Part shown: positions 1 to 64,000 of the stretch, in pieces
How positions within the stretch are numbered: the first letter of the stretch is position 1
Layout of the letters: every line of letters starts with the position of its first letter
Assembly: GCA_965224505.1 (NCBI GenBank)
Contig: CBDCZL010000018.1
Span: 2,963,847-3,027,846 of the forward strand
Source: Woeseiaceae bacterium
Lineage (GTDB): Bacteria; Pseudomonadota; Gammaproteobacteria; Steroidobacterales; Woeseiaceae
Direction: 5' to 3'
Length of the DNA: 64,000 bases
The notes under the pieces: model-generated
The model's database searches: none
Seen by the model: only the letters and a program-made list of their open reading frames with translations
What the model was told of the DNA's origin: nothing
Position numbers and translations under genes: made by a program

Positions 1-26
1 GACTGACCCTCCCTGATTTCGCCAGC

Positions 27-1172
27 ATGAGCCGAGCAATAGCGCGAGAAGCGCCATTCGCTATCCGGCGAATCCTGTCTGGGCGTCAAAAAATCCGAAG
101 AGTGCAGATTATTTGGCTGGCGTTGCTCCTTCAAGTTGACAGCAATTTGGCTTTGGCAGAATCGCCGCTAAATTTTCACGGCCAGAATATCGAAGTCATC
201 GTACCTTACATGCCAGGAGGCGGTACCGATACCTGGGTGCGCACAGTGGCACCGCATCTCAGCAACCATTTGCCCGGCAAGCCCGAAATCGTTGTCGTCA
301 ACGCCCCCGGAGGGAACGCGACCACGGCCGCAAACGTGTATGCCGAGGAGGCACAACCTGACGGTAGATCGGTGCTCGTTACTGCCTCATCCAATCAGCT
401 TTCATACCTGTTAGGCGACTCGCGGGTGCGCTACGACTTCGGTCAGTGGCGAGCTTTGCTGGCTTATCGGGCGGGCGCTATCGTATACACCGGCAAGGAC
501 ATGGGTGTAGAAAACATCCAACAGTTTTTGAAGAAACCGAACAAGCATGTCGTAATGGCAAGCATGGGCGTCACGTCCGACGACCTCTTCGTTCTGATGG
601 CCTTCGACATGCTTGATGTCAACGTCAGTTCAATATTCGGTACCCGTGGAAGGGGCCGTGCGAGAGCACTTTTTGAACGAGGTGAAGCCAATATAGATTT
701 TCAGACCACAGCGGCTTACATGGCCTACGTGAAGCCTAAGGAAAGCAGCGGGGAGATCGTTCCTCTGTTTACATTGGGGTCATTCGACGACGCTTTAACC
801 TACGTTCGCGATCCGATGTTTCCGGAGTTGCCGAATCTAGCCGAAGTCTACGAATACGTTCACGGGAAGCCGCCTGAGGGTGAAGCCTGGGATGCGTGGA
901 TATCGCTGTATCGCGCCGGCTATGGCTCGCTTAAGTCATTGGTTATTCCAAAAGACACGCCGGATTCGATTGTTGCAGCGTACGACGAAGCCACGTTGCG
1001 CATGATTAACGATCCGGAGTTCATTGCTTCCGTTTCCGACAATCTAGGGCATCGAAGCATGCTGAATGGCGCTGACGCTAGTGAGCTCTTGCGTCTGCGC
1101 ACTACACTCCCCGATGAAACGCGACGGTGGATTGTCAGTTGGATCCTTGAACGCTACGGCATTCGGCTCTGA
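27..1172 (+). CDS. Bug/TctC-family tripartite tricarboxylate transporter substrate-binding protein
   Basis: 381-aa ORF. A hydrophobic N-terminal segment is followed by the motif VPYMPGGGTDTWVR, typical of Bug/TctC periplasmic binding proteins. Confidence 0.65.
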   Translation: MSRAIAREAPFAIRRILSGRQKIRRVQIIWLALLLQVDSNLALAESPLNFHGQNIEVIVPYMPGGGTDTWVRTVAPHLSNHLPGKPEIVVVNAPGGNATTAANVYAEEAQPDGRSVLVTASSNQLSYLLGDSRVRYDFGQWRALLAYRAGAIVYTGKDMGVENIQQFLKKPNKHVVMASMGVTSDDLFVLMAFDMLDVNVSSIFGTRGRGRARALFERGEANIDFQTTAAYMAYVKPKESSGEIVPLFTLGSFDDALTYVRDPMFPELPNLAEVYEYVHGKPPEGEAWDAWISLYRAGYGSLKSLVIPKDTPDSIVAAYDEATLRMINDPEFIASVSDNLGHRSMLNGADASELLRLRTTLPDETRRWIVSWILERYGIRL

Positions 1173-1316
1173 CTACCCGCAAGCCAGTTTCCCCTAAATA
1201 TTGCCAGGCCGAAAGCTTTCTGAAAGCTTCTTGCGAATAGACTCGGCAAGTGTCAAATGGGTTCCCGCGGTTTTTTTTGGAGCCAACAAGATACTAATTC
1301 ACCTCGAGGGGGAAAT

Positions 1317-4154
1317 ATGAATACCATCACGAAAAGGGCTCGCGTTGCGACGACCGCAATTGCCTCGGCCGTCGCAGGAGCAGTCAGTTTGCTACCTGTC
1401 ACAGTGAATGCGCAAGAATCCGACGTCGTCCTGGAAGAAGTTATCGTAACCGGGTCGAATATTCGACGCGCTCGCGACTTTGAAACACCGTCACCAATCG
1501 AAACGGTCGGAATGGAAGAAATCTCGTCCGCTGGCGTGGGGCAGATGCAGGACCTGCTAAAAGTGTTGCCGGCGAATGCAGGTTCCGATCTAGCAGGTAA
1601 CCGCGAAGCGCAGGGGACGTCCCAGTTCAGCCTTCGCGGGCTGGGTGTCGGTGGTACGCTGACACTGATCAACGGACGCCGGGCCGGTCTGTCGCCGATT
1701 TCCACCTCTCAGGGGTTCTTTTACACCGACATCAACCAGTATCCGACCAACATGATCCAAAGCGTCGAGGTGCTCAAGGATGGTGCTTCCGCTACTTACG
1801 GCTCCGATGCGGTGGGTGGTGTAGTCAACATCATGACCCGCTCAAGCTTTGAGGGTCTGGAGATTGGTGGCGAGTACCGCGATAACGAGAACAACCCAGC
1901 AAATAGCCTGAACGCGGCTTTTGGCCACGCGTTCGATGATGGACATTTCTCTGTGTTTGCCAACTACTACAGTCAAGAGGGCGGGGCCCGCGGTGACTAC
2001 GACTGGTTAGTCAATCGATCTGGCGGCAGGTCATTTGATCCATCGGAGAACCTTTTCGATTCTTCGACAGGTGCCGGGCGCTATAACGCAGCGATTGACT
2101 CGGATGGTGATGGTTTTTATGAACGCACTGGTGGGACCGCGATCGACGCGCACTGTGGGCAACCAGGTGCCATGAGTGGTTTTGTCAACACGTTTGCTGA
2201 CGGCACCAACTGTCGCTATATCTTCCTCGATCAGCGCGCCCTGATTGGCGATGAAACCCGCCTGCAGTCGTTTGCGCAGTTTGATTACAATCTGTCTAAT
2301 GAAACCAGAATCTTTGCGGAAGCCAGTTTCTCCAGCAACGAGGTTGTCGATATTATTGGTGGCGCGCCGATGGACATCCGGACCGATGATGGCGGGTTCT
2401 TCATACCGGCGGCCCATCCATTCAACTACTTTGTGGACGACGGTGCAGGCGGAATTGTCTGGGATGAAGCAGCCGTTGCCGCCGATCCCAGCCTTGCTGT
2501 CGACGTGATCTTCCGCGGTCGTCCGCTGACCAATTTTGACGGCGATCTGGCTGAAGACATTGAGAAGAATTTTGAGAACTCTCGCTTAGCGTTCGGATTT
2601 GATACCAACCTGAATGATAACTGGAGCCTCTACGCGTCGGCTATGTTCGCGCACTCAGTAATGACAGATGTGCTGCCCCGCAACTGGAACCCCACGAAGT
2701 TCCGCGAGGCCATTGCCAGTGGGCGTTGGAATCCGTTCGGTATTGGTTGGGCTGACCCGAACGCCATATCTGTCAAAGATGGCGTGACCACCGCTGGTAA
2801 CACAATTTTCGGTCCTTATACCGATACAGATCTCGGCCAGTTTGCTGCCTACCGCACCTTCGTGCGTGAGTCCGACCAGCTGGTCTTCGAGGCGACTCTC
2901 AGTGGTGACCTGTTCGAGCTGAATGGCAATACTGTAGTAGGTGCTTTTGGTGCCCAGTATCGCGAAACAGATTACAGCGAGATCGCAGATAGCTCACAGA
3001 CCTTCCAGCAGGGTGCTTTCGAAGACTTTGTCTTCTCAATCAACGGTGCTTCACAGGATGTTTATGCGATCTACGGTGAAGTCATTGTCCCGGTTAGTGA
3101 CACGTTCGAACTACAGGCGGCACTGCGCTACGAAGACTACGGTGACGACGAAGGTGGTGACACCACAGATCCGAAGGTTGGATTCCGCTGGTTGGCCAGC
3201 GATACCGTGCAGCTGCGCGGTTCCTACGGAACATCATTCCAGGCGCCTTCCGTGCGAAACGTTGCCGGTGCCGGCGGCGGTGGATCACTGGCCGACCCAA
3301 TTACCTCTGCCGTATTTGCCGGAGGCCCTGGTTCCGCCTGTGACACGAGCGTGGTAGACACCTTTAACGTAACAACAACAACACTAGGTGGTGATCTGGA
3401 ACCGCAGGCGGCGACCAACTTCAATCTCGGCGTTGTACTCACAACCGATTCATTTACGGGCTCCATAGATTATTGGAACTACGACTACGAAGAGTTGATC
3501 GGCCCCGGCCAGTCTGCCGCGTCTATACTGATTAATGAGTGCAGCAATGGTCAGTATGTGCCGGATCCACGCGTTTCTCGAGACAGCAACGGCCAGGTCG
3601 TCTCGGTTGTCAACTCATTCACAAACCTCGGAGGAGTCAAAGCAGACGGCTTGGATCTGTCCGGCACCTATATATTTGACGACGTGGCTGGTGGTGAGTT
3701 AGGGCTGAATGCGAACCTAACTTACATCACCAATTACGACGTCGATTCGGGTGATGGTAGCCCGACCTTTGATGGTCTCAACAATCGTAACGCTTCATTC
3801 GGCCAGTTAGGGTCCGTACCCGATACGCGCCTGAATGTCGGTCTCGACTGGCGCAACGACAAGCACGCGTTTAGCCTGTGGGCGCGTCACATCGGCGGTT
3901 ACGATGATCGCTCTCCAAGCAACGAATTTGAGGGAATTGACGCACTTACAGTTCTGGATGTCCAATACATGCTTTCATTGGATGGCCTGTTTGGTGACGG
4001 TGTAACCGATTTGAGCGTTGGCGTTAACAACCTGACAGATGAAGATCCGCCAGCGATTGATCGGGCAAGTGCCAGTGGGCGCCGAGCTTTCGACAGCCAG
4101 GTACATGATCCGCGAGGACAAATTATCTATCTGCGACTGAAGCATACGTTCTAG
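1317..4154 (+). CDS. TonB-dependent receptor
   Basis: ORF 1257..4154. The likely start is the ATG at 1317 (MNTITKRARV..., signal peptide ending VNAQE). It has a plug motif (EEVIVTGSNIRR, DGASATYGSDAVGGVVNI) and a C-terminal beta-barrel ending in ...YLRLKHTF. Confidence 0.9.
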   Translation: MNTITKRARVATTAIASAVAGAVSLLPVTVNAQESDVVLEEVIVTGSNIRRARDFETPSPIETVGMEEISSAGVGQMQDLLKVLPANAGSDLAGNREAQGTSQFSLRGLGVGGTLTLINGRRAGLSPISTSQGFFYTDINQYPTNMIQSVEVLKDGASATYGSDAVGGVVNIMTRSSFEGLEIGGEYRDNENNPANSLNAAFGHAFDDGHFSVFANYYSQEGGARGDYDWLVNRSGGRSFDPSENLFDSSTGAGRYNAAIDSDGDGFYERTGGTAIDAHCGQPGAMSGFVNTFADGTNCRYIFLDQRALIGDETRLQSFAQFDYNLSNETRIFAEASFSSNEVVDIIGGAPMDIRTDDGGFFIPAAHPFNYFVDDGAGGIVWDEAAVAADPSLAVDVIFRGRPLTNFDGDLAEDIEKNFENSRLAFGFDTNLNDNWSLYASAMFAHSVMTDVLPRNWNPTKFREAIASGRWNPFGIGWADPNAISVKDGVTTAGNTIFGPYTDTDLGQFAAYRTFVRESDQLVFEATLSGDLFELNGNTVVGAFGAQYRETDYSEIADSSQTFQQGAFEDFVFSINGASQDVYAIYGEVIVPVSDTFELQAALRYEDYGDDEGGDTTDPKVGFRWLASDTVQLRGSYGTSFQAPSVRNVAGAGGGGSLADPITSAVFAGGPGSACDTSVVDTFNVTTTTLGGDLEPQAATNFNLGVVLTTDSFTGSIDYWNYDYEELIGPGQSAASILINECSNGQYVPDPRVSRDSNGQVVSVVNSFTNLGGVKADGLDLSGTYIFDDVAGGELGLNANLTYITNYDVDSGDGSPTFDGLNNRNASFGQLGSVPDTRLNVGLDWRNDKHAFSLWARHIGGYDDRSPSNEFEGIDALTVLDVQYMLSLDGLFGDGVTDLSVGVNNLTDEDPPAIDRASASGRRAFDSQVHDPRGQIIYLRLKHTF

Positions 4155-4197
4155 TAGCATTAGGCAAAGAAGCTGGAACAGAGAGGGGAGTGTTATC

Positions 4198-4752
4198 ATG
4201 GCATTTGTCGTGATGCACTCCCCGACTTCAATTGGAATGGATAGACCGCCTCTCTCTCTCGCTCCGAATAGTTTTGTAGTGATAGCAGCCTTTTGCATAC
4301 TTCATCCGCAGGTTTCTTGGGCTGAGTGCAACGCGCTGCAACAAATAGTGGACTGCTCGGAGATTGTTGACGAAATGCAGCGCTTGCATTGTTACGACGA
4401 CATCGTTAACAAGATTGAGGAAGATCCCCGGCGCTCTGTCTTAACCGCGGCCTCGGCCGCCGAAACCGTGCAGTCCGATGTTTCTCTAGGCGAAAAGTAC
4501 CTAACGATTGACGAGCCGCACCAGTCAGGTCTAGAAAGCACCATGCAGCTTGTACAGGCTTACAAGGACAAACAAGAGTTGTGGGTATTCGAGTTTGAAA
4601 ACGGCCAGATCTGGCAGCAACTGGAAGCACGCTACCTCTCTGTGCCTAAAGACTACCCCGCCGCCGTCACGATTTCGCAAGGCGTATTCGGTAGCTACGA
4701 TCTTCGCATCGGAGAGTCCGGGCGGACGATCAAAGTGAAACGCCTGCATTAG
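4198..4752 (+). CDS. Secreted hypothetical protein
   Basis: 184-aa ORF directly downstream of the receptor, with an internal signal-like segment (FVVIAAFCILHPQVSWA). No family was recognised. Confidence 0.4.
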   Translation: MAFVVMHSPTSIGMDRPPLSLAPNSFVVIAAFCILHPQVSWAECNALQQIVDCSEIVDEMQRLHCYDDIVNKIEEDPRRSVLTAASAAETVQSDVSLGEKYLTIDEPHQSGLESTMQLVQAYKDKQELWVFEFENGQIWQQLEARYLSVPKDYPAAVTISQGVFGSYDLRIGESGRTIKVKRLH

Positions 4753-4994
4753 TGGGTTCGATTCGAGCAATTCTCACCCACCGTCGAATACTCAGTACGA
4801 AACAGCAGTCCAACGATAATGGGCCAATGCGACGCACTCGCGCTTGGCAAGATTGGCGTTCCGCCCGTTCTCGCGTCATCCGTTGGTGCGAACCTGAAAT
4901 TCCGTGCATCGACCGACAGACAACCGTTTTAAGGCGTATAGTCGGCAGGCTACTTTGTTTCTCGAGTTACTGGTGACCCTGCCACTGGCAAGTC

Positions 4995-5690
4995 CTAGAT
5001 AGCGAGTCCAGCTCCTGCAGTTACATCCGTCGACCCTGACTCCAGAAAAGGGCGGAGTCTCTCAACCATTCTAAACGCGACAATCGTGGGTAGCCAAAAC
5101 AAGAGAAATGGTGGGACACCGACATAATTGGTGTCTCGCCCCGCCCGTGTCAGAAGAAATCGGCTATCCACTTCGCCGACCATGTTGAGCATCCAGTTGA
5201 CCCGCTCGGTACAAGAGAATGGATCACACTCGCGATCACAACGATGGTCCATCTCACCAGGGAAACAGCGGCCGTCCAGTATTTCGGCGACCGTCCCCAG
5301 CACTCTCCTCGTAATTCGGTGTGTGAGATACGGTAACGGGTTTGTTAGCAGGTCCTCAAACCAAGTGTCCGCGAGAAGGGAAAAGGCTGTCGGGCGAGTT
5401 TTCGGCGCAACCCAAAGATCTGCATCACAGTTTCGACAGAATTGCTCAAGATTTCGCCGCAAGTCGCCGATCCCATCGTTGCCGCCGCAATGCGGGCAGC
5501 CTACTCCTTGAAGGGGGGTGCGGTGTTGTACGCAGTTCTTGATGTATGGAACAGCCCAAGATCTGCGATAATATGCAACACCAAACTCGGCGATTTGGTC
5601 GCGAAAGCAAGCAGGACAGAACCGTATTCGAACATGCGCGGGGTGTTTGCGAATTTGTTCTAGGCCGGCGCTCACTGCAGGTGCTCGCAT
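4995..5690 (-). CDS. TniQ-like protein, apparently missing the N-terminal TniQ domain
   Basis: The Cys-rich region RFCPACF...CVQHRTPL...CPHCGG...CRNCD resembles the zinc-ribbon part of TniQ/TnsD-family proteins. It begins only about 25 residues into the ORF. No tnsABC/tniAB genes are adjacent. Confidence 0.35.
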   Translation of the reverse strand: MRAPAVSAGLEQIRKHPAHVRIRFCPACFRDQIAEFGVAYYRRSWAVPYIKNCVQHRTPLQGVGCPHCGGNDGIGDLRRNLEQFCRNCDADLWVAPKTRPTAFSLLADTWFEDLLTNPLPYLTHRITRRVLGTVAEILDGRCFPGEMDHRCDRECDPFSCTERVNWMLNMVGEVDSRFLLTRAGRDTNYVGVPPFLLFWLPTIVAFRMVERLRPFLESGSTDVTAGAGLAI

Positions 5691-5710
5691 TGGGCGTCTC
5701 TTGGCACGTA

Positions 5711-5935
5711 TTGGCCACGATATCGACCGTGTTGCTTCTGGTGCTCGTCATCGCCCTGCCTGGTGCGCTGATCCCAAAGCTCCTGGTATCAGGGGCGCTT
5801 ACAGCGTTCTTCGTGTACTCACTCGCGCTAATCAACGCGTTGACCATTCGCCAGTACCTCGCCCTTCCGTCACTGGCGGTCATTTGCACCGCGATGGAGC
5901 GATCGATTGCGCCTCCGTTAAAGGTGGTCGGTTAG
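5711..5935 (+). CDS. Possible small membrane protein
   Basis: Hydrophobic ORF segment (LATISTVLLLVLVIALPGALIPKLLVSGALTAFFVYSLALI...). The TTG start is a guess. Its stop lies 2 nt before the next small ORF. Confidence 0.2.
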   Translation: MATISTVLLLVLVIALPGALIPKLLVSGALTAFFVYSLALINALTIRQYLALPSLAVICTAMERSIAPPLKVVG

Positions 5936-5937
5936 CC

Positions 5938-6144
5938 ATGGAGACGGCAATCCAAGGTCTTCTCGGCCTTCTATTCTGGATAGTTCTGGCTGCCGTAGTT
6001 TTCGTTCTGCCAACGTGGCTGTTATGGAATTGGTTGATGCCGAGCCTGTTCGACTTGCCGGAGATCACGTTCTTCCAGAGTCTCGGGCTCATTCTCCTAT
6101 GCGGAATGCTGTTTAGGAGTTCGGTGAAGGTGTCGGTCAACTAG
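5938..6144 (+). CDS. Small two-TM membrane protein
   Basis: The ATG at 5938 gives a 68-aa product, METAIQGLLGLLFWIVLAAVVFVLPTWLLWNWLM...LGLILLCGMLF, with two clear hydrophobic helices. It lies upstream of the AAA/S8 pair. Confidence 0.35.
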   Translation: METAIQGLLGLLFWIVLAAVVFVLPTWLLWNWLMPSLFDLPEITFFQSLGLILLCGMLFRSSVKVSVN

Positions 6145-6407
6145 GGCCAAGGTTGAGATTGGCGAAGCAGGTCAGTCTGGTCGTAGAAAACGCCTACCGT
6201 ATAGACCGTTCGAAACTGCGCGCTCGCGTATCGGTCCATCGATGAGACCCCACTATTCTGGTCAAGAGTTGAGCAATCCCGCTCCCATTTCGAATATCCC
6301 GTGTCGATTTCATCGAATCCGGGGACATTTTCTCGAAACGGGGTTAGTATGGGCTACACTTCAATCGGATAGGTGGCCTCAAGAATGCCATTTGAAATGG
6401 AAAGCTA

Positions 6408-7430
6408 GTGGCTAGAGCGGACCTAATACTTGATCTAGTTAAGGCTGGTGTCAAAGGTGACACCGACGCTGTTCGGGTGTCGGCGTCTGCTATCGCGGCT
6501 GATGAGCGCGCCAAGCGTCATTCAGGAGTGGCCGACCGAATCACCCGAATTCTTGACTGGCAGCCATCGCCCGGTTCGAACGGGCAGGCGAATCGAACGG
6601 GCCTGAAAGTTCGAGATGGCTCGGGTGGAATACTGCGGAAAGAACCGCAACGATCTATGCACGAATTGTTCCTAACGAAGCATGTTCAGCAGTCATGTAA
6701 GGAACTTGTAGAAGAGCAACATCGTGCCGACGTCCTGCGAGCGTCTGGGCTGGAACCGCGCCATCGTTTGCTGCTTGTTGGGCCGCCAGGCAATGGCAAA
6801 ACTTCCCTAGCGGAAGGGCTCGCTTATGAGCTTGCGCTGCCGCTCTTTGTGGTTCGTTACGATGCTGTAGTTACCAGCTATCTTGGTGAGACCGCACAGC
6901 GATTGCGCCGACTATTCGACTTCGTACGTACAGAGCCGTGTGTGCTCTTTTTTGATGAGTTTGACGCGATTGGAAAAGAACGTGGTGATCTGCACGAGAC
7001 AGGCGAGATCAAGCGAGTCGTAACTACGTTGTTGCTGCAGTTGGATGACCTGCCTTCTTATTGTGTGGTCGTTGGCGCTACAAACCATCCTGAGCTACTG
7101 GATCGCGCCGCATGGCGCCGTTTCGAGATCCGGTTACAGCTTGGCACTCCAAGCGACTCTCAGATGACTGAGTATATGTCTGAGCAACTGAAACGGCTTG
7201 AAGGCAATCCTGGGTACAGTGGGAAAAGACTCCAGGATCAGGTTAGCGCCAAGAGTTACGCGGAAGCCGAGGAGTTCTTTCTAGATGTTCGTCGCCGATG
7301 GACACTGAATCAAGGGCGAGCTTCTCTGCGATCAATTATCGATGATCGAGTACGCGCGTGGAGCGAGTTGAGATCTGACGCACTGGATGCGACTGTAGAT
7401 GCCGGACAGGCCAATACTTCGACTGATTAA
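6408..7430 (+). CDS. ietA: AAA+ ATPase, IetA-like partner of an S8 protease
   Basis: Walker A LLLVGPPGNGKTS and Walker B VLFFDEFDAIG, with a classic AAA second region (ATNHPELLDRAAWRRF). It overlaps the start of the downstream S8 peptidase gene by 32 nt. This is the same two-gene architecture as the published IetAS defence system. Confidence 0.6.
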   Translation: MARADLILDLVKAGVKGDTDAVRVSASAIAADERAKRHSGVADRITRILDWQPSPGSNGQANRTGLKVRDGSGGILRKEPQRSMHELFLTKHVQQSCKELVEEQHRADVLRASGLEPRHRLLLVGPPGNGKTSLAEGLAYELALPLFVVRYDAVVTSYLGETAQRLRRLFDFVRTEPCVLFFDEFDAIGKERGDLHETGEIKRVVTTLLLQLDDLPSYCVVVGATNHPELLDRAAWRRFEIRLQLGTPSDSQMTEYMSEQLKRLEGNPGYSGKRLQDQVSAKSYAEAEEFFLDVRRRWTLNQGRASLRSIIDDRVRAWSELRSDALDATVDAGQANTSTD

Positions 7431-9537
7431 GTCGACGCCAGCTGGGCGAATAAGGGGAAAGCGACGGAGCTTTCCGCAGGCGAAAGGGCCCGGTCATGAG
7501 GCTCAGGCAGAGCGGTTTCGCCCGACGTTTAATCGATTGCAAGCGGCACTACGAGCGGACAATCCTGCCGTCGAACTTCGGCAAGACCCGGCGGGAATCG
7601 CACCTGAACGAGCGCTAGTGTTTGAGACTGCCGGTCCTGTATCCCAATTTGCCAAAGTGGCTCGAGCTGTTGGAATCGAGCTTTTTTCTGAAATTGATCT
7701 CGATGAAACGGACGAGTTCCCAGACGGATTTGAACCACCAGCCAACCGAACGACTATTGGCCCAACATTCTACGCAACGATGCCGACGTTGGATTCCCTC
7801 GAGCAGTTGGTTCGGCTAAGAGGAGCATACGAACGTGGGGAGACTGCACCGACTGGAAGTGCGCCTTGGTGGAAACTGTTCGATTTGCTACTGGATTTGA
7901 GGCCGTGGGGCCCGGAGGATAGGTTTTCGGAAGGCGCGCGGGTAGCGGTAAGCGAGCGCTTGCCCGACGATGACGAAGCCGAGACCGTTCTGGAACTCGA
8001 GATCTGGCCGACGAAAAACACTGCCAGACGAGCCCAGTGGCGACGTGAAGTTGAAGCCAAGATCCACGCGCTGAATGGCCGCGTGCTCGATCAGAGCTCG
8101 ATTGATTCTGACGATTTTGTCTACGAAGCAGTGTTGGCGGGCTTAAGCACGGGATCCGTGCGTACTCTCATCGAGAACCCACATCTAGTTGACGGACTCG
8201 CAACGGTCGAAGGAATTCAGTTCATCCTACCGCAGACAATCGCCCAAGCTCCTCCTTCTGATACAGGGGATGGAGACGAGCTTCGCGAATCAGAAGCCAA
8301 TGGCAATTTCGATGCTGGCGCACCAATACGTGCAGTCTTATTTGATGGCACACCTGTTGCCGCCCATCCCGCGTTGGAAGGCGGCATTCAGATCGAGGAC
8401 ATCCACGATCTGGTGCGCTTGTCGCAAGTCGAACAGCGCTATCACGCGACCTCAATGGCGTCCCTTATTCTGCGCGGTGACCTCGAGGCTGACGGTGCTG
8501 CATTGGTTGGCTCACGCCTTGCCTCCGTACCAGTTCTGGTTGATGCTGAGGAGGGAGCTTCTTCACCGCCGCACCGGCTATTCGTCGACATCCTGCACAC
8601 CTCACTATTGCGGTTATTCAAGGGAGAGCAACCGCTCACCCCAGAAGCATTCGTCGTAAATCTGTCGATCGGGACATTTCAAAGTCAATTCGCGGGTCAG
8701 ATAAGCGCGTTGGCACGGTTGCTGGATTGGTGGTCATGGAAAGAGGGCGTGTTGTTTGTAATATCTATAGGCAACATTGTTGATGACCTGATCCTCGACG
8801 GCGTAAACGCACATGACCTTGAAGTCGCAGATTCTGAAGCACGCAAAACGGAGATTCGCACTGCGCTTCGTGATCTTATGTACGATCGGACGTTACTATC
8901 GCCGTCGGAATCAATAAACGGCATCTCTGTAGGCGCGGTTTCCGAGGACTTGGCGGAAAACAACCCGCCGGAGATAGCGAGTATTCTTCGCTACGAATCG
9001 CCTGGGGACCTCCTGCCTCCAGTATCTAATGCAATTGGGCTCGGGCCGAGACGCTGCCTGAAGCCGGACATATTAGTGCCAGGAGGTATTCAGGAATTTC
9101 GAGTGTGGCCGGACAACGAGAGCACACGACTAAGACTGCTGAACTCGTCTCAGCGCACCGGACTCAATGTCGCCGCGCCTCACCCAGACGGAGGTTCGAC
9201 CGTACGTCTTGCCCGAGGCACTAGTTGCGCTGCGGCGCTAACGACGCGCGCACTGGTGCAATCATCCGATGCGCTCACCGGTGAGGACGGCCCATTCGAG
9301 GGGCGTGAGCTGAATAGGCGCGACTATGCTTTGTTGACCCGCGCTCTAGCGGTGAATTCTGCGAGATGGCCTCAAAGCGCCGAGGACTTCTACGAAGCAG
9401 AAAAAGAACGCGTTGGTTGGCGCAGGAGTTCGCTAGCAAAGACCGAAACTGCGAGGTTTTTTGGCCACGGGGTAATGGCGCCGAGACTGATGACCGAATC
9501 TCCAGACCTTGGCGTCACGTTGGTTGGTCTCGGAGAC

Positions 9538-9545
9538 GTTCGAAA
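9538..9545. repeat. Target-site duplication GTTCGAAA (left copy) of the IS66 insertion
   Basis: This 8-mer is identical to 11955..11962 and immediately abuts the IS terminal repeat. Confidence 0.9.
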
Positions 9546-9631
9546 GTAACCGGCCATTCTGCACCGTTATTGCGGCACCCAGGACGATTATGTACCCGGT
9601 GCGTGGCGATCTGTCACGCCTTCGACGCTGA

Positions 9632-11188
9632 TCAGTTCTGATCGAGATCCGAGCGCAGCGGATTGTCGGCAAACAGCTCCTTCCATTGCCTCGGCGTCAG
9701 TTCTTCAACCTGGCTGGCCGGGTGTTGAGAGATGCGCTGCAATACGTCAACCAGGTAAGTGTACGGGTTAATACCCTGTAACCGGCAGGTCACCAGCAGG
9801 CTCTGGATGATTCCGACTTGCCTGGCACCGAGTTCCGTCCAGCAGAACAACCAGTTTTTTCTGCCCATGGGGATGGGCCTCAGCGCACGCTCCAGGTGGT
9901 TGGTATCGATCGGAACCTCAGGGTCACCGAGATACACCCTCAGGGCATCGCTTCTGCCCATGGCGTATTTCAATGCCTTGCTCAGAGGATTGCTCGGAAC
10001 CAGGTCATGCCGGGTACATTGTTGCTCGCACCAGGCAAAGAACGCCGCTACCACAGGCTCGCTGTGCTTTGTCCGGTGCCTGAGCTTCGCCTCGCCCTCA
10101 AGGTTTTTCTCGCGGATAGCCTTCTCCTGAGAATACAGCTCACCGATCAGCGCAAGCGCTTGTTCTGCCGCTTCAGGCTCCGCGGCCTTCGCCTTGTCAA
10201 AATAGCGCCTCGTGTGCGCCCAACATTGCGCATGGCTCATCTTCGGCCGCTTACGGGCATAGCTCTCATACGCCTCGTAACCGTCTGTGATCAGGGTTCC
10301 TTCGAAGTTCTCGCCCAACACCTCACGCACCTGCCTTGCGGCCCGTGAGGAGGAGTAGCTGAAGGCGATTTCAGCCGCCTCCCCGTAGATCGGCCAGAAA
10401 TACGCCTGCCGCATCCTGCCCTGTTTCTTGCGACCCGCCTTGATCGGCGTCTCGTCCATGGCGAGCACACGGCTTTTGCGAATGTGTTCGAACTGCGCCA
10501 CATAGACGGGCTCCAGAAGATCGATCGCACGTCTGGCCAGATTCGTCAGTGTCGCCCGCGAAAGCGCGATGCCGCACTGGCCAAGGCGCTGGTGCTGCCG
10601 GTACAAGGGCAGGTGATAGCAGAACTTGTCCACCAGCATGCCGGCCAGGAAGCTCACATCGGCGATGCTCTTCTCCAGCACATTGGCAGGCGCCGGCGTG
10701 CTGATGAGGTCAGCCGTATCCCGCCTTTTGAAGACCGGGCGTACGTACTTCAAAACCACATAGCTGCCCGGCCTTTGCGCCAGCCGAAAGCTAACCTTCT
10801 CCGAGACCCGTTCGAGCTGATCCGGAGTGATAGCATCTTCCAGTTCGGGCTCAAGGTGAATGGTCTCGACCGGCACCGTCTCGTCAAAACGAAGGCCCTG
10901 GTCGTTGACACAGTTGTCCTTACGGGACTTCTTGCGCTCGTAAGTAATCTTCTGCTTTTCTTCTGCCGGCGGACGCGGCGTGACTTCAATGCCCAGACCC
11001 GCCAGAAGATCCGCCTGTACCGCCGGATCGATCTGCAAACGCTTTTCCGAACGCTCACCAAACAGCTGACGCCTGAACCAGTCAAGTTGCGTCGTAAGGC
11101 TTTTAACTTGTTCGGCAAGAGCCGCATTTTCAGCGAGAAGGGCCGCGGTGCTTTGTGTTCCTGTACTCACCGATGGCGCTGAACTCAT
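9632..11188 (-). CDS. tnpC: IS66-family transposase (TnpC)
   Basis: 518 aa. N-terminal leucine-zipper-like region, a central DDE region (VLAMDETPIK..., LITDGYEAY..., CWAHTRRYF) and the typical IS66 C-terminus. Confidence 0.9.
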   Translation of the reverse strand: MSSAPSVSTGTQSTAALLAENAALAEQVKSLTTQLDWFRRQLFGERSEKRLQIDPAVQADLLAGLGIEVTPRPPAEEKQKITYERKKSRKDNCVNDQGLRFDETVPVETIHLEPELEDAITPDQLERVSEKVSFRLAQRPGSYVVLKYVRPVFKRRDTADLISTPAPANVLEKSIADVSFLAGMLVDKFCYHLPLYRQHQRLGQCGIALSRATLTNLARRAIDLLEPVYVAQFEHIRKSRVLAMDETPIKAGRKKQGRMRQAYFWPIYGEAAEIAFSYSSSRAARQVREVLGENFEGTLITDGYEAYESYARKRPKMSHAQCWAHTRRYFDKAKAAEPEAAEQALALIGELYSQEKAIREKNLEGEAKLRHRTKHSEPVVAAFFAWCEQQCTRHDLVPSNPLSKALKYAMGRSDALRVYLGDPEVPIDTNHLERALRPIPMGRKNWLFCWTELGARQVGIIQSLLVTCRLQGINPYTYLVDVLQRISQHPASQVEELTPRQWKELFADNPLRSDLDQN

Positions 11189-11197
11189 GGCGGACGA

Positions 11198-11578
11198 TTA
11201 TAACAAAGCGACCCTCTCGGAGCGATGCTCAGAATGACAATAACGCCTGTGCTGCTTCACCGAACCCACATCGATACCTTCCAGCATGAGTTTCAGTGAC
11301 GTCACGTCCAGCGACAGTTTATCACCGCAGGCATCGTCCTTACGGAAATGAAACCGTCCCTGCTCGAGGCGTTTTGACCAGAGCGCATAACCGGACCGAT
11401 CGAAGTACAGTATCTTCAGGTAGCTCCGCTTGCGGTTGACGAACACGAACAGCTGGCCCGACAGCGGATCTTCTGACAACTGCTGCTTCACCAGCGCTGA
11501 CAAACCGTCGAACGACTTCCTCATATCAGTGGGCTCGGTATACAGCCGGATACGCACCTGGGACTCGGGAAAGAACAT
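11198..11578 (-). CDS. tnpB: IS66 Orf2-like protein (TnpB)
   Basis: 126 aa, with ...RIRLYTEPTDMRKSFDGLSALV...LFVFVNRKRSYLKILYFDRSGYALWSKRLE, typical of IS66 TnpB. ATGA overlap with the upstream ORF. Confidence 0.85.
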   Translation of the reverse strand: MFFPESQVRIRLYTEPTDMRKSFDGLSALVKQQLSEDPLSGQLFVFVNRKRSYLKILYFDRSGYALWSKRLEQGRFHFRKDDACGDKLSLDVTSLKLMLEGIDVGSVKQHRRYCHSEHRSERVALL

Positions 11579-11868
11579 CAGCGCAGCCTCAGCTTCAGGC
11601 CCGAAGGGAGTTCAAGCTCCACCTGCCACCAGGAATCATCCTGCGCGCTGAGCAACGACGTGACATCGAGAAGTGCCGAAGCCTGCGCACTACTCGGTCG
11701 AGCTCTCTCGCCTTTAAGCCGTTTGCGCCAGTAGCCAAAGGTACTGTACGCAACACCGTGCACCTCACAAAACTCACGCTGCGAAAGATCGCCTGCATCG
11801 TAGGCCGCCATCAACTCCAACCAGTCCGCTCGCCTCTTGCGCACGGACTTTCCCGTTACCTCACTCAT
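11578..11868 (-). CDS. tnpA: IS66 Orf1 (TnpA, HTH protein)
   Basis: The probable start is the internal Met (MSEVTGKSVRKRR...). It contains the HTH-like segment SQREFCEVHGVAYSTFGYWRKRL. Confidence 0.75.
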   Translation of the reverse strand: MSEVTGKSVRKRRADWLELMAAYDAGDLSQREFCEVHGVAYSTFGYWRKRLKGERARPSSAQASALLDVTSLLSAQDDSWWQVELELPSGLKLRLR

Positions 11869-11954
11869 CTGATTTGCTCCTGTGTAATCAACGGAGCGGA
11901 AAACGTAACCGGAAATCAAAAATGGGGGAATAACGGCCTACAATGGCCGCTTAC

Positions 11955-11962
11955 GTTCGAAA
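11955..11962. repeat. Target-site duplication GTTCGAAA (right copy)
   Basis: Identical to 9538..9545. Confidence 0.9.
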
Positions 11963-12574
11963 AGACAAAGCCGTCGATTTCGAGTTTCCTTTGCCGGAGT
12001 CGTTGTCCGGAGAAAGAGTGCCCCGCAGCATGAGAGTCACTGTTGCATGGTTCACGCCGGCAAGTACGGCGCGTGCCTGTTATCGGCTTTCTTCACTGGA
12101 GGCAATTGCACTAGACGCAAATGGCGACGTTGCCGATAGGCGATGGCTTTTGCGACTAAAAACCAAGAATCTTGCGACCACCATGTTGAAGAAGGGCAGC
12201 GTTTGGTCCTGTAGGCTTATTCAAGATACCGCGACGGTACCCGAGTATAGAGACGACACAACTTTGAAGATTCGCGTCCAGTGTTCTGACCCATCAAGTG
12301 GCGCGCTTGATCCGGATCTCGATATCCGGTTTGCTTTGGCGGCGAGTCTAGAAGTAGAGGCGGACGTTGAGTTCGATGTTCATCAAGAGATTCAAGCGCA
12401 AATTCGACTTCGACTTCAGGACCGTGGCTAGTGAGGCTGAATTATTCGGCACTCTGTGCTCTAACCGGTTTCAGTTATTAACAAACTATTTTGTCTTATT
12501 AACAATCTTTATTGTTCATTCACACGAACTTAACTCCGTCACTTTTCCCAAGGACGAAGCAGAGAAACTCCGTC

Positions 12575-12650
12575 ACTCTTTGGCGAACTGTTGCCGCAAA
12601 GCAACAATTCAATCTGGTAATGCTGCTGCGCGCCAAAAGCAGCCGCTCGA
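12575..12650 (-). repeat. Degenerate attC-like cassette-boundary repeat with no associated ORF
   Basis: Read on the minus strand, it has CGAGCGGCTGCTTTTGGCGCGCAG, resembling the 5' box of the family, followed by the hairpin GTTGC-TTTGCG-GCAAC. Confidence 0.25.
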
Positions 12651-12674
12651 GAACAGAATCTGATTGTCCGCTTA

Positions 12675-12783
12675 TGGTAGCGGGGGTTCGCTGCAAACGC
12701 TATCAAGCGCTGGTCACAGCCCTGGATATCGGGACCAGAAACCCGCTATTTTGAACGTCTGACATCGGCCAAAGCGGCTGTTC
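12675..12783 (-). repeat. attC-like repeat, subtype ending CCCCCGCTACCA
   Basis: About 64 nt aligns with 23329..23392 with about 9 mismatches. The 5' box contains the plus-strand GGCCA at 12767. Confidence 0.4.
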
Positions 12784-12837
12784 AATCAACCTTTCGGTTC
12801 TTACCTCGTATCTCCGTTCTCGGCCACAAGCCGCCGT
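12784..12837 (-). repeat. Short attC-like repeat directly after the stop of the LRR gene
   Basis: Minus strand: TGA-ACGGCGGCTTGTGGCCGAGAACGGAGA...AAAGGTTGATTGAAC. The AAC...GTT arms flank a short centre. Confidence 0.4.
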
Positions 12838-13851
12838 TCAGTTCGTCTTGGAATACTCACCAAATCCTTTTTCGTCCAAGGTTTTCCTCGCCCGCTCGTT
12901 CCATTTCTGACTACCTGAATAGATAGCGACTGTTTCCATCGACTTCGGCCAGTTCGCTTCTACGAGGCCGTCCAGATCGAGCTTTGTTCGCGAAGTTCGG
13001 AAGTGCCGAAGGCCTTTCAGGTCAAGCAGCCCATCAAGCCGGTCTAGGCTCTTGCAGTTGTGCAAGGAAACCTCTTCGGGCCTACTTCCAGCAAACGAGA
13101 TGCTCCGAAGCTGTATTTGATCCTCCACATGCAATCGGCGCAGATTCGGAAACCTCGATAGATCGCCGAGATCATTGAAACCCTTGACTCTCAGAACCTC
13201 TAACTCGCTCAAATTAGCGTGTTTAATTTCATCAATGTTTTCTCGGCCACCGAGAATTATTGTTAGCTTGTCTAAGTTCGGTATTTCATTGACGAACTCA
13301 AGCTTCTGCCTTTTCGCAATCGACCCCAAACTGAGCTTGGTGAGATTCTGGAGACGCGAGAGCACCACAATGTTCTTCAGGTGCCCGTTGAGAAAGAACT
13401 CATCTAGGTTGTCGCAAGTCTCCAATGGCGACAGGTCAAAGTTCTTCTTCTTGTTGTCTGACAATACGAGACGAGTTATTCGGGTCAAATCCAGCGTTGC
13501 CAAGAAACGCGGTGCGTCAAAGTGATAAACACCGAAAGAGAACTTCCGAAGATTTGGCATTCGCGCAATCGCGTCTTCGTTCTCGATGTGCATCAAACAA
13601 TCGACCGAAAGCCATTGCGCATCCGGCAGGTGCTTCAGGACAGAAGCGTCAAATGCGCCCGAATAGTGCCCATAGAATCGTACTTCTAGCTTGTCTCCGT
13701 ACTCTGAGCAAAACTGGTTGACTTTCTTCAGTAGACGCGGCGAATAACCGGGCTTCGAGAATTGTACGGTTGGATTGACGCCGCGACCTAGGACTTCGTC
13801 TAAGTGGTCGCGCGAGACCTTCTTGGGGTCTGTGATCCGGTTTTCTAGCAA
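12838..13851 (-). CDS. Leucine-rich-repeat protein (cassette-borne)
   Basis: 337 aa with a TTG start. It has repeated LxxLxLxx(N/C)xL-type units about 22-24 aa long (NLRKFSF, ITRLVLSDN, NLDEFFLNG, NLTKLSLGS, NLDKLTIIL, LSELEVLRV, NLRRLHVED...). No enzymatic domain was recognised. Confidence 0.6.
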   Translation of the reverse strand: MLENRITDPKKVSRDHLDEVLGRGVNPTVQFSKPGYSPRLLKKVNQFCSEYGDKLEVRFYGHYSGAFDASVLKHLPDAQWLSVDCLMHIENEDAIARMPNLRKFSFGVYHFDAPRFLATLDLTRITRLVLSDNKKKNFDLSPLETCDNLDEFFLNGHLKNIVVLSRLQNLTKLSLGSIAKRQKLEFVNEIPNLDKLTIILGGRENIDEIKHANLSELEVLRVKGFNDLGDLSRFPNLRRLHVEDQIQLRSISFAGSRPEEVSLHNCKSLDRLDGLLDLKGLRHFRTSRTKLDLDGLVEANWPKSMETVAIYSGSQKWNERARKTLDEKGFGEYSKTN

Positions 13852-13897
13852 AGTCGTGCCATCTTTGTCCGAGAGAGCGGCTTGGTTTCGAACGACC

Positions 13898-13985
13898 GCA
13901 ACGGGTCAGAGGACGAAACCGCTAACGCGGTAGTTGTCGCAATGATCTGAGTTCATCGAAAAATTAACAGTCAAGGCCTCCCCTG
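13898..13985 (-). repeat. attC-like repeat (3' half clear) upstream of the LRR gene
   Basis: The plus-strand 11-mer GCAACGGGTCA at 13898 is identical to 17190..17200 and differs at one position from 26057..26067. All three lie 26-47 nt upstream of a minus-strand start codon. Confidence 0.3.
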
Positions 13986-14037
13986 TGTTGAGCTTGTGGT
14001 TACCACACGCAGCAAACAACAACACAGGAGAGGACCC

Positions 14038-14928
14038 ATGACCAAGAACAAGTCTATCAGCCCGTTGCGCCGACGACTGCTCGATGACATGCGGATGCGT
14101 AAATTAAAGCCCAAGACCCGGTCCGGCTATCTGCGTGCCGTTATTCGGCTGACGCGCTTTCTGGGCCGTTCACCGGACACCGCAAGTGCTGAGGATCTTC
14201 GGGATTTCCAACTGCACCTGGTCGATGCTGGGGTGACGGCACCGACCCTCAACAGCATGATTACCGCGCTGAAGTTCTTCTACGGCACCACGCTCGGCAC
14301 CCCGGAGGTGGTGGCGCTGATGAGCCCTTTGCCACAGCCCGAGCGCCTGCCGGCGGTATTGAGTGTCGAGGAAGTGGCGGAGCTTCTGGCCTGTGCACCG
14401 AACCTCAAGGCGCAGACGGCCTTGTCGGTGGCCTACGGCGCAGGTCTTCGCAGCTCCGAGGTGGTCAGGCTCAAGACCACCGACATCGACTCCGATCGCA
14501 TGGTGATCCGCATCGACCAGGGCAAGGGGGCGAAAGACCGCACCGCTATGCTGTCGCCGGCCGTCCTGCAGCAACTGAGGACCTGGTACCGCACCGCCCG
14601 GGCCAGGCAGCAGGTACGCCCGGGCAGCTGGCTGTTCCCCGGCCAGGGGGGCAGGCATTTATCGCCCCGGCAGCTCAACCGGCTGTTCCACCAGGCAGCC
14701 GATGCCGCCGGTATCAACAGGCGCGTGTGCCTGCACACCCTCAGGCACTCCTTTGCAACCCATCTGCTGGAGAAGAACACCGACATCCGGGTGATCCAGA
14801 TGCTGCTGGGCCACAAGAAGCTCGAGACCACGGCCCGTTACAGCCATGTGGCCAGCAAGACCCTGCTTAAAGTCGAGGGTCCGCTGGATCGCCTGCCGCT
14901 GGGGGCGAGCCGGCCACAGGCCCGCTGA
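14038..14928 (+). CDS. Tyrosine recombinase / integrase (IS91-associated type)
   Basis: The ATG at 14038 gives MTKNKSISPLRRR.... The catalytic region contains GLRSSEVVRL, HTLRHSFATHLL and LLGHKKLETTARYSHV. Confidence 0.85.
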   Translation: MTKNKSISPLRRRLLDDMRMRKLKPKTRSGYLRAVIRLTRFLGRSPDTASAEDLRDFQLHLVDAGVTAPTLNSMITALKFFYGTTLGTPEVVALMSPLPQPERLPAVLSVEEVAELLACAPNLKAQTALSVAYGAGLRSSEVVRLKTTDIDSDRMVIRIDQGKGAKDRTAMLSPAVLQQLRTWYRTARARQQVRPGSWLFPGQGGRHLSPRQLNRLFHQAADAAGINRRVCLHTLRHSFATHLLEKNTDIRVIQMLLGHKKLETTARYSHVASKTLLKVEGPLDRLPLGASRPQAR

Positions 14929-14950
14929 GAACCTCGCTTCGTAGCTGCGT

Positions 14951-16147
14951 ATGTCGCGGCCTCCTTTGGAGGTCGCCGACATCGTCCGTGCCCGGGGACT
15001 TGAGTATCGGGCCGCCCATCGTGGCCACTTAAGCCTCGGGCAGCTCAAGGTACTGTCGGCGATCGAGCGCTGCCGAACGGCGGAACTCGGCGGCCACAGG
15101 TTGCACTGCAAGCGGTGCGACACGGACACGCTCGCCTATAACTCCTGTCGTAACCGCCATTGCCCCAGGTGCCAGGCCTCGGCCGCCGAACGCTGGCTCA
15201 AGGCACAGGAGGCCAACATCCTGCCGGTGCCGTACTTCCACGTGGTCTTTACCCTGCCCGAAGAGCTTCGTTCTATCGCCTACCAGAACAAGGCACGGGT
15301 CTACGATCTCCTGTTCAAAACGGCATCAAGGACCCTGCTCAGGATCGCCGCCGATAACAAGCACCTCGGGGCCGAGGTGGGCCTCACTGCCGTGCTGCAC
15401 ACCTGGGGATCGTCGCTCACCCATCATCCGCACCTGCACTGCATCGTCACCGGTGGCGGCTTGAGTGAGGACGGCAGATGCTGGATCCGATCACGGCCCA
15501 ACTTCCTGGTGCCCGTCAAGGTGCTGGCCCGGCTGTTCCGGCGCTACTTCCTCGAGGCGCTCATCAAGGCACACGGCAAAGGCGACCTCCGGTTCTTCGG
15601 CAAACTCGATCATCTCAACGACACCGATAACTTCGCTGGCAACCTAGATCCGCTCAGGAAGATCGACTGGGTGGTCTATGCCAAGCGGCCCTTCGCAGGC
15701 CCTGAGGCCGTGCTCACCTACCTGTCCCGGTACACCCACCGCATCGCCATCGCCAACCGCAGGCTGGTCGCCTTCGACGAGCGGGGGGTCACGTTCCGTT
15801 ACAAGGACTACCGCAGCAAAAAAGCCAATCCCTGGAAATCCATGACGCTGAACACCGACGAGTTCCTGCGCCGCTTCCTGCTGCATGTCCTGCCACCGGG
15901 CTTTCATCGCATCCGCCATTACGGCCTGCTGGCCAATGCCAGGCGACAACACAAACTGAAGATCGCCAGAACCTTGCTGCGGTGCCAGGCCAAAGATGAG
16001 AGGGAGCCTGCGGATCTAAAGGACAAGGAGGCTCAGGAACAATCGCCGACCTTCACCTGCCGACACTGCGGTGAACCGCTCATCGTCGTCGAGATCCTTG
16101 TGCCCCAGAATAATGCCCGGGCGCCCCCGCAACGGCATGCCGCATGA
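14951..16147 (+). CDS. IS91-family (rolling-circle, HUH/Y2) transposase
   Basis: N-terminal zinc-binding region CKRCDTDTLAYNSCRNRHCPRCQ, the HUH-like motif HTWGSSLTHHPHLHCIV, and a Tyr motif YLSRYTHRIAI. Confidence 0.85.
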   Translation: MSRPPLEVADIVRARGLEYRAAHRGHLSLGQLKVLSAIERCRTAELGGHRLHCKRCDTDTLAYNSCRNRHCPRCQASAAERWLKAQEANILPVPYFHVVFTLPEELRSIAYQNKARVYDLLFKTASRTLLRIAADNKHLGAEVGLTAVLHTWGSSLTHHPHLHCIVTGGGLSEDGRCWIRSRPNFLVPVKVLARLFRRYFLEALIKAHGKGDLRFFGKLDHLNDTDNFAGNLDPLRKIDWVVYAKRPFAGPEAVLTYLSRYTHRIAIANRRLVAFDERGVTFRYKDYRSKKANPWKSMTLNTDEFLRRFLLHVLPPGFHRIRHYGLLANARRQHKLKIARTLLRCQAKDEREPADLKDKEAQEQSPTFTCRHCGEPLIVVEILVPQNNARAPPQRHAA

Positions 16148-16516
16148 ACCGATACAAACGAAACCCGATGATCAAAATGAGCGCCGTCAACTTACGGCGG
16201 CAACGGGCTGCTTGCGGCTTGTCTCACCGACGGAAAAGATCGGGTCGCTTGCCGCGACTACCAACGCAAAAAATACACCGGCCGAGCGACGATTATCAGA
16301 ACGTCGGCATTGAATATCCCGCTATCAAATACGAAAAGATGCAGACCCTGGACCCGGCACTACGATCAAATCCCCATAGCCCGAAACATCATCGCACCCA
16401 GACCATTCAACGCTGCGGTTTCCTCCCCTGGGTCTTGTCCGTCGCCTGCTCCTGATACGACGACATCACCGACCACACCACCGAGCGCGCCTCCGATCCG
16501 CATCACCGCGTACGCA

Positions 16517-16702
16517 GGCAACTGACAACACTTAACAACAGCGGAGATTGTAACGCATTCCAGGCCACTGGCAGCTTTGTTATGCATAGGAGTCGTTCGA
16601 AGGCCTACCCAGCAAAATCCGATTTTGGAATTCCGCGTTTTTTGAAAGCGGTCGTCAGATCGCCGCCGTGGAAAACTTCGCTTCTCGGCCAAAACCAGCC
16701 GG
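16517..16702 (-). repeat. attC-like cassette-boundary repeat
   Basis: Minus strand: TGA-CCGGCTGGTTTTGGCCGAGAAGCGAAG ... GAATGCGTTACAATCTCCGCTGTTGTTAAGTGTTGTCAGTTGCC. The plus-strand 19-mer at 16542..16560 matches 26072..26090 with 2 mismatches. Confidence 0.45.
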
Positions 16703-17161
16703 TCACTTCGCAAGTTTCCTAAGCACTTCGAGCACATCTGGGCGAGATTGACGCTGGCTTTTTATGCCGATACTGGCAAGGTCCAACTCGCACGAAACCC
16801 AACTTAAATCTGCCCGAAATGGAGAATTGACATCGAGGTATCCCTCGATCTTGAAAACGACTCCCTCTAGATCATCAAAGCTAAGACGATCATCTTCAAT
16901 TCGCCGCAAGACCTCCGCCACCAGTAGCCGGAAATCGTCATCACTGGGTTTGTCTTGCACTAGGTCCAAGCGATCAAGTCGAGCAAGACCTGCTTCGTCT
17001 CCTAAAGAAATAGTCGTCAAAAAATACGGAGGATTCGGCAGTGTCCGGATCATCTCATCGGCCCATGCCACTAGTTCTTCTTGGGAAAGTAAACCGACCT
17101 TCGCAGCGAATAGATTGGCTCTCGCCAGCTCTCGAATTTCCGATTCGGTCGGATTCTCCAC
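16703..17161 (-). CDS. Acidic hypothetical protein (cassette-borne)
   Basis: 152 aa with a GTG start. It is flanked on both sides by attC-like repeats, and no family was recognised. Confidence 0.5.
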   Translation of the reverse strand: MENPTESEIRELARANLFAAKVGLLSQEELVAWADEMIRTLPNPPYFLTTISLGDEAGLARLDRLDLVQDKPSDDDFRLLVAEVLRRIEDDRLSFDDLEGVVFKIEGYLDVNSPFRADLSWVSCELDLASIGIKSQRQSRPDVLEVLRKLAK

Positions 17162-17189
17162 AGCACATCCTTGATCTATTCGAGTGGCT

Positions 17190-17300
17190 GCAACGGGTCA
17201 CGAACCGTAGTTCGGTAAAAGAAAAATCATACCATTTGAATGGTCGGTTTTCGCTGTTTAGCCGCCGTTGGAGCGGCAATTATCGGCCCTCAAGAATTCT
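17190..17300 (-). repeat. attC-like repeat
   Basis: The 3' box is GCAACGGGTCA (plus strand, 17190..17200). The 5' part AACGGCGGCT (minus strand) is shared with 12784..12837. Confidence 0.35.
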
Positions 17301-17311
17301 GGGAGCTATTT

Positions 17312-17938
17312 GTGTTTCGAAACAAGAAAGAGCCGGAAGAACGTATTCCCTGGAACAAGGGAAAGCTTATCGGGCAAAAAGTGCCGTTTACAAGGCAGGA
17401 AATCTGGGCCATCCGGATGCGTCTGCAGACGATCGGACATCGTCGGGATCTCGCGCTGTTTAACCTGGCGATCGACAGCAAGCTCCGAGGCTGTGACTTG
17501 GTCCGACTGCGTGTATCCGATGTTGCCAGCGGTGGCGAGATACTGTCCCGCGCCACTGTTCGACAGCGCAAAACGAAGCGGCCCGTTCGATTCGAGATCA
17601 CGGAGCGGACCCGAAAGTCTATCGAAGAATGGATTACCGCCGCGCAGCTAGCGGATAGCGATTACCTGTTTCCGAGTCGAGTGAAGCGCTCGCCATACCT
17701 GTCGACACGGCAATATGCGCGCATCGTTAATGACTGGGTACGGGCTATTGGCCTGGACCCGAGCGCGTATGGAACGCACTCACTGCGACGAACCAAGGCG
17801 ACGTTGATCTATCGCCGCACGAAAAATCTCCGAGCCGTCCAGCTGTTGCTCGGGCACACCAATCTCGATAGCACTGTGCGCTACCTAGGTATCGAGATTG
17901 ATGACGCCCTGGAGATGTCCGAGCAGATCGACGTGTGA
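17312..17938 (+). CDS. Short tyrosine recombinase / integrase
   Basis: ORF 17240..17938, with a probable GTG start at 17312 just beyond the repeat. Motifs: LRGCDLVRLRVSDV, THSLRRTKATLIY and LLGHTNLDSTVRYLG. Confidence 0.75.
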   Translation: MFRNKKEPEERIPWNKGKLIGQKVPFTRQEIWAIRMRLQTIGHRRDLALFNLAIDSKLRGCDLVRLRVSDVASGGEILSRATVRQRKTKRPVRFEITERTRKSIEEWITAAQLADSDYLFPSRVKRSPYLSTRQYARIVNDWVRAIGLDPSAYGTHSLRRTKATLIYRRTKNLRAVQLLLGHTNLDSTVRYLGIEIDDALEMSEQIDV

Positions 17939-18498
17939 ATCGAGTCGAGCGCCCTCCGCGGCGCTCGGCTTGATGAGCCGTCCTGGCAGGTGGTTGATCG
18001 AATGCGCGTCATTGCTGGGCCCCTTGGGCACAGTAATGACGCGCGGCGCCAGCCCCGAAACCACGCCGCATGTCGTCACGATTTTCCGACGACAGGCGAA
18101 TGACGCCGCCGTAATCTGCACCGACTGAATTGAGAGCGCGCCGTCCGCTATACGACGGCAACCGTGCTGGCCAGGGCTCGATCTACAGCACCGGGGACGT
18201 TTCCCTGAGAGCCCATCTTCAACGCAGGTGGTTGCACTGCATGTTACTCAAAGGAGGTAAACACATTGGCAATCGTCATTTTCGCTCCCTCCGGGAGCAA
18301 AGCTGGAGCGCACCGATCCAGATCTGATTCATCAGAGAACCGGTGTGGCCTGTGACCAGGCCCTGTTCAGGTCATGTGGGAGTGGTGTCCCAGGATCGAT
18401 ACTCATCCTCTAGCGGATGTCCTTGTTTGACTCCGGTCGGCAAGTGATCAGAAACACTCACCGAACATGAAAATGAACCCAAGTGAGGTCCAACACCA

Positions 18499-19365
18499 GT
18501 GAGACGCCTGAACTACCAGCTGAAACAACTGTGTAAGAACAACCGGGATGGGAGCTACGGCACCCAGGTGCAACGCGAGCGCGTACTGACGCTGATTGCC
18601 AATCAGCTCCACGACCTGGGCTTTCGACGCATGTACGCGAGGTCCTTGCGTCCGAAGCACGTCGAGGCCCTGGTGAAGCACTGGTTAGAGACCAGGGCCG
18701 CTGTCGGCACCATCAAGAACCGCATGACGGCCATACGTTGGTGGGCCGCCAAGGTCGGTAAGCAAAATGCGGTGGCACGCTCAAACGATCACTATGGGAT
18801 ACCGCGCCGGCAATACGCGAACGGCGCTAACCGTGCGATCGACTTGGACAAGCACAAGCTCGCCCTCATCAGCGACCCATACGTGAGGATGAGCCTCGAG
18901 CTGCAGCGCGTGTTCGGTCTCCGGCGAGAGGAAGCCATCAAGATCCGTCCGGTTGTCGCCGACAAAGGGGATGTTCTTTGGCTCAAGCCCAGCTGGACGA
19001 AGGGCGGCCGGGCTCGCGAGATCCCGATCCGCATCGAGGCGCAACGGGCAGTCCTGGACCAAGCCAGGTCACTTGCCGGTAAGGGCTCGCTCATCCCCGC
19101 CGAGAAGACCTACAAGCAGCAGAAGAACCGCTACGAGGGGCTATGTATTCGCGCAAGCCTTTGCAAGATGCATGGCCTCAGGCACGCCTATGCGCAACAG
19201 CGTTTTGAGGAAATCACAGGCTTCCCGGCGCCCCTCGCAGGAGGTCCAAATCGTGCTGACCTCACGATTGATCAGCGCGCGCTCGACCAGAAAGCGCGCG
19301 CCGTAATCTCCGCAGAGCTCGGGCACGAACGCGAGCAGATCACCGTGACTTACCTGGGGCGATGA
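18499..19365 (+). CDS. Integrase-domain protein (tyrosine recombinase with an N-terminal SAM-like domain)
   Basis: 288 aa. Motifs: GLRREEAIKIRP, HGLRHAYAQQRF and ELGHEREQITVTYLGR. Confidence 0.7.
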   Translation: MRRLNYQLKQLCKNNRDGSYGTQVQRERVLTLIANQLHDLGFRRMYARSLRPKHVEALVKHWLETRAAVGTIKNRMTAIRWWAAKVGKQNAVARSNDHYGIPRRQYANGANRAIDLDKHKLALISDPYVRMSLELQRVFGLRREEAIKIRPVVADKGDVLWLKPSWTKGGRAREIPIRIEAQRAVLDQARSLAGKGSLIPAEKTYKQQKNRYEGLCIRASLCKMHGLRHAYAQQRFEEITGFPAPLAGGPNRADLTIDQRALDQKARAVISAELGHEREQITVTYLGR

Positions 19366-19561
19366 GCAGCGGCCGATCAACATCACCTCGAGTCTCCAGA
19401 AGCACATATTTGGAGCCTGCCCCACAACGGGGTAATAATCGGCGGAGTGCGTCCGAAGGGGACAAGCCCGACCGACGGATCGTAGCGCTTGTCAAACTGC
19501 TAGCCCGGCTCGCGGCGGAACAGGATTTCCAAGACGAGCCGAATGAACGGTAACGATACAC

Positions 19562-21205
19562 ATGAGCGAAACAAAGGGTCGACGCGTAGCCATCTACGCC
19601 CGTTACTCGAGCGATCTCCAAAGCGATTCCTCTGTCGAAGATCAGATCCGCCTCTGCAGCGAATTCGCTGAATCCAAGACCTGGAACCTTGCAGGCCAGT
19701 ACTGCGACGCCGGGCTTTCCGGTGCTTCGTTGATGCGACCCGGAATCCAGCAGCTGATTACCGACGCGCTGGCGGGCGAGTTTGACGTCGTATTAGCCGA
19801 AGCACTCGACCGCATTTCGCGGGACCAGGAAGACATTGCCGGCGTCTACAAGCGAATGGAATTCGCTGGCGTTGAGATCGTCACACTCTCTGAAGGCCCG
19901 ATCTCCTCCCTGCACATTGGCCTGAAAGGCACGATGAATGCCTTGTTCCTGAAGGACCTCGCCGACAAGACACGGCGGGGACTGCGCGGCCGAGTGGAAC
20001 GCGGCAAATCGGGCGGCGGAATCGCTTACGGCTATGAGGTTGTTAAGCGATTCGATCTGGAGGGAAATCCCTTGCGAGGCGACCGGTCCATCAACGAGGA
20101 CCAGGCACAGATCGTGCGGCGAATTTTCGAGGATTACTCGCGCAACCTGTCGCCGAGAGCCATCGCGTCACAACTGAACTCAGAGGGCGTACCCTCACCG
20201 TCGGGTAAGACCTGGTCGCAGTCCGCGATTAACGGCAATAGACGACGCGGTACAGGCATTTTGAACAACGAACTCTACATTGGGAATCTGGTTTGGAACC
20301 GCCAGCGGTTCATCAAAGATCCGGATTCGGGCAAGCGCGTTACCCGGCTCAACGACGAGAGCGAGTGGATCATTCAGGAGGTTCCTGAGCTGCGCATCGT
20401 CCCTCAAGAATTGTGGGACGAAGCAAAGGCGCGTCAAAAAGAACTCGATACCAGGAAACCCGGCTTGTGGCGACGAAACCGACCTCGCTACCTGCTATCG
20501 GGTCTCATCAAGTGCGGCGAATGCGGGGGCGGATATTCGAAGATCAACACCACCCATTACGGTTGCTCGGCAACCAGGAACAAAGGTGAAAGCGTTTGCA
20601 CAAACCGTAAGACGATGGCTAAGAACCAACTGGAGGGAGCGGTTCTCAAGGCTTTACAGACCCACCTGTTGCGAGACGATCTTGTTGAAACTTTCTGCCA
20701 GGAGTACGCGCAACATTTGAACGAGCTCAGGAAGGCCCAACATGCGGCTAAACGCGCAAAACAAGCTGAGCTCCGTCAATTGAAGAAAAGGCAGGAGCAA
20801 GTCATACAGTCGATCTACAACGGCGTCGACGCGAGAATGATCAAGGACGAGTCCAGGTACATCGCCGACCGGATGGAGGAGCTGGAAGCTGAAGAAGCTC
20901 AGCAGCAAGAGCAACCGCCACCCAAACCGCTGGTACACCCGGCGATGGCAGACCGCTATCGAGAGGAAGTAGAGAACCTGAGAGAGGCGCTTAATCGCAA
21001 GAATGCGCAAGCTGAAGCATCAGAGCACCTGCGTGCGCTCATCGGGAAGATAGTGCTCACACCGGAACCGGGGCGAGAAGATCTGCGCATCGATCTGCAC
21101 GGAGACCTGGCCGGAATCCTACAAATAGCCAGCCAAAAACAAGCTCGGCCCGGAAACGAAACCATTTCCGGGCCGAACAAGATAGCGTTGGTAGCGGGGG
21201 CGTGA
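19562..21205 (+). CDS. Large serine recombinase
   Basis: N-terminal resolvase motif VAIYARYSSDLQ...EDQ...SRD, a recombinase domain, the zinc ribbon CGECGGGYSKINTTHYGCSATRNKGESVC, and a coiled-coil tail. The last codons (LVAGA-stop) lie inside the attC-like repeat at 21189..21293. Confidence 0.9.
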   Translation: MSETKGRRVAIYARYSSDLQSDSSVEDQIRLCSEFAESKTWNLAGQYCDAGLSGASLMRPGIQQLITDALAGEFDVVLAEALDRISRDQEDIAGVYKRMEFAGVEIVTLSEGPISSLHIGLKGTMNALFLKDLADKTRRGLRGRVERGKSGGGIAYGYEVVKRFDLEGNPLRGDRSINEDQAQIVRRIFEDYSRNLSPRAIASQLNSEGVPSPSGKTWSQSAINGNRRRGTGILNNELYIGNLVWNRQRFIKDPDSGKRVTRLNDESEWIIQEVPELRIVPQELWDEAKARQKELDTRKPGLWRRNRPRYLLSGLIKCGECGGGYSKINTTHYGCSATRNKGESVCTNRKTMAKNQLEGAVLKALQTHLLRDDLVETFCQEYAQHLNELRKAQHAAKRAKQAELRQLKKRQEQVIQSIYNGVDARMIKDESRYIADRMEELEAEEAQQQEQPPPKPLVHPAMADRYREEVENLREALNRKNAQAEASEHLRALIGKIVLTPEPGREDLRIDLHGDLAGILQIASQKQARPGNETISGPNKIALVAGA

Positions 21206-21293
21206 TTTGCCCTGTTCCGACAGCTCGAAAGCGAGTCCGTTTGAAGTAGCTCAGGTCTCCAAGCTGGCTTCGCCCGGGCCAAATGCCCGCTTC
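21189..21293 (-). repeat. attC-like repeat, subtype ending CCCCCGCTACCA
   Basis: Minus strand: TAA-GAAGCGGGCATTTGGCCCGGGCGAAGCC ... CACGCCCCCGCTACCAAC. The plus-strand TGGTAGCGGGGG at 21189..21200 is identical to 12675..12686 and 23329..23340. Confidence 0.4.
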
Positions 21294-22232
21294 TTAGTAC
21301 ATTGTCACTTGTATGCTGGTATCAGGATTCAAGTCCTCCCGTGGATCAGTAACGAGTCCGGCAGGGAAATCCACCCGCAGAGGCAAACCGGCGCGGTCGA
21401 GGCACAGCAGGTGATTATTGTCACCATCGCCACGATCCGCGATTGCGTAAGGCACCAGTTCAGTCTCGCCTGCGTCGTTGAATGACATGGTCACCCGATA
21501 CGCTGCGCGCTCGATGTCATCGATCTCCTTGCCGCCCGGCTTGGTGACGCCACCAGCCCAGGTCACCCGGACGACTTGCTGAGTACCGGTCGGACATCTG
21601 TCGCCACCGCCAAATGGCAGGGGGGTAGCGGGCTTGCCGAGTTCCCAATCTGGTTCCGGAACGACCTCGGACCATACCAGCGTCGGGCCCGCTTCCAGCG
21701 CTACTACCGATGACTGTATGCCGCGGAAATTAAGCTGCCCATCCTTCGACAGAAGATTGCCAACGATCTTCACGCTAATCGGCTGATCCTCGGCGCTGCC
21801 GTACTCGCCGACGACGAGAATGGTTCGAATCTCACCGGGATCATTGGCGGGCGCTGGCGTGACACAAGTAATCTCTCCGACGGACGCGGATTCGGCGACG
21901 ATTCGAAAGTCCCCAGCCTGCATCGTCTCGGCATCGATCTCGTGAGAGAAGATGACCGGCATCCCGTCCGCCCCGGCAGCCCCTCGACAGATGCCCCTGT
22001 CGCTTATGTCTGGCAACCCGTTGTCGAGCCCGAAGAAGGCCGAAAGAAGAGTCGCCTGTCTGCCGCTCAAATCGGTGGTCGCGGTAACATCAGTGATCGT
22101 CGTGTCCTCCTGAGTCGAGTCAGACAAGGCGCTCATCTCGCTGGCTTGCTGCATCAACTCAAGCCTCGCGCAACCGGTCACGTGTACGCCGATCAGGAAC
22201 CAGAACAGAATCGATATGTATTGGAAACGCAT
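21294..22232 (-). CDS. Putative lipoprotein, function unknown
   Basis: 312 aa with a signal peptide and a lipobox-like HVTGC. No family was recognised. Confidence 0.55.
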   Translation of the reverse strand: MRFQYISILFWFLIGVHVTGCARLELMQQASEMSALSDSTQEDTTITDVTATTDLSGRQATLLSAFFGLDNGLPDISDRGICRGAAGADGMPVIFSHEIDAETMQAGDFRIVAESASVGEITCVTPAPANDPGEIRTILVVGEYGSAEDQPISVKIVGNLLSKDGQLNFRGIQSSVVALEAGPTLVWSEVVPEPDWELGKPATPLPFGGGDRCPTGTQQVVRVTWAGGVTKPGGKEIDDIERAAYRVTMSFNDAGETELVPYAIADRGDGDNNHLLCLDRAGLPLRVDFPAGLVTDPREDLNPDTSIQVTMY

Positions 22233-22534
22233 AGCCTCTGCCTCTTATTGGAATGCTCGACCGCTTCCGGTCAGCTGCGAGAGATTTGTAGAAGTCGAAA
22301 ATGATCAACACCAGAGTTGTTCGGATATAGTGTAGGGCTCGGCGGGAGGCATCTGCGTGCTGGCTTAGATACTTAAGATTATTAGACTATTTCGGGCATG
22401 ACTTTCTCTAGACTCACTTTCTTTACCGGTGGATCTTAAACCTTGGGCTTCGCTTGGCCTTTAGTCGCCTCGTTGATCACAATAATGCGTTTGATTCTGC
22501 GCAAAATAGAAACTGGTTTACATTTCGGCAAAAA

Positions 22535-23251
22535 ATGGACGTTGTGAGATCTCTGGCCGCATGCCCGGTCCTGTCCAAACTGTCAGACACAGTTCTTGTT
22601 GAATTGGCTGGCAAGTCTAAGGTGAGACACGTTGAATCAGGGGCAATTATCTATGAACGCCAGACCTATCCGGACTGTTTGACGGTACTCGCCAGCGGAC
22701 AGGTCACTTTTTCTGTCCTGAATGCGGATGGGAAGCAGGCCATCATCTGGCGATTGCAGGCGACGACCTGGTTCGGAGCTGACGTATTTTCGCCCGGCTT
22801 GCCACGCGTGTTCCGGGCGAGCGCCCATACAGACGTGTCGCTGATCGAAGTACCTGGACAGAATTTTCGTGATGCCTTAAGAGACAACCCTGATGCCGCA
22901 ATGGATGCCCTGTCCAAGCTCGGGCGGAGAACATGGGCCTTCATGTGCCTGGCAGAGGATGACAGGGTTCACGACACCAAAGTCCGTTTGATGCGCCGTC
23001 TCGTGCTGATGGCGGAATATGCAGGGTCTTCGCTATTGGATTCTGCGTCGCCGGAGTTTGAAATGACACAAGATGACCTGGCCCAGATTCTAGGCATGAC
23101 ACGCCAGGGAATCAGGTCTGCCCTGAAAGAACTGGCAACCCTGGGCTTGATGGATCTCTCCTACAAGAAGGTTTCTCTTCGCTCTCTCTCCCGGATCAAG
23201 AAGTTTCTTCAGAACGAGGCGGACATTGTCATTCCGCAACTGACCGAATGA
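22535..23251 (+). CDS. Crp/Fnr-family transcriptional regulator
   Basis: ORF 22454..23251, with a probable start at Met 22535. It has a cNMP-binding-like N-terminal domain and the C-terminal HTH TQDDLAQILGMTRQGIRSALKEL. Confidence 0.75.
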   Translation: MDVVRSLAACPVLSKLSDTVLVELAGKSKVRHVESGAIIYERQTYPDCLTVLASGQVTFSVLNADGKQAIIWRLQATTWFGADVFSPGLPRVFRASAHTDVSLIEVPGQNFRDALRDNPDAAMDALSKLGRRTWAFMCLAEDDRVHDTKVRLMRRLVLMAEYAGSSLLDSASPEFEMTQDDLAQILGMTRQGIRSALKELATLGLMDLSYKKVSLRSLSRIKKFLQNEADIVIPQLTE

Positions 23252-23297
23252 ACATGCGGTTTGAAGACCCAGTTTCCGGTATTCCGCGGGTTTGATC

Positions 23298-23329
23298 AAC
23301 AATAAAGGCCGACCCCACTGGGGTCGGCG
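23298..23329 (+). terminator. Rho-independent terminator of the crp-like gene
   Basis: Stem GCCGACCCC-ACT-GGGGTCGGC followed by GCTTTTTGTTT. Confidence 0.6.
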
Positions 23330-23422
23330 CTTTTTGTTTGGTAGCGGGGGTTGGCTGCCAACGCTATCAAGCACTGGTCACAGCGATGGATATTCTTACC
23401 AGCCGGCCACACTCAAAGACGC
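23329..23422 (-). repeat. attC-like repeat, subtype ending CCCCCGCTACCA, after the higA stop
   Basis: It aligns with 12675..12740. The plus-strand GGCCA box is at 23405. Confidence 0.4.
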
Positions 23423-23731
23423 TCAAAGCGCCGCCGTCTGTGCCCTGACGACCTTGGGAGCAGGTTGCTGCATCGCCTGCCAAAGATCGTAGTCCACCTG
23501 CATTCTTAGCCAGCTCTCGGCACTCGGACCACGCTTCGGGCCTCCGAGCCATGCCTCCAGTCGCCTGGCCATGTCGGCAGAAATTCCGGACTGCCCATTG
23601 ATCAGACGCGACAACGTCACTCGCGCAACCCCGAGCTGCTTAGCGGCTGCCGTCACCGACAGATCCAACGCCGGCAGGATATCCTCCCGGATCGACTCAC
23701 CCGGGTGCGGGGGATTGTGCATTCGTCCCAT
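23423..23731 (-). CDS. higA: HigA-family antitoxin (XRE HTH)
   Basis: MGRMHNPPHPGESIRE...AAKQLGVARVTLSRLINGQSGISADMARRL. It lies directly downstream of the higB-like gene. Confidence 0.8.
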   Translation of the reverse strand: MGRMHNPPHPGESIREDILPALDLSVTAAAKQLGVARVTLSRLINGQSGISADMARRLEAWLGGPKRGPSAESWLRMQVDYDLWQAMQQPAPKVVRAQTAAL

Positions 23732-23744
23732 GATTCCTGGCCTC

Positions 23745-24023
23745 TTAGTGGTAGTCCTGATAGTCAACGAGGACGGCATCTTCGCCCTCGAACGCAAACG
23801 TCAATCTCCAGTTTCCGCTCACCCAAACCGACCAATGACCTTTCTGGTCGCCCTTCAATGGATGGAGCTTCCAGCCTGGCACATTCATGTCCTGAGGGCG
23901 CTGAGCGACATCCAATCGTTGCAACTGACGCGCCAGCTTAGGGGCGTGCGCCGCCTGAATGCCCGACTTGGTCCCTCTCAGGAAGAAGCGTTCAACACCC
24001 TTGTGGCGGAAACTCTTTATCAC
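23745..24023 (-). CDS. higB: HigB-like toxin (RelE/ParE superfamily, plasmid-maintenance killer type)
   Basis: 92 aa with a GTG start: (M)IKSFRHKGVERFF...LHPLKGDQKGHWSVWVSGNWRLTFAFEGEDAVLVDYQDYH. Toxin-first gene order, as in the higBA family. Confidence 0.8.
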   Translation of the reverse strand: MIKSFRHKGVERFFLRGTKSGIQAAHAPKLARQLQRLDVAQRPQDMNVPGWKLHPLKGDQKGHWSVWVSGNWRLTFAFEGEDAVLVDYQDYH

Positions 24024-24032
24024 CGCAGTAAT

Positions 24033-24049
24033 GTATCGCGTAACGATAC
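24033..24049. promoter_or_regulatory. Palindrome in the higBA promoter region (candidate HigA operator)
   Basis: GTATCG-CGTAA-CGATAC, 10 nt upstream of the higB start. It overlaps a second dyad, CGCGT...ACGCG. Confidence 0.4.
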
Positions 24050-24105
24050 ACGCGTCAATCTATTCGGCCGACGTTTCTCGTCTTGATGGACCCGAGCTCG
24101 CCGAT

Positions 24106-24245
24106 CTGAACAACGAATCGCGAAATGGATGCCAGAGGACCATTGAAGACGGCCCTACCCAAACGACCGCAATTCGCCAGAGCAGTCGTCTAAGCGTCTG
24201 CAGCACTTCCCGTGAAACAGTCGCTTCGCGGCCAATTCCGGTCGC
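24106..24245 (-). repeat. attC-like repeat between the hydrolase and higBA cassettes
   Basis: Minus strand: ...GACCGGAATTGGCCGCGAAGCGACTG ... CATTTCGCGATTCGTTGTTCAGATCGG. It is more diverged than the other copies. Confidence 0.3.
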
Positions 24246-24268
24246 CTAGATTTAATGCCGCGCACCTG

Positions 24269-26031
24269 TCAGAACTCAGGAGGGGGCACAATGATCTCCC
24301 GACCATGGACTTGCTCACCACGCATGAACTTGCGGATGATGTCCGAGACTTCCGGAGAAATCATGAACAAGTTGTGGCCGCCGTTTATAACGGTGACGAG
24401 TTGCCGGTTTTCCAGTTTCGATACTGCTTCTCGTTGGCTGTCAAAATATGTGCGCCCGTCCAGCGTCCCACTTATTAGCAACACGGGAACATCAGAGACG
24501 GGATTTTCCCGGAATGCATCGCCTAGATCGTACGACGGTGCGACATCAGCAAGGTAAATCGTGTCATTCAGAAATTGGCCTAGCAGAGACGATTTCGCCT
24601 GCTGGTCGATGAGCGCCCGGCGGGCAAAACTAACGCCGGAGGCAATATCCATCATCACCGGCATAAGTTTGAATGAAATAGCGGCGCTGGTGGGCCGTGC
24701 GGTAAATTCGGTGACTTTCAGTCGCATCACAACGCCCTTGGGCAAGGCGAGCGAGCGCAGGACTGGCCGTCGCCAATTCAAGCGAGCTCAACGCCGCCGA
24801 AGGGCGTTGTGGTGCGACCCACCGGGAGCCCTTCTCAAGGGGCATACCGGTGTTGAAGTGGCTTGACATAGCCCGGCTATGCCGGCACCGCTTCGCCTGG
24901 GTCTGCCCCTTGAGAAGGACTCTGAAAGTGACCGAATTTACCGCACGGCCCACTAGGTTTGTCCCACCGCCTTAGAAACCCCGCTAGAGGCTCAGTTTGC
25001 CCTTTTTCCAACGCTACATAGATATGTACCAAATCTGCTGCAAATCGATTCGGGTCGGCAATCATCGCTGCTGCGAACCTCTGCATGCCGCGGCGCTGAA
25101 AAACCACTTTGACAGTCTCCCTGTCTTCTTGCGGTATCTCTAGCTCGAGCGGCGACTCCCCAAGTCGGGCATGTACGCGGCGCATTACTGCTTTGATGTC
25201 GAGTGACGCTGCTCCCTCACTCGATTGGGAGTAAATCGCTTCTTGTAGTCGGCCGAAATACTCATCAGTACGCGTTGGCAGCTTAATGGTCTGATCGAGC
25301 CCTTCGGCGCTGGCGATGATGACTCGATCAATGTGATCGTTCATTTGCTTGATTGCCGCAAGCGCAAGGTGTGATCCGTAGGAGATTCCCCAAAGGGACA
25401 GTTTCTCCGCACCAAGGTGGCGACGCAGGGCATCCAGATCCGCGGCATTTTCCTGCGTGTTGTAGCCGCCAAAGTCGATGCCTTGGTCTTGCCAGTAGGC
25501 TATGCACTCCTTGAGCGCGCTCTTCTGCAATTCGACGAACGACTCGTCTGTTGTTTCAGAAGAATCCACGGCATGCTTGGATGAAGTACAAAGTGGCGTG
25601 TCGTCTGAAGCACCTGTCCCCCGTTGGTCGAGCGCGATTACATCACCGAACTCGCGAAGCGCCATAAACAGCGGGAAACGCCAACTGCCTGCGAACCAGA
25701 TTCCCGACCCGCCTGGGCCGCCCGCTAGATAGACAATCGGTGGCCCCGAATCGGGATCCGTTGCTGGAAATCGCAAGTAATGCAGCGTCAGCATCCTGCT
25801 GCCCGGTTCAGACCGGTTTTCGGGAACTTCGAACGTACCCCGGTATGCTTCGACGACCTCGCCGGATTGTGACTCGAACGCAATGCTGACTTCGTTCGTT
25901 TCAGTCGCGGCTGGTAACGAATCCGATGGTGAGCAAGCGGAGAGGGGCGTCAGTGCTGCAATTGACACGATCTGGGCCAGGAGAAATACGACATTGCGGC
26001 TTTTGCGATGCGTCACATCAAGATTGGTCAA
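24269..26031 (-). pseudogene. Alpha/beta hydrolase (S33-like aminopeptidase/esterase) split by a MITE
   Basis: The N-terminal fragment 24877..26031 has YLAGGPGGSG and the nucleophile elbow GISYGS. The C-terminal fragment 24269..24781 has ...LISGTLDGRT...INGGHNLF. Removing 24691..24952 plus one 4-bp flank joins ...RRWDKP to SAAISFKLMP... in frame, giving about 498 aa. Confidence 0.8.
24691..24952 (+). mobile_element. 262-bp MITE, copy 1
   Basis: Terminal inverted repeats of about 33 nt (TGGGCCGTGCGGTAAATTCGGTSACTTTCAG...). Flanks are CTGG on the left and CTAG on the right. There is no coding capacity beyond a spurious ORF. Confidence 0.85.
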
Positions 26032-26056
26032 AGTCCAGTTCCTGTGGCGAATGTTA

Positions 26057-26173
26057 GCAATGGGTCATCAACGGAGATTGTAGCGCAATCGTAATGACGG
26101 GCAGGAATGCCGATCGAAGCCGTCATTCGGTCCGACAGCAAGTTTGTCTCCGCAGTCGGCCAGAACCGGCCGG
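26057..26173 (-). repeat. attC-like cassette-boundary repeat (best-preserved copy)
   Basis: Minus strand: TGA-CCGGCCGGTTCTGGCCGACTGCGGAGA...(central stem AATGACGG/CCGTCATT)...TCTCCGTTGATGACCCATTGC. The outer arms pair at 12 of 15 positions when G-U pairs are counted. Confidence 0.5.
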
Positions 26174-26869
26174 TCACTCGTCAGTCGACAACACCGAATC
26201 CGACAAGACCCTAGCGGCGACCGGATCAACGTCCAAAATACGGACTGATCCTTCTCGACTATAGAGTAGTAAATGTGACGTTTCGCTCACATAGAAATAG
26301 TCGAATAGCCCTCCAACTGATTCCGTGAGTACATTGATCGTCTTGCCATTAGTTGACACTAAGATCATCTGCGCCTCGCGAGAATCTTCGGCCTCGGAGT
26401 CAGAGTTTGTCACCAACATCACAATTCCAGTAACAACTCGATCGCGGGTGCGCTCCGGATCGGCATCATCTTCCGAATACCGATACAAAAACTGATGATC
26501 GACGATTTCATTGGCCGAATCCTCGAAAAGCCAATGTGCTTTGCGTGATTCAATGTCAAAAAATAGCCAGTTTCGGGCGTTTCCGCGCCCGGAGCCTGAG
26601 CCACCAAATTTTGCCGGGCTCGCCAAGGTTGCGTACAAGAAATCCGTACCTTCAAGACGACGGAATCCGCCTAGCGACAGGTCATCGGCGGCAATATCTT
26701 CTCCGGCAACGTCGGCTAACTGGTCTCTCGGTCTGTCGTTGCCGCCGAACAGTCCAGATTCGATAATCAATGCCAAGAGCGCGACCAAGCTCACGAGAGC
26801 GATAACCAGGACAACAACGCCATTTATTCGCCATACCCATGTGAAAAATTTGTCTGTCTTGCTAGTCAT
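26174..26869 (-). CDS. Membrane-anchored hypothetical protein (cassette-borne)
   Basis: 231 aa with a single N-terminal TM helix (VVVLVIALVSLVALLALIIESGLF). No family was recognised. Confidence 0.5.
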   Translation of the reverse strand: MTSKTDKFFTWVWRINGVVVLVIALVSLVALLALIIESGLFGGNDRPRDQLADVAGEDIAADDLSLGGFRRLEGTDFLYATLASPAKFGGSGSGRGNARNWLFFDIESRKAHWLFEDSANEIVDHQFLYRYSEDDADPERTRDRVVTGIVMLVTNSDSEAEDSREAQMILVSTNGKTINVLTESVGGLFDYFYVSETSHLLLYSREGSVRILDVDPVAARVLSDSVLSTDE

Positions 26870-27270
26870 GATTGGAGGTCTACTAACGCTCCCTTGTTAG
26901 TTCTTCGGTGTATTCCTGAACGGCTGCTGTGTCAAAGTCAGAAGTTTACCTCAACTCGAAAACCGCCGTTCGAACGTCGGATAACCACAGAAAACCAGAC
27001 CGTTCTGGCACCAAAATACAGTCTCCAACAACAAGACGCGCGAAAAAACGCGCCCAGGCTGCCAGGTCACGATTCTGCGCGTGTCGTCGACACTCATGGA
27101 ACAGGTCTCATCGGCCTGCCAGTTGCGTTTCAACAAGGTTTTCCTGCGTTCGCTGATCACGCGCCTGCAGGGCAGCGGCGGCGCCAATACATAGGCACTT
27201 CCAGACCCGGTCTAAGACATCTGGTTGTTTGTGTTGTACGCTACCCGCAATCGTACGGTGGGTAGTGAAC

Positions 27271-28431
27271 ATGACATTCGGTCGGCTGGTCCTGTTATCC
27301 ATTCTGGCCCTGATCCTTGTGACCGGAGTGGCGCATGCTTCGGATGCCAGGAAACTGAATCAGGCGATAGCCGACTTTAAGAAGGCGATGGCAGAAGGAT
27401 CCGTCGTCGCGCAGCTGAGCGCGGCCCAAAGGTCGTTCGACCTCGGCGAAGATTATTTCGAAAAGTCGGACCCACGGCGCATCACCCTGTCAATGAATCT
27501 CGCCGTGCTGCTCGCGAATACCATGCAAGTTGATGCTGCGCGTCTTCAGTTAGAGAAAACATTGAAGATTGGGGAGGACGTCTACGGCAAGCATTCAGTC
27601 GCATTGGTTCCAATGCTTGAAAAGCTCGTGGAAATCAGCGACCCATTTTCGGATAGCAGGCGCCAGCGCAAGTATCTGGATCGAATTATCCAATTGAACA
27701 GCCGTACCTACGGCAAAGAGAGCGCGGAGTACGCGTCGTCGCTCGAATACGCGGCGAGAGAGATGAAAAGTCCGCTACTGCGCAGGCAGAAGGAGAGCTA
27801 TTTCAAGAAAGCGCTCAAAGCGCGGACCGATTTCGCAGGGCATGTCGACATAATGGCAGCGCGTACTGCGCAAGAGCTGGGACGGGAGTATAAGGCCTGG
27901 CGAAAGCGCGATTGGGCAATATCCGCCTACGAAACGGCGCTGGAGGGTTTTGAGAATTCCGAGGACACGACGGATTCAGAGTTGCTCGCGGTACACAGGG
28001 AATTATTCGAGCTGCTGTCGAGCACCGGCAGGACGAAACGAGCCGATCAACATCTGGCGAAACTTAAGGAGCTGCGTAACACAAGCGGTGCTCAAAAGCC
28101 GTTGCGGATCTGGTCTCCGGAAATAGTGTGGCCCCCTGGTGTGGATTACTCAGAGCACGCAATCTGGGTACGAGTCAGGTTCACCGTCGATGAGAACGGC
28201 AATGTATCGGAACCTGTCGTGGATGGCAGCGGCGTGGAAGAGACGTCCCCCGTCCCCGGAACGCACGCTCACTTCAGGGCGCCACCTTTGGACAGCGAGA
28301 TGCGTAAGTTCGAGATTGAAGCCAGAAAGTACGTGCAGCGCTGTCGATACTTGCCAGCAACAGTCGATGGGACTGAAGTGGCATCGGAAGAGGTGGTGCA
28401 AACGGTCCTTTTCGCCAAGGTGGCGAGTTAA
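27271..28431 (+). CDS. TPR-like repeat protein with a TonB-C-like C-terminal domain
   Basis: ORF 27229..28431, with a probable start MTFGRLVLLSILALILVTGVAHA (signal). Helical repeats are followed by a C-terminal segment, WPPGVDYSEHAIWVRVRFTVDENGNVSEPVV, resembling TonB C-terminal domains. Confidence 0.5.
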   Translation: MTFGRLVLLSILALILVTGVAHASDARKLNQAIADFKKAMAEGSVVAQLSAAQRSFDLGEDYFEKSDPRRITLSMNLAVLLANTMQVDAARLQLEKTLKIGEDVYGKHSVALVPMLEKLVEISDPFSDSRRQRKYLDRIIQLNSRTYGKESAEYASSLEYAAREMKSPLLRRQKESYFKKALKARTDFAGHVDIMAARTAQELGREYKAWRKRDWAISAYETALEGFENSEDTTDSELLAVHRELFELLSSTGRTKRADQHLAKLKELRNTSGAQKPLRIWSPEIVWPPGVDYSEHAIWVRVRFTVDENGNVSEPVVDGSGVEETSPVPGTHAHFRAPPLDSEMRKFEIEARKYVQRCRYLPATVDGTEVASEEVVQTVLFAKVAS

Positions 28432-28646
28432 CGGCAAGGATCGCCTCTATAGTCTTCCTGCGCCACTGATCAAGGGTCAGCCCTAAACCGGGTGGCTGGG
28501 CACTGACGGTTCTCGGAATCTATCCGATTTCGGCCTCGAGAGCACTAATGGGGTGTTTGTCCAACGAGCGTCGATATTGAGGCAGCAATCGTCGGTCACG
28601 ACGTGAATCGAACTGCCGCATCGGAGTTGGAATACCCATGTGCCAG

Positions 28647-29462
28647 TTATGCCTTGCTCCTGCCGCCGTCAACGATAATTTCCTGTCCGGTAATCATAGA
28701 CGATGAATCGGAGGCCAGAAAAAGCGTAGGCCCGGCAATATGCCACCCGTTCAGTTTCTCGCCGATGCACTGTTCAGAGAGACACGTCTTCAGGTCTTCG
28801 TCGTTTGCCCAGAGCTCGACCTGTTTGCTGGTCAACACCCAGCCGGGAGTCAATACATTGGCGCGGATCAGAAAGGGGCCCAGCTCTCGAGCAAGAGCCC
28901 GAGTCAGGCCAACGATTCCGCCTTTGCTCGCTACGTACGCGGGATAGCCTCCAAGACCAAGGTTAAAAGAGTTCGAACCCATATTAATAATGCTACCGCC
29001 TCCCGCTTTTTTCATACCGTCCAATGCAAATTGCACGGTGAAAAAATGCGGCCGGAGGTTGGTCGCCATACTGTCGTCCCACTGTTCATCGGAAAACTGA
29101 TCGACCGTATGCCGAGTGTCTCTCGCTGCGTTATTGATCAGCACATCGATCGCGCCGGTCGCCTTTACGAAATCGTCTATTGTGTGTCGCAACTTATCAA
29201 GCTCGCGGATATCACACTGAGCCGCCGTCGGGCGGACTCCCGTTTGAGTCTCGATCTCCTTCACCAGCCTCTCTGCGGACTCCTTGTGCAGAGAAACGAA
29301 GCCCACCTGGCACCCCTGGGCTGCAAATGCTGCGGTTAGAAAAGCGCCGATACCGGATCCGCCGCCGGTGATAAAGACGCGCTTCCCCTGCAGGTCGGGG
29401 TAAGTCGGAAGCGCCTCCATACCGGGCACGTCGTAAACGTCGTCGTAAAAAAAGTTGGTCAT
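28647..29462 (-). CDS. SDR-family oxidoreductase (candidate sugar 1-dehydrogenase)
   Basis: Motifs TGGGSGIG, NNAA and YVASK. It is divergent from the dehydratase operon. Confidence 0.85.
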   Translation of the reverse strand: MTNFFYDDVYDVPGMEALPTYPDLQGKRVFITGGGSGIGAFLTAAFAAQGCQVGFVSLHKESAERLVKEIETQTGVRPTAAQCDIRELDKLRHTIDDFVKATGAIDVLINNAARDTRHTVDQFSDEQWDDSMATNLRPHFFTVQFALDGMKKAGGGSIINMGSNSFNLGLGGYPAYVASKGGIVGLTRALARELGPFLIRANVLTPGWVLTSKQVELWANDEDLKTCLSEQCIGEKLNGWHIAGPTLFLASDSSSMITGQEIIVDGGRSKA

Positions 29463-29502
29463 TCGTCCTTATTCACTTGCGCAACAATGTCAAAACTGTA
29501 TT

Positions 29503-29516
29503 ATTTATCATATAAA
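29503..29516. promoter_or_regulatory. Operator-like motif TTTATCATATAAA in the SDR/dehydratase divergent region
   Basis: It shares the 10-mer ATCATATAAA with the sites at 36404..36413 and 44504..44513. Confidence 0.35.
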
Positions 29517-29597
29517 AAGACAAGAGAGACTTACATTGAGCGTTCGCTTGGTCACTTTCGACACCGGTACGCCTCTGTCTTCAGTTCGAGACGCTAC

Positions 29598-31316
29598 ATG
29601 AGCAAGAAGCTTAGAAGCCATGATAGTTATGGCAAGCAGGATAAGGATGGGTTCATTCATCGTAGCTGGATGAAGTCACTGGGCCTGCCCGATGACGTAT
29701 TCGATGGAAGACCGGTTGTCGGGATCTGCAATACGTGGTCTGAGCTGACACCGTGCAACCAGGGCCTCAGGAAACTGGCAGATCATGTCAAGCGCGGGGT
29801 CTGGGAAGCCGGTGGGCTGCCATTGGAATTTCCCGTTATGTCACTGGGCGAAACGCAAATGCGCCCGACAGCCATGCTCTATCGAAACCTCTTATCGATG
29901 GATGTTGAGGAGTCGATTCGCGGCAACCCCATTGACGGTGTTGTACTTCTTGGGGGTTGTGACAAGACCACACCAGGCCAGCTTATGGGTGCCGCCAGCG
30001 TCGATCTGCCCACACTGGTCGTATCGTCGGGGCCGATGCTCAATGGCAAGCACTGCGGATTGAATATCGGGTCTGGGACTGACGTATGGCGATATTCAGA
30101 TGCGGTCAGGGCCGGAACGATATCGAGGGAGGAATTCGCCGAACTTGAGACCGGTATGTCCCGCAGCGCTGGCACGTGCATGACAATGGGAAGCGCGTCC
30201 ACCTTTGCCTGCATTGTTGAAGCCATGGGGTTGTCGCTGAGCATGAATGCAACTCTACCGGCTGTCGACTCTCGTCGAGCAACAATGTCACACCTGACCG
30301 GACGTGCAATCGTGTCGGCCATTCATGCAGACGCTCGGTTGTCATCGATACTGACGCGCTCACATTTTAAGAATGCCGTAATAATGCATGCAGCGACCGG
30401 CGGATCTACGAATGCGATCATTCATCTGCTGGCACTCGCCGGGCGCGTTGGCATCGAGTTGTCCCTGGCCGACTTCGACGAATGGGGTCGCAAGGTTCCA
30501 TTGTTGCTCAATCTGCAACCTTCCGGGACGTATCTGATGGAAGACTTTCACTATGCGGGCGGAGTGCCGGCGCTGCTTTCCCGGCTTACGGAGCATCTGG
30601 ACTTAAGCGCAATCTGCGTCACAGGTGAAACGCTCGCGAAACGATTCGAGGACGCTAAGGTATTTAACGACGATGTCATACGTCCGTTAGTCGACTCCGT
30701 AAAGGACCACTCGGGGGCGTGGGTTCTGAAAGGCAATGTTGCTCCTGGCGGGGCGATCATTAAGCCGAACGCCGCCACGAAGGAATTGCTAAGACACAAA
30801 GGCCGTGCCGTTGTGTTCGAATCCATTGAGGACTACAAAGCGCGAATCGACGATCCTGATCTCGATGTCGACGAAACCTGCGTTCTCGTTCTCAAGGGGT
30901 GTGGACCAAAGGGGTACCCGGGCATGCCCGAGGTCGGCAATTTCGGATTGCCGAAAAAACTCCTTGAGGCCGGAGTTAGAGATATGGTTCGAATCAGTGA
31001 CGCAAGAATGAGCGGAACGGCGTTTGGAACGGTGGTTCTACACGTCTCTCCGGAGTCTTCAGCCGGGGGGTGTCTGGCATTGATTCGCGATGGCGATATT
31101 GTGGAGCTGGACGGGCCGAATCGGCGACTGCAATTGCATGTATCGGACGCCGAGCTCCAACGAAGACGTCAGCAGCAGAACCAAACGCCTCCGAATGTGC
31201 CCACTCGTGGCTATGCCAGGCTCTATGTCGATCATGTTCAACAAGCGCATCTCGGTGCCGACTTTGATTTTCTGGTCGGATGCAGCGGGGCCAGCGTGGA
31301 TAGAGAGTCCCATTAG
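29598..31316 (+). CDS. IlvD/Edd-family sugar-acid dehydratase
   Basis: ORF 29487..31316, with a likely ATG at 29598 (MSKKLRSHD...). Family motifs: GICNTWSELTPCN, GGCDKTTPG, PGGAIIK, and RISDARMSGTAFGT near the C-terminus. Confidence 0.9.
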   Translation: MSKKLRSHDSYGKQDKDGFIHRSWMKSLGLPDDVFDGRPVVGICNTWSELTPCNQGLRKLADHVKRGVWEAGGLPLEFPVMSLGETQMRPTAMLYRNLLSMDVEESIRGNPIDGVVLLGGCDKTTPGQLMGAASVDLPTLVVSSGPMLNGKHCGLNIGSGTDVWRYSDAVRAGTISREEFAELETGMSRSAGTCMTMGSASTFACIVEAMGLSLSMNATLPAVDSRRATMSHLTGRAIVSAIHADARLSSILTRSHFKNAVIMHAATGGSTNAIIHLLALAGRVGIELSLADFDEWGRKVPLLLNLQPSGTYLMEDFHYAGGVPALLSRLTEHLDLSAICVTGETLAKRFEDAKVFNDDVIRPLVDSVKDHSGAWVLKGNVAPGGAIIKPNAATKELLRHKGRAVVFESIEDYKARIDDPDLDVDETCVLVLKGCGPKGYPGMPEVGNFGLPKKLLEAGVRDMVRISDARMSGTAFGTVVLHVSPESSAGGCLALIRDGDIVELDGPNRRLQLHVSDAELQRRRQQQNQTPPNVPTRGYARLYVDHVQQAHLGADFDFLVGCSGASVDRESH

Positions 31317-31333
31317 CCTAACGATGAAGGAAT

Positions 31334-31984
31334 TTGAGTTTGAATTCAGAAGAATTGTTTCGAATAAGCGTCGAGGAACTCCCTCTCTTCGCAATTCTGA
31401 GAGGGCTGCCACCCGAGGATGCCGTGCGGGTTGGCGAACGCCTCGTCGAGGCCGGCTTTCGTATCCTGGAAGTACCGATGAACTCACCCAAACCGCTCGA
31501 GTCAATCCGGATTCTGAGCGAGCGGTTCGGCTCAAACGTTCTGGTTGGTGCCGGCACCGTACTCGATTCGGAAGCGGCGGATGCAGTTCTCTCAAACGGC
31601 GGGAGGCTAGTCGTTTCGCCAAACGCAAACCCGGACGTGATCCGTACGACCGTGGACGGCGGCGCAATTTCGGTGCCCGGTTGCCTGACACCGACCGAGG
31701 CATTTGCAGCTCTGGATGCTGGCGCTCATGGAATAAAGATATTTCCGGCTGAGCTGGTTCCTCCATCCGGAATCAAGGCGCTTCGTGCGGTATTGCCGAT
31801 AGACATATCGGTGTTCGTTGTCGGAGGAGTGAATGCCAGGAATATGCAGGCCTATCTGGATGGCGGAGCGACCGGCTTCGGTATCGGCTCCGCACTCTAC
31901 AAGCCAGGTAAACCTATTGAGCAAATCGATTTCGATGCTCGCAGTCAGATCCACGAGTTTACGAGTTTACGAGGGACGAATTAG
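31334..31984 (+). CDS. dgoA: 2-dehydro-3-deoxy-6-phosphogalactonate (KDPGal)-type aldolase
   Basis: 216 aa with LFAILRGLPPEDA...FRILEVPMNSPKPLESI...VGAGTV...PGCLTPTEAF...GIKIFPA, resembling DgoA within the KDPG/KHG aldolase family. Confidence 0.65.
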   Translation: MSLNSEELFRISVEELPLFAILRGLPPEDAVRVGERLVEAGFRILEVPMNSPKPLESIRILSERFGSNVLVGAGTVLDSEAADAVLSNGGRLVVSPNANPDVIRTTVDGGAISVPGCLTPTEAFAALDAGAHGIKIFPAELVPPSGIKALRAVLPIDISVFVVGGVNARNMQAYLDGGATGFGIGSALYKPGKPIEQIDFDARSQIHEFTSLRGTN

Positions 31985-33019
31985 ATGAACAAACGAGTAG
32001 TGACGCTGGGCGAGGTAATGCTTCGTCTAAGCGCGCCGGGGTATGAGCGATTTCTGCAAAGGGACCGATTCAATGCGACCTTTGGCGGCGGTGAAGCGAA
32101 CGTCGCGGCAAGCCTCTCAAACTATGGCGTCGATGCGGAATTTGTCACCGCCTTGCCCGATCATGAGGTCGCAAGACAGTGTGAGCGCCAACTAAGGGCG
32201 TTTGGCGTCAGCACCGACAACATTTATTGGGGGGGTGGACGAATGGGCGTCTATTTCGTTGAACCCGGTTGCAACCAGCGGCCGAGCAAGGTGATCTACG
32301 ATCGAGATCACACCGCAATCTCGACGGTCTCTGACGGTGTGTTCGACTGGAGAGCGATCTTTGAAGATGCAGACTGGTTTCACATCACGGGAATTACTCC
32401 TGCGTTGTCGCAGTCTGCCGCGGACCTCTCATTGGCGGCGGTCAAAGCCGCCAAACGCTATGGGACGCGCGTTTCCTGCGATTTGAACTATCGGGCAAAA
32501 CTTTGGAACTACGGCCGGAACGTCGAAGACATCATGGGCGAGCTGGTGTCACATATCGATGTGTGTATCGCTAACGAGGAGGACTGCCAGAAGGCACTCG
32601 GAGTTTTCGTCGAGGGAATCGATGTCCACCATGGCAAGCTGGACGTGCAACGCTACGAGCGGTTGTCCGAGGTCGTGCTGAACGAGTTTTCCGGTCTGGA
32701 CTCGATTGCGATCACGCTGCGGGAGTCGCGTTCCGCATCTCACAATGGCTGGTCGGCCTGTTTCAGAGACAGATCCGGTTTCTACCACTCGAAACACTAT
32801 GAAATTACCGACATTGTCGACCGTGTCGGTGGCGGCGACAGTTTTGGCGGCGGGTTGATCTACGGTCTGCTCACCTATGAGGACCGGCAACAAAGCCTGG
32901 AGTTTGCTGTAGCAGGAAGCTGCCTGAAGCATTCAATCTACGGCGATTTCAATCGATTCACGGCGGCTGAGGTCGAGCATTTGATGGGCGGCGACGCGTC
33001 CGGCCGCGTGCAGCGATGA
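31985..33019 (+). CDS. PfkB-family 2-keto-3-deoxy-sugar-acid kinase
   Basis: 344 aa with TLGEVMLRL...GGGEANVA... and C-terminal [16 protein letters not shown]. Confidence 0.8.
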
Positions 33020-33044
33020 AGCCCGCACCAGGTAGAGGAATCTC

Positions 33045-34610
33045 GTGCGACTAGCTACCCTCGATATCGGTGTAATACTTGCCTATGCCCTTTTTATCAT
33101 CGGCCTTGCACAGTGGGTAAGCCGCAAGCATGGTGTGGAAGGAAGGAGCACCAGCGACTATTTTCTCGCGGGAAAATCCCTTCCCTGGTGGGCGATCGGA
33201 ACGTCGCTGATCGCCGCCAACATATCGGCTGAGCAGATCATCGGTATGTCGGGATCCGGATTTGCTCTGGGCCTTGGCATCGCCAGCTACGAATGGATGG
33301 CGGCCATCACACTCCTGATTGTCGGCAAGTATTTTTTACCCATCTTCCTGCACCAGGGCATCTACACAATGCCCCAATACCTGGAGCGACGATACGACCA
33401 TTCGGTTCGAATGGTGATGGCCGTGTTCTGGCTTGGGGTGTACGTCTTCGTAAACCTGACGTCAATCTTGTGGCTTGGAGCGCTCGCGCTTAATTCAATC
33501 GCAGGCGTGGACATGTTTCACGGCATGATCGTCCTGGCGTTCCTGGCAGTAGCCTACTCGCTGTATGGCGGTCTGAAAGCTGTGGCGTTGACCGATATTG
33601 TTCAGGTCATTCTGCTTGTCGCCGGGGGATTGATTGTGTGCGCCCTCGCTTTGGATCAGATTTCCGGCGGTGCCGGAGCTGTCGCCGGTTTCAAAGAGCT
33701 GACGAAAGCTCGCCCCGACCTTTTCGATATGATTCTCTCTCCCGACAACCCTCATTACCAGAGTCTTCCAGGAATCTCAGTGCTGGTCGGTGGTTTGTGG
33801 GTCATGAACATCTCGTACTGGGGGTGTAATCAGTACATCATTCAGCGTGCACTCGCTGCGAAATCTGTCAGCGAGGCCCAAAAGGGCATCGTGCTCGCTG
33901 CGGCATTGAAACTACTCGTGCCCGTATTGGTCGTATTTCCGGGCATCGCAGCTGCAGTGCTTGTTCCGGATCTCGCCAAACCCGATCAGGCTTATGCGGA
34001 GATGATGAAGCTTGTGCCGGCAGGAATTCGGGGGCTGGTCTTCGCGGCCCTGATCGCGGCGATTCTCTCCTCATTAGGGTCGATGATGAACAGCGTATCG
34101 ACCATTTTCACGATGGATATCTACCGGCACTTCCGACCTGACACCTCTGAGGAGATTCTTGTTCGCGTTGGAAGAGGGGTGGCGCTCGGCGCAATTCTGG
34201 TTGCGGTCGTCATCGCTCGACCGCTGTTGGCGGGTTTCGATCAGGCCTTTCAGTTTATTCAGGAATTCACCGGGTTCTTTACGCCGGGTGTCGTCGTCCT
34301 GTTTATCTTTGGATTGTTCTGGCGCGGCATGACAACGAAGGGGGCTCTTGTGGCTGCCGTCGGATCAGCCGCTTTTTCAATCGTACTGAAATTGGCGTGG
34401 CCGACATTGCCATTTATGGACCGAGTCGGGCTGGTTTTCCTACTTTGCGCTGCACTTGGCGTCGCCGTCTCCAGGTTTGAGTCCGTTCGAGTTCAGGCCG
34501 ATGATCAAACGGAGCTGTCGCGTGTCAATTTTGGCACATCAAGCGCATTTAATGCGTCGGCTGTCGCAATATCGTTGGTGGTGATTGCCCTGTACGCTAC
34601 GTGGTGGTAG
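33045..34610 (+). CDS. Sodium:solute symporter (SSS/SGLT family)
   Basis: 521 aa, polytopic. Motifs: YFLAGKSLPWWAIGTSLIAANISAEQIIG and WGCNQYIIQRALAAKS. Confidence 0.85.
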   Translation: MRLATLDIGVILAYALFIIGLAQWVSRKHGVEGRSTSDYFLAGKSLPWWAIGTSLIAANISAEQIIGMSGSGFALGLGIASYEWMAAITLLIVGKYFLPIFLHQGIYTMPQYLERRYDHSVRMVMAVFWLGVYVFVNLTSILWLGALALNSIAGVDMFHGMIVLAFLAVAYSLYGGLKAVALTDIVQVILLVAGGLIVCALALDQISGGAGAVAGFKELTKARPDLFDMILSPDNPHYQSLPGISVLVGGLWVMNISYWGCNQYIIQRALAAKSVSEAQKGIVLAAALKLLVPVLVVFPGIAAAVLVPDLAKPDQAYAEMMKLVPAGIRGLVFAALIAAILSSLGSMMNSVSTIFTMDIYRHFRPDTSEEILVRVGRGVALGAILVAVVIARPLLAGFDQAFQFIQEFTGFFTPGVVVLFIFGLFWRGMTTKGALVAAVGSAAFSIVLKLAWPTLPFMDRVGLVFLLCAALGVAVSRFESVRVQADDQTELSRVNFGTSSAFNASAVAISLVVIALYATWW

Positions 34611-35521
34611 GCGGGGTCTTGTCCGCAAAGCTTCTATCGATCATCCGTGCGCGCAATACGCTGGGCGAGTGCGCGACCTGGGACAGTCGATCGCAGTGCC
34701 TCTGGTGGACAGATATTCAGGAACGCCGCCTCCTCCAACTCAAGTACGGCCGTTCCGAAATTCGAGAGTTCCCTCTCCCGGCCCGGCTCGCATCGTTCGG
34801 ACTCACCGAGGACGAAGATATCCTCCTTTGCGCGTTTGAGCGTTCAGTCGCATTGTTCTCGCCCAGCGAAGGCGCGGTAATTCGCACCGTGTATGAGCTA
34901 CCTGCAGGCACCACCGGAATACGATTCAACGATGGACGGACGGACCGGTCCGGTAGGTTCTGGTCTGGAACGATGTCCGAAAATAGAGACAATCAGGCGG
35001 ATTTGCTCGGCGAACTCTATTGTGTCACCGACGGGTCCACTACTTCGGTTCTCGACCGGGTGGGGATTTCCAACGGCCTTGCGTGGAGCCCCGATGGCAG
35101 CAGGATGTACTTTGCCGATTCGGCCAATCACGTCATTTACAGCTTCGACTACGACGCCGGTGTGCCGCGCAATCGGCAGGTGTTTGCGAGGTTATCTGAC
35201 GACCAGTACCCGGATGGCGCGACCGTCGACTCGGGGGGGTGTTTGTGGACGGCGGTGTGGGGCGCAGGCTCGGTTGTACAGTACTCGCCGGGTGGAGACG
35301 TAAATCAGCGTATCCGGTTGCCGGTTAGTCAACCGTCGTGCGTGGCGTTCGGGGGGCAGGCGATGGATCTGCTATTCGTTACCACCGCCAGAGAGGGGCT
35401 AACGCCTGATGCATTGCGAACGGAAACAAGCGCAGGCGATTTGTTCGTTTATGAAACACAGACCAGGGGGCTTCGCGAGCCGGAGTACTCAGGTAACATA
35501 GCGGTAACAACGAATTGGTAG
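34601..35521 (+). CDS. SMP-30/gluconolactonase/LRE-family lactonase
   Basis: 306 aa with LGECATWD...LWWTDI, NDGRTDRSGRFW, SNGLAWSPDG and PDGATVDSGGCLW. Confidence 0.8.
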   Translation: MVVGGVLSAKLLSIIRARNTLGECATWDSRSQCLWWTDIQERRLLQLKYGRSEIREFPLPARLASFGLTEDEDILLCAFERSVALFSPSEGAVIRTVYELPAGTTGIRFNDGRTDRSGRFWSGTMSENRDNQADLLGELYCVTDGSTTSVLDRVGISNGLAWSPDGSRMYFADSANHVIYSFDYDAGVPRNRQVFARLSDDQYPDGATVDSGGCLWTAVWGAGSVVQYSPGGDVNQRIRLPVSQPSCVAFGGQAMDLLFVTTAREGLTPDALRTETSAGDLFVYETQTRGLREPEYSGNIAVTTNW

Positions 35522-36249
35522 CGAAAATGCCGGATACAGATTCCCGATTTGCAGGTCGAAACCTCACCTGGCGAATTACTCAGCAGCTTGGTGTCGAAAT
35601 CGTCGCGGGAGAGTATTCGCAGGGCAAAGCGTTTCCAACCGAAGCAGAACTGTGTGAACGCTATGGCGCCAGCCGAAGCGTACTGCGTGAAGCTGTGAAG
35701 ATGTTGACGGCCAAAGGCTTATTGTCTGCGAGGCCGCGACAGGGCACGCGTGTGGAACCGGAGAGTAACTGGAATCTGGTCGATTCCGATGTGCTTGGAT
35801 GGCTTTTGGAGAGAAAGTTTTCGGCGGATTTGATTGCCGAGTTCCTGCAGGTCCGTCGTGCCGTGGAACCGCATGCGGCCAGACTCGCAGCCCAGGATGC
35901 TTCGGATGACGACCGTGCGAGGATTCGAGAGGCATTTGAGCGGATGAGGGCCGCCGAAGTTGGGGACGATGATCCGCTGCTTTCGGATGTTGCATTTCAT
36001 GTGTCCATTCTCCAGGCCAGTGGAAACCGCTTTTTTCAGCAGTTGGAAAGCCTCGTCGAATCGGCATTACGGTACAGTATTCGTCTTACCAACAAATACA
36101 AAGGCGTAGCACTTGGCAGTGTCGATGATCACGAAGCCGTGCTACTGGCCATCGAGAACGGCGATGGTCAGGCTGCACACGATCGTCTGGCAGAGTTGAT
36201 TGACGAGGCCATTGTTATCGTTAGCGATGCGAAACCAGCGGCCCGCTAG
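35515..36249 (+). CDS. GntR/FadR-family transcriptional regulator
   Basis: N-terminal winged HTH (FPTEAELCERYGASRSVLREAVKML) and an FCD-type C-terminal domain. Confidence 0.85.
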   Translation: MVAKMPDTDSRFAGRNLTWRITQQLGVEIVAGEYSQGKAFPTEAELCERYGASRSVLREAVKMLTAKGLLSARPRQGTRVEPESNWNLVDSDVLGWLLERKFSADLIAEFLQVRRAVEPHAARLAAQDASDDDRARIREAFERMRAAEVGDDDPLLSDVAFHVSILQASGNRFFQQLESLVESALRYSIRLTNKYKGVALGSVDDHEAVLLAIENGDGQAAHDRLAELIDEAIVIVSDAKPAAR

Positions 36250-36386
36250 CAACGGTCGATAGCGCGCCAACGGTGTCTGCACGCACGAGATAAACGACAC
36301 CGGGTCCTTCTGGTAGCAAGACCGCGCGCAGTAACCCATTTGCCGATTTCGAATTCCTGGACGGGCACCAGTGAATTTGGATCGCC

Positions 36387-36415
36387 TTGACTTTATATGC
36401 TAAATCATATAAATA
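36387..36415 (+). promoter_or_regulatory. Sigma70-like promoter with an embedded dyad operator, upstream of the TonB receptor
   Basis: TTGACT-17 nt-TAAATA. The perfect 8-bp inverted repeat TTTATATG-N6-CATATAAA (36392..36413) overlaps the -10 element. Confidence 0.45.
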
Positions 36416-36463
36416 ATATACTTAATAATCGAATTCATCAGATCGATAATGGGGGATCAGATA

Positions 36464-39337
36464 ATGAACGAAAACACGATCGGGCTGGAACAGCTGCATT
36501 GGATCGGCTGGGTTACTTTTGCGTTGTTGTGCACGTCTCAACCGCTGGCCGCCAGTGCACAGGACGATGCCGAGCTCGAAGAAATAGTAGTCACCGGAAT
36601 TCGAGGTAGCCTGCATGAGGCTCTTGCGCTAAAACGCCGGGCGGGCAATGTTATCGATTCGATTGTTGCTGAAGATATCGGCAAGTTGCCGGATCAGAAC
36701 GTAGCTGAAGCTCTGCAGCGGGTACCCGGTGTGGCGATTTCAAGAGATAGTGGCGAGGGCCGAAACATATCTGTTCGTGGTATGGATGGGTCGTTCAACG
36801 TAACCATGGTAAACGGGCGGCGACTTGCGACTGAAAATCCAGGTCGCGAGTTTAGCTACGATGTACTGGCGTCGGAAATTGTGTCTCGTATCGATGTCCA
36901 CAAGACGCCGCAAGCTCGCCTGTATGAAGGGGGTATTGGCGCTGTGGTTGACATTCAGACGCTTCGCCCATTTGACCTCCGGCGGCCCACGTTGACAGGT
37001 TCATTTTTCTCAGTCAATGATGAGCTTTCCGGCGAAAGCAATCCTCGAGTTTCACTTGTTATGGGAGACACATTCGCGAATGATTCCTTTGGAGCGTTGG
37101 TTTCCATCAATTACATCAAGCGCGATTTACAACAAGACAGCGCTTCGATCAACCAGTACAGGCACCCATTTGATGTCGATCTCTTCAAAGATGGCACCGT
37201 CGACTATGCGAATACCGTTATGCCTCGAAATCTGCAGCTGAGGGTTAAGAAAGAGGCGCGGGAACGACTAACGGGGTCGGTTGCGCTGCAGTGGCAGGCA
37301 TCGGACGAAGTGCTTGTATCTTTCGACGGGTTGTACAGCGATTACAAGATTGACAATCGCACATCGAATCTGGGTGTTCCATTAGATGTTGGTCAGGCAG
37401 GCGCCCAGGGACAATACTGGCAGCATCCCGCCTATGTTGATGCCGTAGTCGATGCAGATAACAATCTGGTCTATGCGCGATTTGGTGACGACGGTACAGG
37501 TAGCCTTCCAAATCCATGGGCCTTCGTAGAAACGGTCGCGATTACCGAACCAAGGAAGACGGAAACGTATTTGGCGGGTCTAAACGTAGACTGGGCCATC
37601 GCCGAAAACATCAGCTTGAATGGCGATCTCTACGTAACCGAAGCGCAGCGAGAAAATAACGGAGATAATTGGACCTTGTCGAATCGCATCGGCGTTAACT
37701 GGGCGGAATACGACTGGAGAAATGGAGGTAGGCTACCCGACGTGCGGTTTTCTGAGCCCCCGGGTACCGATTTTATTAACACCATTGCGTGGAACAACAA
37801 CACGGGCGTAGACGTAACAGATTCGATCTGGGAAGCAAAGTTCGGTGGAGAATGGCTTCCAGACCAGCCATTTATGGAAACCCTTCGATTTGGAGTTAGC
37901 TATTCAGATCAGCAAAAAGAGAATCAATACTTTGCTACGCAATACAACAATGCGTATTTTGGCGGAAACCTCGCTGGCGTTTGGTATCCGAACTCCGATC
38001 CCAGAATTGGTTCTTTGGGCGATTTCCATCGTTCCTGGATTGTACCGGACGCTGTGTACGGCGAGCCATTTTCAAACGGCTTCCTGTCGGACGTGGGCGG
38101 GGATTTTCCGCGCAGCTGGCCTTCTCTGGATGTTGACCGTTATCTCACCTTCTTACAAACGCTAAGCGAAGATGCATATGATTTGCTAAATGCGTCGCAC
38201 TGGCCAACCCGTTCGTATGCTATCCAGGAGCGGGCATCGGCAGCCTATCTTGAAGCGGACTTCGTGGGAACCATCGGCGCAGATGTCGAGTACACGCTAA
38301 ACGTAGGTGTGAGATATGCCCATACTAAGCAAACATCAAAGGGTACAAATCCAGAGGTCGATTTTGTATCGACTCGTTGGAACAATGTTCCGGTTTGGTT
38401 CAATTACGTAGACAACGTTACCGGCATCTCAACTTCCAAAAGTTACTCTGAAGTTCTTCCGAGCGCGAACCTGAAACTGGAATTTGGAGAGAAATTCGTT
38501 GGCCGGATGGCGGCCGCGCGCGTCATGACACGAGCACCGATCAATCATCTGCGAATGGCACAAAGAGCTTACCCGGAGCCGTGGAATGGTTTTATCGAAA
38601 GGGGAAACCCGGGTCTGGCGCCATTCCTGGCCGATCAATTCGATTTGTCTCTGGAGTGGTATTACTCGGACAGCGGAGCGGTCGTTGTTGGGGCATTCTT
38701 CAAAGATGTCGACACGTTCGTCACGACAGGTCCAAACGGACAGGAAACGAACAACTACGATCTTCGGTGTCTTAATCCAGTAGCATTTTGGGAATGTCAG
38801 GATCATGACGACGTTCCACTGACTTTAGAGATTCGACAGCCCTTTAACGTCGAGGGCGGCGGCGAGATCCAGGGTTTGGAATTCGCCTGGCAGCAAAGTA
38901 TGGAGGACGTACTGCCTGGTGCATGGGGTGGCCTTGGATTTCAGGCCAATCTGACGCTGGCCGATAGTGAATCCGAACTGTTTGACAAGAACGGTAATAA
39001 GCTTCCATTCCTGGGTATGTCAGACTTGTCCTACAATGTCATTGCGTATTACGAAGTGCCTAAGTTTGGTGCTCGTCTCGCGTACAACTACCGTGATTCA
39101 TATTTTAGTGAGGTTGCCTCCAGCCGCAGGCCGGATGAAACCTACGTACAGGCGGCTGGCAAACTCGATTTTAGCGCCTATTACAATATCAACGAACACT
39201 TCACAATCAACGCCTACGGAAGGAATTTGACCGACGAGGCATTTGAAACAACGCACGGTGATGGCCCTAACAAGAAACTTCGGTTCCTGGCCTTTACGGG
39301 ACCTCAGTATGGAATAGGAATCCGGGCGAAGTTCTAA
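36464..39337 (+). CDS. TonB-dependent receptor
   Basis: Signal peptide, then the plug motif EEIVVTGIRGS...DQNVAEALQRVPGV, a long beta-barrel, and a C-terminal ...YGIGIRAKF. Confidence 0.9.
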   Translation: MNENTIGLEQLHWIGWVTFALLCTSQPLAASAQDDAELEEIVVTGIRGSLHEALALKRRAGNVIDSIVAEDIGKLPDQNVAEALQRVPGVAISRDSGEGRNISVRGMDGSFNVTMVNGRRLATENPGREFSYDVLASEIVSRIDVHKTPQARLYEGGIGAVVDIQTLRPFDLRRPTLTGSFFSVNDELSGESNPRVSLVMGDTFANDSFGALVSINYIKRDLQQDSASINQYRHPFDVDLFKDGTVDYANTVMPRNLQLRVKKEARERLTGSVALQWQASDEVLVSFDGLYSDYKIDNRTSNLGVPLDVGQAGAQGQYWQHPAYVDAVVDADNNLVYARFGDDGTGSLPNPWAFVETVAITEPRKTETYLAGLNVDWAIAENISLNGDLYVTEAQRENNGDNWTLSNRIGVNWAEYDWRNGGRLPDVRFSEPPGTDFINTIAWNNNTGVDVTDSIWEAKFGGEWLPDQPFMETLRFGVSYSDQQKENQYFATQYNNAYFGGNLAGVWYPNSDPRIGSLGDFHRSWIVPDAVYGEPFSNGFLSDVGGDFPRSWPSLDVDRYLTFLQTLSEDAYDLLNASHWPTRSYAIQERASAAYLEADFVGTIGADVEYTLNVGVRYAHTKQTSKGTNPEVDFVSTRWNNVPVWFNYVDNVTGISTSKSYSEVLPSANLKLEFGEKFVGRMAAARVMTRAPINHLRMAQRAYPEPWNGFIERGNPGLAPFLADQFDLSLEWYYSDSGAVVVGAFFKDVDTFVTTGPNGQETNNYDLRCLNPVAFWECQDHDDVPLTLEIRQPFNVEGGGEIQGLEFAWQQSMEDVLPGAWGGLGFQANLTLADSESELFDKNGNKLPFLGMSDLSYNVIAYYEVPKFGARLAYNYRDSYFSEVASSRRPDETYVQAAGKLDFSAYYNINEHFTINAYGRNLTDEAFETTHGDGPNKKLRFLAFTGPQYGIGIRAKF

Positions 39338-39452
39338 CTGCGCAGCAAATCCTGTATGAGAGCGAAATTGACGAAGTTGTGTCGATTTCGCTCTTCGCAG
39401 CGCTGTTTCGCCCGGAAAGCCACTGCTACATGAGTAAGAAATCCTCGCTTCG

Positions 39453-41333
39453 ATGAGCTTTTCTAATATCCATGTGATTTATCGCGCACTTTCGCGTGCG
39501 GGGGCTGTAATAGTCGTTTCGGTATGCCTCGTTTTGGCGATGGGCGCTACTGTACATGCCGCCGAAATTTTGCGAATGGATAGGCCAGCGCACTATCCTG
39601 GCATTCCGATTCTGACCTTCGAACAAGCCAGAAGAGATATAACCGAGTTTGGCTCCGAATATCGAGTTCGCGCTCACGGTCGCGCGTCAGTCCGGTCTGG
39701 AATAGCAAGGAATGGGTTCAATACTGCCCTCCGAATTCGATATCGTGGCGTACGGAGCGAAGTCGATGGGGCGACAATGCGCGTATCGGTTTTTGGACTA
39801 CTTGAGAATCGACGGGGTCTGCCCGAGGAACTGTCGGGCTCGATCGAGGGGTATAGCTTCCGGGCGCGCGCCAACCGATCGCCTGTGCTGCTTCAGGTTG
39901 AGGGCATAGGTCGAAAAGGTCAACTGCTTCACCGGCAATCGTTTGAGATAGGGCCCGAAATGACCACCTATGAAGCAGCATTTGCGGCTGGTGAGTTAGC
40001 TGAGATCAGGTTCGTCCTAAATGGACAAACAGGCACTGGATACTCAAGTGGCACGATTATTCTCGATGAAATCCACTTGCTTGACGGTTCCAACGAACCG
40101 TTTATTCCCCCGACGGACGATCTTGAAATGCTGAAGTGGTTAAAGGAAAGCGGGCTTCGGTATTTTGTTTGGAACTATAGGGATTCGGCGGCTAACGATG
40201 GTGGTGTTGTGCTGAAGGAGGGCAGGGGTGACGCTTTCGTGTCCGTTTCCGGATTAGGAATGGCCTTAGCCATTTACGCTATTGCCGAAGAGGATGGATT
40301 CGTAACGAGCGACGTGGCGGAAGAACGTACACTGGCAATACTGCGCTTCTTACAAGACCAAAACTGGTTTGATGGTTCGTCGGGCTGGCACGGTTTTCCA
40401 TATCACTACTTTGCTCCGGACGGGACGCCACAATGGCCTCGCGTAAGTACGATTGACTGGGCAATGTGTGCGGCGGGAATAAGGACCGCACGACAGAAAT
40501 ACAATGACAATCGTGAAATAGTCACGATTGCCGGTGAGCTATTGGGGCGTGCGAAGTGGAACAGAGCGATCGATGATGACGGCAAAATTGTTATGGGATT
40601 CGAGCCTGAGCAAGGGGAAGCGAACACGTATCGATGGGGCCTCTCGTTTTCTGAGGAAACGGAACTCGTTTATCTGGAAGCCGTGGCATCCGGGAAACTA
40701 AGTGCGACGGTTTTTAACTCCATAACAAGACGAAAACAGGGCATATTTTATCCGAGTTGGTTTGGAACCGGTTTTGTTTACAACTGGATGCAGCTATGGA
40801 CCGGCCCACTACTTCCGTATGCGCGGAACAGTCGGCGCGCGTACCTATACGACGCCAAGACATCTGAAACGGTATTCGGTATTCCTATCATGGGATTAAC
40901 CGCTGCCGGCACTTTTACAGAACTCGATAATGATGGTTTCACCGCCGGAAGACAGTACTTTAGTAACCAGGGCTCGGAAGCGCATGCGACGACTAACGCT
41001 GACGAAGTTGTCAGAGTTGCTCCCGCACCATACGGTGCAGTATTGGCTCTCCCATATGCTCCCGATGAGGCGCTGGGCGCGCTTCGGCAGTTTGTAAAGC
41101 TCGGTTACTATCATCCATATCTCGGTCTGCCGGACACAGTACGATTAGCCGGGTTGCCGAAGAAAATGGAAGCTACACCATCATGGTTACATTTTGATCT
41201 GAACATAGGCGCGCAGACAATGGCGATCGATCAATTTACCAGCAACACGGTCGGCCACTTGTACCGTAGCGACCCGCAGATTGATGCTGCGCTATACGAG
41301 TTAACTCAGTCGGTACGGTTTGAGTTTGACTAA
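39453..41333 (+). CDS. Secreted glucoamylase-like (alpha/alpha)6 glycoside-hydrolase candidate with an N-terminal beta-sandwich module
   Basis: 626 aa with a signal peptide. The C-terminal 400 aa resemble DUF3131/GH144-like proteins by eye (GLGMALAIYAIAEE, STIDWAMCAAG, DLNIGAQTMAIDQ). This is a weak call. Confidence 0.4.
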   Translation: MSFSNIHVIYRALSRAGAVIVVSVCLVLAMGATVHAAEILRMDRPAHYPGIPILTFEQARRDITEFGSEYRVRAHGRASVRSGIARNGFNTALRIRYRGVRSEVDGATMRVSVFGLLENRRGLPEELSGSIEGYSFRARANRSPVLLQVEGIGRKGQLLHRQSFEIGPEMTTYEAAFAAGELAEIRFVLNGQTGTGYSSGTIILDEIHLLDGSNEPFIPPTDDLEMLKWLKESGLRYFVWNYRDSAANDGGVVLKEGRGDAFVSVSGLGMALAIYAIAEEDGFVTSDVAEERTLAILRFLQDQNWFDGSSGWHGFPYHYFAPDGTPQWPRVSTIDWAMCAAGIRTARQKYNDNREIVTIAGELLGRAKWNRAIDDDGKIVMGFEPEQGEANTYRWGLSFSEETELVYLEAVASGKLSATVFNSITRRKQGIFYPSWFGTGFVYNWMQLWTGPLLPYARNSRRAYLYDAKTSETVFGIPIMGLTAAGTFTELDNDGFTAGRQYFSNQGSEAHATTNADEVVRVAPAPYGAVLALPYAPDEALGALRQFVKLGYYHPYLGLPDTVRLAGLPKKMEATPSWLHFDLNIGAQTMAIDQFTSNTVGHLYRSDPQIDAALYELTQSVRFEFD

Positions 41334-42876
41334 AGTGTGTACAGGTGTTGCGATACGATTTGCGGTTTTTTCGGTGGTCATTTGCCTTGCCGCAGCAGCT
41401 TGCCGAAGTGGCGAAGTTAACGGCGCACGGCCCAATGTGATACTGCTATACGTTGATGATCTTGGCTATGCAGACGTTGGCTCTTACGGTGCCGAAGGAG
41501 TAGAAACACCAAACATCGATGCATTAGCTCGTACCGGCATCTCATTTACCGACGCGCACAGCACGGCCGCTACGTGTTCGCCGTCGCGATATTCATTGTT
41601 GACCGGCGAGCACGGCTTCCGGATTGGTGCCGGCATTTTAGGTGGGGACTCGGGGATGATCATTCGTCCGGAGAAGCCAACGCTCCCTGGATTGTTTAAG
41701 CGTGCGGGATATCGGACGAGTGTCATAGGTAAGTGGCATTTGGGATTGGGCAACGGTGACGTGGATTGGAACGGCGCAATAAAACCGGGACCTCTGGAAA
41801 TCGGATTCGACTACAGTTTTCTGATGCCGGCGACGGGGGATCGGGTTCCAACCGTATTGGTCGAGCAGCATCATGTCGTAGGGGCAAATCTCGATGACCC
41901 CATTTCTATCAGCTTCGACAAAATAATTGGTCGTCGACCAACCGGTGTGCAGGAGCCGGACGCACTCCGCGTTAACGCAGATAAGCAGCATAGCGGTACG
42001 ATCATCAATGGTGTTAGCCGTATCGGTTTCATGGCAGGAGGACATGGCGCAGAATGGGTTGACGAAGCGTTACCGTCGATCTTCACCGACAAGGCAATAG
42101 ACTTCATCGAGTCTGACCCTGACACACCATTTTTCTTGTTCTATGCCTTTCACGATATACATGTGCCGCGCATGCCGGCTGAACAATTTGTCGGCAGGAG
42201 TTCGATGGGGCCGCGTGGCGATGCAATCGTTCAGGTCGACTGGGTTGTAGGAAAAATTGTTGAAACGCTACGTAAACTGGGAATCGAGGAACGAACCATC
42301 GTTATTTTTACGAGTGACAACGGTCCTGTTCTTAATGATGGATATGACGATAGGGCGGTCGAGAAGGTAGGTCGGCATATCCCTTCAGGACCGTTTCGCG
42401 GAGGAAAGTACAGTGTATTCGAAGCAGGCACTCGTGTGCCGATGATACTGAACTGGCGAGGTACCGTCGGTCATGCGTCGAGTGATGCATTGATGTCACA
42501 AATTGACTTCTATGCATCGTTCGCCCGGTTGCTTGATATAGAGCTTCGCCCCGGGGAGGCTCCAGATAGCCGAGACTATCTTGACGCTCTTCTGGGACGG
42601 AGCGCATCCGGCCGAGAAACCTTGATCCTGGAGAGTTCGTTGGCTTTGGGGTTGCGAGAAAAACAATGGAAGTATATTGCTCCGGTAGACGCTGATGTGA
42701 CGTTGCCTTTGCAATGGCTTGCGGGGAAAAGTATTGAATCAGGTTTGGCCCATGAACCGCAACTGTATGATCTTTCGACCGATCTCGGAGAGCAGACCAA
42801 TCTCGCGAACGATCAGCCCAATCGAGTTCGCGAATTGTCGCGAGAGCTCCAATCCGTCATTGAGCATTCATATTAA
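41320..42876 (+). CDS. Arylsulfatase (formylglycine-dependent sulfatase family)
   Basis: PNVILLYVDDLGYADVG plus the CSPSR formylglycine motif (TAATCSPSRYSLLTG), and FTSDNGP. Confidence 0.9.
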   Translation: MSLTKVCTGVAIRFAVFSVVICLAAAACRSGEVNGARPNVILLYVDDLGYADVGSYGAEGVETPNIDALARTGISFTDAHSTAATCSPSRYSLLTGEHGFRIGAGILGGDSGMIIRPEKPTLPGLFKRAGYRTSVIGKWHLGLGNGDVDWNGAIKPGPLEIGFDYSFLMPATGDRVPTVLVEQHHVVGANLDDPISISFDKIIGRRPTGVQEPDALRVNADKQHSGTIINGVSRIGFMAGGHGAEWVDEALPSIFTDKAIDFIESDPDTPFFLFYAFHDIHVPRMPAEQFVGRSSMGPRGDAIVQVDWVVGKIVETLRKLGIEERTIVIFTSDNGPVLNDGYDDRAVEKVGRHIPSGPFRGGKYSVFEAGTRVPMILNWRGTVGHASSDALMSQIDFYASFARLLDIELRPGEAPDSRDYLDALLGRSASGRETLILESSLALGLREKQWKYIAPVDADVTLPLQWLAGKSIESGLAHEPQLYDLSTDLGEQTNLANDQPNRVRELSRELQSVIEHSY

Positions 42877-42962
42877 CAGGCCCAGATTGGGTTCGATTTG
42901 ACGTTGCCGAGTTCGTGCACGGATCAGTACGCTGGTTGCCCATTGTGCACTCTTCCGATGCG

Positions 42963-44405
42963 TCAGTTGCGGCGACCCACGCGTAGCGTTGCAGACTTGC
43001 GAAAAACAACTTTATTGGCAGTGAGTGCCAAAGTGACACAACAGATAAGTGTCACGAACATTAAATGGATGTAATGAAGCGGTGTCCAGACGAACGTGAA
43101 GACCCCGTAGATCAACACCCCTGTGACGAGCGCGAACACCGCCGAACGATAATCCACATTGTTACACCCAAGTCCAACCAAATAGACTGACAGAATAGGC
43201 ATGCTGAGTAGTCCATATAGCTGCTGCACCAGATTTACAATGCTGTCCGTTCCGTCGTAGATCGGCACCAACACAATTGACAAGCTCGTAATGACCACCA
43301 TTACCGCAATGCTCAGATTATGGATCGATTGTCTTGCAGAGCCTGCAGTGAAAAGTCGGTCGTGAATGTCACATACGTAAAGAGTCGTCGCAGAGTTCAG
43401 AATGCTGTTAAAGCTCGTCAGTACGGCTGCAGCCATTGCCGCTGCAAATAGGCCAGTTGACCACACCGGCATGACATCCGCTACGATTCTCCCGTAGGCA
43501 ACATCGCCAATATCACCGTACAGTTTGTACGAGACAATTCCAGGTATGACGATCATCGGCGGGACTAAAATAAGACGAATGGCCGCCGCGGCGAACACGC
43601 CTTTTTGTGCTTCCCGGACGTTTGGAGCCGCCATTGCGCGCTGGGTTATTGTTTGGTTAGTGCTCCAGTAGAAAATCTGAATGAAGATCATTCCGGTTAG
43701 CAGAGTGTGCCAGGGAATTGGGCTGTCGCTGGAACCGATCAAGGTGAGACGGGAATGCGGGATATCGGACAAGTCAAATCCGATTCTCGAAAGGGAGAAG
43801 TAGACGACTGCGATTCCCATCGAGATCAACAAAACTCCGCTATAAGTGTCTGACACGGCAACTGCGCGAAGGCCGCCAAAGATTGCATAAACAGCACCAA
43901 TAACAGCAAATGCCGATGCGATGGCAATAGTGGGCAAGTCCAGGCCAAACATCGATTTCATGACCAATGATCCGGTGTATAACAGCACCGGCATGAAGAT
44001 AAGTATGTTTCCGGCTAAAAACAGCGTGGAAACAAGGACGCGAAGCGAGCGGTTACCGTATCGACGTTCCAGAAGCTCCGTCGTCGTAGTGCATTTGAGT
44101 CGGTAGTAGATCGGCAGAAACCCCTTTGCCAATATCACGAGCCCTGCGACCGCTGCCAGTTCCCACCAGGCCAGCAGCGCCATCTGGTTTCCATTCATGC
44201 CGACCAGCTGGTCGGTGCTCAGGTTCGTCAGCGTAATCGAGCCAGCGACAAACACCCAGGTCAGTCCGCCCCCGGCAAGAAAGTAATCTCTGTGACTATC
44301 GGAGGATAGACGTTTGCCTTTGCACTTCAGGTACGTCGATAGTGCGATCATCACAGAACAAGCGACAAATACTGCCAGCTGAATATCTTGATTGTCATCG
44401 CCCAT
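42963..44405 (-). CDS. Sodium:solute symporter (SSS family)
   Basis: 480 aa, polytopic. Motifs: YFLAGGGLTWVFVAGSITLTNLSTDQLVG and WSTNQTITQRAMAA. Confidence 0.85.
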   Translation of the reverse strand: MGDDNQDIQLAVFVACSVMIALSTYLKCKGKRLSSDSHRDYFLAGGGLTWVFVAGSITLTNLSTDQLVGMNGNQMALLAWWELAAVAGLVILAKGFLPIYYRLKCTTTTELLERRYGNRSLRVLVSTLFLAGNILIFMPVLLYTGSLVMKSMFGLDLPTIAIASAFAVIGAVYAIFGGLRAVAVSDTYSGVLLISMGIAVVYFSLSRIGFDLSDIPHSRLTLIGSSDSPIPWHTLLTGMIFIQIFYWSTNQTITQRAMAAPNVREAQKGVFAAAAIRLILVPPMIVIPGIVSYKLYGDIGDVAYGRIVADVMPVWSTGLFAAAMAAAVLTSFNSILNSATTLYVCDIHDRLFTAGSARQSIHNLSIAVMVVITSLSIVLVPIYDGTDSIVNLVQQLYGLLSMPILSVYLVGLGCNNVDYRSAVFALVTGVLIYGVFTFVWTPLHYIHLMFVTLICCVTLALTANKVVFRKSATLRVGRRN

Positions 44406-44487
44406 AGGCGTATGCCCTTAAGACCTGTTAATGCCGCGGTTGCGGTCATAAGCAACCATTCGAGATAAAGCCATTTGTTTCAAAATC

Positions 44488-44515
44488 TTGACAAGTACGT
44501 TAAATCATATAAATA
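44488..44515 (+). promoter_or_regulatory. Sigma70-like promoter with the shared operator motif, upstream of the GH35-like gene
   Basis: TTGACA-16 nt-TAAATA. The 20-mer at 44501..44520 matches 36401..36420 at 19 of 20 positions. Confidence 0.45.
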
Positions 44516-44717
44516 TTATATACAAGCACAAGAGATTGAGGTGCTTAACTTACGTCGCCTTCAAGAACTGGGGAGCAGCTGTGAAATGGCGATCTAATCA
44601 GCCTGCGATATTCATATACACAAAGGCTGTCGTTGGCGTGCGGACTCGACATTAAGAGGTGGTCAACAATATTGTTGACTTAATCGTAGTGAAAGACATC
44701 GGCAGGGTGGAAGATAG

Positions 44718-46421
44718 ATGTGCAAGAATTCGAAGTTGGTCGCACTTGTTTCCGGAGTTTCGTTGTTCATGACAACGACGGATGCGTTGGCCGCCAAAGA
44801 TGATGGGATCGCGTGGCTGAATCACCAGGGCCCCGCAGTGCAGCTGCATGTAGATGGTCAACCGTTCGTGATCCTTGGAGGGGAACTTCACAACTCCACT
44901 GGTTCGTCAACCGACCATATGGACCCGTTATGGGATCGACTGGTCGGGATGAATCTCAACACGGTGCTCGTAACCGTGTCGTGGGAGCTTTTGGAGCCGT
45001 CGGAGGGTAAGTTCGACTTTGCTCTCGTGGACTACATGATTGAACGTGCAGACGAGCACGGTTTGAAACTCGTGTTGGTGTGGTTTGGTAGTTGGAAGAA
45101 CGGCCAGTCAAGCTATGCGCCAATGTGGGTCAAAAAGGACACGATACGGTTTCCGCGAGTGTTGACGTACGAAGGCCATCGCATTGAAACCCTCTCACCA
45201 TTCAGCATGGAGCTTCAGCGTGCGGATGCCAATGCGTTTCGCACCTTGATGCGTTATGTTCGAGAGAAAGACAGGAACGGCGTGGTCATCATGGCGCAGC
45301 CGGAGAATGAAGTAGGTCTGTTTCAAGATATAGATTACAACGAAGCTGGCCTGGCAGCTTTCGATGCGCCCGTACCAAAGCCGCTTCTGGACTATTTAGG
45401 AGCGAATAGGGCTAATCTTAAGAACCCTGTAGCGGACGCCTGGAGTTCGAATGGAAACAGGAAAACCGGCACCTGGCGTGAGGTTTTTGGAGACAATCCA
45501 ACCGCTCGAGAATTCCTAATGGCCTGGCAGTACGCAACCTTTATCAATAAGGTTGCGAAAGCGGGTAAGGAAGAGCTGCCGGTTCCGATGTTTGTGAATG
45601 CCTGGATCGTTCAGAAACCTGGAGACCTGCCAGGCGTTTACCCAAATGGCGGGCCAGTTGCACGAGTGATGGATATCTACAAAGCAGGAGCACCGGACAT
45701 TGATTTGGTCGTGCCGGACATCTATTTGCCGAATTTTAAGGAAATTGTCGCAAAGTACCATCGTCATGACAATGCACTGCTAGTACCGGAATCGACACGG
45801 GAAGCGGGTCGTGCCTTCTACGCGCTCGCAGAACACGATGCGATAGGCTTCGGTCCATTTGGCGTTGAGGATGGTGCAGAAGACGCCGCATTTGCACAAT
45901 CTTATGCGGTACTGTCCGAACTAATGCCCGTGATAGTCGAGCATCAAGGATCAGGTGACATGTTCGGGATCCTGCGCGAGGCAGATGAGTCTGGGCGAGT
46001 GATTAGCCACAAAGGCGTGCAAATTGAGATTACCTACGAGAAAAATGATAAGCCATGTTATGGACTTATTATTCGCACGCAAGAAAATGAATACCTGGTA
46101 GCCGGCATAAATTTCTTCGTGACATTTTCTTCTGAAGATCCAGATGTCGTGACGTACATTGGACAAGTTTGGGAGGGAGGATTCGACGATGAGGGTTGGT
46201 TTAATCGACGTCTTTTGAACGGCGATGAAACCTATCACAACTCTCGAGTACGCGCTTTGGGTCGTGAGACCGTCTTGACCGTCTCCCCAGTGACCGGCCA
46301 GTTGTTGGCGCCGCAGCCGGACGCTGATGACGAAATGAAAATCGCTGTGGAAAAAATTGCGACCTCGACTCCAGGGATCTACAAAGTCACCACTTACCAA
46401 TACGAAACAACGCCGGAGTGA
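44718..46421 (+). CDS. GH35-like beta-galactosidase family protein (with a DUF5597-type C-terminal domain)
   Basis: 567 aa with a signal peptide. Motifs: GGELHNS, NTVLVTVSWELLEPSEGKFDF, LVLVWFGSWKNGQSSYAP and QPENEVG. Confidence 0.6.
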   Translation: MCKNSKLVALVSGVSLFMTTTDALAAKDDGIAWLNHQGPAVQLHVDGQPFVILGGELHNSTGSSTDHMDPLWDRLVGMNLNTVLVTVSWELLEPSEGKFDFALVDYMIERADEHGLKLVLVWFGSWKNGQSSYAPMWVKKDTIRFPRVLTYEGHRIETLSPFSMELQRADANAFRTLMRYVREKDRNGVVIMAQPENEVGLFQDIDYNEAGLAAFDAPVPKPLLDYLGANRANLKNPVADAWSSNGNRKTGTWREVFGDNPTAREFLMAWQYATFINKVAKAGKEELPVPMFVNAWIVQKPGDLPGVYPNGGPVARVMDIYKAGAPDIDLVVPDIYLPNFKEIVAKYHRHDNALLVPESTREAGRAFYALAEHDAIGFGPFGVEDGAEDAAFAQSYAVLSELMPVIVEHQGSGDMFGILREADESGRVISHKGVQIEITYEKNDKPCYGLIIRTQENEYLVAGINFFVTFSSEDPDVVTYIGQVWEGGFDDEGWFNRRLLNGDETYHNSRVRALGRETVLTVSPVTGQLLAPQPDADDEMKIAVEKIATSTPGIYKVTTYQYETTPE

Positions 46422-46560
46422 CAATTCAGCGTCTTCCCGATACATTTACGGACGATGGTATTCTCGCTCGTGCAATGGCTCGCCGTTCTGTTTGAGGTCA
46501 CAGATGACGACGAGCACCACACGTGCAGCTCGGCCACTCAGGACTTGAGGCCTGTGGCCG

Positions 46561-46894
46561 TTACTCAGACCCCGGCTGATAAATCTGAATCGGATTCCCG
46601 CAGGTATCGGTAAAAACCGCAATCGTCACGTCGCCAACACCGGTAGGCTCCGTTGTGAATGTCACACCGAGCGCTGAAAGCTTCCGAAACTCGGCGTCGA
46701 CTTCGAACGAGGGCTCCATTGTCATCCGCCGACCAATTGTGAACCAACCTGGCCCGTGCCTCCGGTTCCGCTACGATTCGTTGCACTGCACGTTCCGTAA
46801 TGCCCAAGGCTTCGGCGACGTCGCCCAGCCGCACATGCGGGTCCGCGGCGGGCAGTTCACTTACGCGAAAAGTTTTGCGTATATTCGTTTTCAT
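46561..46894 (-). pseudogene. Possible frameshifted HTH / VOC (glyoxalase-fold) gene remnant
   Basis: In one frame the N-terminal part has the HTH-like segment VRLGDVAEALGITERAVQRIV. A different frame of the 3' part reads GPGWFTIG..MEPSFEVDAEFRKLSALGVTFTTEPTGVGDVTIAVFTDTCGNPIQIYQPGSE, a typical VOC C-terminal module. Confidence 0.3.
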
Positions 46895-46996
46895 GACATG
46901 ATTCTCGCAGCCGATCTACCTCGTGCGATGCGCGGAAACGCCGTTTCGGAGATGTCATGATCCAGTCGATCTGCTGCACGGAAATCCTCGTACTCA

Positions 46997-48652
46997 GTGA
47001 CCCTCGGTGAACTGTCGATGAGCTTCGAGTGGGTCGCAATTGCGATGGGTGACGTCCTCTGGATTTCGATCGCATTCGTGATGGGTCTGGCATCGCGAAG
47101 CATCGGCTTGCCGCCGCTGGTTGGCTACCTCGCGGCTGGATTTGCTCTGAACCTCACTGGATTCGTCAGCGGTGACATGCTGGAGACGTTGGCGGATCTT
47201 GGCATTACGCTGTTGTTGTTTACGGTCGGTCTCAAACTCAATTTAAAGACCTTTGCGCGACCGCAGGTATGGGCTGTCACGGTACTGCACACATCGTTGG
47301 TGGTGCTGCTGATTGCATCGGTGTTCGTCGGATTGACATTCCTCAGTGTACCGATGATCTCGCAACTCTCGTTTGAGCAGATGGCCATCGTTGCCTTCGC
47401 CTTAAGTTTTTCGAGCACCGTGTTCGTCGTCAAAATGCTCGAGGAGAAGGGCGAGGTCGCATCTCTGCACGGCCGCATTGCGATCGGCATTCTGATTGTC
47501 CAGGACATTGCGGCGGTGATCTTTCTCGCCGCGTCGGCCGGGCAATGGCCGACATTGTGGGCCCTGTTGTTGCTGCTCCTGATACCTGCGCGGCCAATAT
47601 TGCTGCGGTTGCTGCAGACTGTCGGTCACGGTGAACTGCTTGTGCTTTACGGGTTCATCCTCGCGCTGGGCGGTGCAGAATTGTTCGAACTCGTTGGCGT
47701 CAAAGGCGACCTGGGTGCGCTCGTTCTGGGTGTACTGATCGCCACGCATCCCAAGGGCGAGGAACTCGGCAAGCAAATGATGAGCTTTAAGGATCTGTTC
47801 CTGCTTGGGTTCTTTCTCTCGATCGGGTTTTCGGGGCACCTCACAGCACAGGCGCTGCTTATTGGCGCAGTGCTGACACCGCTGATACTGCTGAAATCGG
47901 CAATCTTCTATGTGCTGCTGACGCGCTTCCGTTTGCGTGCTCGAACGGCGCTGCTTAGCTCGGTCAGCCTGGCCAATTTCAGCGAATTTGGCCTGATCGT
48001 GGCCGCAATCAGCGTCGCCAGCGGCTGGCTGGCCGGCGACTGGCTCGTGGTCATGTCGATCGCGTTGTCGTTCTCGTTCGCCATTGCGGCGTTTTTGAAT
48101 GTTCGTACACAGCGCATCTACGAGCGTTACCAGCCGGTCTGGCTTCGCGCACAGCGTAACGAACGCCTGCCGGACGATGAGCCGCCGCAAATCGGCAACG
48201 CGAGGGTCGCAGTGATCGGTATGGGCGGCGTGGGAACCGGCACGTTCGATGTTCTGGTCAATCAATTTGGCAGCGAGGTCGTTGGCATTGACATTGATGC
48301 GGCGACCGTCGCAAACCACCGGGCGGCGGGTCGCCCGGTATTTCACGGCGATCCGAGCGATGCGGATTTCTGGGACAGGGTAAGCAAGACGCACGCGCTC
48401 GATACGGTCCTGCTGGCGTTGCCAAAGGTGTCGACAAGCCTGGCTGTTCTAAAGCAGCTTCAGCAGAGCGGCATTGAGGGTTCGATAGCGGCGATCGCCC
48501 GGTTTCGTGACGAAGAGTCGCTGCTGCTGGACGCCGGTGCGAATACGGTTTTCAATATCTACACCGAGGTGGGCGCGGGCTTCGCGGCTCACGTACTCTC
48601 AGCGCTGCCGAATTTTCCTGGCGCCGCAGGACGACGGGATCGGTCGTCATGA
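46997..48652 (+). CDS. CPA2-family cation:proton antiporter with a C-terminal RCK/TrkA-N domain (Kef/YbaL-like)
   Basis: 551 aa with about 12 TM segments, then the Rossmann-like segment VAVIGMGGVGTGTFDVL. Confidence 0.85.
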   Translation: MTLGELSMSFEWVAIAMGDVLWISIAFVMGLASRSIGLPPLVGYLAAGFALNLTGFVSGDMLETLADLGITLLLFTVGLKLNLKTFARPQVWAVTVLHTSLVVLLIASVFVGLTFLSVPMISQLSFEQMAIVAFALSFSSTVFVVKMLEEKGEVASLHGRIAIGILIVQDIAAVIFLAASAGQWPTLWALLLLLLIPARPILLRLLQTVGHGELLVLYGFILALGGAELFELVGVKGDLGALVLGVLIATHPKGEELGKQMMSFKDLFLLGFFLSIGFSGHLTAQALLIGAVLTPLILLKSAIFYVLLTRFRLRARTALLSSVSLANFSEFGLIVAAISVASGWLAGDWLVVMSIALSFSFAIAAFLNVRTQRIYERYQPVWLRAQRNERLPDDEPPQIGNARVAVIGMGGVGTGTFDVLVNQFGSEVVGIDIDAATVANHRAAGRPVFHGDPSDADFWDRVSKTHALDTVLLALPKVSTSLAVLKQLQQSGIEGSIAAIARFRDEESLLLDAGANTVFNIYTEVGAGFAAHVLSALPNFPGAAGRRDRSS

Positions 48653-48716
48653 GTAGGTTGGATTCCCGCCGTGGTGTGCTTCCCGTCGACGCCAGTCACC
48701 GTCAGAGCGACGTCTG

Positions 48717-49082
48717 ATGCATCGATTCAAGAACATTCTCTTTGTCGCGGATTCAGATGCCGACAATGCGTTTTCTCTTCAGCGTGCGGTGGCGCTATCG
48801 CAGGCAAATCAGGCGACCCTGAAAGTGATGCAGGTGATTGATGTGATGCAAACCGATTTACCAATGGCGATCCGCAGCATTACGCCCAACGAAATCGCCG
48901 ACATATTGACCGCAGAGGCGCGCAACAATCTCGCGGAACTCACGCAGCAACATCTGAGTACCGATCAATGCGACATCCGGGTGTTTTCGGGGCAGACCCT
49001 TTCTCGAGATCATTCGAGCGGTCCTGCAGGACGGTTTCGATCTGGTCATCAAACCTGCCGAAACGGGAAGTTAAACGTCTGA
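48717..49082 (+). pseudogene. Universal stress protein gene, frameshifted and 3'-truncated
   Basis: The N-terminus is MHRFKNILFVADSD...ATLKVMQVID. After ...IRVFSG the family-like sequence continues in another frame (RPFLEIIRAVLQDGFDLVIKPAETGS-stop). It ends far short of a full tandem USP. Confidence 0.5.
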
Positions 49083-49139
49083 GCACCCGTATTCACTGTA
49101 TGATAGCCGTTTGCGCTGACCAATCTGACCGACGTTGAC

Positions 49140-49499
49140 ATGACAGAGAAAAAAGAAAAACTGCAAAGCGCATTTCGCGAAGCCATACCGCACGCGGTGT
49201 TGATCCACTTCGCAATTTTCGCACTGATTGCACTGGTTCTGAGCCTGGGTCAGTCTTTGTTTGAAGCGGTCTACGCATTTGTCTGCACAGCGGTATTCGT
49301 ATCTTTTCTCACTCTGATTTTGTTCATCGTTCCGAATCTGTCGGGACATTTGCGACTTATCGATGCATACGGTGAGGTGTATCTCGACAAAGCTCTTGAT
49401 GCTGTTAGTGATGCCGGTGTTGTCCGAATGTTCGTAAATCATTGGTTTTACACCGTCGACAAAGAACTGAAGTGCCACACAGAAACAATGGGGCCATGA
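49140..49499 (+). CDS. Hypothetical membrane protein
   Basis: 119 aa with two or three hydrophobic helices. No family was recognised. Confidence 0.35.
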   Translation: MTEKKEKLQSAFREAIPHAVLIHFAIFALIALVLSLGQSLFEAVYAFVCTAVFVSFLTLILFIVPNLSGHLRLIDAYGEVYLDKALDAVSDAGVVRMFVNHWFYTVDKELKCHTETMGP

Positions 49500-50194
49500 A
49501 CAAGCCGGAAATCCTCGCCTACCTAAAGGAAAATCAGGACGCCCGTGGTATTGCGCACTGGGAGAAATTTAAGGACGAATCCGGTGGCCTGAAAAGCTTT
49601 GGAATTGGACTGACGAAGCTTCGCAGGTTTGCCAGAACGGTTGGGCGGGATGCCAGTCTTGCCAGACAGTTGTGGAAATCCGATGTCTATGAGATGAAAA
49701 TCATCTCGCTGCTGGTTGATGATCCAAAGTTCATCACAGTCGAGCAGGCAGAACGACAGGTCGAGCAGCTACAGGGCGGACTTCTTGCCCACGTCTTTTC
49801 GTCCTGCGATGCAATGCTGGCTAAAACCCCGTTTGTTGTCGAACTGGCAGATAAGTGGATTGAGAGCAAGGACCCGGTACGTCGACGATGCGGTTACGGC
49901 CTGCTGTATGAGATATCCAGGAGCAGGAAGAAGAGTGCACCGGACGACGAGTACTTCCTTGCGCATATTCAACGCATAGACGGTACATACGCGAACGAAT
50001 CAACGCAGATCTTAATGTCGATGGCGGGTGCCTTACTGGGCATGGGTAAGCGCAGTAAGGTCCTCAACAAAGCGGCACTTAAGATTGCAAAAAAGATCGG
50101 TCCCATCGATTTCGATCCCGACGGGCGCTGCGACCCGATGGACGTGACCAAACATCTTACGAGTGACTACGTCAGGAATAAGCTGGGCATCTAG
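49496..50194 (+). CDS. DNA alkylation repair (AlkD-like HEAT-repeat) protein
   Basis: The ATG at 49496 gives MNKPEILAYLKENQDARGIAHWEKF...FGIGLTKLRRFAR...LWKSDVYEMKIISLL. The TAG stop lies within the CTAG flank of MITE copy 2. Confidence 0.65.
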   Translation: MNKPEILAYLKENQDARGIAHWEKFKDESGGLKSFGIGLTKLRRFARTVGRDASLARQLWKSDVYEMKIISLLVDDPKFITVEQAERQVEQLQGGLLAHVFSSCDAMLAKTPFVVELADKWIESKDPVRRRCGYGLLYEISRSRKKSAPDDEYFLAHIQRIDGTYANESTQILMSMAGALLGMGKRSKVLNKAALKIAKKIGPIDFDPDGRCDPMDVTKHLTSDYVRNKLGI

Positions 50195-50456
50195 TGGGCC
50201 GTGCGGTAAATTCGGTTACTTTCAGTCGCATCACAACGCCCCTGGGCAAGGCGAGCGAGCGCAGGACTGGCCGTCGCCAATTCAAGCGAGCTCAACGCCG
50301 CCGAAGGGCGTTGTGGTGCGACCCACCGGGAGCCCTTCTCAAGGGGCATACCGGTGTTGAAGCGGCTTGACATAGCCCGGCTATGCCGGCACCGCTTCGC
50401 CTGGGTCTGCCCCTTGAGAAGGACTCTGAAAGTGACCGAATTTACCGCACGGCCCA
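50195..50456 (+). mobile_element. 262-bp MITE, copy 2
   Basis: Near-identical to copy 1 and in the same orientation. CTAG on both flanks (50191..50194 and 50457..50460). Confidence 0.85.
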
Positions 50457-50507
50457 CTAGTCTCCACGCCGTCTCGATAGCAGCCGCTCCAGCGGACGGT
50501 GTCGCTA

Positions 50508-50876
50508 TCAGGTCCCCGACGCAGCAACGGCCACGGCCGCTCCAACAGCAACCACCGGTATCAGAACGATGCCACCGAGAACGGCACCGGTGGTCTTCAC
50601 TCCGGATATCTTCTCGATCTCGATTTTCTCGACATCCGTGAGCCTTACCTCGACGGTCGTCAGGCCATCCGCAGAAAGGCTGCCATAGATATAGCCGTTG
50701 TCGACCTGAGTGACTTTCATATCGACAATGCGGCCCTGCCTCTCGTAGACCACGATATGGTCGCCGGTCTCAAAGAACTCGGCAAAGTCCGCTCGCTCCA
50801 TATTGACCGGGCGCATCGACGTGCAACCGACGAGTGAGCACAGAGACACGCATATAATCAATTGCTTGGAAAACAT
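50508..50876 (-). CDS. Putative lipoprotein with a C-terminal TM segment
   Basis: The probable start gives MFSKQLIICVSLCSLVGCTS (lipobox). The C-terminus is hydrophobic and Gly/Ala-rich. Confidence 0.5.
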   Translation of the reverse strand: MFSKQLIICVSLCSLVGCTSMRPVNMERADFAEFFETGDHIVVYERQGRIVDMKVTQVDNGYIYGSLSADGLTTVEVRLTDVEKIEIEKISGVKTTGAVLGGIVLIPVVAVGAAVAVAASGT

Positions 50877-51073
50877 AACACGACCCTCTCTGAATTTACC
50901 CCGCGACATGCGGTGGACGATCCTGAGCATAGGTAAAGCAGCGGTCCCGCTCCCGATGGCAGTCCGATTTTTTCCTGAGGGTTAACTGATGGAGCACCAA
51001 GCCCTTGAATTAACAGGAAATCAGGGCCCGCCAGAGCTATACGCGATCGAGTCAGGCGCAGTATGATAGCCGC

Positions 51074-52687
51074 GTGACCACCTCAACGATGTTGATCTCG
51101 TTCTTTTTCTTCACCGGCCTCGTCGCGGCCCTGACCTATTGGTTTACGCGTAACGACGATCACGCCAGTACTACGGGATTCTTTCTCGGTGGCAGGACGC
51201 TCACATGGCCGCTGATCGCCGGCTCGCTGTTGCTGACCAACCTGTCGACCGAACAGATGGTCGGGTTGAACGGAGCGGCCTTTTCGCACGGGCTGGCGGT
51301 GATGGTCTGGGAAGTCGTTGCGGTTGTCGCGCTCGTCTTCATGGCGCTGTTCTTTCTGCCGCGCTTCTTACGGAGCGGTGTGACGACGGTGCCCGAGTAT
51401 CTGGAAATCCGCTTCGATCATCAGACGCAGGTGATCACCAACTTCGTGTTTCTCGTTGCGTACGCGGTTATTCTGCTGCCGATCATTCTCTACACCGGCG
51501 CCACCGGCCTCATCGGAATCCTTGATGTGCAATCCATACTCGGCGTCGAGTCTCATACTCAGACACTGTGGATTATCGTCTGGACGGTAGGTGTTATCGG
51601 CGCACTGTACGCATTGTTTGGCGGCTTACGAACCGTCGCGGTGTCGGATGTGCTCAACGGTATCGGGCTATTGATCGGCGGGCTGATGATCACATGGTTT
51701 GGCCTCAAGGCAATCGGCCAGGGCAGTATCGGGAGCGGCGTCGATGCACTCGTCGAAGGGAATGCCGGGCGATTGAATTCCATAGGTGGGCGTTCCAGTT
51801 CCGTACCGTTCGGCACGGTGTTCTCAGGAATACTCTTACTGCATCTGTTTTACTGGACGACCAATCAGCAGATCATTCAGCGGACCTTCGGTGCAAAGTC
51901 GCTGGCCGAAGGACAAAAAGGCGTGCTCGCGACCGGCTTGCTCAAGCTCATTGGTCCGGTGTATCTCGTCGTGCCCGGGTTAATTGCGTTCGTCGCATTC
52001 GCGGGTCAGGGCGTTCGGCCGGACCACTCCTACGGTCAGTTGGTTAATCTTGTTTTACCGACGGTATACGCCGGGTTTTTTGCCGCGGTGATGATGGGCG
52101 CGATTTTGTCGAGCTTTAATTCGGCATTGAATGCGACCTGCACGCTGTTCGGATTGGGCGTGTACAAGTCGTTGTTAAACACTGAAGCCAGTGATGAACA
52201 GGTCGTACGGGCCGGCAAGATATTCGGCTGGGTCATTGCGCTGGTTGCGATGACGCTGGCACCCATACTCGACGGTCAGGCGAGCATCTTCTCGTATCTG
52301 CAAAAAATGAATGGCATCTACTTCATCCCGATCTTTTCCGTCGTTGTCGTCGGCATGCTGACCCGCCGCGTTCCACCGCTCGCGGCGAAGGTCGCGCTGA
52401 TATCGGGCTTCGTCGTCATCGCCTGCGGCTACTTCGTACCGCCATTGGCTCGCATCGTCGATTCAATGCACGAGTTTCACTTTCTGGGCCTGGTCTTCAC
52501 CTATCTCGTGGTCACGATGCTGGTTATCGGAGAGCTGCGGCCGCTTGCCGAGCGATGGCGTGAGCATGATGCTGAGGCCGTCGACATGACGCCGTGGCGT
52601 TATGCCCGCACGGGTGGCCTGATATTGATCGCGATCGTTTTTGCAATCTATGTCGGGTTTGCGGATGTGTCTGTACTGGACGTGTAA
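51074..52687 (+). CDS. Sodium:solute symporter (SSS family)
   Basis: 537 aa, polytopic. Motifs: [29 protein letters not shown] and [16 protein letters not shown]. Confidence 0.85.
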
Positions 52688-52702
52688 CGGCAGTTGAAAG
52701 AA

Positions 52703-52726
52703 AAACGGCCTCTTGCGAGGCCGTTT
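52703..52726. terminator. Bidirectional hairpin terminator between convergent genes
   Basis: AAACGGCCTC-TTGC-GAGGCCGTTT, with an A-run on one side and a T-run on the other. Confidence 0.55.
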
Positions 52727-52751
52727 CATCAGTCACACTTTTGTACCGTGC

Positions 52752-55664
52752 TTAACGCTGATACGTAAAGCGCACGTATCCGACCCGCCCGGGCAGGTCG
52801 TGCGAAACCGGACTCATGCCGATGACTCCACACGCGTCACAGAACGCCGGATCTTCGTCGAGCAGATTGTTAAATCCGATCGTGAATGTCATCGAGTCTT
52901 CCGCCCAGCCGGGTGTGTAACTCGCGTTCAGGTCGACGTACGTGACCGAATCGAGTTTGTTGCCGCTGTCGAGCGCCATTTCATCGACCCAGCGCAACCG
53001 CAGATTGCCATTGAGCCGCTCGCGCGCCCAGTTGAGCGAGGTCAGGATTCGCCACTCGGGGAACGCACGGAAGAAAGTCTCGTCAGGATGGCGCCCGGTC
53101 AGGTCGTTGACCGAAACCGATCCGTCCGGATTGTTGGTCCGTTCCTTGTACTCCCGGAGATGCGTGGCGTCGACGCGCAGGCCGAAGGTGCCGATCGATG
53201 TATCGGGACCCGTGTAATCGAACATGATGTCGATTCCCGAAGCGTCGATACCGCCGATGTTCTGCAACTTGTTCAGCACCGTGTCGAGTTGCCCGGAACT
53301 CGTGCGAGGCGCGTTGTCGCAGAAGAAGCTGTTGACGGTCAGTACGCAGGCATCGATGAGTTCACCCGGGCTTAAGCCCTGCACGGCACGCTCGATTTTG
53401 ACGTCGTAGTAGTCGACCGACAGTGTCATGCCTTCGGACCAGGACAAACCTTCAGCCCAGGACGGGCTGTACACCACGCCGAACGTAATGTTGTCCGATT
53501 CTTCCGGCTGCAGTTTATCGTTGCCCGTGGAAACCGCCGAAAGCTGAGGGTTCAGCTGCGCCAGTCCAGGTGCTACTCCGAGGGTCGCGCAGTTTGTCTG
53601 AATATTTGCCGGTTGTGCCGTATCGCGACCGCCGTTTGCGGCACCCAGAATGCCCGTATAGTCGGCACAAGGGTCGAAGAACGTGAAGTCCTCTCTGGCC
53701 GCACCGCCGAACAGCTCGCCAATGCCCGGTGCGCGGAATCCCGTCGAGAACGAACCGCGTACCGAGAACTCATCGACCGGCCGCCATAGAGCGCTGACCT
53801 TGTAGGTCGATTTCGAACCCGACGTACTGTAGTCGGAGCTGCGTGCTGCAACATTGAGTTCCAGCAGATCGGCACCCCTGGCACCCGAAATCAGCGGAAT
53901 GTTCAACTCACCGTAGAACTCGGTGACGTCGAAACCGCCGTCGGTCGGACCGGATGGAATACCCGCCGTTTCACCGCTGGCCGCAATCGGGTCGGGCCGG
54001 AAAGAACCCTCGTGATCGCGATACTCGATACCCGCCGCGAAACCGAGCATGCCGCCTGGCAACTCAGTGATGTCGCCGCCGATGTTGAGTGCCACGTTCT
54101 TGAGTGTCTGCTCGCTGAAATCACGCTGCGTGAAACCGACGAAGTCCAGCATCTCCTCGGTGATCGAACCATTTCCGTTGGGGCCCTGGCCGCCGAAGAA
54201 GTTGAACGGTACGCAGTTCGGCACGAGTGCGCAGTTGGCGGGGTCGCCCAGCGCGATCGCCAGTTTGGCCGCGTTGTGGGAATTGTACTTTTCCTGGAAG
54301 CCGCGGTTGTCCCCGTAGCCCGCAGTGAGATCCCAGTAGAAATTGCGGTTGGCCGCTTCGAACTCGCCCTCCAGACCGGCCGTGAGCATATAGGTGTTCA
54401 CGTCCTGGAAAAACAGGCGTGGTCCCGATTCGAGCGGGCGGCGGCCAAAGAATTCCAGGTTGCCGTTCGCGACCGACAGGTCCAGACCGGTGAAGTTGTA
54501 GGGATTGTTCGCGGAGATCACGATGTTGTCGAGGATACGATTGCCGCAGCCGTTACCAAGACAAAGCGGTTCCGGTGCACCTTTGGTCGCCGATGTGCGG
54601 TTCGTATACGAGGCACGGGCAAACAAGGTGATGTTTGGCGCGATGTCGTGGCGTACGTTGGCGTAAACGTTGACGCGCTCGTTCGGTGTACGCAGGAAGT
54701 TGAAGCCTGGACCGTTGTAGTTGAATCGATCGGCCGACGAAAAGGCATGAAAGTCCTGCCCGCCGCCGGCGTCATTCGGGTCCCACACGGGAATGTTGCC
54801 TATGCCGTCGTTCAGCACGCCGTCGTTGAGCGTGATGTCCTGAAAGTCGAAGTTCGGTCCGAACACGAGCCGGGCCTGTGGCGTAAACGAAGAACACAGT
54901 GAACCGGGCACGTTGCAACTCGTCGCGTCCGGATTCGGATACGCCGAACGGCTGCGGCTCGCGGTTTCGACGCCCCGTTCCTCAACGTAGCTGGCACTGA
55001 GCACGAAGTGAGTTGACTCATTGCCGCCGCCGAACAGTGCGGCGATTTCATAGGACTCACCGTCGCTGTCGGACAAATAGCTGCCCGCCTGGGCATCGAG
55101 CTTAAACCCTTCGAAATTCTGGTTTGTAATGATATTCACGACACCGCCGATCGCGTCCGAACCGTAGATCGCGGACGCGCCGTCCTGCAAAACTTCGACA
55201 CGCTGAACGACATTGTCAGGAATCGTGTTCAGATCGACCGCGCTCGGCACGCCGGATGCCGATGCGCCCGCGATCCAGCGGCGGCCATCGACGAGCACCA
55301 GCGTGCGCTTCGGGCTCACATTGCGGATCGACAACTGCACGGCACCCGCGCCGATGCCGGATCCGTCCTGCGGAAATCCGGAATTACCGGGCACGTTGAA
55401 CTGCGAATTGATCGCCGAGCCCGAGATTGGCAATTGCTGCAGAGCATCGCCGAGATTGGTCAGGCCCGTACTCTCGATGTCTCCGGTACCGATCTGCATG
55501 ATTGCGACGGAATCGTCGAGTGGATTGCGGCGTATTCGCGAGCCGGTCACCACGACCTCTTCAAGTTCCTCCGCCTGTTGTGCCCTTGCAGTATCGCTCG
55601 GGACGGCGGACAAACCCATTATTACAGCAGATGCGATAGCTGCTGCTACCGTTTTGCACATCAT
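52752..55664 (-). CDS. TonB-dependent receptor
   Basis: ORF 52752..55730, with a probable start MMCKTVAAAIASAV.... Plug motif EEVVVTGSRIRRNPLD...DGASAIYGSDAIGGVVNI and a C-terminal ...GYVRFTYQR. Confidence 0.9.
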   Translation of the reverse strand: MMCKTVAAAIASAVIMGLSAVPSDTARAQQAEELEEVVVTGSRIRRNPLDDSVAIMQIGTGDIESTGLTNLGDALQQLPISGSAINSQFNVPGNSGFPQDGSGIGAGAVQLSIRNVSPKRTLVLVDGRRWIAGASASGVPSAVDLNTIPDNVVQRVEVLQDGASAIYGSDAIGGVVNIITNQNFEGFKLDAQAGSYLSDSDGESYEIAALFGGGNESTHFVLSASYVEERGVETASRSRSAYPNPDATSCNVPGSLCSSFTPQARLVFGPNFDFQDITLNDGVLNDGIGNIPVWDPNDAGGGQDFHAFSSADRFNYNGPGFNFLRTPNERVNVYANVRHDIAPNITLFARASYTNRTSATKGAPEPLCLGNGCGNRILDNIVISANNPYNFTGLDLSVANGNLEFFGRRPLESGPRLFFQDVNTYMLTAGLEGEFEAANRNFYWDLTAGYGDNRGFQEKYNSHNAAKLAIALGDPANCALVPNCVPFNFFGGQGPNGNGSITEEMLDFVGFTQRDFSEQTLKNVALNIGGDITELPGGMLGFAAGIEYRDHEGSFRPDPIAASGETAGIPSGPTDGGFDVTEFYGELNIPLISGARGADLLELNVAARSSDYSTSGSKSTYKVSALWRPVDEFSVRGSFSTGFRAPGIGELFGGAAREDFTFFDPCADYTGILGAANGGRDTAQPANIQTNCATLGVAPGLAQLNPQLSAVSTGNDKLQPEESDNITFGVVYSPSWAEGLSWSEGMTLSVDYYDVKIERAVQGLSPGELIDACVLTVNSFFCDNAPRTSSGQLDTVLNKLQNIGGIDASGIDIMFDYTGPDTSIGTFGLRVDATHLREYKERTNNPDGSVSVNDLTGRHPDETFFRAFPEWRILTSLNWARERLNGNLRLRWVDEMALDSGNKLDSVTYVDLNASYTPGWAEDSMTFTIGFNNLLDEDPAFCDACGVIGMSPVSHDLPGRVGYVRFTYQR

Positions 55665-55746
55665 TGTGTACCCTCCAATTAACTGTTGCAGAATAACAAC
55701 ATTCGAAAGGTGCCGATTCCGTTCATGCAAATCTTTACGAATGCAT

Positions 55747-55799
55747 ATCTACTAAACGACCGAAACTAAAAGGTTTAGTTTCAATCTAGTTTAGTAGAT
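55747..55799. promoter_or_regulatory. Nested palindromes upstream of the TonB receptor gene (candidate operator)
   Basis: The outer dyad is ATCTACTAAAC (55747..55757) / GTTTAGTAGAT (55789..55799). The inner dyad is AAACTAAA-AGG-TTTAGTTT (55763..55781). Confidence 0.4.
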
Positions 55800-55934
55800 T
55801 CAGTCTACCGTGTACATAAAAGTGTTGCTAATTGACAACGGTCCGCTATTCAGATGGTGCTGCGGAGAGCAGCCGGCCTGGCGGCGAGGGTCATTTCCGA
55901 TGCCGTCACACCCCTGATGTCTATCGCCAAAGCT

Positions 55935-56579
55935 CTAATTCTTGCCGCTTGCGCAAATAATGGGCCTGAATCCAACAGTGCGCTCTTCGACGGGCACGCC
56001 GACGATCGGAATTCCGATAAAGCACGCGCCGATGGTCACACCCAGTCCGAGTACGTGGATTTCGGGCTTAAACGTGAAATCTTCGAGTACCGGACCCTGT
56101 TCCAACGGCACGAATTCGTCGCCCGGCGCGAACATGACCGAGTGCGTCTGATTCCACATTGCCGACCGGGATTCTTCCTGTGCTCGTTTTTCGTCGGCCA
56201 TGCTGGTAACGGTTTCTTTAATCAATGTGCGCCACTCGATGGCAGGCGGAGCTTCGACAACCTCTTCCGGTGTCGTCTGCGTTTCGAGTTCGGCCTGGGC
56301 GGGGACGGGGACATTCTGCGGCGGCGCCGGCGGTACGCGCACAGGCGTTGGCGCGATGAAGTCCGGCTGCGGCGCAGGCTTCGGTAGTTCGGTTTCAATA
56401 TGTACCGACAGGCTCTGAGTTGCAGTGGTACGCGCCGAGTGCCTGGTCGAAAGCCCGGCCAGAACGTATCCAAGCGACACCAGCAATAGCGAGACAATAC
56501 CGGTCGAAACGCCCATCGCGATGAGGAGCCGATATTGTTCGGGCCTTGCCGCCGGCCCCTGAATTGCAAACTCGCCCAT
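55935..56579 (-). CDS. Membrane-anchored protein with a proline-rich linker (TonB-like architecture)
   Basis: The probable start gives MGEFAIQG.... It has one TM helix, then PKPAPQPDFIAPTPVRVPPAPPQNVPVP, then a globular C-terminal domain. It lies upstream of the receptor on the same strand. Confidence 0.45.
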   Translation of the reverse strand: MGEFAIQGPAARPEQYRLLIAMGVSTGIVSLLLVSLGYVLAGLSTRHSARTTATQSLSVHIETELPKPAPQPDFIAPTPVRVPPAPPQNVPVPAQAELETQTTPEEVVEAPPAIEWRTLIKETVTSMADEKRAQEESRSAMWNQTHSVMFAPGDEFVPLEQGPVLEDFTFKPEIHVLGLGVTIGACFIGIPIVGVPVEERTVGFRPIICASGKN

Positions 56580-56734
56580 CCCCGGTAAATCCCTCTTCTG
56601 CGTTGATGCGCGACGGCGGCCAATGGTTGCCGGCAAGCAGCCCACCAGGCCGATGCCTGCATTTCCTCGTATTTGTACGCTTATACCGATATTCTTCGCT
56701 GAGGTTCCACAATCGACGAATAAGCAGGCTGAAA

Positions 56735-57205
56735 GTGCAGGACGACGAGCTGCTGAGACCGACACTCAGCGAACAGGGATCGCTAAAACCCATTTATTCG
56801 GTCGGCGCACTCATCGCCTCGGCATTTTTCGGCGGCATGCCGGCCGTGTGCATTGTCGGCGGCGAAAACGCTCGCCGGCAGCGACGCCTCGGGAAGGACG
56901 CCATCTGGCTGGCACTTGCGATTCTGGCGACGATCAGTCTGCTGTATGGCGTGATGCAGTATCAGGTCACTTCCGGGGAAGGGGTCGACGCAAGCATGGT
57001 TCGGCTTGCCAACCGCGGTGGCGGCTTTGCGCTGGCAGGCCTTTTCTATTGGCTGCACAGAACGGCTTATCGTACACAGCAATTCACCGGTACCGATGCA
57101 CCCTCGCCCTGGGCGATGGTGACTACCGCATGTGTGATCGGGATTATCTTTGTTCTCGGTCTGGGGTTTTTATTTCAGAGATTCATCGTTGCGGGAAGCC
57201 CATGA
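56735..57205 (+). CDS. Polytopic membrane protein, first gene of the TPR/AAA operon
   Basis: The GTG at 56735 is preceded by AAGCAGG. The product has four hydrophobic segments. Its stop overlaps the next start (ATGA at 57202). Confidence 0.4.
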   Translation: MQDDELLRPTLSEQGSLKPIYSVGALIASAFFGGMPAVCIVGGENARRQRRLGKDAIWLALAILATISLLYGVMQYQVTSGEGVDASMVRLANRGGGFALAGLFYWLHRTAYRTQQFTGTDAPSPWAMVTTACVIGIIFVLGLGFLFQRFIVAGSP

Positions 57206-58077
57206 CGGATAGTGAGCAGGATCTTCAGCAAACCATTCACCAGATTTCCGAGCTGGTCGAACGGCGCCGTATCGACTCGGCACGTTCGCTGCTTGGTACG
57301 GTTTTGCCCAAAAATCCGGACAACGTCGACCTGCTTGAGCAGGCGCTCTGGGTGGACTGGCTTGACGACGAGAACGACGCTGCACGCACCACTGTCGGAC
57401 ATCTACTGGAACTCGACCCGGACAACTTTGCCGCTCGCTACGCCCTCGTACAGCTAGAGAGAAGCGTCGACAATTTCGTGGATGCGGAACGGGTGCTTGT
57501 CGACCTGTTACGCGACTATCCGGAAAACGACACGCTGTACACGGTCTACGCGCGAATCATGCTCGAGACCTTCAATATCGACAAAGCCGAGAAGCTCGCG
57601 GTCGAAGCGCAGCGCCGCAACCCGGACTCGCTGGACTCGATGGCGATTCAGGCGCAGTGTGCGTTTATTCGCGAACCTGGCGCTGAACAACAGGCACGCC
57701 TCGAGCGCGTGTTACAGGAACACCCCGATCAGATTCAGACGACGATATTGCTGGTGCAGCGACTTATCGATCTGGGTAAGAACGATCAGGCCTACGAGCT
57801 TTCTCGAACACTGGCCGTTTCTCAGCCCGATAACCCGCATCTGATCGAGATGGCCGACGAACTGCGCTATGCCTCGCACTGGAGCCTGAAGCCGCTCTGG
57901 CCGATGCAGAAATGGGGCTGGGGCGCGTCCGTTGCGATCTGGCTGGGGGCGGTGATCTTCTTCCGGACGGACGTTCTGCCGGGTTACCAGGGGCCGATCG
58001 CAATCGCGCTGATCGCCTACGTGATTTATAGCTGGGTGTGGCCGCCGATACTCAAGCGGTTGATGGGTGTTTCATGA
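57202..58077 (+). CDS. TPR-repeat protein with two C-terminal TM helices
   Basis: MTDSEQDLQQT.... TPR-like helical repeats are followed by WGWGASVAIWLGAVIFF...IAIALIAYVIYSWVWPPIL. ATGA overlap with the next gene at 58074. Confidence 0.6.
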   Translation: MTDSEQDLQQTIHQISELVERRRIDSARSLLGTVLPKNPDNVDLLEQALWVDWLDDENDAARTTVGHLLELDPDNFAARYALVQLERSVDNFVDAERVLVDLLRDYPENDTLYTVYARIMLETFNIDKAEKLAVEAQRRNPDSLDSMAIQAQCAFIREPGAEQQARLERVLQEHPDQIQTTILLVQRLIDLGKNDQAYELSRTLAVSQPDNPHLIEMADELRYASHWSLKPLWPMQKWGWGASVAIWLGAVIFFRTDVLPGYQGPIAIALIAYVIYSWVWPPILKRLMGVS

Positions 58078-59306
58078 ACGACGACGAACTCAACGAACTG
58101 CAAAAACGATTGCTGGACGACCCGTTCGATATCGAGACGAGACTGAAATACGCGCGCGGATTGTTGGATCGCGCGTCTGCAGAGGATGCCAGTAAACAGT
58201 ATCAACTGGTTTTGAAAAGCGATGCGAACAACGCGGCGGCCGTCGTCGGGTCGGCGCGGTGCGCCATGCAGTCGGGCGACAATAAGCTGGCGCTGGACCT
58301 GTACTATCGCGCCCGCAATCTCGACGGCTTCGTACCTGACGATGCGCTTGAAAAACTGGCCGCCGACGCACAATCGCAAGGGCCCTCCCTGACGGTGGTC
58401 GAAAACCGGGGGGCCACAGTTTCGAGAATTCGTGACGAGTCGTCGGAGAAAGTCGTATTCGCAGACGTCGCGGGTATGGACAAGTTGAAGAAAGTCCTGC
58501 GGCTGCAGATCATCGAGCCGTTCCGCAATCCGGGCCTCTTTCAAAAATTCCGCAAGAAAAGCGGCGGCGGCGTCTTGCTGTACGGTCCCCCGGGTTGTGG
58601 CAAGACGTTCATGGCGCGGGCTATTGCCGGAGAATGCAACGCCGAGTTTCAGGCGGTCGGCATTAGTGACGTGCTGAACATGTGGATAGGCGAAAGCGAA
58701 CGCAACCTCGCGTCGATTTTCGAGCAGGCCCGTTCCCGAACGCCGTGCGTTTTGTTCTTCGACGAGCTCGACGCACTTGCCTACTCGCGATCGAAGACCT
58801 CGTCGAGCGCAGCGCGCACCGTGGTCAACGAGTTTCTCGCGCAGCTCGACGGTTTTTCAGACAACAACGAAGAGCTGTTAATTCTTGCGGCCACCAACAT
58901 GCCGTGGGACATCGATCCCGCGATGAAACGGCCGGGCCGGTTCTCGCGCCAGGTGTTCGTGCCGCCGCCCGACGAGGCGGCGCGTTTGGAAATGCTCAAA
59001 ATGAAGACGGTCGACGTACCAATCGACGATATCGACTTTCAGTCGATTGCGGCCAAAGCCGAGTTTTTCTCAGGTGCCGATATCGACGGTCTGATCGATC
59101 ACGCGAAAGACATCGTGCTCGCGGATATTCTCGATTCGGGCAGTGAACGTTTGCTGTCGAGCAGCGATTTTATCGAAGCGCTGGACAGCGTCGTTCCCAG
59201 CACGGTCGACTGGCTCAAGACCGCAAAAAACCTCGTGCGATTTTCCGGCGCCGACAATGCGTACAAGGATGTTGAGAAGTACCTCAAGAAGGTGAAACGG
59301 CTCTAG
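58074..59306 (+). CDS. AAA-family ATPase (classic clade) with an N-terminal TPR/MIT-like helical domain
   Basis: Walker A LLYGPPGCGKTF, Walker B VLFFDELDAL, and second region of homology ATNMPWDIDPAMKRPGRFSRQVFVPPPD. The TAG stop lies in the CTAG flank of MITE copy 3. Confidence 0.85.
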   Translation: MNDDELNELQKRLLDDPFDIETRLKYARGLLDRASAEDASKQYQLVLKSDANNAAAVVGSARCAMQSGDNKLALDLYYRARNLDGFVPDDALEKLAADAQSQGPSLTVVENRGATVSRIRDESSEKVVFADVAGMDKLKKVLRLQIIEPFRNPGLFQKFRKKSGGGVLLYGPPGCGKTFMARAIAGECNAEFQAVGISDVLNMWIGESERNLASIFEQARSRTPCVLFFDELDALAYSRSKTSSSAARTVVNEFLAQLDGFSDNNEELLILAATNMPWDIDPAMKRPGRFSRQVFVPPPDEAARLEMLKMKTVDVPIDDIDFQSIAAKAEFFSGADIDGLIDHAKDIVLADILDSGSERLLSSSDFIEALDSVVPSTVDWLKTAKNLVRFSGADNAYKDVEKYLKKVKRL

Positions 59307-59568
59307 TGGGCCGCTTGATAAATTCGGTCACTCTCAGAGTCCTTCTCAAGGGGCAGACCCAGGCGAAGCTGCGCCGGCATAGCGGGGCTATGTCAAGCCG
59401 CTTTAACACCGGTATGCCCCTTGAGAAGGGCTCCCGGTGGGTCGCACCACAACGCTCTTCGGCGGCGTTGAGCTCGCTTGAATTGGCGACGGCCAGGCCT
59501 GCGCTCGCTCGCCTTGCCCAGGGGCGTTGTGATGCGACTGAGAGTCACCGAATTTATCAAGCGGCCCA
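59307..59568 (-). mobile_element. 262-bp MITE, copy 3 (inverted relative to copies 1 and 2; variant terminal repeats)
   Basis: CTAG on both flanks (59303..59306 and 59569..59572). Both terminal repeats read TGGGCCGCTTGATAAATTCGGT.ACTCTCAG, compared with TGGGCCGTGCGGTAAATTCGGT.ACTTTCAG in copies 1 and 2. Confidence 0.85.
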
Positions 59569-59767
59569 CTAGCCGCCTGTTTAGAAAGAATTTCGGGACT
59601 TGATTGTTTCAGTGCTCGTTCTAGACCTGAAAATTCATGAAGGGATAATGCGGGCCACGATTCCGGGTTTTACATTTGTAGTTCTGGGTACGGCGATGTT
59701 TACGACAGCCTTTCGCACCTTCCCAATGTAAGTTCCAGGAGCGGTGTGCTGATTTTCTAGTTGCACT

Positions 59768-59777
59768 ATTGTACAAT
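59768..59777. promoter_or_regulatory. Perfect 10-bp palindrome ATTGTACAAT upstream of the ThDP-enzyme operon
   Basis: It lies 33 nt upstream of the ATG at 59810 and resembles GntR-type half-site dyads. There is no cognate regulator next to it in the window. Confidence 0.25.
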
Positions 59778-59809
59778 TACTGTCGGATTCTCCGTCGGAT
59801 ACCGCAGCG

Positions 59810-61546
59810 ATGAAAAAAACCGCAGCCGCGCTGGTCAGGCATGCTCTGGAGCAAATTGGCGTCCGGTATACGTTTGGCATACCAGGCGTTCATAACATCG
59901 AGCTCTACGATGAGCTAAAAAGTTCGGAGCAGATTCTGCCCGTGCTCGTGACCCACGAGGGCGGTGGCGCGTTCATGGCCGACGCGATCAGCCGCAGTAC
60001 CGATTCGATCGGTGTGCTCGCGATCGTGCCGGCTGCTGGTATCACGCACGCGATGAGTGGAATCGGCGAGGCATTTCTCGACGGTGTGCCGATGCTTATC
60101 ATTAGCGGCGGCATCCGTACGGATATGGACAAGCAGTATCAGCTGCACGACATCGATCAGCATGCACTCCTGAAGGCGTTGACCAAAAGCACATTCAAAA
60201 TTGAGCGCTATGAAGAAGCCATTCCCGTGGTTTATGAGGCCTACGAACTAGCCGTCTCAGGAGAACCGGGACCGGTGTTCATTGAATTGCCCGCGAATCT
60301 ACAGTTACTGACAGGCGACGTTGAGGAACTGCCTGAGTACCAGTCGGCGCCGAAAACACTGGAGCCGGATATCCGCTCGATACGGGATGCGGCCAACATG
60401 TTGCATTCTGCGAAGAACCCGGGTCTGTTCGTCGGCTGGGGTGCGAAAGACGTCACTGCCGAGCTGATACGCATCGCGGACTACCTGGGTGCGCCGGTGG
60501 CGACCACGCTGCAGGGGCTCGGCGTGTTTCCCGGCAACCATTCTCTGCATGCGGGATTCGGTTTCGGGCGTTCCGCAGTACCGGCGGCGGAAAACGCCTT
60601 CAAGGACTGCGATGTGATGCTCGCGGTGGGAACGCGCTTTGCCGAAATAGCCACCGGGAGCTATGGCGCCGAGCCTCCCGAGAAGCTGATCCACATCGAC
60701 ATCAACGCGGACGCGCTGAATGCCAACTATCCGGCCGCCATTGCGATCCATGCGGACGCCCGCGACACATTGCCAGCCCTCGCCGACCAGCTCATTGCCG
60801 ATGGCCGGCAAAGCTCACGTGAGGACGTCCGGTTGCAGATTGCGAAAGACAAGAGTGCCTACCGGGGCGAGTGGCATCGGCATGACTCCGCGGGAAGGGT
60901 CAATCCATGCCGGTTTTTCGATGAGTTGCGCAAACAACTCGCCGATGACGCGATCGTTATCGCCGACGATGGCAATCACACATTCCTCACAGCAGAGCTG
61001 ATGCCGATTCACTATGGCGGACTGTATCTGTCGCCAACCGACTTCAATTGCATGGGCTACTGTGTGCCGGCGACGATCGCTGCGAAACTCGCCTGGCCCA
61101 ATCGCGAGGTCGTTGGCATTGTGGGTGACGGAGCTTTCCTGATGACCGGACTGGAGTCGGCCACCGCGGCAGCAAACAAATTGGGTACCGCCTGGTTCGT
61201 TTTCAACGACGGTGAACTCGCGCAGATCGCACAGGCGCAGGAGGTGCCGTATCAGCGCCGCACCTGCACGACGGTCGCTGCAATCGACTATGCGGCACTC
61301 GCAACAGCGACCGGCTGCGAACATGTTTTGATTCGTGACGATAGCGAGATTGAGGCGGGTATTGAACAGGTGCTCGTGCTGACGTCGCAGGATCGCCCGG
61401 TTATTGTCGACGTTCGCATCGACTATTCGAAGAAATCACGCTTTACGGTCGGTACGCTGAAGACCAACCTCAAGCGTTTCGACACACGCAGTAAACTGCG
61501 TATTGTCGGACGGGCACTGTACCGGAAGATCACGGGGGTGGACTGA
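59810..61546 (+). CDS. Thiamine-diphosphate-dependent enzyme (acetolactate-synthase-like family)
   Basis: 578 aa. N-terminal pyrimidine-binding domain (GIPGVHNIELYD...HEGGGAFMADA) and the C-terminal ThDP motif GDGAFLMTG...NDG. Confidence 0.85.
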   Translation: MKKTAAALVRHALEQIGVRYTFGIPGVHNIELYDELKSSEQILPVLVTHEGGGAFMADAISRSTDSIGVLAIVPAAGITHAMSGIGEAFLDGVPMLIISGGIRTDMDKQYQLHDIDQHALLKALTKSTFKIERYEEAIPVVYEAYELAVSGEPGPVFIELPANLQLLTGDVEELPEYQSAPKTLEPDIRSIRDAANMLHSAKNPGLFVGWGAKDVTAELIRIADYLGAPVATTLQGLGVFPGNHSLHAGFGFGRSAVPAAENAFKDCDVMLAVGTRFAEIATGSYGAEPPEKLIHIDINADALNANYPAAIAIHADARDTLPALADQLIADGRQSSREDVRLQIAKDKSAYRGEWHRHDSAGRVNPCRFFDELRKQLADDAIVIADDGNHTFLTAELMPIHYGGLYLSPTDFNCMGYCVPATIAAKLAWPNREVVGIVGDGAFLMTGLESATAAANKLGTAWFVFNDGELAQIAQAQEVPYQRRTCTTVAAIDYAALATATGCEHVLIRDDSEIEAGIEQVLVLTSQDRPVIVDVRIDYSKKSRFTVGTLKTNLKRFDTRSKLRIVGRALYRKITGVD

Positions 61547-61547
61547 C

Positions 61548-62723
61548 ATGGAGCTAACGCCGGAACAGCAGGCCATACTTGACGGCGGCGAAGGTCCTGT
61601 TATGGCACGGTGCATGAAGACTCTGGTCGAGTACGGCAACGCGTTCAATGCGCCGAGACTCGTGCCGATCAAAAGCGCGCACCTGACGGGCAGCTTCAAG
61701 ATATTTTTTTATACGGCGTACTACGAGATCGTCCGGCAACTCGTCGACGCAGGCATTAGGGTCAAAGTACCGACGACGCTGAATCCGCGTCCGGGCTACG
61801 ACTACAAACCGCAGAACCGCATCATCTTCAAGAGCCAGAAGTGGCACGAATCACAGCTCGAAGCGCTCGGCATTACGCCAAATTACTCCTGCGTCTGTTA
61901 TCAGAACGTCAACGTGCCCGAATTCGGCGACGTACTGGGCTGGGCTGAATCCTCCGCCATTATCTTTGCTAATTCCGTGATTGGCGCGCGCAGCAATCGC
62001 AACTCGATCATGGTCGATATCTGCCAGGCGGTTACGGGTCTGACACCGGAATTCGGCTACCTGCTCGATGAAAATCGTAAGGGGCAGGTGCTCGTACGTC
62101 TCGACATCGACGAAATGGACGCACCGGCACTGGGTTTCCTGATCGGCCGCATCGCCGTCGACCGAAATCCCGTGCTGACCCACTACCCGTTTAGCTGGAG
62201 CGAACTCAAGAATATGGGTGCGGCAATGGCATCGTCCGGTGGCGTGACGATGTTTGGCGTCGAAAAGCTCACACCCGAGGCGCCGGACCTCGAAACGGCA
62301 TTCGGCGGCAAAGAACCCGAAGAGACAGTGACGATTACGCAAAAGGACCTCGAGAGTCTGCGCGCCACTGAACAACAGCAACAGGATTCTTCGATGATCG
62401 CTTTCGGTTGCCCGCAGATGACGCTCGAAGAGACGATAGAAATCAGCAGGCATTTCGTCGGCAAAAAAGTGAAGAAGCCCGTGACGTTTCATATGATGCC
62501 GGATGCCGCGCACGAATTTTCGAAAATGCCGCTGTATCAGGATGTATTGAATTCCGGTGTCGAGATTTATCGCCATTGTCCGCTTGCGGGTCTGTCATTG
62601 CGTATCGGGATCGGAAAAAAAGACGTACTGACGCCGTCCGGCAAGCTGTATTACTACCTTGAGGGAACCCGTTACGGCAGTCTCGACCAGGTGCTGGATG
62701 CGGCGGGAGTGCTTGAGACATGA
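61548..62723 (+). CDS. Aconitase X catalytic subunit (DUF521 family)
   Basis: MELTPEQQAILDGGEGPVMARCMKTLVEYGNAF...IKSAHL. The start lies 1 nt after the upstream stop. Confidence 0.8.
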   Translation: MELTPEQQAILDGGEGPVMARCMKTLVEYGNAFNAPRLVPIKSAHLTGSFKIFFYTAYYEIVRQLVDAGIRVKVPTTLNPRPGYDYKPQNRIIFKSQKWHESQLEALGITPNYSCVCYQNVNVPEFGDVLGWAESSAIIFANSVIGARSNRNSIMVDICQAVTGLTPEFGYLLDENRKGQVLVRLDIDEMDAPALGFLIGRIAVDRNPVLTHYPFSWSELKNMGAAMASSGGVTMFGVEKLTPEAPDLETAFGGKEPEETVTITQKDLESLRATEQQQQDSSMIAFGCPQMTLEETIEISRHFVGKKVKKPVTFHMMPDAAHEFSKMPLYQDVLNSGVEIYRHCPLAGLSLRIGIGKKDVLTPSGKLYYYLEGTRYGSLDQVLDAAGVLET

Positions 62724-63166
62724 ACCGCATTCCCTGCAACACGGTGATTGGCGGCGTGGCCGCGGGTCCTGCCATCGTTACGCGACAACCCATCAACTTC
62801 ACAGCCGCCATGTGTAAGGTGCAGAACATGCTGCCGAGCAAGCGTGCCGAGATTCGCGACTCGCACCATGAGCTGTTCAAGCAGAACATCGAAGATAAGG
62901 TCCTTATTTTCCCATCCTGCGTCGGATCGACGCACACGGGTCTCGTATTGCTCGACCTGGTCAGCATGGAGCGCGGTCCGGCCGCGTTGGTCGTCAGGCA
63001 AAACGACTCGCTGCTGATCTCGGGCGTCGTGTTGTCGGACGTCTGGTTCGGCAAGAAAATCCCGGTCGTCGAGTTTGAGGACGAACGTATTTACGATCTG
63101 ATTGCCGATGGCACCAACGTGACCGTCGATGCGGACCGGGCTGAAATACGCTTCCAGGCGGCCTGA
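62720..63166 (+). CDS. Aconitase X swivel-domain subunit (DUF126 family)
   Basis: 148 aa with ATGA overlap to the preceding gene. GGVAAGPAIVTRQPINF...KVLIFPSCVGSTHTGLVLLDL is typical of the small AcnX subunit. Confidence 0.75.
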   Translation: MNRIPCNTVIGGVAAGPAIVTRQPINFTAAMCKVQNMLPSKRAEIRDSHHELFKQNIEDKVLIFPSCVGSTHTGLVLLDLVSMERGPAALVVRQNDSLLISGVVLSDVWFGKKIPVVEFEDERIYDLIADGTNVTVDADRAEIRFQAA

Positions 63167-63177
63167 TTCGCTATTCG

Positions 63178-63999
63178 TTACTGCCGCCGCGGCAACAAAG
63201 TGGTCGTCGCAGACGGGATTTCAGGTGTAGTGCTGACGTCCTGCAATTCCCCCGCGAGCCAAAGCGGTAGCTGATCATCGTAGTGTGGGCTCGACGGGTG
63301 GCCGTGCTGCCCGCCCGGAATAACCGCTCGCACGGTCATCACCTCTCCCATCTCAGCAACGACGCGGACCGTTGCGCCGGCGCGGCCTTCAAACGGCTGG
63401 TCGTATCGATACCGCGCCCGCGCCAGCACCGGATGGCCGCCGCCCCAGCCATGAGGCCCGCGGCTGAGCCAGCGGTCCAGAAATGGAATGGCACCGTGCA
63501 GTTCATGGCGAAAGCTCGCCGTGTGGTCGTCGTCCCAGCGCCAGTTTTCCGGGTTGTCGCCATGCCGTGCTGCCAGGTCGTGGATGATGCCGGAAAACGT
63601 CTCGATCAATAGCGTTTCTCTGCGCCCCTGCCACCACGGTGAATCCGGTGGTCCGGTTATCAGTCGATCAAGTGCGTGATTCGTCACGTAGCTGCTCTTC
63701 AACAGTCGCGTCAGCAATTCATTGCTCATATGCTTGCCGAATACCGCTCTTGCGATCGCTGGATACCAGTGTTCCCAGATTAAAGCGCCGGCCGAATCCG
63801 CCGAGTTAAGCGGTGCGGCCGACCAGTCGCGCAGCATCGTGTAAGCACGTTGCTCCGCTTCCGATGATCGTGTCGAAACTGCATCAAGCATGCGCGGCAG
63901 CAGTTGTGCTGCCTGAGTGTTGAACTCGTCGAGCTGCAGTACCTGCATGTCGTCGAGCACAAAGTCGTCTCGTGCGGCGAGGACGTCGTGCAGTCGTCG
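63178..63999 (-). CDS. Penicillin-acylase-family (Ntn hydrolase) protein, C-terminal part; the gene runs off the window
   Basis: The reading frame stays open to the window edge. The C-terminal motif ...IPGGQHGHPSSPHYDDQLPLWLAGE is typical of penicillin/AHL acylases. Confidence 0.7.
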   Translation of the reverse strand, partial: RRLHDVLAARDDFVLDDMQVLQLDEFNTQAAQLLPRMLDAVSTRSSEAEQRAYTMLRDWSAAPLNSADSAGALIWEHWYPAIARAVFGKHMSNELLTRLLKSSYVTNHALDRLITGPPDSPWWQGRRETLLIETFSGIIHDLAARHGDNPENWRWDDDHTASFRHELHGAIPFLDRWLSRGPHGWGGGHPVLARARYRYDQPFEGRAGATVRVVAEMGEVMTVRAVIPGGQHGHPSSPHYDDQLPLWLAGELQDVSTTPEIPSATTTLLPRRQ

Positions 64000-64000
64000 C

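Follow-up and report, generated by a model that had tools for sequence, protein, structure and literature searches.

Alternating gene and linker modules bounded by two classes of short dyad site in a Woeseiaceae genome

In Cre/loxP, and in the heterospecific lox and FRT sites of RMCE, recombination sites have a 13-6-13 arrangement, the overlap sequence defines which sites are partners, and a segment between incompatible sites can be swapped but is not lost. REP families are usually limited to one species or genus, and some IS elements use REPs as targets. In pdif systems, gene modules including toxin-antitoxin (TA) systems lie between sites in which two arms enclose a 6-bp centre (PMC6449649, PMC13141974). 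The segment studied here lies within a 64-kb window (the whole stretch of DNA analysed) and resembles the Acinetobacter pdif modules, which depend on XerC/XerD, in having discrete modules, the same module in different contexts, junctions at the sites, and two alternating kinds of module comparable to the C and D modules (PMC6449649, PMC13141974). It differs in having two classes of centre, TGGCCG and TGACCC, where pdif has one site in alternating orientation; in a dedicated small recombinase gene that travels within a module; in its occurrence on chromosomes and plasmids of many genera, not just on Acinetobacter Rep_3 plasmids; and in site sequences that, judged by eye against the consensus, are unrelated to dif. 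With Cre/loxP and RMCE it has the 13-6-13 architecture in common, and the centre appears to set site compatibility, but RMCE is engineered, while this system is natural and arrayed, with an enzyme of approximately 200 aa as opposed to 343. The segment is probably a mosaic island of alternating ORF and linker modules joined by two classes of duplex site, with a small recombinase as the putative enzyme, and not an integron.

Between approximately 12.6 and 26.95 kb of the window, discrete gene modules form a unidirectional array with related repeats as bounds; the same-strand ORFs are each trailed by such a repeat, and the repeats are absent elsewhere in the 64 kb. A preliminary description had recognised this array, although its limits of 12440-27200 need correcting to approximately 12615-26937. 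The motifs it quoted are non-random and, apart from one 10-nt slip, occur where it placed them. The 5' box TCGGCCANAACCNGCCGGTCA has three matches (12820, 16685 and 26156; 0.05 expected), and the core CGGCCA/GGGCCA is found at 12766, 12821, 16686, 21276, 23404, 24229 and 26157, the GGCCA quoted originally starting one position later. A 19-mer is present at 16542 and 26072, and GCAAYGGGTCA at 13898, 17190 and 26057. TGGTAGCGGGGG occurs at 12675 and 21189, as first reported, and at 23339, misplaced originally to 23329 (0.17 expected). All copies share one orientation, and none of these motifs is found elsewhere in the 64 kb. One of the three shared elements first proposed, the 3' box CCCCCGCTACCA, was rejected as a member of the repeat family, being instead the tRNA-Met 3' end and the att core of another recombinase, that of a serine-recombinase island at 12675-21209. 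The repeats do lie close behind stop codons, starting at or overlapping them for the LRR, 152-aa, 312-aa, HigA and 231-aa genes and following approximately 25 nt later for the hydrolase.

As judged by sequence comparison, the repeats belong, in degenerate form, to a widespread family of boxes of approximately 31 bp, in which arms of approximately 12 bp flank a 6-bp centre. Box1 (centre TGGCCG) overlaps stop codons, and Box2 (centre TGACCC) precedes the following ORF by 20-70 nt. Relatives carry clean dyads, for example GAACGGCCGCTTT-TGGCCG-AAAGCGGACATTC, and in MAGs of Woeseiaceae and other Gammaproteobacteria such dyads are arrayed behind short ORFs that share a strand. Our reading of the box lists suggests two flavours of arm, GAACGGC… and GAATGTC…. 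The sites are near-symmetric, direct and inverted orientations being indistinguishable. Inspection of 36 boxes revealed no obvious covariation between the arms and frequent C·A mismatches, which fits protein-bound duplex DNA. Two observations count against a module system: the canonical box HMM gives the window's own boxes just 7-11 bits, and the repeats behind the 312-aa gene and higA have a weak Box1 and no Box2.

To the left of the array are IetA/IetS defence genes (6408-9549), ietS being split by an IS66 element, the genes of which were identified, at 9632-11919. The 3' fragment of ietS (11943-12431, plus strand; positions 707-850 of 855 in the PADLOC IetS profile, E = 3.8e-30) is the array's left neighbour. 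The left array end is the outermost dyad box, GAGCGGCTGCTTTTGGCGCGCAGCAGCATTAC (12617-12648, minus strand). Behind the LRR gene, the repeat at 12753-12842 (minus) has a Box1 centre TGGCCG overlapping the stop (plus-strand 12821-12826) and a second box centre at 12766-12771. The ORF module that it trails (12838-13851, minus) encodes a 337-aa leucine-rich-repeat protein, matching Pfam LRR_4 and related families, all under the curated cutoff, and upstream is Box2, GAACGACCGCAAC-GGGTCA (TGACCC on the cassette strand; 13890-13908, plus). The repeat behind the 152-aa gene has its linker module at 16538-16685 (minus), containing the originally proposed 'inner dyad', GAATGCGTTACAATCTCCG; the 152-aa ORF module itself (16686-17200, minus; ORF 16703-17161) extends from a Box1 centre at 16686-16691 to a Box2 centre at 17195-17200.

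Further right, the repeat behind the 312-aa gene (21210-21296, minus) has a Box1-like site with the variant centre TGGCCC (plus-strand 21276-21281), and the module at 21294-23251 contains this gene, encoding a lipoprotein (21294-22232, minus), and a divergent gene for a Crp-like regulator (22535-23251, plus) with a terminator at 23298-23338. The repeat behind higA (23339-23424, minus) comprises a Box1-like site centred on 23404-23409 and then a 64-nt module ending in a tRNA-Met-like core (23339-23350). It trails a TA module (23423-24023, minus) of higB (23745-24023) and higA (23423-23797), with an HTH_3 match and RelE/StbE matches at E = 0.0024 (18.3 bits, under the 27.9-bit cutoff). In the repeat behind the hydrolase gene (24150-24271, minus), a Box1-like site (centre 24229-24234) and a Box2-like site (24162-24182, variant centre) are able to pair as a long imperfect hairpin; a MITE-like insertion of 270 bp with inverted repeats, at 24687-24956, interrupts the alpha/beta-hydrolase module (24269-26031, minus). 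The complete composite repeat behind the 231-aa gene (26049-26178, minus) has a Box1 centre at 26157-26162, a linker and a Box2 centre, GGGTCA, at 26062-26067. Last is the ORF module for the 231-aa membrane-anchored protein (26174-26869, minus), upstream of which a degenerate Box2 read directly from the sequence, GAACGGCTGCTG-TGTCAA (26918-26937, plus), forms the right array end. The original gene labels hold: domain matches agree for the LRR protein, HigA/HigB, the Crp-like regulator and the alpha/beta hydrolase, and a lipobox is present in the 312-aa protein and an N-terminal TM helix in the 231-aa protein. The interruption of the hydrolase and the embedding of a TA cassette and IS elements in the array were likewise borne out.

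The strongest indication of how these modules behave comes from other genomes. By megablast, the 152-aa module recurs at 96-99% nucleotide identity in loci L204, L205, L206 and L208; in the alignment, identity begins exactly at TGACCC and stops exactly at TGGCCG, and in three other metagenomic contexts the flanks are unrelated. The linker at 16538-16685 is 79% identical to L201 9352-9520 and 71% identical to L202 9210-9380, in two related genomes where different ORFs precede it. The fetched loci taken together have 30 internal homology breakpoints, and 20 of these coincide with box centres, each partner having such a hexamer no more than 9 nt away, compared with 0.24% of random position pairs. 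GGGTCA immediately precedes the insertion point of two unrelated elements. As read from these alignments, strand exchange has occurred at both Box1 and Box2 centres, which implies that ORF modules and linker modules assort independently between genomes.

The preliminary description had labelled the repeats attC-like and the array a sedentary chromosomal integron (CALIN). In both systems a recombinase is divergent from compact, unidirectional accessory ORFs with a site at the array head, repeats lie at ORF 3' ends, and TA cassettes and IS elements are embedded. A divergent CALIN, with an unusual attC family folding as single strands and IntI encoded elsewhere in the genome, would also account for repeats at stop codons with conserved ends and variable centres, and in L003 (Uliginosibacterium) a genuine IntI (with the insertion ALERKYP…WFWVFP) and a box-flanked small recombinase are 150 bp apart. 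The boxes there are, however, at the intI 3' end, not on the attI side, and no IntI is found in any of 80 small-recombinase loci or, as first stated, in the window. The 310-aa recombinase at 13996-14928 was rejected as an IntI, scoring 181 bits against TIGR02249 (cutoff 265), with a match that falls into two parts on either side of the IntI-specific insertion. A poor fit to RYYYAAC/GTTRRRY was remarked on originally; 12.44-27.2 kb contains no canonical R''/R' pair, while the rest of the window has 15 by chance. The repeats do not stand out in fold energy (z -2.3 to +0.7), their arms lack obvious covariation, and there is no single-strand hairpin signature. The functional unit appears to be a 31-bp duplex dyad, not a folded hairpin of 55-140 nt, and crossover in each ORF module takes place independently at two points, the Box2 and Box1 centres, in place of a single G|TT; the ORF is separable from its repeat and linker, unlike that of an attC-carrying cassette. 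The integron label is therefore unsupported, and even a divergent CALIN is highly improbable.

The alternative raised alongside it, a cassette system with a different recombinase, is supported by the comparative data (breakpoints, assortment and a box-flanked recombinase). The candidate catalyst is a 208-aa tyrosine recombinase (17312-17938, plus; Pfam Phage_integrase), about the size of FimB and without a full core-binding domain, with XerC-like 4a8e, XerD, XerA and XerH as PDB neighbours. Its gene sits in a linker beside Box2, which is 144 nt upstream of the conserved N-terminus, is divergent from the adjacent cassettes, and shares 67% identity with the box-flanked L003 gene. The family comprises more than 8000 homologues (1,079 clusters at E <= 1e-30; 401 plasmids), and boxes of this kind usually flank its members. 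The gene adjoins Box2 in the window, L201, L202, L203 and L121, and conservation of the recombinase platform stops exactly at GGGTCA. In metagenome loci, GGGTC[AG] occurs 85-232 nt upstream in 50 of 80 (mostly 85-170 nt), and an inverted GGCCGR/GGGTCR site <=160 nt past the stop in 44 of 85. Small-recombinase modules of 740-870 bp themselves end at box centres, and the arrangement recurs on plasmids pMOL30 and pPA942-IMP45. This association suggests that the 208-aa recombinase acts on the boxes. Against the proposed system, approximately 40% of recombinase loci have no site recognisable by simple criteria; only some 60 residues lie N-terminal to the catalytic domain, which makes the reading of 12-bp arms hard to explain; and in its right-hand portion (21.2-26.9 kb) the array is not headed by a recombinase.

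Beyond this gene is a conserved, apparently structured non-coding region (17939-18498, plus), in which an alignment of four genomes has 149 predicted pairs, 11 with compensatory changes, and which has no Rfam match; it is followed by a 288-aa recombinase (18499-19365, plus; Phage_int_SAM_2 and Integrase_1 domains), a companion of the small recombinase in the four closest genomes alone. The same modules might be served by host XerC/D, this Integrase_1-type protein or the 310-aa Xer-like protein, with the small recombinase as cargo or an invertase: the two arm flavours recall the XerC and XerD half-sites of dif, the insertion point of a Xer-IS91 element coincides exactly with a Box2 centre, and the small recombinase weakly matches tyrosine-type DNA invertases. 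Against this, just 4 of the 42 recombinase loci with enough downstream sequence have an Integrase_1 partner, the boxes are by eye unlike the dif consensus, and no gene other than that for the small recombinase is consistently flanked by boxes across lineages. We regard another enzyme as decidedly unlikely.

A further explanation would dispense with cassette function, the boxes being REP/BIME-like extragenic palindromes that a recombinase merely targets, with modules reshuffled by occasional homologous or illegitimate recombination. Imperfect palindromes of 31 bp past stop codons, single or in clusters with conserved linkers, are indeed BIME-like, many copies of the recombinase gene stand alone as 0.8-kb units with ordinary genes on either side, and a gene between inverted repeat copies resembles a REPtron. 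The associated enzyme, however, belongs with the tyrosine recombinases in the Xer-like superfamily and is not an HUH Y1 transposase (RAYT), and the repeats are clustered in arrays, not dispersed, as far as sampled: in approximately 118 kb from four related genomes, boxes were seen only beside the recombinase platform. The box family spans Pseudomonadota and Bacteroidota, in contrast to the usual narrowness of REP families, and the breakpoints, from many independent events, fall at the 6-bp centre and are not spread over the arms. Simple REP-like behaviour is accordingly judged unlikely.

Three further elements overlie the array: the serine-recombinase island, a Xer-like and IS91 element at a Box2 centre, and the MITE-like insertion in the hydrolase gene. 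The second (13909-16537, plus) begins exactly after the Box2 GGGTCA and encodes a Xer-like tyrosine recombinase (13996-14928) and an IS91-family Y2 transposase (14951-16147); the homologous, uninterrupted site in L201 reads TGTGGGTCA|ACAGCGGAGATTGTAACGC. A 547-aa large serine recombinase (19562-21205, plus; Resolvase, Recombinase and Zn_ribbon_recom domains) is likely the integrase of the 8.5-kb island, which ends in tRNA-Met 3'-end att direct repeats. At the proposed distal junction (12675-12738, plus), the tRNA-Met 3'-end-like core is followed by a P'-type half-site (…AACGCTATC); this stretch is 86% identical to 23339-23402. The proximal junction (21189-21209, plus) is a tRNA-Met 3'-end remnant, TGGTAGCGGGGGCGTGATTTG, preceded by a P-type half, GATAGCGT; by inspection, it matches the tRNA-Met 3' end in L201 at 19 of 21 nt, and homology with L201 stops at 21209. 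L201 shares the recombinase trio, and its orthologue of the serine recombinase abuts an intact tRNA-Met. The island resembles tRNA-targeting islands with large serine recombinases, having recombinase genes at one end, but differs in that its target in the window is a 21-nt tRNA-like remnant within the array and not a tRNA gene, ARAGORN detecting no tRNA in the 64 kb.

Beneath these insertions, the boxes would be short double-stranded recombination sites in the manner of lox, FRT and dif, at both classes of which the 208-aa tyrosine recombinase would act. Recombination of like with like (Box1 x Box1, Box2 x Box2) would excise, insert or exchange modules, and the unlike centres would keep neighbouring sites from collapsing the array. 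Such a cassette system appears to be new to description.

The repeats are confined to approximately 12.6-26.2 kb of the 64-kb window, where all lie in a single orientation and each starts at, or overlaps, the stop codon of an array ORF. The gene content is also as first described: the LRR protein, the 152-aa protein, the 312-aa lipoprotein, HigBA, the split hydrolase and the 231-aa membrane protein are all encoded on the minus strand, with a Crp-like gene as the sole exception that does not encode a recombinase. The motifs quoted in the preliminary description are found at their reported positions and are improbable by chance, with one coordinate excepted: the CCCCCGCTACCA-type motif occurs at 12675 and 21189, while the copy listed at 23329 is actually at 23339, a slip of 10 nt. 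On the cassette strand, the order within every intergenic repeat is Box1 (centred on TGGCCG), linker, Box2 (centred on TGACCC). Several of the repeats in the window have decayed.

The box sequences are cleaner in other bacteria. The canonical dyad there is GAACGGCCGCTTT-TGGCCG-AAAGCGGACATTC, of which the previously reported 5' box represents one half, and it is accompanied by the sister dyad with the centre TGACCC. Both follow short ORFs on the same strand in arrays from Woeseiaceae and other gammaproteobacterial MAGs (loci L078, L093 and L054). A genome assembly scan with an initial pattern, GAMCGGCNGSTTNTGGCCGA, proved too loose, as most of its 120 matches were chance occurrences in GC-rich genomes; the only informative loci it returned were L054, L078, L093 and L101, which have several same-strand copies, and L003, from Uliginosibacterium flavum. 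Searched with an HMM of the boxes, the 1.3 Mb of fetched DNA yielded 193 matches of at least 10 bits, whereas shuffled sequence yielded 2. Box copies within the window are degenerate and score 7-11 bits; there are none in its remaining 50 kb or, in three comparison loci from other genomes (L201-L203), outside the recombinase gene platforms. The sole box-like match outside the array is an isolated, weak dyad at 44440-44461 (GAATGGTTGCTTATGACCGCAACC, 8.9 bits), upstream of the gene at 42963-44405, which may be a chance match.

The architecture of two inverted arms of approximately 11-13 bp around a centre of 6-8 bp is that of the lox/FRT/dif class of sites, and by eye the boxes appear unlike the consensus of dif, whose XerC/XerD-binding 28-mers bound the Acinetobacter pdif modules. 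In the 36 full-length boxes inspected, the arms frequently contain C·A mismatches with no obvious compensatory pattern. As no arm covariation is evident, the sequences point to duplex sites bound by protein, of the lox/dif type, rather than hairpins. An interpretation of the boxes as hairpin terminators was likewise discarded, given the lack of both a T-run and obvious covariation.

The array is most unlikely to be an integron, and the attC-like, CALIN-type reading proposed in the preliminary description is not upheld. The accompanying observation that no IntI is encoded in the window does stand: the best candidate, a 310-aa recombinase (13996-14928), is Xer-like and belongs to an IS91-family element, scoring 181 bits against TIGR02249, for which the cutoff is 265, with the match split around the IntI-specific insertion. 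A tblastn search with the genuine IntI of L003 gave no other match in the window or 200 loci, and IntI was also absent, by tblastn, from the metagenome loci carrying the small recombinase described below. Scanning for paired RYYYAAC...GTTRRRY sites (at most one mismatch per site, at least 6 of 7 positions complementary, R'' and R' separated by 50-150 nt) found none in 12.44-27.2 kb, whereas the rest of the window gave 15 chance candidates. When folded with DNA parameters, as had been recommended, the repeats are unremarkable (z-scores of -2.3 to +0.7), which argues against an attC hairpin. Rfam, which holds no attC family, returned nothing relevant for the window or related arrays at either gathering or E-value thresholds. 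Furthermore, an integron cassette comprises an ORF with its own attC and a single crossover point, at G|TT; here, the ORF module and its downstream linker assort independently, with breakpoints at both box centres and hence two crossover points per module. In L003 (707-2700), the only IntI gene among all fetched loci immediately precedes a small recombinase gene flanked by boxes.

Module-by-module variation between genomes, proposed as a check in the preliminary description, is observed, and most homology breakpoints fall at box centres. No cassette protein was common to the first 200 loci, and shared modules emerged only with a dedicated homologue search, which located the contigs encoding homologues of the 152-aa protein. 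The unit containing this ORF is present at 96-99% nucleotide identity in four of these (L204, L205, L206 and L208); alignment A1 shows the identity running from TGACCC to TGGCCG, with all sequence beyond these points different in three further contexts. The linker of the same module also occurs in L201 (79% identity) and L202 (71%), but behind different ORFs. When all fetched loci were compared with one another, 20 of the 30 internal homology breakpoints had a box centre no more than 9 nt away on either side of the comparison, relative to a random expectation of 0.24%; these breakpoints include the ends of recombinase modules (740-870 bp) found in unrelated metagenomes. The comparisons show that recombination has occurred at both 6-bp centres, TGACCC and TGGCCG. 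The recurrence of one module in varied settings, joined to its surroundings at the sites, is a feature shared with Acinetobacter pdif modules.

The gene flanked by boxes encodes a tyrosine recombinase of the Phage_integrase family, not an HUH Y1 (RAYT) protein. In the window this is a 208-aa protein (17312-17938, plus strand) matching Phage_integrase; of the R-K-HxxR-H-Y catalytic set that was sought, the motifs LRGCD, HSLRRT and GH...Y are visible in the alignment. The source genome (3.8 Mb) has a second copy. The counterpart in L003, a tyrosine recombinase of 204 aa, is 67% identical to the window protein and lies between inverted boxes. The family is large, with more than 8000 close homologues and, counted separately, 1079 clusters (50% identity, E ≤ 1e-30), and is represented on 401 PLSDB plasmids, including P. 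aeruginosa resistance megaplasmids and pMOL30. Its association with the sites is statistical: an arm followed by GGGTC[AG] is located 85-232 nt upstream of the gene, mostly at 85-170 nt, in 50 of 80 metagenome loci, and an inverted GGCCGR or GGGTCR site lies just past the stop codon in 44 of 85. The presence of sites on both sides implies that the gene sits antisense in the linker between Box1 and Box2. On the P. aeruginosa megaplasmid pPA942-IMP45 (L210, 237-5700), a canonical box precedes a phnCDE-ptxD-lysR phosphite-oxidation operon, which ends at a small recombinase gene itself flanked by inverted TTGGCCGGTTAGCGAC sites. The entire phnCDE-ptxD operon lies between one box and the flanking site of the recombinase, a hint that modules may be as large as a whole operon.

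In four related genomes (the window, L201, L202 and L203) the small recombinase gene, a gene for a 288-aa Integrase_1-type protein (18499-19365 in the window) and a third recombinase gene lie in succession. Box2 is at the head of this platform in each case, and different ORFs, each followed by a composite repeat, diverge from it. The platforms of the window and L201 are 87% identical over 4 kb, and the homology starts exactly at GGGTCA. The Integrase_1-type partner was considered as a general catalyst and dropped, being present in just 4 of 42 loci. The two genes are separated in all four genomes by a conserved non-coding region of approximately 560 nt (window 17939-18498, L201 10629-11187, L202 10904-11458, L203 10882-11463), for which RNAalifold predicts extensive structure, with 149 pairs, 11 of them showing compensatory changes, and which has no Rfam match. 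The region may represent a long structured leader or a recombinase-linked ncRNA. Palindromic hairpins, each holding DnaA-box-like TTATCCACA motifs, are found just 3' of the small recombinase gene in L203 (up to three, 10650-10880), L202 (10720-10760) and the further comparison locus L121; these are absent from the window.

Several other mobile elements are superimposed on the array. The CCCCCGCTACCA motif, initially regarded as a shared 3' box, is instead the 3' end of tRNA-Met: TGGTAGCGGGGG at 12675 and 21189 forms direct repeats of the tRNA 3' end around an 8.5-kb island with a large serine recombinase at one end, and the two copies have half-sites that complement each other (GATAGCGT-core and core-...AACGCTATC). 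An intact tRNA-Met(CAT) adjoins the same trio of recombinase genes in L201. ARAGORN identified no tRNA in the window, ruling out a live tRNA target there; the third tRNA-Met-like copy (23339) is possibly a relic. A tRNA-like gene was also considered for the 64-nt repeat shared by 12675 and 23339, and was rejected because the tRNA match is limited to its last 12-14 nt. Both the Xer-IS91 element (13909-16537) and the recombinase trio are inserted exactly after the GGGTCA of a Box2. The hydrolase gene is split by a MITE-like element of approximately 270 bp (24687-24956), with 35-bp terminal inverted repeats and internal hairpins; two more copies are found at approximately 50187-50488 and 59260-59573, and all three share the 40-mer GAAGGGCTCCCGGTGGGTCGCACCACAACGCCCTTCGGCG (24834, 50338 and 59425).

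To the left, the array is bordered by an IetA/IetS anti-plasmid defence pair (6408-12431), in which ietS is broken by an IS66 element (tnpA, tnpB and tnpC, 9632-11919), its C-terminal 162 codons resuming at 11943-12431. Right after its stop codon, at the array's leftmost edge, are the tandem AT-rich 20-mers TTATTAACAAACTATTTTGT and TTATTAACAATCTTTATTGT (12475-12515). A 231-aa ORF at 4995-5690, with a C-terminal TniQ match only, may be what is left of a Tn7- or Tn5053-like element, suggesting that the mobile region reaches left of the array.

The region is probably a site-specific module array, and the small recombinase is, on balance, the favoured candidate for the enzyme acting at the boxes. 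The sites would be heterospecific, each box (Box1 or Box2) pairing exclusively with its own class, such that circles or incoming DNA bearing them could be inserted, excised or exchanged one module at a time. More tentatively, this may represent a widespread cassette system independent of integrons, in which a tyrosine recombinase of approximately 200 aa, with 31-bp lox-like sites of two centre classes, carries ORF modules and linker modules between chromosomes and plasmids. Such a system, a natural analogue of heterospecific-lox cassette exchange, would span the Gamma-, Beta- and Alphaproteobacteria and probably extend further. The proposed mechanism resembles that engineered exchange, as well as the dif modules of Acinetobacter (PMC6449649, PMC13141974). 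No description of the box sequence or the concept was found in a literature search of incomplete coverage, which does not prove novelty. The known module logic appears to recur here in a system whose sites are unrelated and whose dedicated recombinase is very small. If confirmed, this would constitute a new class of accessory-gene traffic that is missed by IntegronFinder-type tools, would account for many 'orphan' small integrase annotations, and would provide a compact recombinase with natural heterospecific sites usable in genome engineering.

Follow-up and report, generated by a model that had tools for sequence, protein, structure and literature searches.

The three plus-strand recombinase genes at positions 17300-21200 of the 64,000-nt Woeseiaceae window are, by sequence comparison, the right-hand, tRNA-proximal 4 kb of an 8.5-kb element at 12675-21200 and not a unit in themselves. 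We regard this element as probably an integrative mobilizable element (IME), in which a large serine recombinase (LSR) serves as integrase alongside a putative relaxase and a candidate RNA. Such an element would integrate by itself and transfer by riding the conjugation machinery of another element, and 17300-21200 would be its maintenance and transfer end. A preliminary description had placed recombinase genes at 17312-17938, 18499-19365 and 19562-21205, and Pfam matches for all three open reading frames agree. It had also taken the segment for a cassette slot; the segment belongs instead to the larger element, which is bounded by tRNA-derived 12-mers.

An island bounded by repeats of the tRNA-Met 3′ end

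The island is duplicated: window positions 12672-21209 are ~99% identical to a second island in the same chromosome, located downstream of nuoLMN and adjoining tRNA-Met(CAT). Identity between the two copies begins at 12675, where the plus-strand 12-mer TGGTAGCGGGGG (12675-12686) forms the distal direct repeat and left boundary. This 12-mer is the reverse complement of the tRNA-Met 3′ end (CCCCCGCTACCA), and beside the second copy it is the 3′ end of tRNA-Met(CAT). It recurs exactly at 21189 and 23339. The proximal repeat (21189-21200) is part of a plus-strand feature at 21150-21209, in which it is preceded by the P arm (CCGGGCCGAACAAGATAGCGT), identical among all Woeseiaceae loci, and followed by a 9-nt tRNA-like extension. 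Positions 21189-21209 match the tRNA-Met 3′ end at 19 of 21 nt, and further similarity is at chance level. The P′ arm of the reconstructed attP (TTCGCTGCAAACGCTATCAAGC...) follows the distal repeat at 12687-12740 on the plus strand. The third 12-mer, with a P′-like arm (23339-23402, plus strand) that is 86% identical to 12675-12738, is by this comparison the distal end of what remains of another, related island.

At the sister copy, a tRNA 3′ end, an adjacent integrase and a distal repeat occur together, as in tRNA-targeting islands, and the tRNA side of this arrangement recurs in six other Woeseiaceae assemblies and in Kordiimonas. The window copy has both repeats but only a 21-nt tRNA-like fragment, and no tRNA gene was found next to it. 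In one relative the 12-mer occurs three times downstream of the tRNA-Met gene, a case of tandem accretion. Together, the window copy and the third 12-mer at 23339 seem to belong to an array of such islands that accreted or was relocated. A search of relatives for the empty site, suggested in the preliminary description, found none.

Between its boundaries the island carries cargo and insertions. A gene for a 337-aa leucine-rich-repeat protein (12838-13851, minus strand; weak LRR Pfam matches) is present in both copies. A minus-strand segment at 16692-17180, containing a 152-aa ORF (16703-17161) and delimited by reading its junctions, matches nothing else in the genome, and its place in the other copy is taken by a UPF0167 gene. 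At 13909-16537 (plus strand) lies an insertion sequence of 2629 bp that encodes a tyrosine recombinase (13996-14928) and a Y2 transposase (14951-16147), with Pfam matches to Y2_Tnp (4e-66), Zn_Tnp_IS91 and Phage_integrase (1e-40). At least six copies at >99% identity are present in the genome, and all four full copies are inserted after GG(C/T)CA (GGYCA) without target duplication. A Y2 HUH transposase, multiple identical copies and sequence-specific insertion without target duplication place this unit in the IS91 family.

Could the segment nevertheless be a slot in a cassette array, with the three recombinases replacing IntI and moving cassettes between repeats? Minus-strand cargo genes are set apart by short recurring motifs, TGACCGGCYGGTTYTGGCCGA marks three gene ends within the window and is found at ~12 genomic sites, and the two island copies, ~99% identical otherwise, diverge in one segment the size of a gene. 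We nonetheless hold this reading to be highly improbable. The supposed slot is delimited by att-type direct repeats copied from a tRNA 3′ end, the motif that recurs at gene ends is where the IS91-type element inserts, and each recombinase has a separate distribution: the LSR at tRNA-Met, the 288-aa protein encoded at 18499-19365 also with other integrases and tRNAs, and the 208-aa recombinase alone elsewhere. IntI is encoded elsewhere in the genome, its only TIGR02249 match above cut-off (C18:3116251-3117186) lying ~88 kb past the end of the window. No attC inverse core sites (RYYYAAC ... GTTRRRY) were seen on reading the sequence, and the island has no adjacent intI gene with attI. These observations largely refute the cassette interpretation.

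Nor do the alleged repeats, placed at 17190-17300, 13898-13985 and 21189-21293, form one family: the five proposed copies align at 45% mean column identity. The sequences at 13898 and 17190 have in common only the 11-mer GCAACGGGTCA, which, with up to one mismatch allowed, occurs 4 times where 1.7 occurrences are expected; 4 or more also turn up in 9 of 100 shuffles. Most of the second repeat (13909-13985) is the left end of the multi-copy insertion sequence, and what 21189-21293 has in common with the other two copies amounts to only 12-21 nt. Of the two mechanisms first offered, the action of the three recombinases on these repeats in place of IntI is not supported, the boundaries being direct, tRNA-Met-derived 12-mers and not attC-like. 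The other, that mobile elements target the repeats, came nearest to the truth, in that the LSR island sits at tRNA-Met and the IS91 unit at GG(C/T)CA, but the 12-mers are att duplications and not cassette boundaries. What appeared to be an integrase-less "cassette array" becomes ordinary mobile-element biology, a combination of LSR-island att repeats and IS target sites.

The large serine recombinase and its attachment site

The plus-strand LSR gene (19562-21205) encodes the Resolvase, Recombinase and Zn_ribbon_recom domains (Pfam) of large serine integrases, its N terminus, reading VAIYARYSSDLQ, has the catalytic serine motif, and its best NCBIfam matches are CcrB and XisF. Orthologues with 79-95% identity in six other Woeseiaceae assemblies, and with 50% identity in Kordiimonas, end in tRNA-Met every time. 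By this linkage the LSR is the integrase of the island and the tRNA-Met 3′ end its predicted target. Joining 21150-21200 to 12687-12740 reconstructs an attP, ATAGCGTTGGTAGCGGG-GG-TTCGCTGCAAACGCTAT, with 13 of 17 positions symmetric, and an attP-type junction on a Kordiimonas contig contains a perfect 16-nt inverted repeat (16/16) around AG. An imperfect dyad around a central dinucleotide and a short attP/attB identity are what an LSR attP should display. The direct repeat is correspondingly 12 nt at the LSR island, versus 45-50 nt at islets with tyrosine integrases.

We propose that the LSR catalyses recombination between the tRNA-Met(CAT) 3′ end and an attP created when the two ends of the island join, its dyad centred on the dinucleotide that occupies positions 11-12 of TGGTAGCGGGGG. 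A copy of the last 10-12 tRNA bases, seen as the 12-nt direct repeat, would be supplied by the island itself, and because the island carries these bases the tRNA would stay intact. The last codons of the LSR gene cross the attachment site. As the preliminary description had noticed, the stop codon falls within a repeat: it occupies 21203-21205, just past the 12-mer at 21189-21200 and inside the 21-nt tRNA-like stretch. Because the reading frame crosses the crossover point, the C terminus differs among the circular, tRNA-integrated and secondary-site forms, with lengths of 547, 556 or 568 aa depending on the junction, and therefore reports the integration state. This dependence is possibly a regulatory device.

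Two further plus-strand genes accompany the integrase. The ~208-aa tyrosine recombinase (17312-17938; ORF start at 17240 or 17312) consists of a catalytic domain only (Phage_integrase, 1.6e-21), and its R, HxxR, H and Y residues align to XerC-like 4a8e. Homologues of 208-212 aa occur in seven other genomes, away from the 288-aa and LSR genes, a distribution that marks it as a separate module and an independent passenger. Between the 288-aa and LSR genes, a 63-codon conserved ORF (19362-19553) is open and 57% identical in another species. It has no Pfam match, and its product is a candidate accessory or directionality factor.

A putative relaxase and a structured element upstream of its gene

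The ORF at 18499-19365 (plus strand) encodes a 288-aa PF12834+PF12835 protein of the tyrosine-recombinase fold, with Pfam matches to Phage_int_SAM_2 and Integrase_1; no NCBIfam model matches it. Its R/K/HxxR/H/Y signature (GLRREE, WTKGG, HGLRH, ELGH and YLGR) is invariant in 18 sequences. The fold, the catalytic residues and the nucleophile tyrosine are those expected of a MOB_M/MpsA-type relaxase. The published signature for the atypical relaxase MpsA is PF12835 (PMC10484663); MpsA has been described together with MpsB and the SGI1 oriT (PMC6414798), and an integrase is found near 96% of MOB_M relaxases (bioRxiv 10.64898/2026.01.13.699239).

Gene order around the 288-aa gene is conserved. Islets at tRNA-Arg, Phe, Val and Pro, which are bounded by 45-50-nt repeats, have it ahead of a tyrosine integrase of ~350-380 aa, and at tRNA-Met it precedes the LSR; at the 18 island loci studied, an integrase adjoins it where flanking sequence was available. 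It is the constant partner throughout the 5-9 kb tRNA islets of Woeseiaceae, and the terminal integrase, of the tyrosine or serine type, is interchangeable. Homologues are also present on plasmids of 4-10 kb, two of which encode a type IV coupling protein directly after the homologue; among the 256 plasmids with a homologue, 159 are classed as non-mobilizable by typing. The protein is thereby associated with both transfer functions and integrases, as are MOB_M/MpsA proteins. Because the 288-aa partner is constant, its plasmid homologues lie beside coupling protein genes and PF12835 is the MpsA signature, we consider that it is most likely a conjugative relaxase of the tyrosine-recombinase type (MOB_M, MpsA-like), a reading based on Pfam signature, gene context and published work. 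It would nick an oriT close to its own gene. Genes for a coupling protein or a mating pore are absent from the Woeseiaceae islets, and the analysis found no helper element.

Directly upstream, the interval that had been described as decayed sequence contains a conserved structured element (18248-18486, plus strand), a candidate RNA of ~230 nt with at least seven helices, sense to the 288-aa gene. The covariance model, R1, has one match upstream of each 288-aa homologue but one, and the exception matches weakly with filters off; in 28 of 28 R1 matches the element is directly upstream of the gene and in the same sense. Alignment cells at paired positions are paired in 92.2% of cases, compared with 76.6% after shuffling, and 28 of 41 pairs have double changes. 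The score is 0.402 and falls to at most 0.071 when the structure is slid. Pairing is higher in sense (92.2%) than in antisense (85.4%) orientation, and the alignment contains 99 G-U cells and one invariant G-U pair. An Rfam search matched no family, and R1 did not detect the motif upstream of the plasmid 288-aa homologues.

The complete catalytic signature of the 288-aa protein fits a genuine site-specific recombinase equally well. The protein might then be a resolvase of multimers or tandem arrays, or an excision helper for the terminal integrase, acting on a conserved DNA site upstream of its gene, with the hairpins as DNA binding sites and not RNA. The N-terminal SAM-like DNA-binding domain would suit such a role; resolution recombinases are frequent on small plasmids, and tandem island arrays exist that would need resolving. 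A sigma-70-like promoter for an RNA was sought near the element and none was found. Against this, seven helices with double changes, the G-U cells and the strand asymmetry are poorly explained by double-stranded protein-binding palindromes, and both the operons with a coupling protein on two plasmids and the published MpsA signature (PMC10484663) favor a relaxase. We judge the recombinase alternative unlikely.

Somewhat less unlikely, though still disfavored, is that the element yields no separate RNA and is either an oriT folding as the transferred single strand or a cis-regulatory 5′ leader of the 288-aa mRNA. Its invariable position and sense relative to the gene would agree with both, and GC-rich inverted repeats lie immediately 5′ of it; in MpsA and MobK systems the oriT region adjoins the relaxase gene and abounds in inverted repeats (PMC6414798, PMC8152469). 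In SGI1, however, the oriT and the sRNA core are separable neighbors (PMC9299015), and a branched ~230-nt fold in which one G-U pair never varies is more usual for RNA. This alternative touches one part of the model only and leaves the reading of the island unchanged.

In SGI1, the sgm-sRNA is encoded between oriT and mpsA (PMC9299015). The position and strand of the structured element fit those of sgm-sRNA, and covariation backs its structure; we consider it most likely a sense-strand RNA and a positional analog of the sgm-sRNA that SGI1 needs for mobilization. More tentatively, and with rather less than even confidence, the element may be a functional RNA partner of PF12834/PF12835 relaxases, the SGI1 sRNA being one member of a widespread, conserved class of RNAs that relaxosomes need. 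If so, RNA-dependent initiation of DNA transfer would be common among marine-sediment Gammaproteobacteria. A covariation-supported, RNA-like motif outside Rfam that accompanies these genes would make the RNA requirement of SGI1 mobilization testable in a second, distant system. Woeseiaceae, which are abundant in marine sediment, carry modular tRNA islets that combine a constant PF12835 "integrase" with interchangeable tyrosine and serine integrases, in line with a recent proposal that a large class of tyrosine-recombinase-like relaxases has been overlooked beside integrases.

Comparison with known mobile elements

The closest parallels are SGI1-type IMEs (PMC6414798, PMC9299015), which are likewise small chromosomal islands: they have an integrase gene at one of their ends, encode a protein of the tyrosine-recombinase fold that bears the PF12835 signature and carry, directly upstream in the same sense, a structured noncoding element, the last a likeness of position. 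SGI1 differs in using a tyrosine integrase at trmE, whereas the Woeseiaceae island uses an LSR at tRNA-Met. MpsA needs a separate MpsB, whereas the 288-aa protein has a fused DNA-binding N-domain; the island also lacks traN/G/H genes, and its host is an environmental Woeseiaceae. With the MOB_M relaxases TcpM, MobK and MpsA (PMC8152469; bioRxiv 10.64898/2026.01.13.699239), the 288-aa protein, whose membership we infer from Pfam and context only, shares the tyrosine recombinase fold and the catalytic pentad plus tyrosine. These relaxases too are routinely annotated as integrases, lie in chromosomes usually beside a real integrase and occur on small plasmids typed non-mobilizable.

Several recombinase genes in a row at one island end also characterize RIT, GInt, SE and Tn554 elements (PMC5385486, PMC10214605). 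Those, however, are fixed tyrosine-recombinase operons with a catalytically dead Tfp/GinC or a TnpC/Srap partner, whereas the island has one serine recombinase, genes with independent distributions and no Tfp/GinC/Srap-like gene. Membership in the RIT/GInt/SE operons was rejected on the presence of the serine recombinase, the occurrence of the 208-aa gene alone in seven genomes and that of the 288-aa gene with other integrases. Integron cassette arrays resemble the island in their co-oriented cargo genes separated by short recurring sequences; the island differs in having tRNA-derived direct repeats without attC inverse cores and an IntI that, ~88 kb away, is not associated with it. Finally, the LSR has the Resolvase/Recombinase/Zn-ribbon architecture, the attP dyad symmetry about a central dinucleotide and the position at the element edge of phage-type LSR integrases, but it differs from them in targeting a tRNA gene 3′ end, in an attP half-site that mimics 10-12 nt of the tRNA and in a reading frame that runs across the crossover point.

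A tRNA-Met island and its boundaries

The interval 17300-21200, which the preliminary description took for a filled cassette slot, is only the tRNA-proximal 4 kb of a larger island. Three exact occurrences of the 12-mer TGGTAGCGGGGG were found in the window, at 12675, 21189, and 23339, and two more sites in the rest of the genome; read on the opposite strand, it is CCCCCGCTACCA, which corresponds to the 3′ end of a tRNA acceptor followed by CCA. Window 12672-21209 has a ~99% duplicate at positions 714214-722851 of the same contig (C18). In this sister copy, a tRNA-Met(CAT) gene located just downstream of nuoL, nuoM, and nuoN has the right-hand 12-mer as its 3′ end, and the tRNA's own terminator hairpin is followed by the left-hand 12-mer. 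The unit is therefore an island of ~8.5 kb that has inserted into the 3′ end of tRNA-Met and has a 12-nt direct repeat on each side.

The two island copies differ in the position of an IS, in one gene-sized segment, and in clusters of SNPs at 17185-17299 and 19197-19311. The latter cluster, 115 bp of the 288-aa gene, holds 16 of the 29 differences and looks like gene conversion from another copy. The gene-sized segment is a precise swap between window 16692-17180 (a 152-aa ORF) and C18:718234-718822 (positions 10235-10823 of the sister locus L001; a UPF0167 gene). It is bounded by TTCTCGGCCA and GGCTGnnnnGGGTCACGAACC, and its flanks look like one ~17-nt motif repeated imperfectly in inverted orientation.

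The three plus-strand recombinase genes are present as originally described, and the stop codon of the large serine recombinase (21203-21205) directly follows the 12-mer at 21189. The five alleged repeats do not form one family, as they align at 45% column identity; those at 13898 and 17190 have in common only an 11-mer, close to chance, and from 13909 the DNA belongs to one end of an insertion sequence. This insertion sequence is an IS91-type unit of 2629 bp with four full copies, which inserts after GG(C/T)CA without duplication. Because its insertion site is the core of a gene-end motif, TGACCGGCYGGTTYTGGCCGA, the neighboring slot appeared to have the same geometry. An integron integrase gene is located ~88 kb to the right of the window (C18:3116251-3117186; above the TIGR02249 cut-off, 388 bits), and self-BLAST found no attC-like short-repeat array beside it. 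We reject the integron-like interpretation, and with it the cassette array, since the boundaries are the tRNA-Met-derived repeats of an island with its own serine integrase. The empty site, a repeat-to-repeat junction, was not found in the relatives' genomes tried, in which neither the window flanks nor 21206-23345 is conserved.

The surroundings hold further repeats. On the minus strand, TGACCGGCYGGTTYTGGCCGA overlies the stop codons of unrelated genes at window 12817-12845, 16682-16710, and 26153-26178 and at ~9 other genome sites. Two copies (16710-16536 continued at 13908-13898; 26178-26055) extend to a unit of ~125-190 nt ending in ACAATCTCCGYTGWTGACCCRTTGC. A MITE-like element of 270 nt with 35-nt terminal inverted repeats (window 24687-24956, 50191-50460, and 59303-59577) has more than 80 genome copies, one of which splits an alpha/beta-hydrolase gene. 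To the left of the island, a region generally rich in mobile and defense-type genes (4995-9549) carries a TniQ-like fragment and then a gene pair for an AAA ATPase and an S8 subtilase; an IS66-family element (TnpA/TnpB/TnpC) with at least six identical genome copies follows at 9546-11957. A separate 24-kb contig has at its end (C16:18605-24004) an IS91 copy and then a 99% copy of window 26933-29707, which is either a duplicate or a product of assembling heterogeneous strains.

The serine integrase and its attachment sites

The large serine recombinase (LSR; 547 aa, 19562-21205, plus strand) is the integrase of the island. Its orthologs in six other Woeseiaceae assemblies (79-95% identity) all end inside tRNA-Met, and in all six the arm CCGGGCCGAACAAGATAGCGT precedes the tRNA-Met junction. 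A 50% identical ortholog in the alphaproteobacterium Kordiimonas likewise ends in its own tRNA-Met end, TGGTTGCGGGAG. On a second Kordiimonas contig, the LSR end is joined to CCCGCAACCAACGCTA, giving TAGCGTTGGTTGCGGG-AG-CCCGCAACCAACGCTA, in which a perfect inverted repeat of 16 nt surrounds the central dinucleotide; this is an attP-type junction. Joining the ends of the window island in a reconstruction gave ATAGCGTTGGTAGCGGG-GG-TTCGCTGCAAACGCTAT, symmetric at 13 of 17 positions, and this symmetry puts the crossover at 12-mer positions 11-12. Of the two attP half-sites, the left one mimics the tRNA end and restores it after integration. The LSR frame crosses the crossover, giving a product of 547 aa for the window copy, 556 aa for a copy integrated at the tRNA, and 568 aa for the circular form.

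Searches of the window for tRNA genes and Rfam families returned no matches. To the right of the 12-mer at 21189, nine further bases are tRNA-like (19/21 in all); the idea of a decayed tRNA gene extending to the right of 21200 was dropped, as similarity past 21 nt is at chance level. The third 12-mer (23339) is followed by an arm resembling P′, one half of the reconstructed attP, with 86% identity to 12675-12738, and therefore marks where a further, related island has its distal end. In the relative G008, three 12-mers lie in a row downstream of tRNA-Met, and degenerate LSR genes end at two of them. We infer that the window copy either belongs to an accreted island array that no longer adjoins a tRNA gene or arose when an island integrated at a secondary site, a leftover att fragment. 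Also in G008, a 3.1-kb segment (locus L022, contig C7 of that genome, 5406-8566) has a P-like arm at tRNA-Met and a P′-like arm at the next 12-mer and contains no gene for a serine recombinase. Possible explanations are a nonautonomous element using the integrase in trans and a deletion derivative.

The small tyrosine recombinase (208 aa, plus strand; ORF 17240-17938, start at 17312 favored by relatives of 208-212 aa) retains R, HxxR, H, and Y. It occurs apart from the other two genes except in this genome and its nearest relative. This genome also has a diverged third copy, in which an additional ORF of 227 aa separates the recombinase gene from the structured element discussed below. Terminal inverted repeats around the gene were dropped as a candidate because the 74-nt arms, seen at one locus, are locus-specific. 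Membership in RIT, GInt, or SE was ruled out by gene content. The 63-codon ORF at 19362-19553 is conserved.

A probable relaxase constant across tRNA islets

The 288-aa protein (18499-19365, plus strand) has Phage_int_SAM_2 and Integrase_1 domains and a complete tyrosine-recombinase signature, invariant across 18 sequences. Its family is very large and nearly constant in length. Matches in the unpublished genomes G066 and G261 support none of the claims made here. A PDB sequence search returned only noise, NCBIfam gave no match, and protein atlas matches were named only "integrase."

In Woeseiaceae, the 288-aa gene resides in islets of 5-9 kb at tRNA-Arg, Phe, Val, and Pro, with further sites at tRNA-Arg genes adjoining tRNA-Ser. 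The order is always the 288-aa gene, an overlapping ORF of ~80-125 codons, a tyrosine integrase of 350-380 aa, and the tRNA. The overlapping ORF has no Pfam match; its translation looks Xis/AlpA-like. These islets are flanked by repeats of 45-50 nt; the tRNA-Met islands have the LSR as their terminal integrase and a repeat of 12 nt. The choice of target therefore lies with the terminal enzyme, and the 288-aa protein stays constant whatever the target.

Homologs with 45-55% identity are encoded on plasmids of 4-10 kb, and most plasmids with a homolog are typed as nonmobilizable; in pSIO1 and a Pleionea plasmid, a type IV coupling protein gene comes immediately after the homolog gene. PF12835 serves as the signature of MpsA, the atypical relaxase of SGI1 (PMC10484663; MpsA itself is described in PMC6414798). 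Tyrosine-recombinase-like (MOB_M) relaxases are reported to be common in chromosomes, 96% near an integrase, and to be frequently annotated as integrases (bioRxiv 10.64898/2026.01.13.699239; PMC8152469). On the basis of the PF12835 signature, gene context, plasmid neighbors, and this literature, the 288-aa protein is a probable MOB_M-type relaxase, and we therefore read the island as an integrative mobilizable element with a tRNA-Met-specific serine integrase and a structured element lacking an Rfam match.

A structured element upstream of the 288-aa gene

The sequence dismissed as decayed (18248-18486) is conserved DNA with covarying helices. All islets share conserved DNA over the ~300 nt that precede the 288-aa gene, including those in which protein identity falls to ~55%, and single-sequence folds agree on at least seven helices whose sequences differ between loci. 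In a 28-sequence alignment, standard pairs occupy 92.2% of cells (76.6% when shuffled), 28 of 41 pairs are changed on both sides (shuffled mean, 19.9), the covariation score is 0.402 (at most 0.071 with partners slid), and one G-U pair never varies. Pairing reaches 92.2% for the sense strand, against 85.4% for the antisense strand.

A covariance model of the element, R1, gave one sense-strand match upstream of each 288-aa homolog in the searched loci, with one exception whose upstream region matches weakly with filters off. A match also precedes a 288-aa ORF in another gammaproteobacterial family. There was no match in the Kordiimonas, Rhizobium, and G008 loci searched, all without the 288-aa gene, or in the plasmid homolog loci. 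This genome has five matches. Two further copies, both near IS91 copies, are not followed by an intact 288-aa gene (C18:348019-348239 and C17:577267-577487) and probably represent what is left of related islets.

The element has no match in Rfam, and a promoter scan near it found nothing. A leader peptide as the explanation of the conserved AAAGGAGGT block was dropped because indels are not in threes. The element may act as an RNA cofactor or as a leader, or it may be an oriT that folds as a single strand. SGI1 needs its sgm-sRNA for mobilization, and the gene for this RNA lies between oriT and mpsA (PMC9299015); the structured element occupies the matching position, upstream of the putative relaxase gene.
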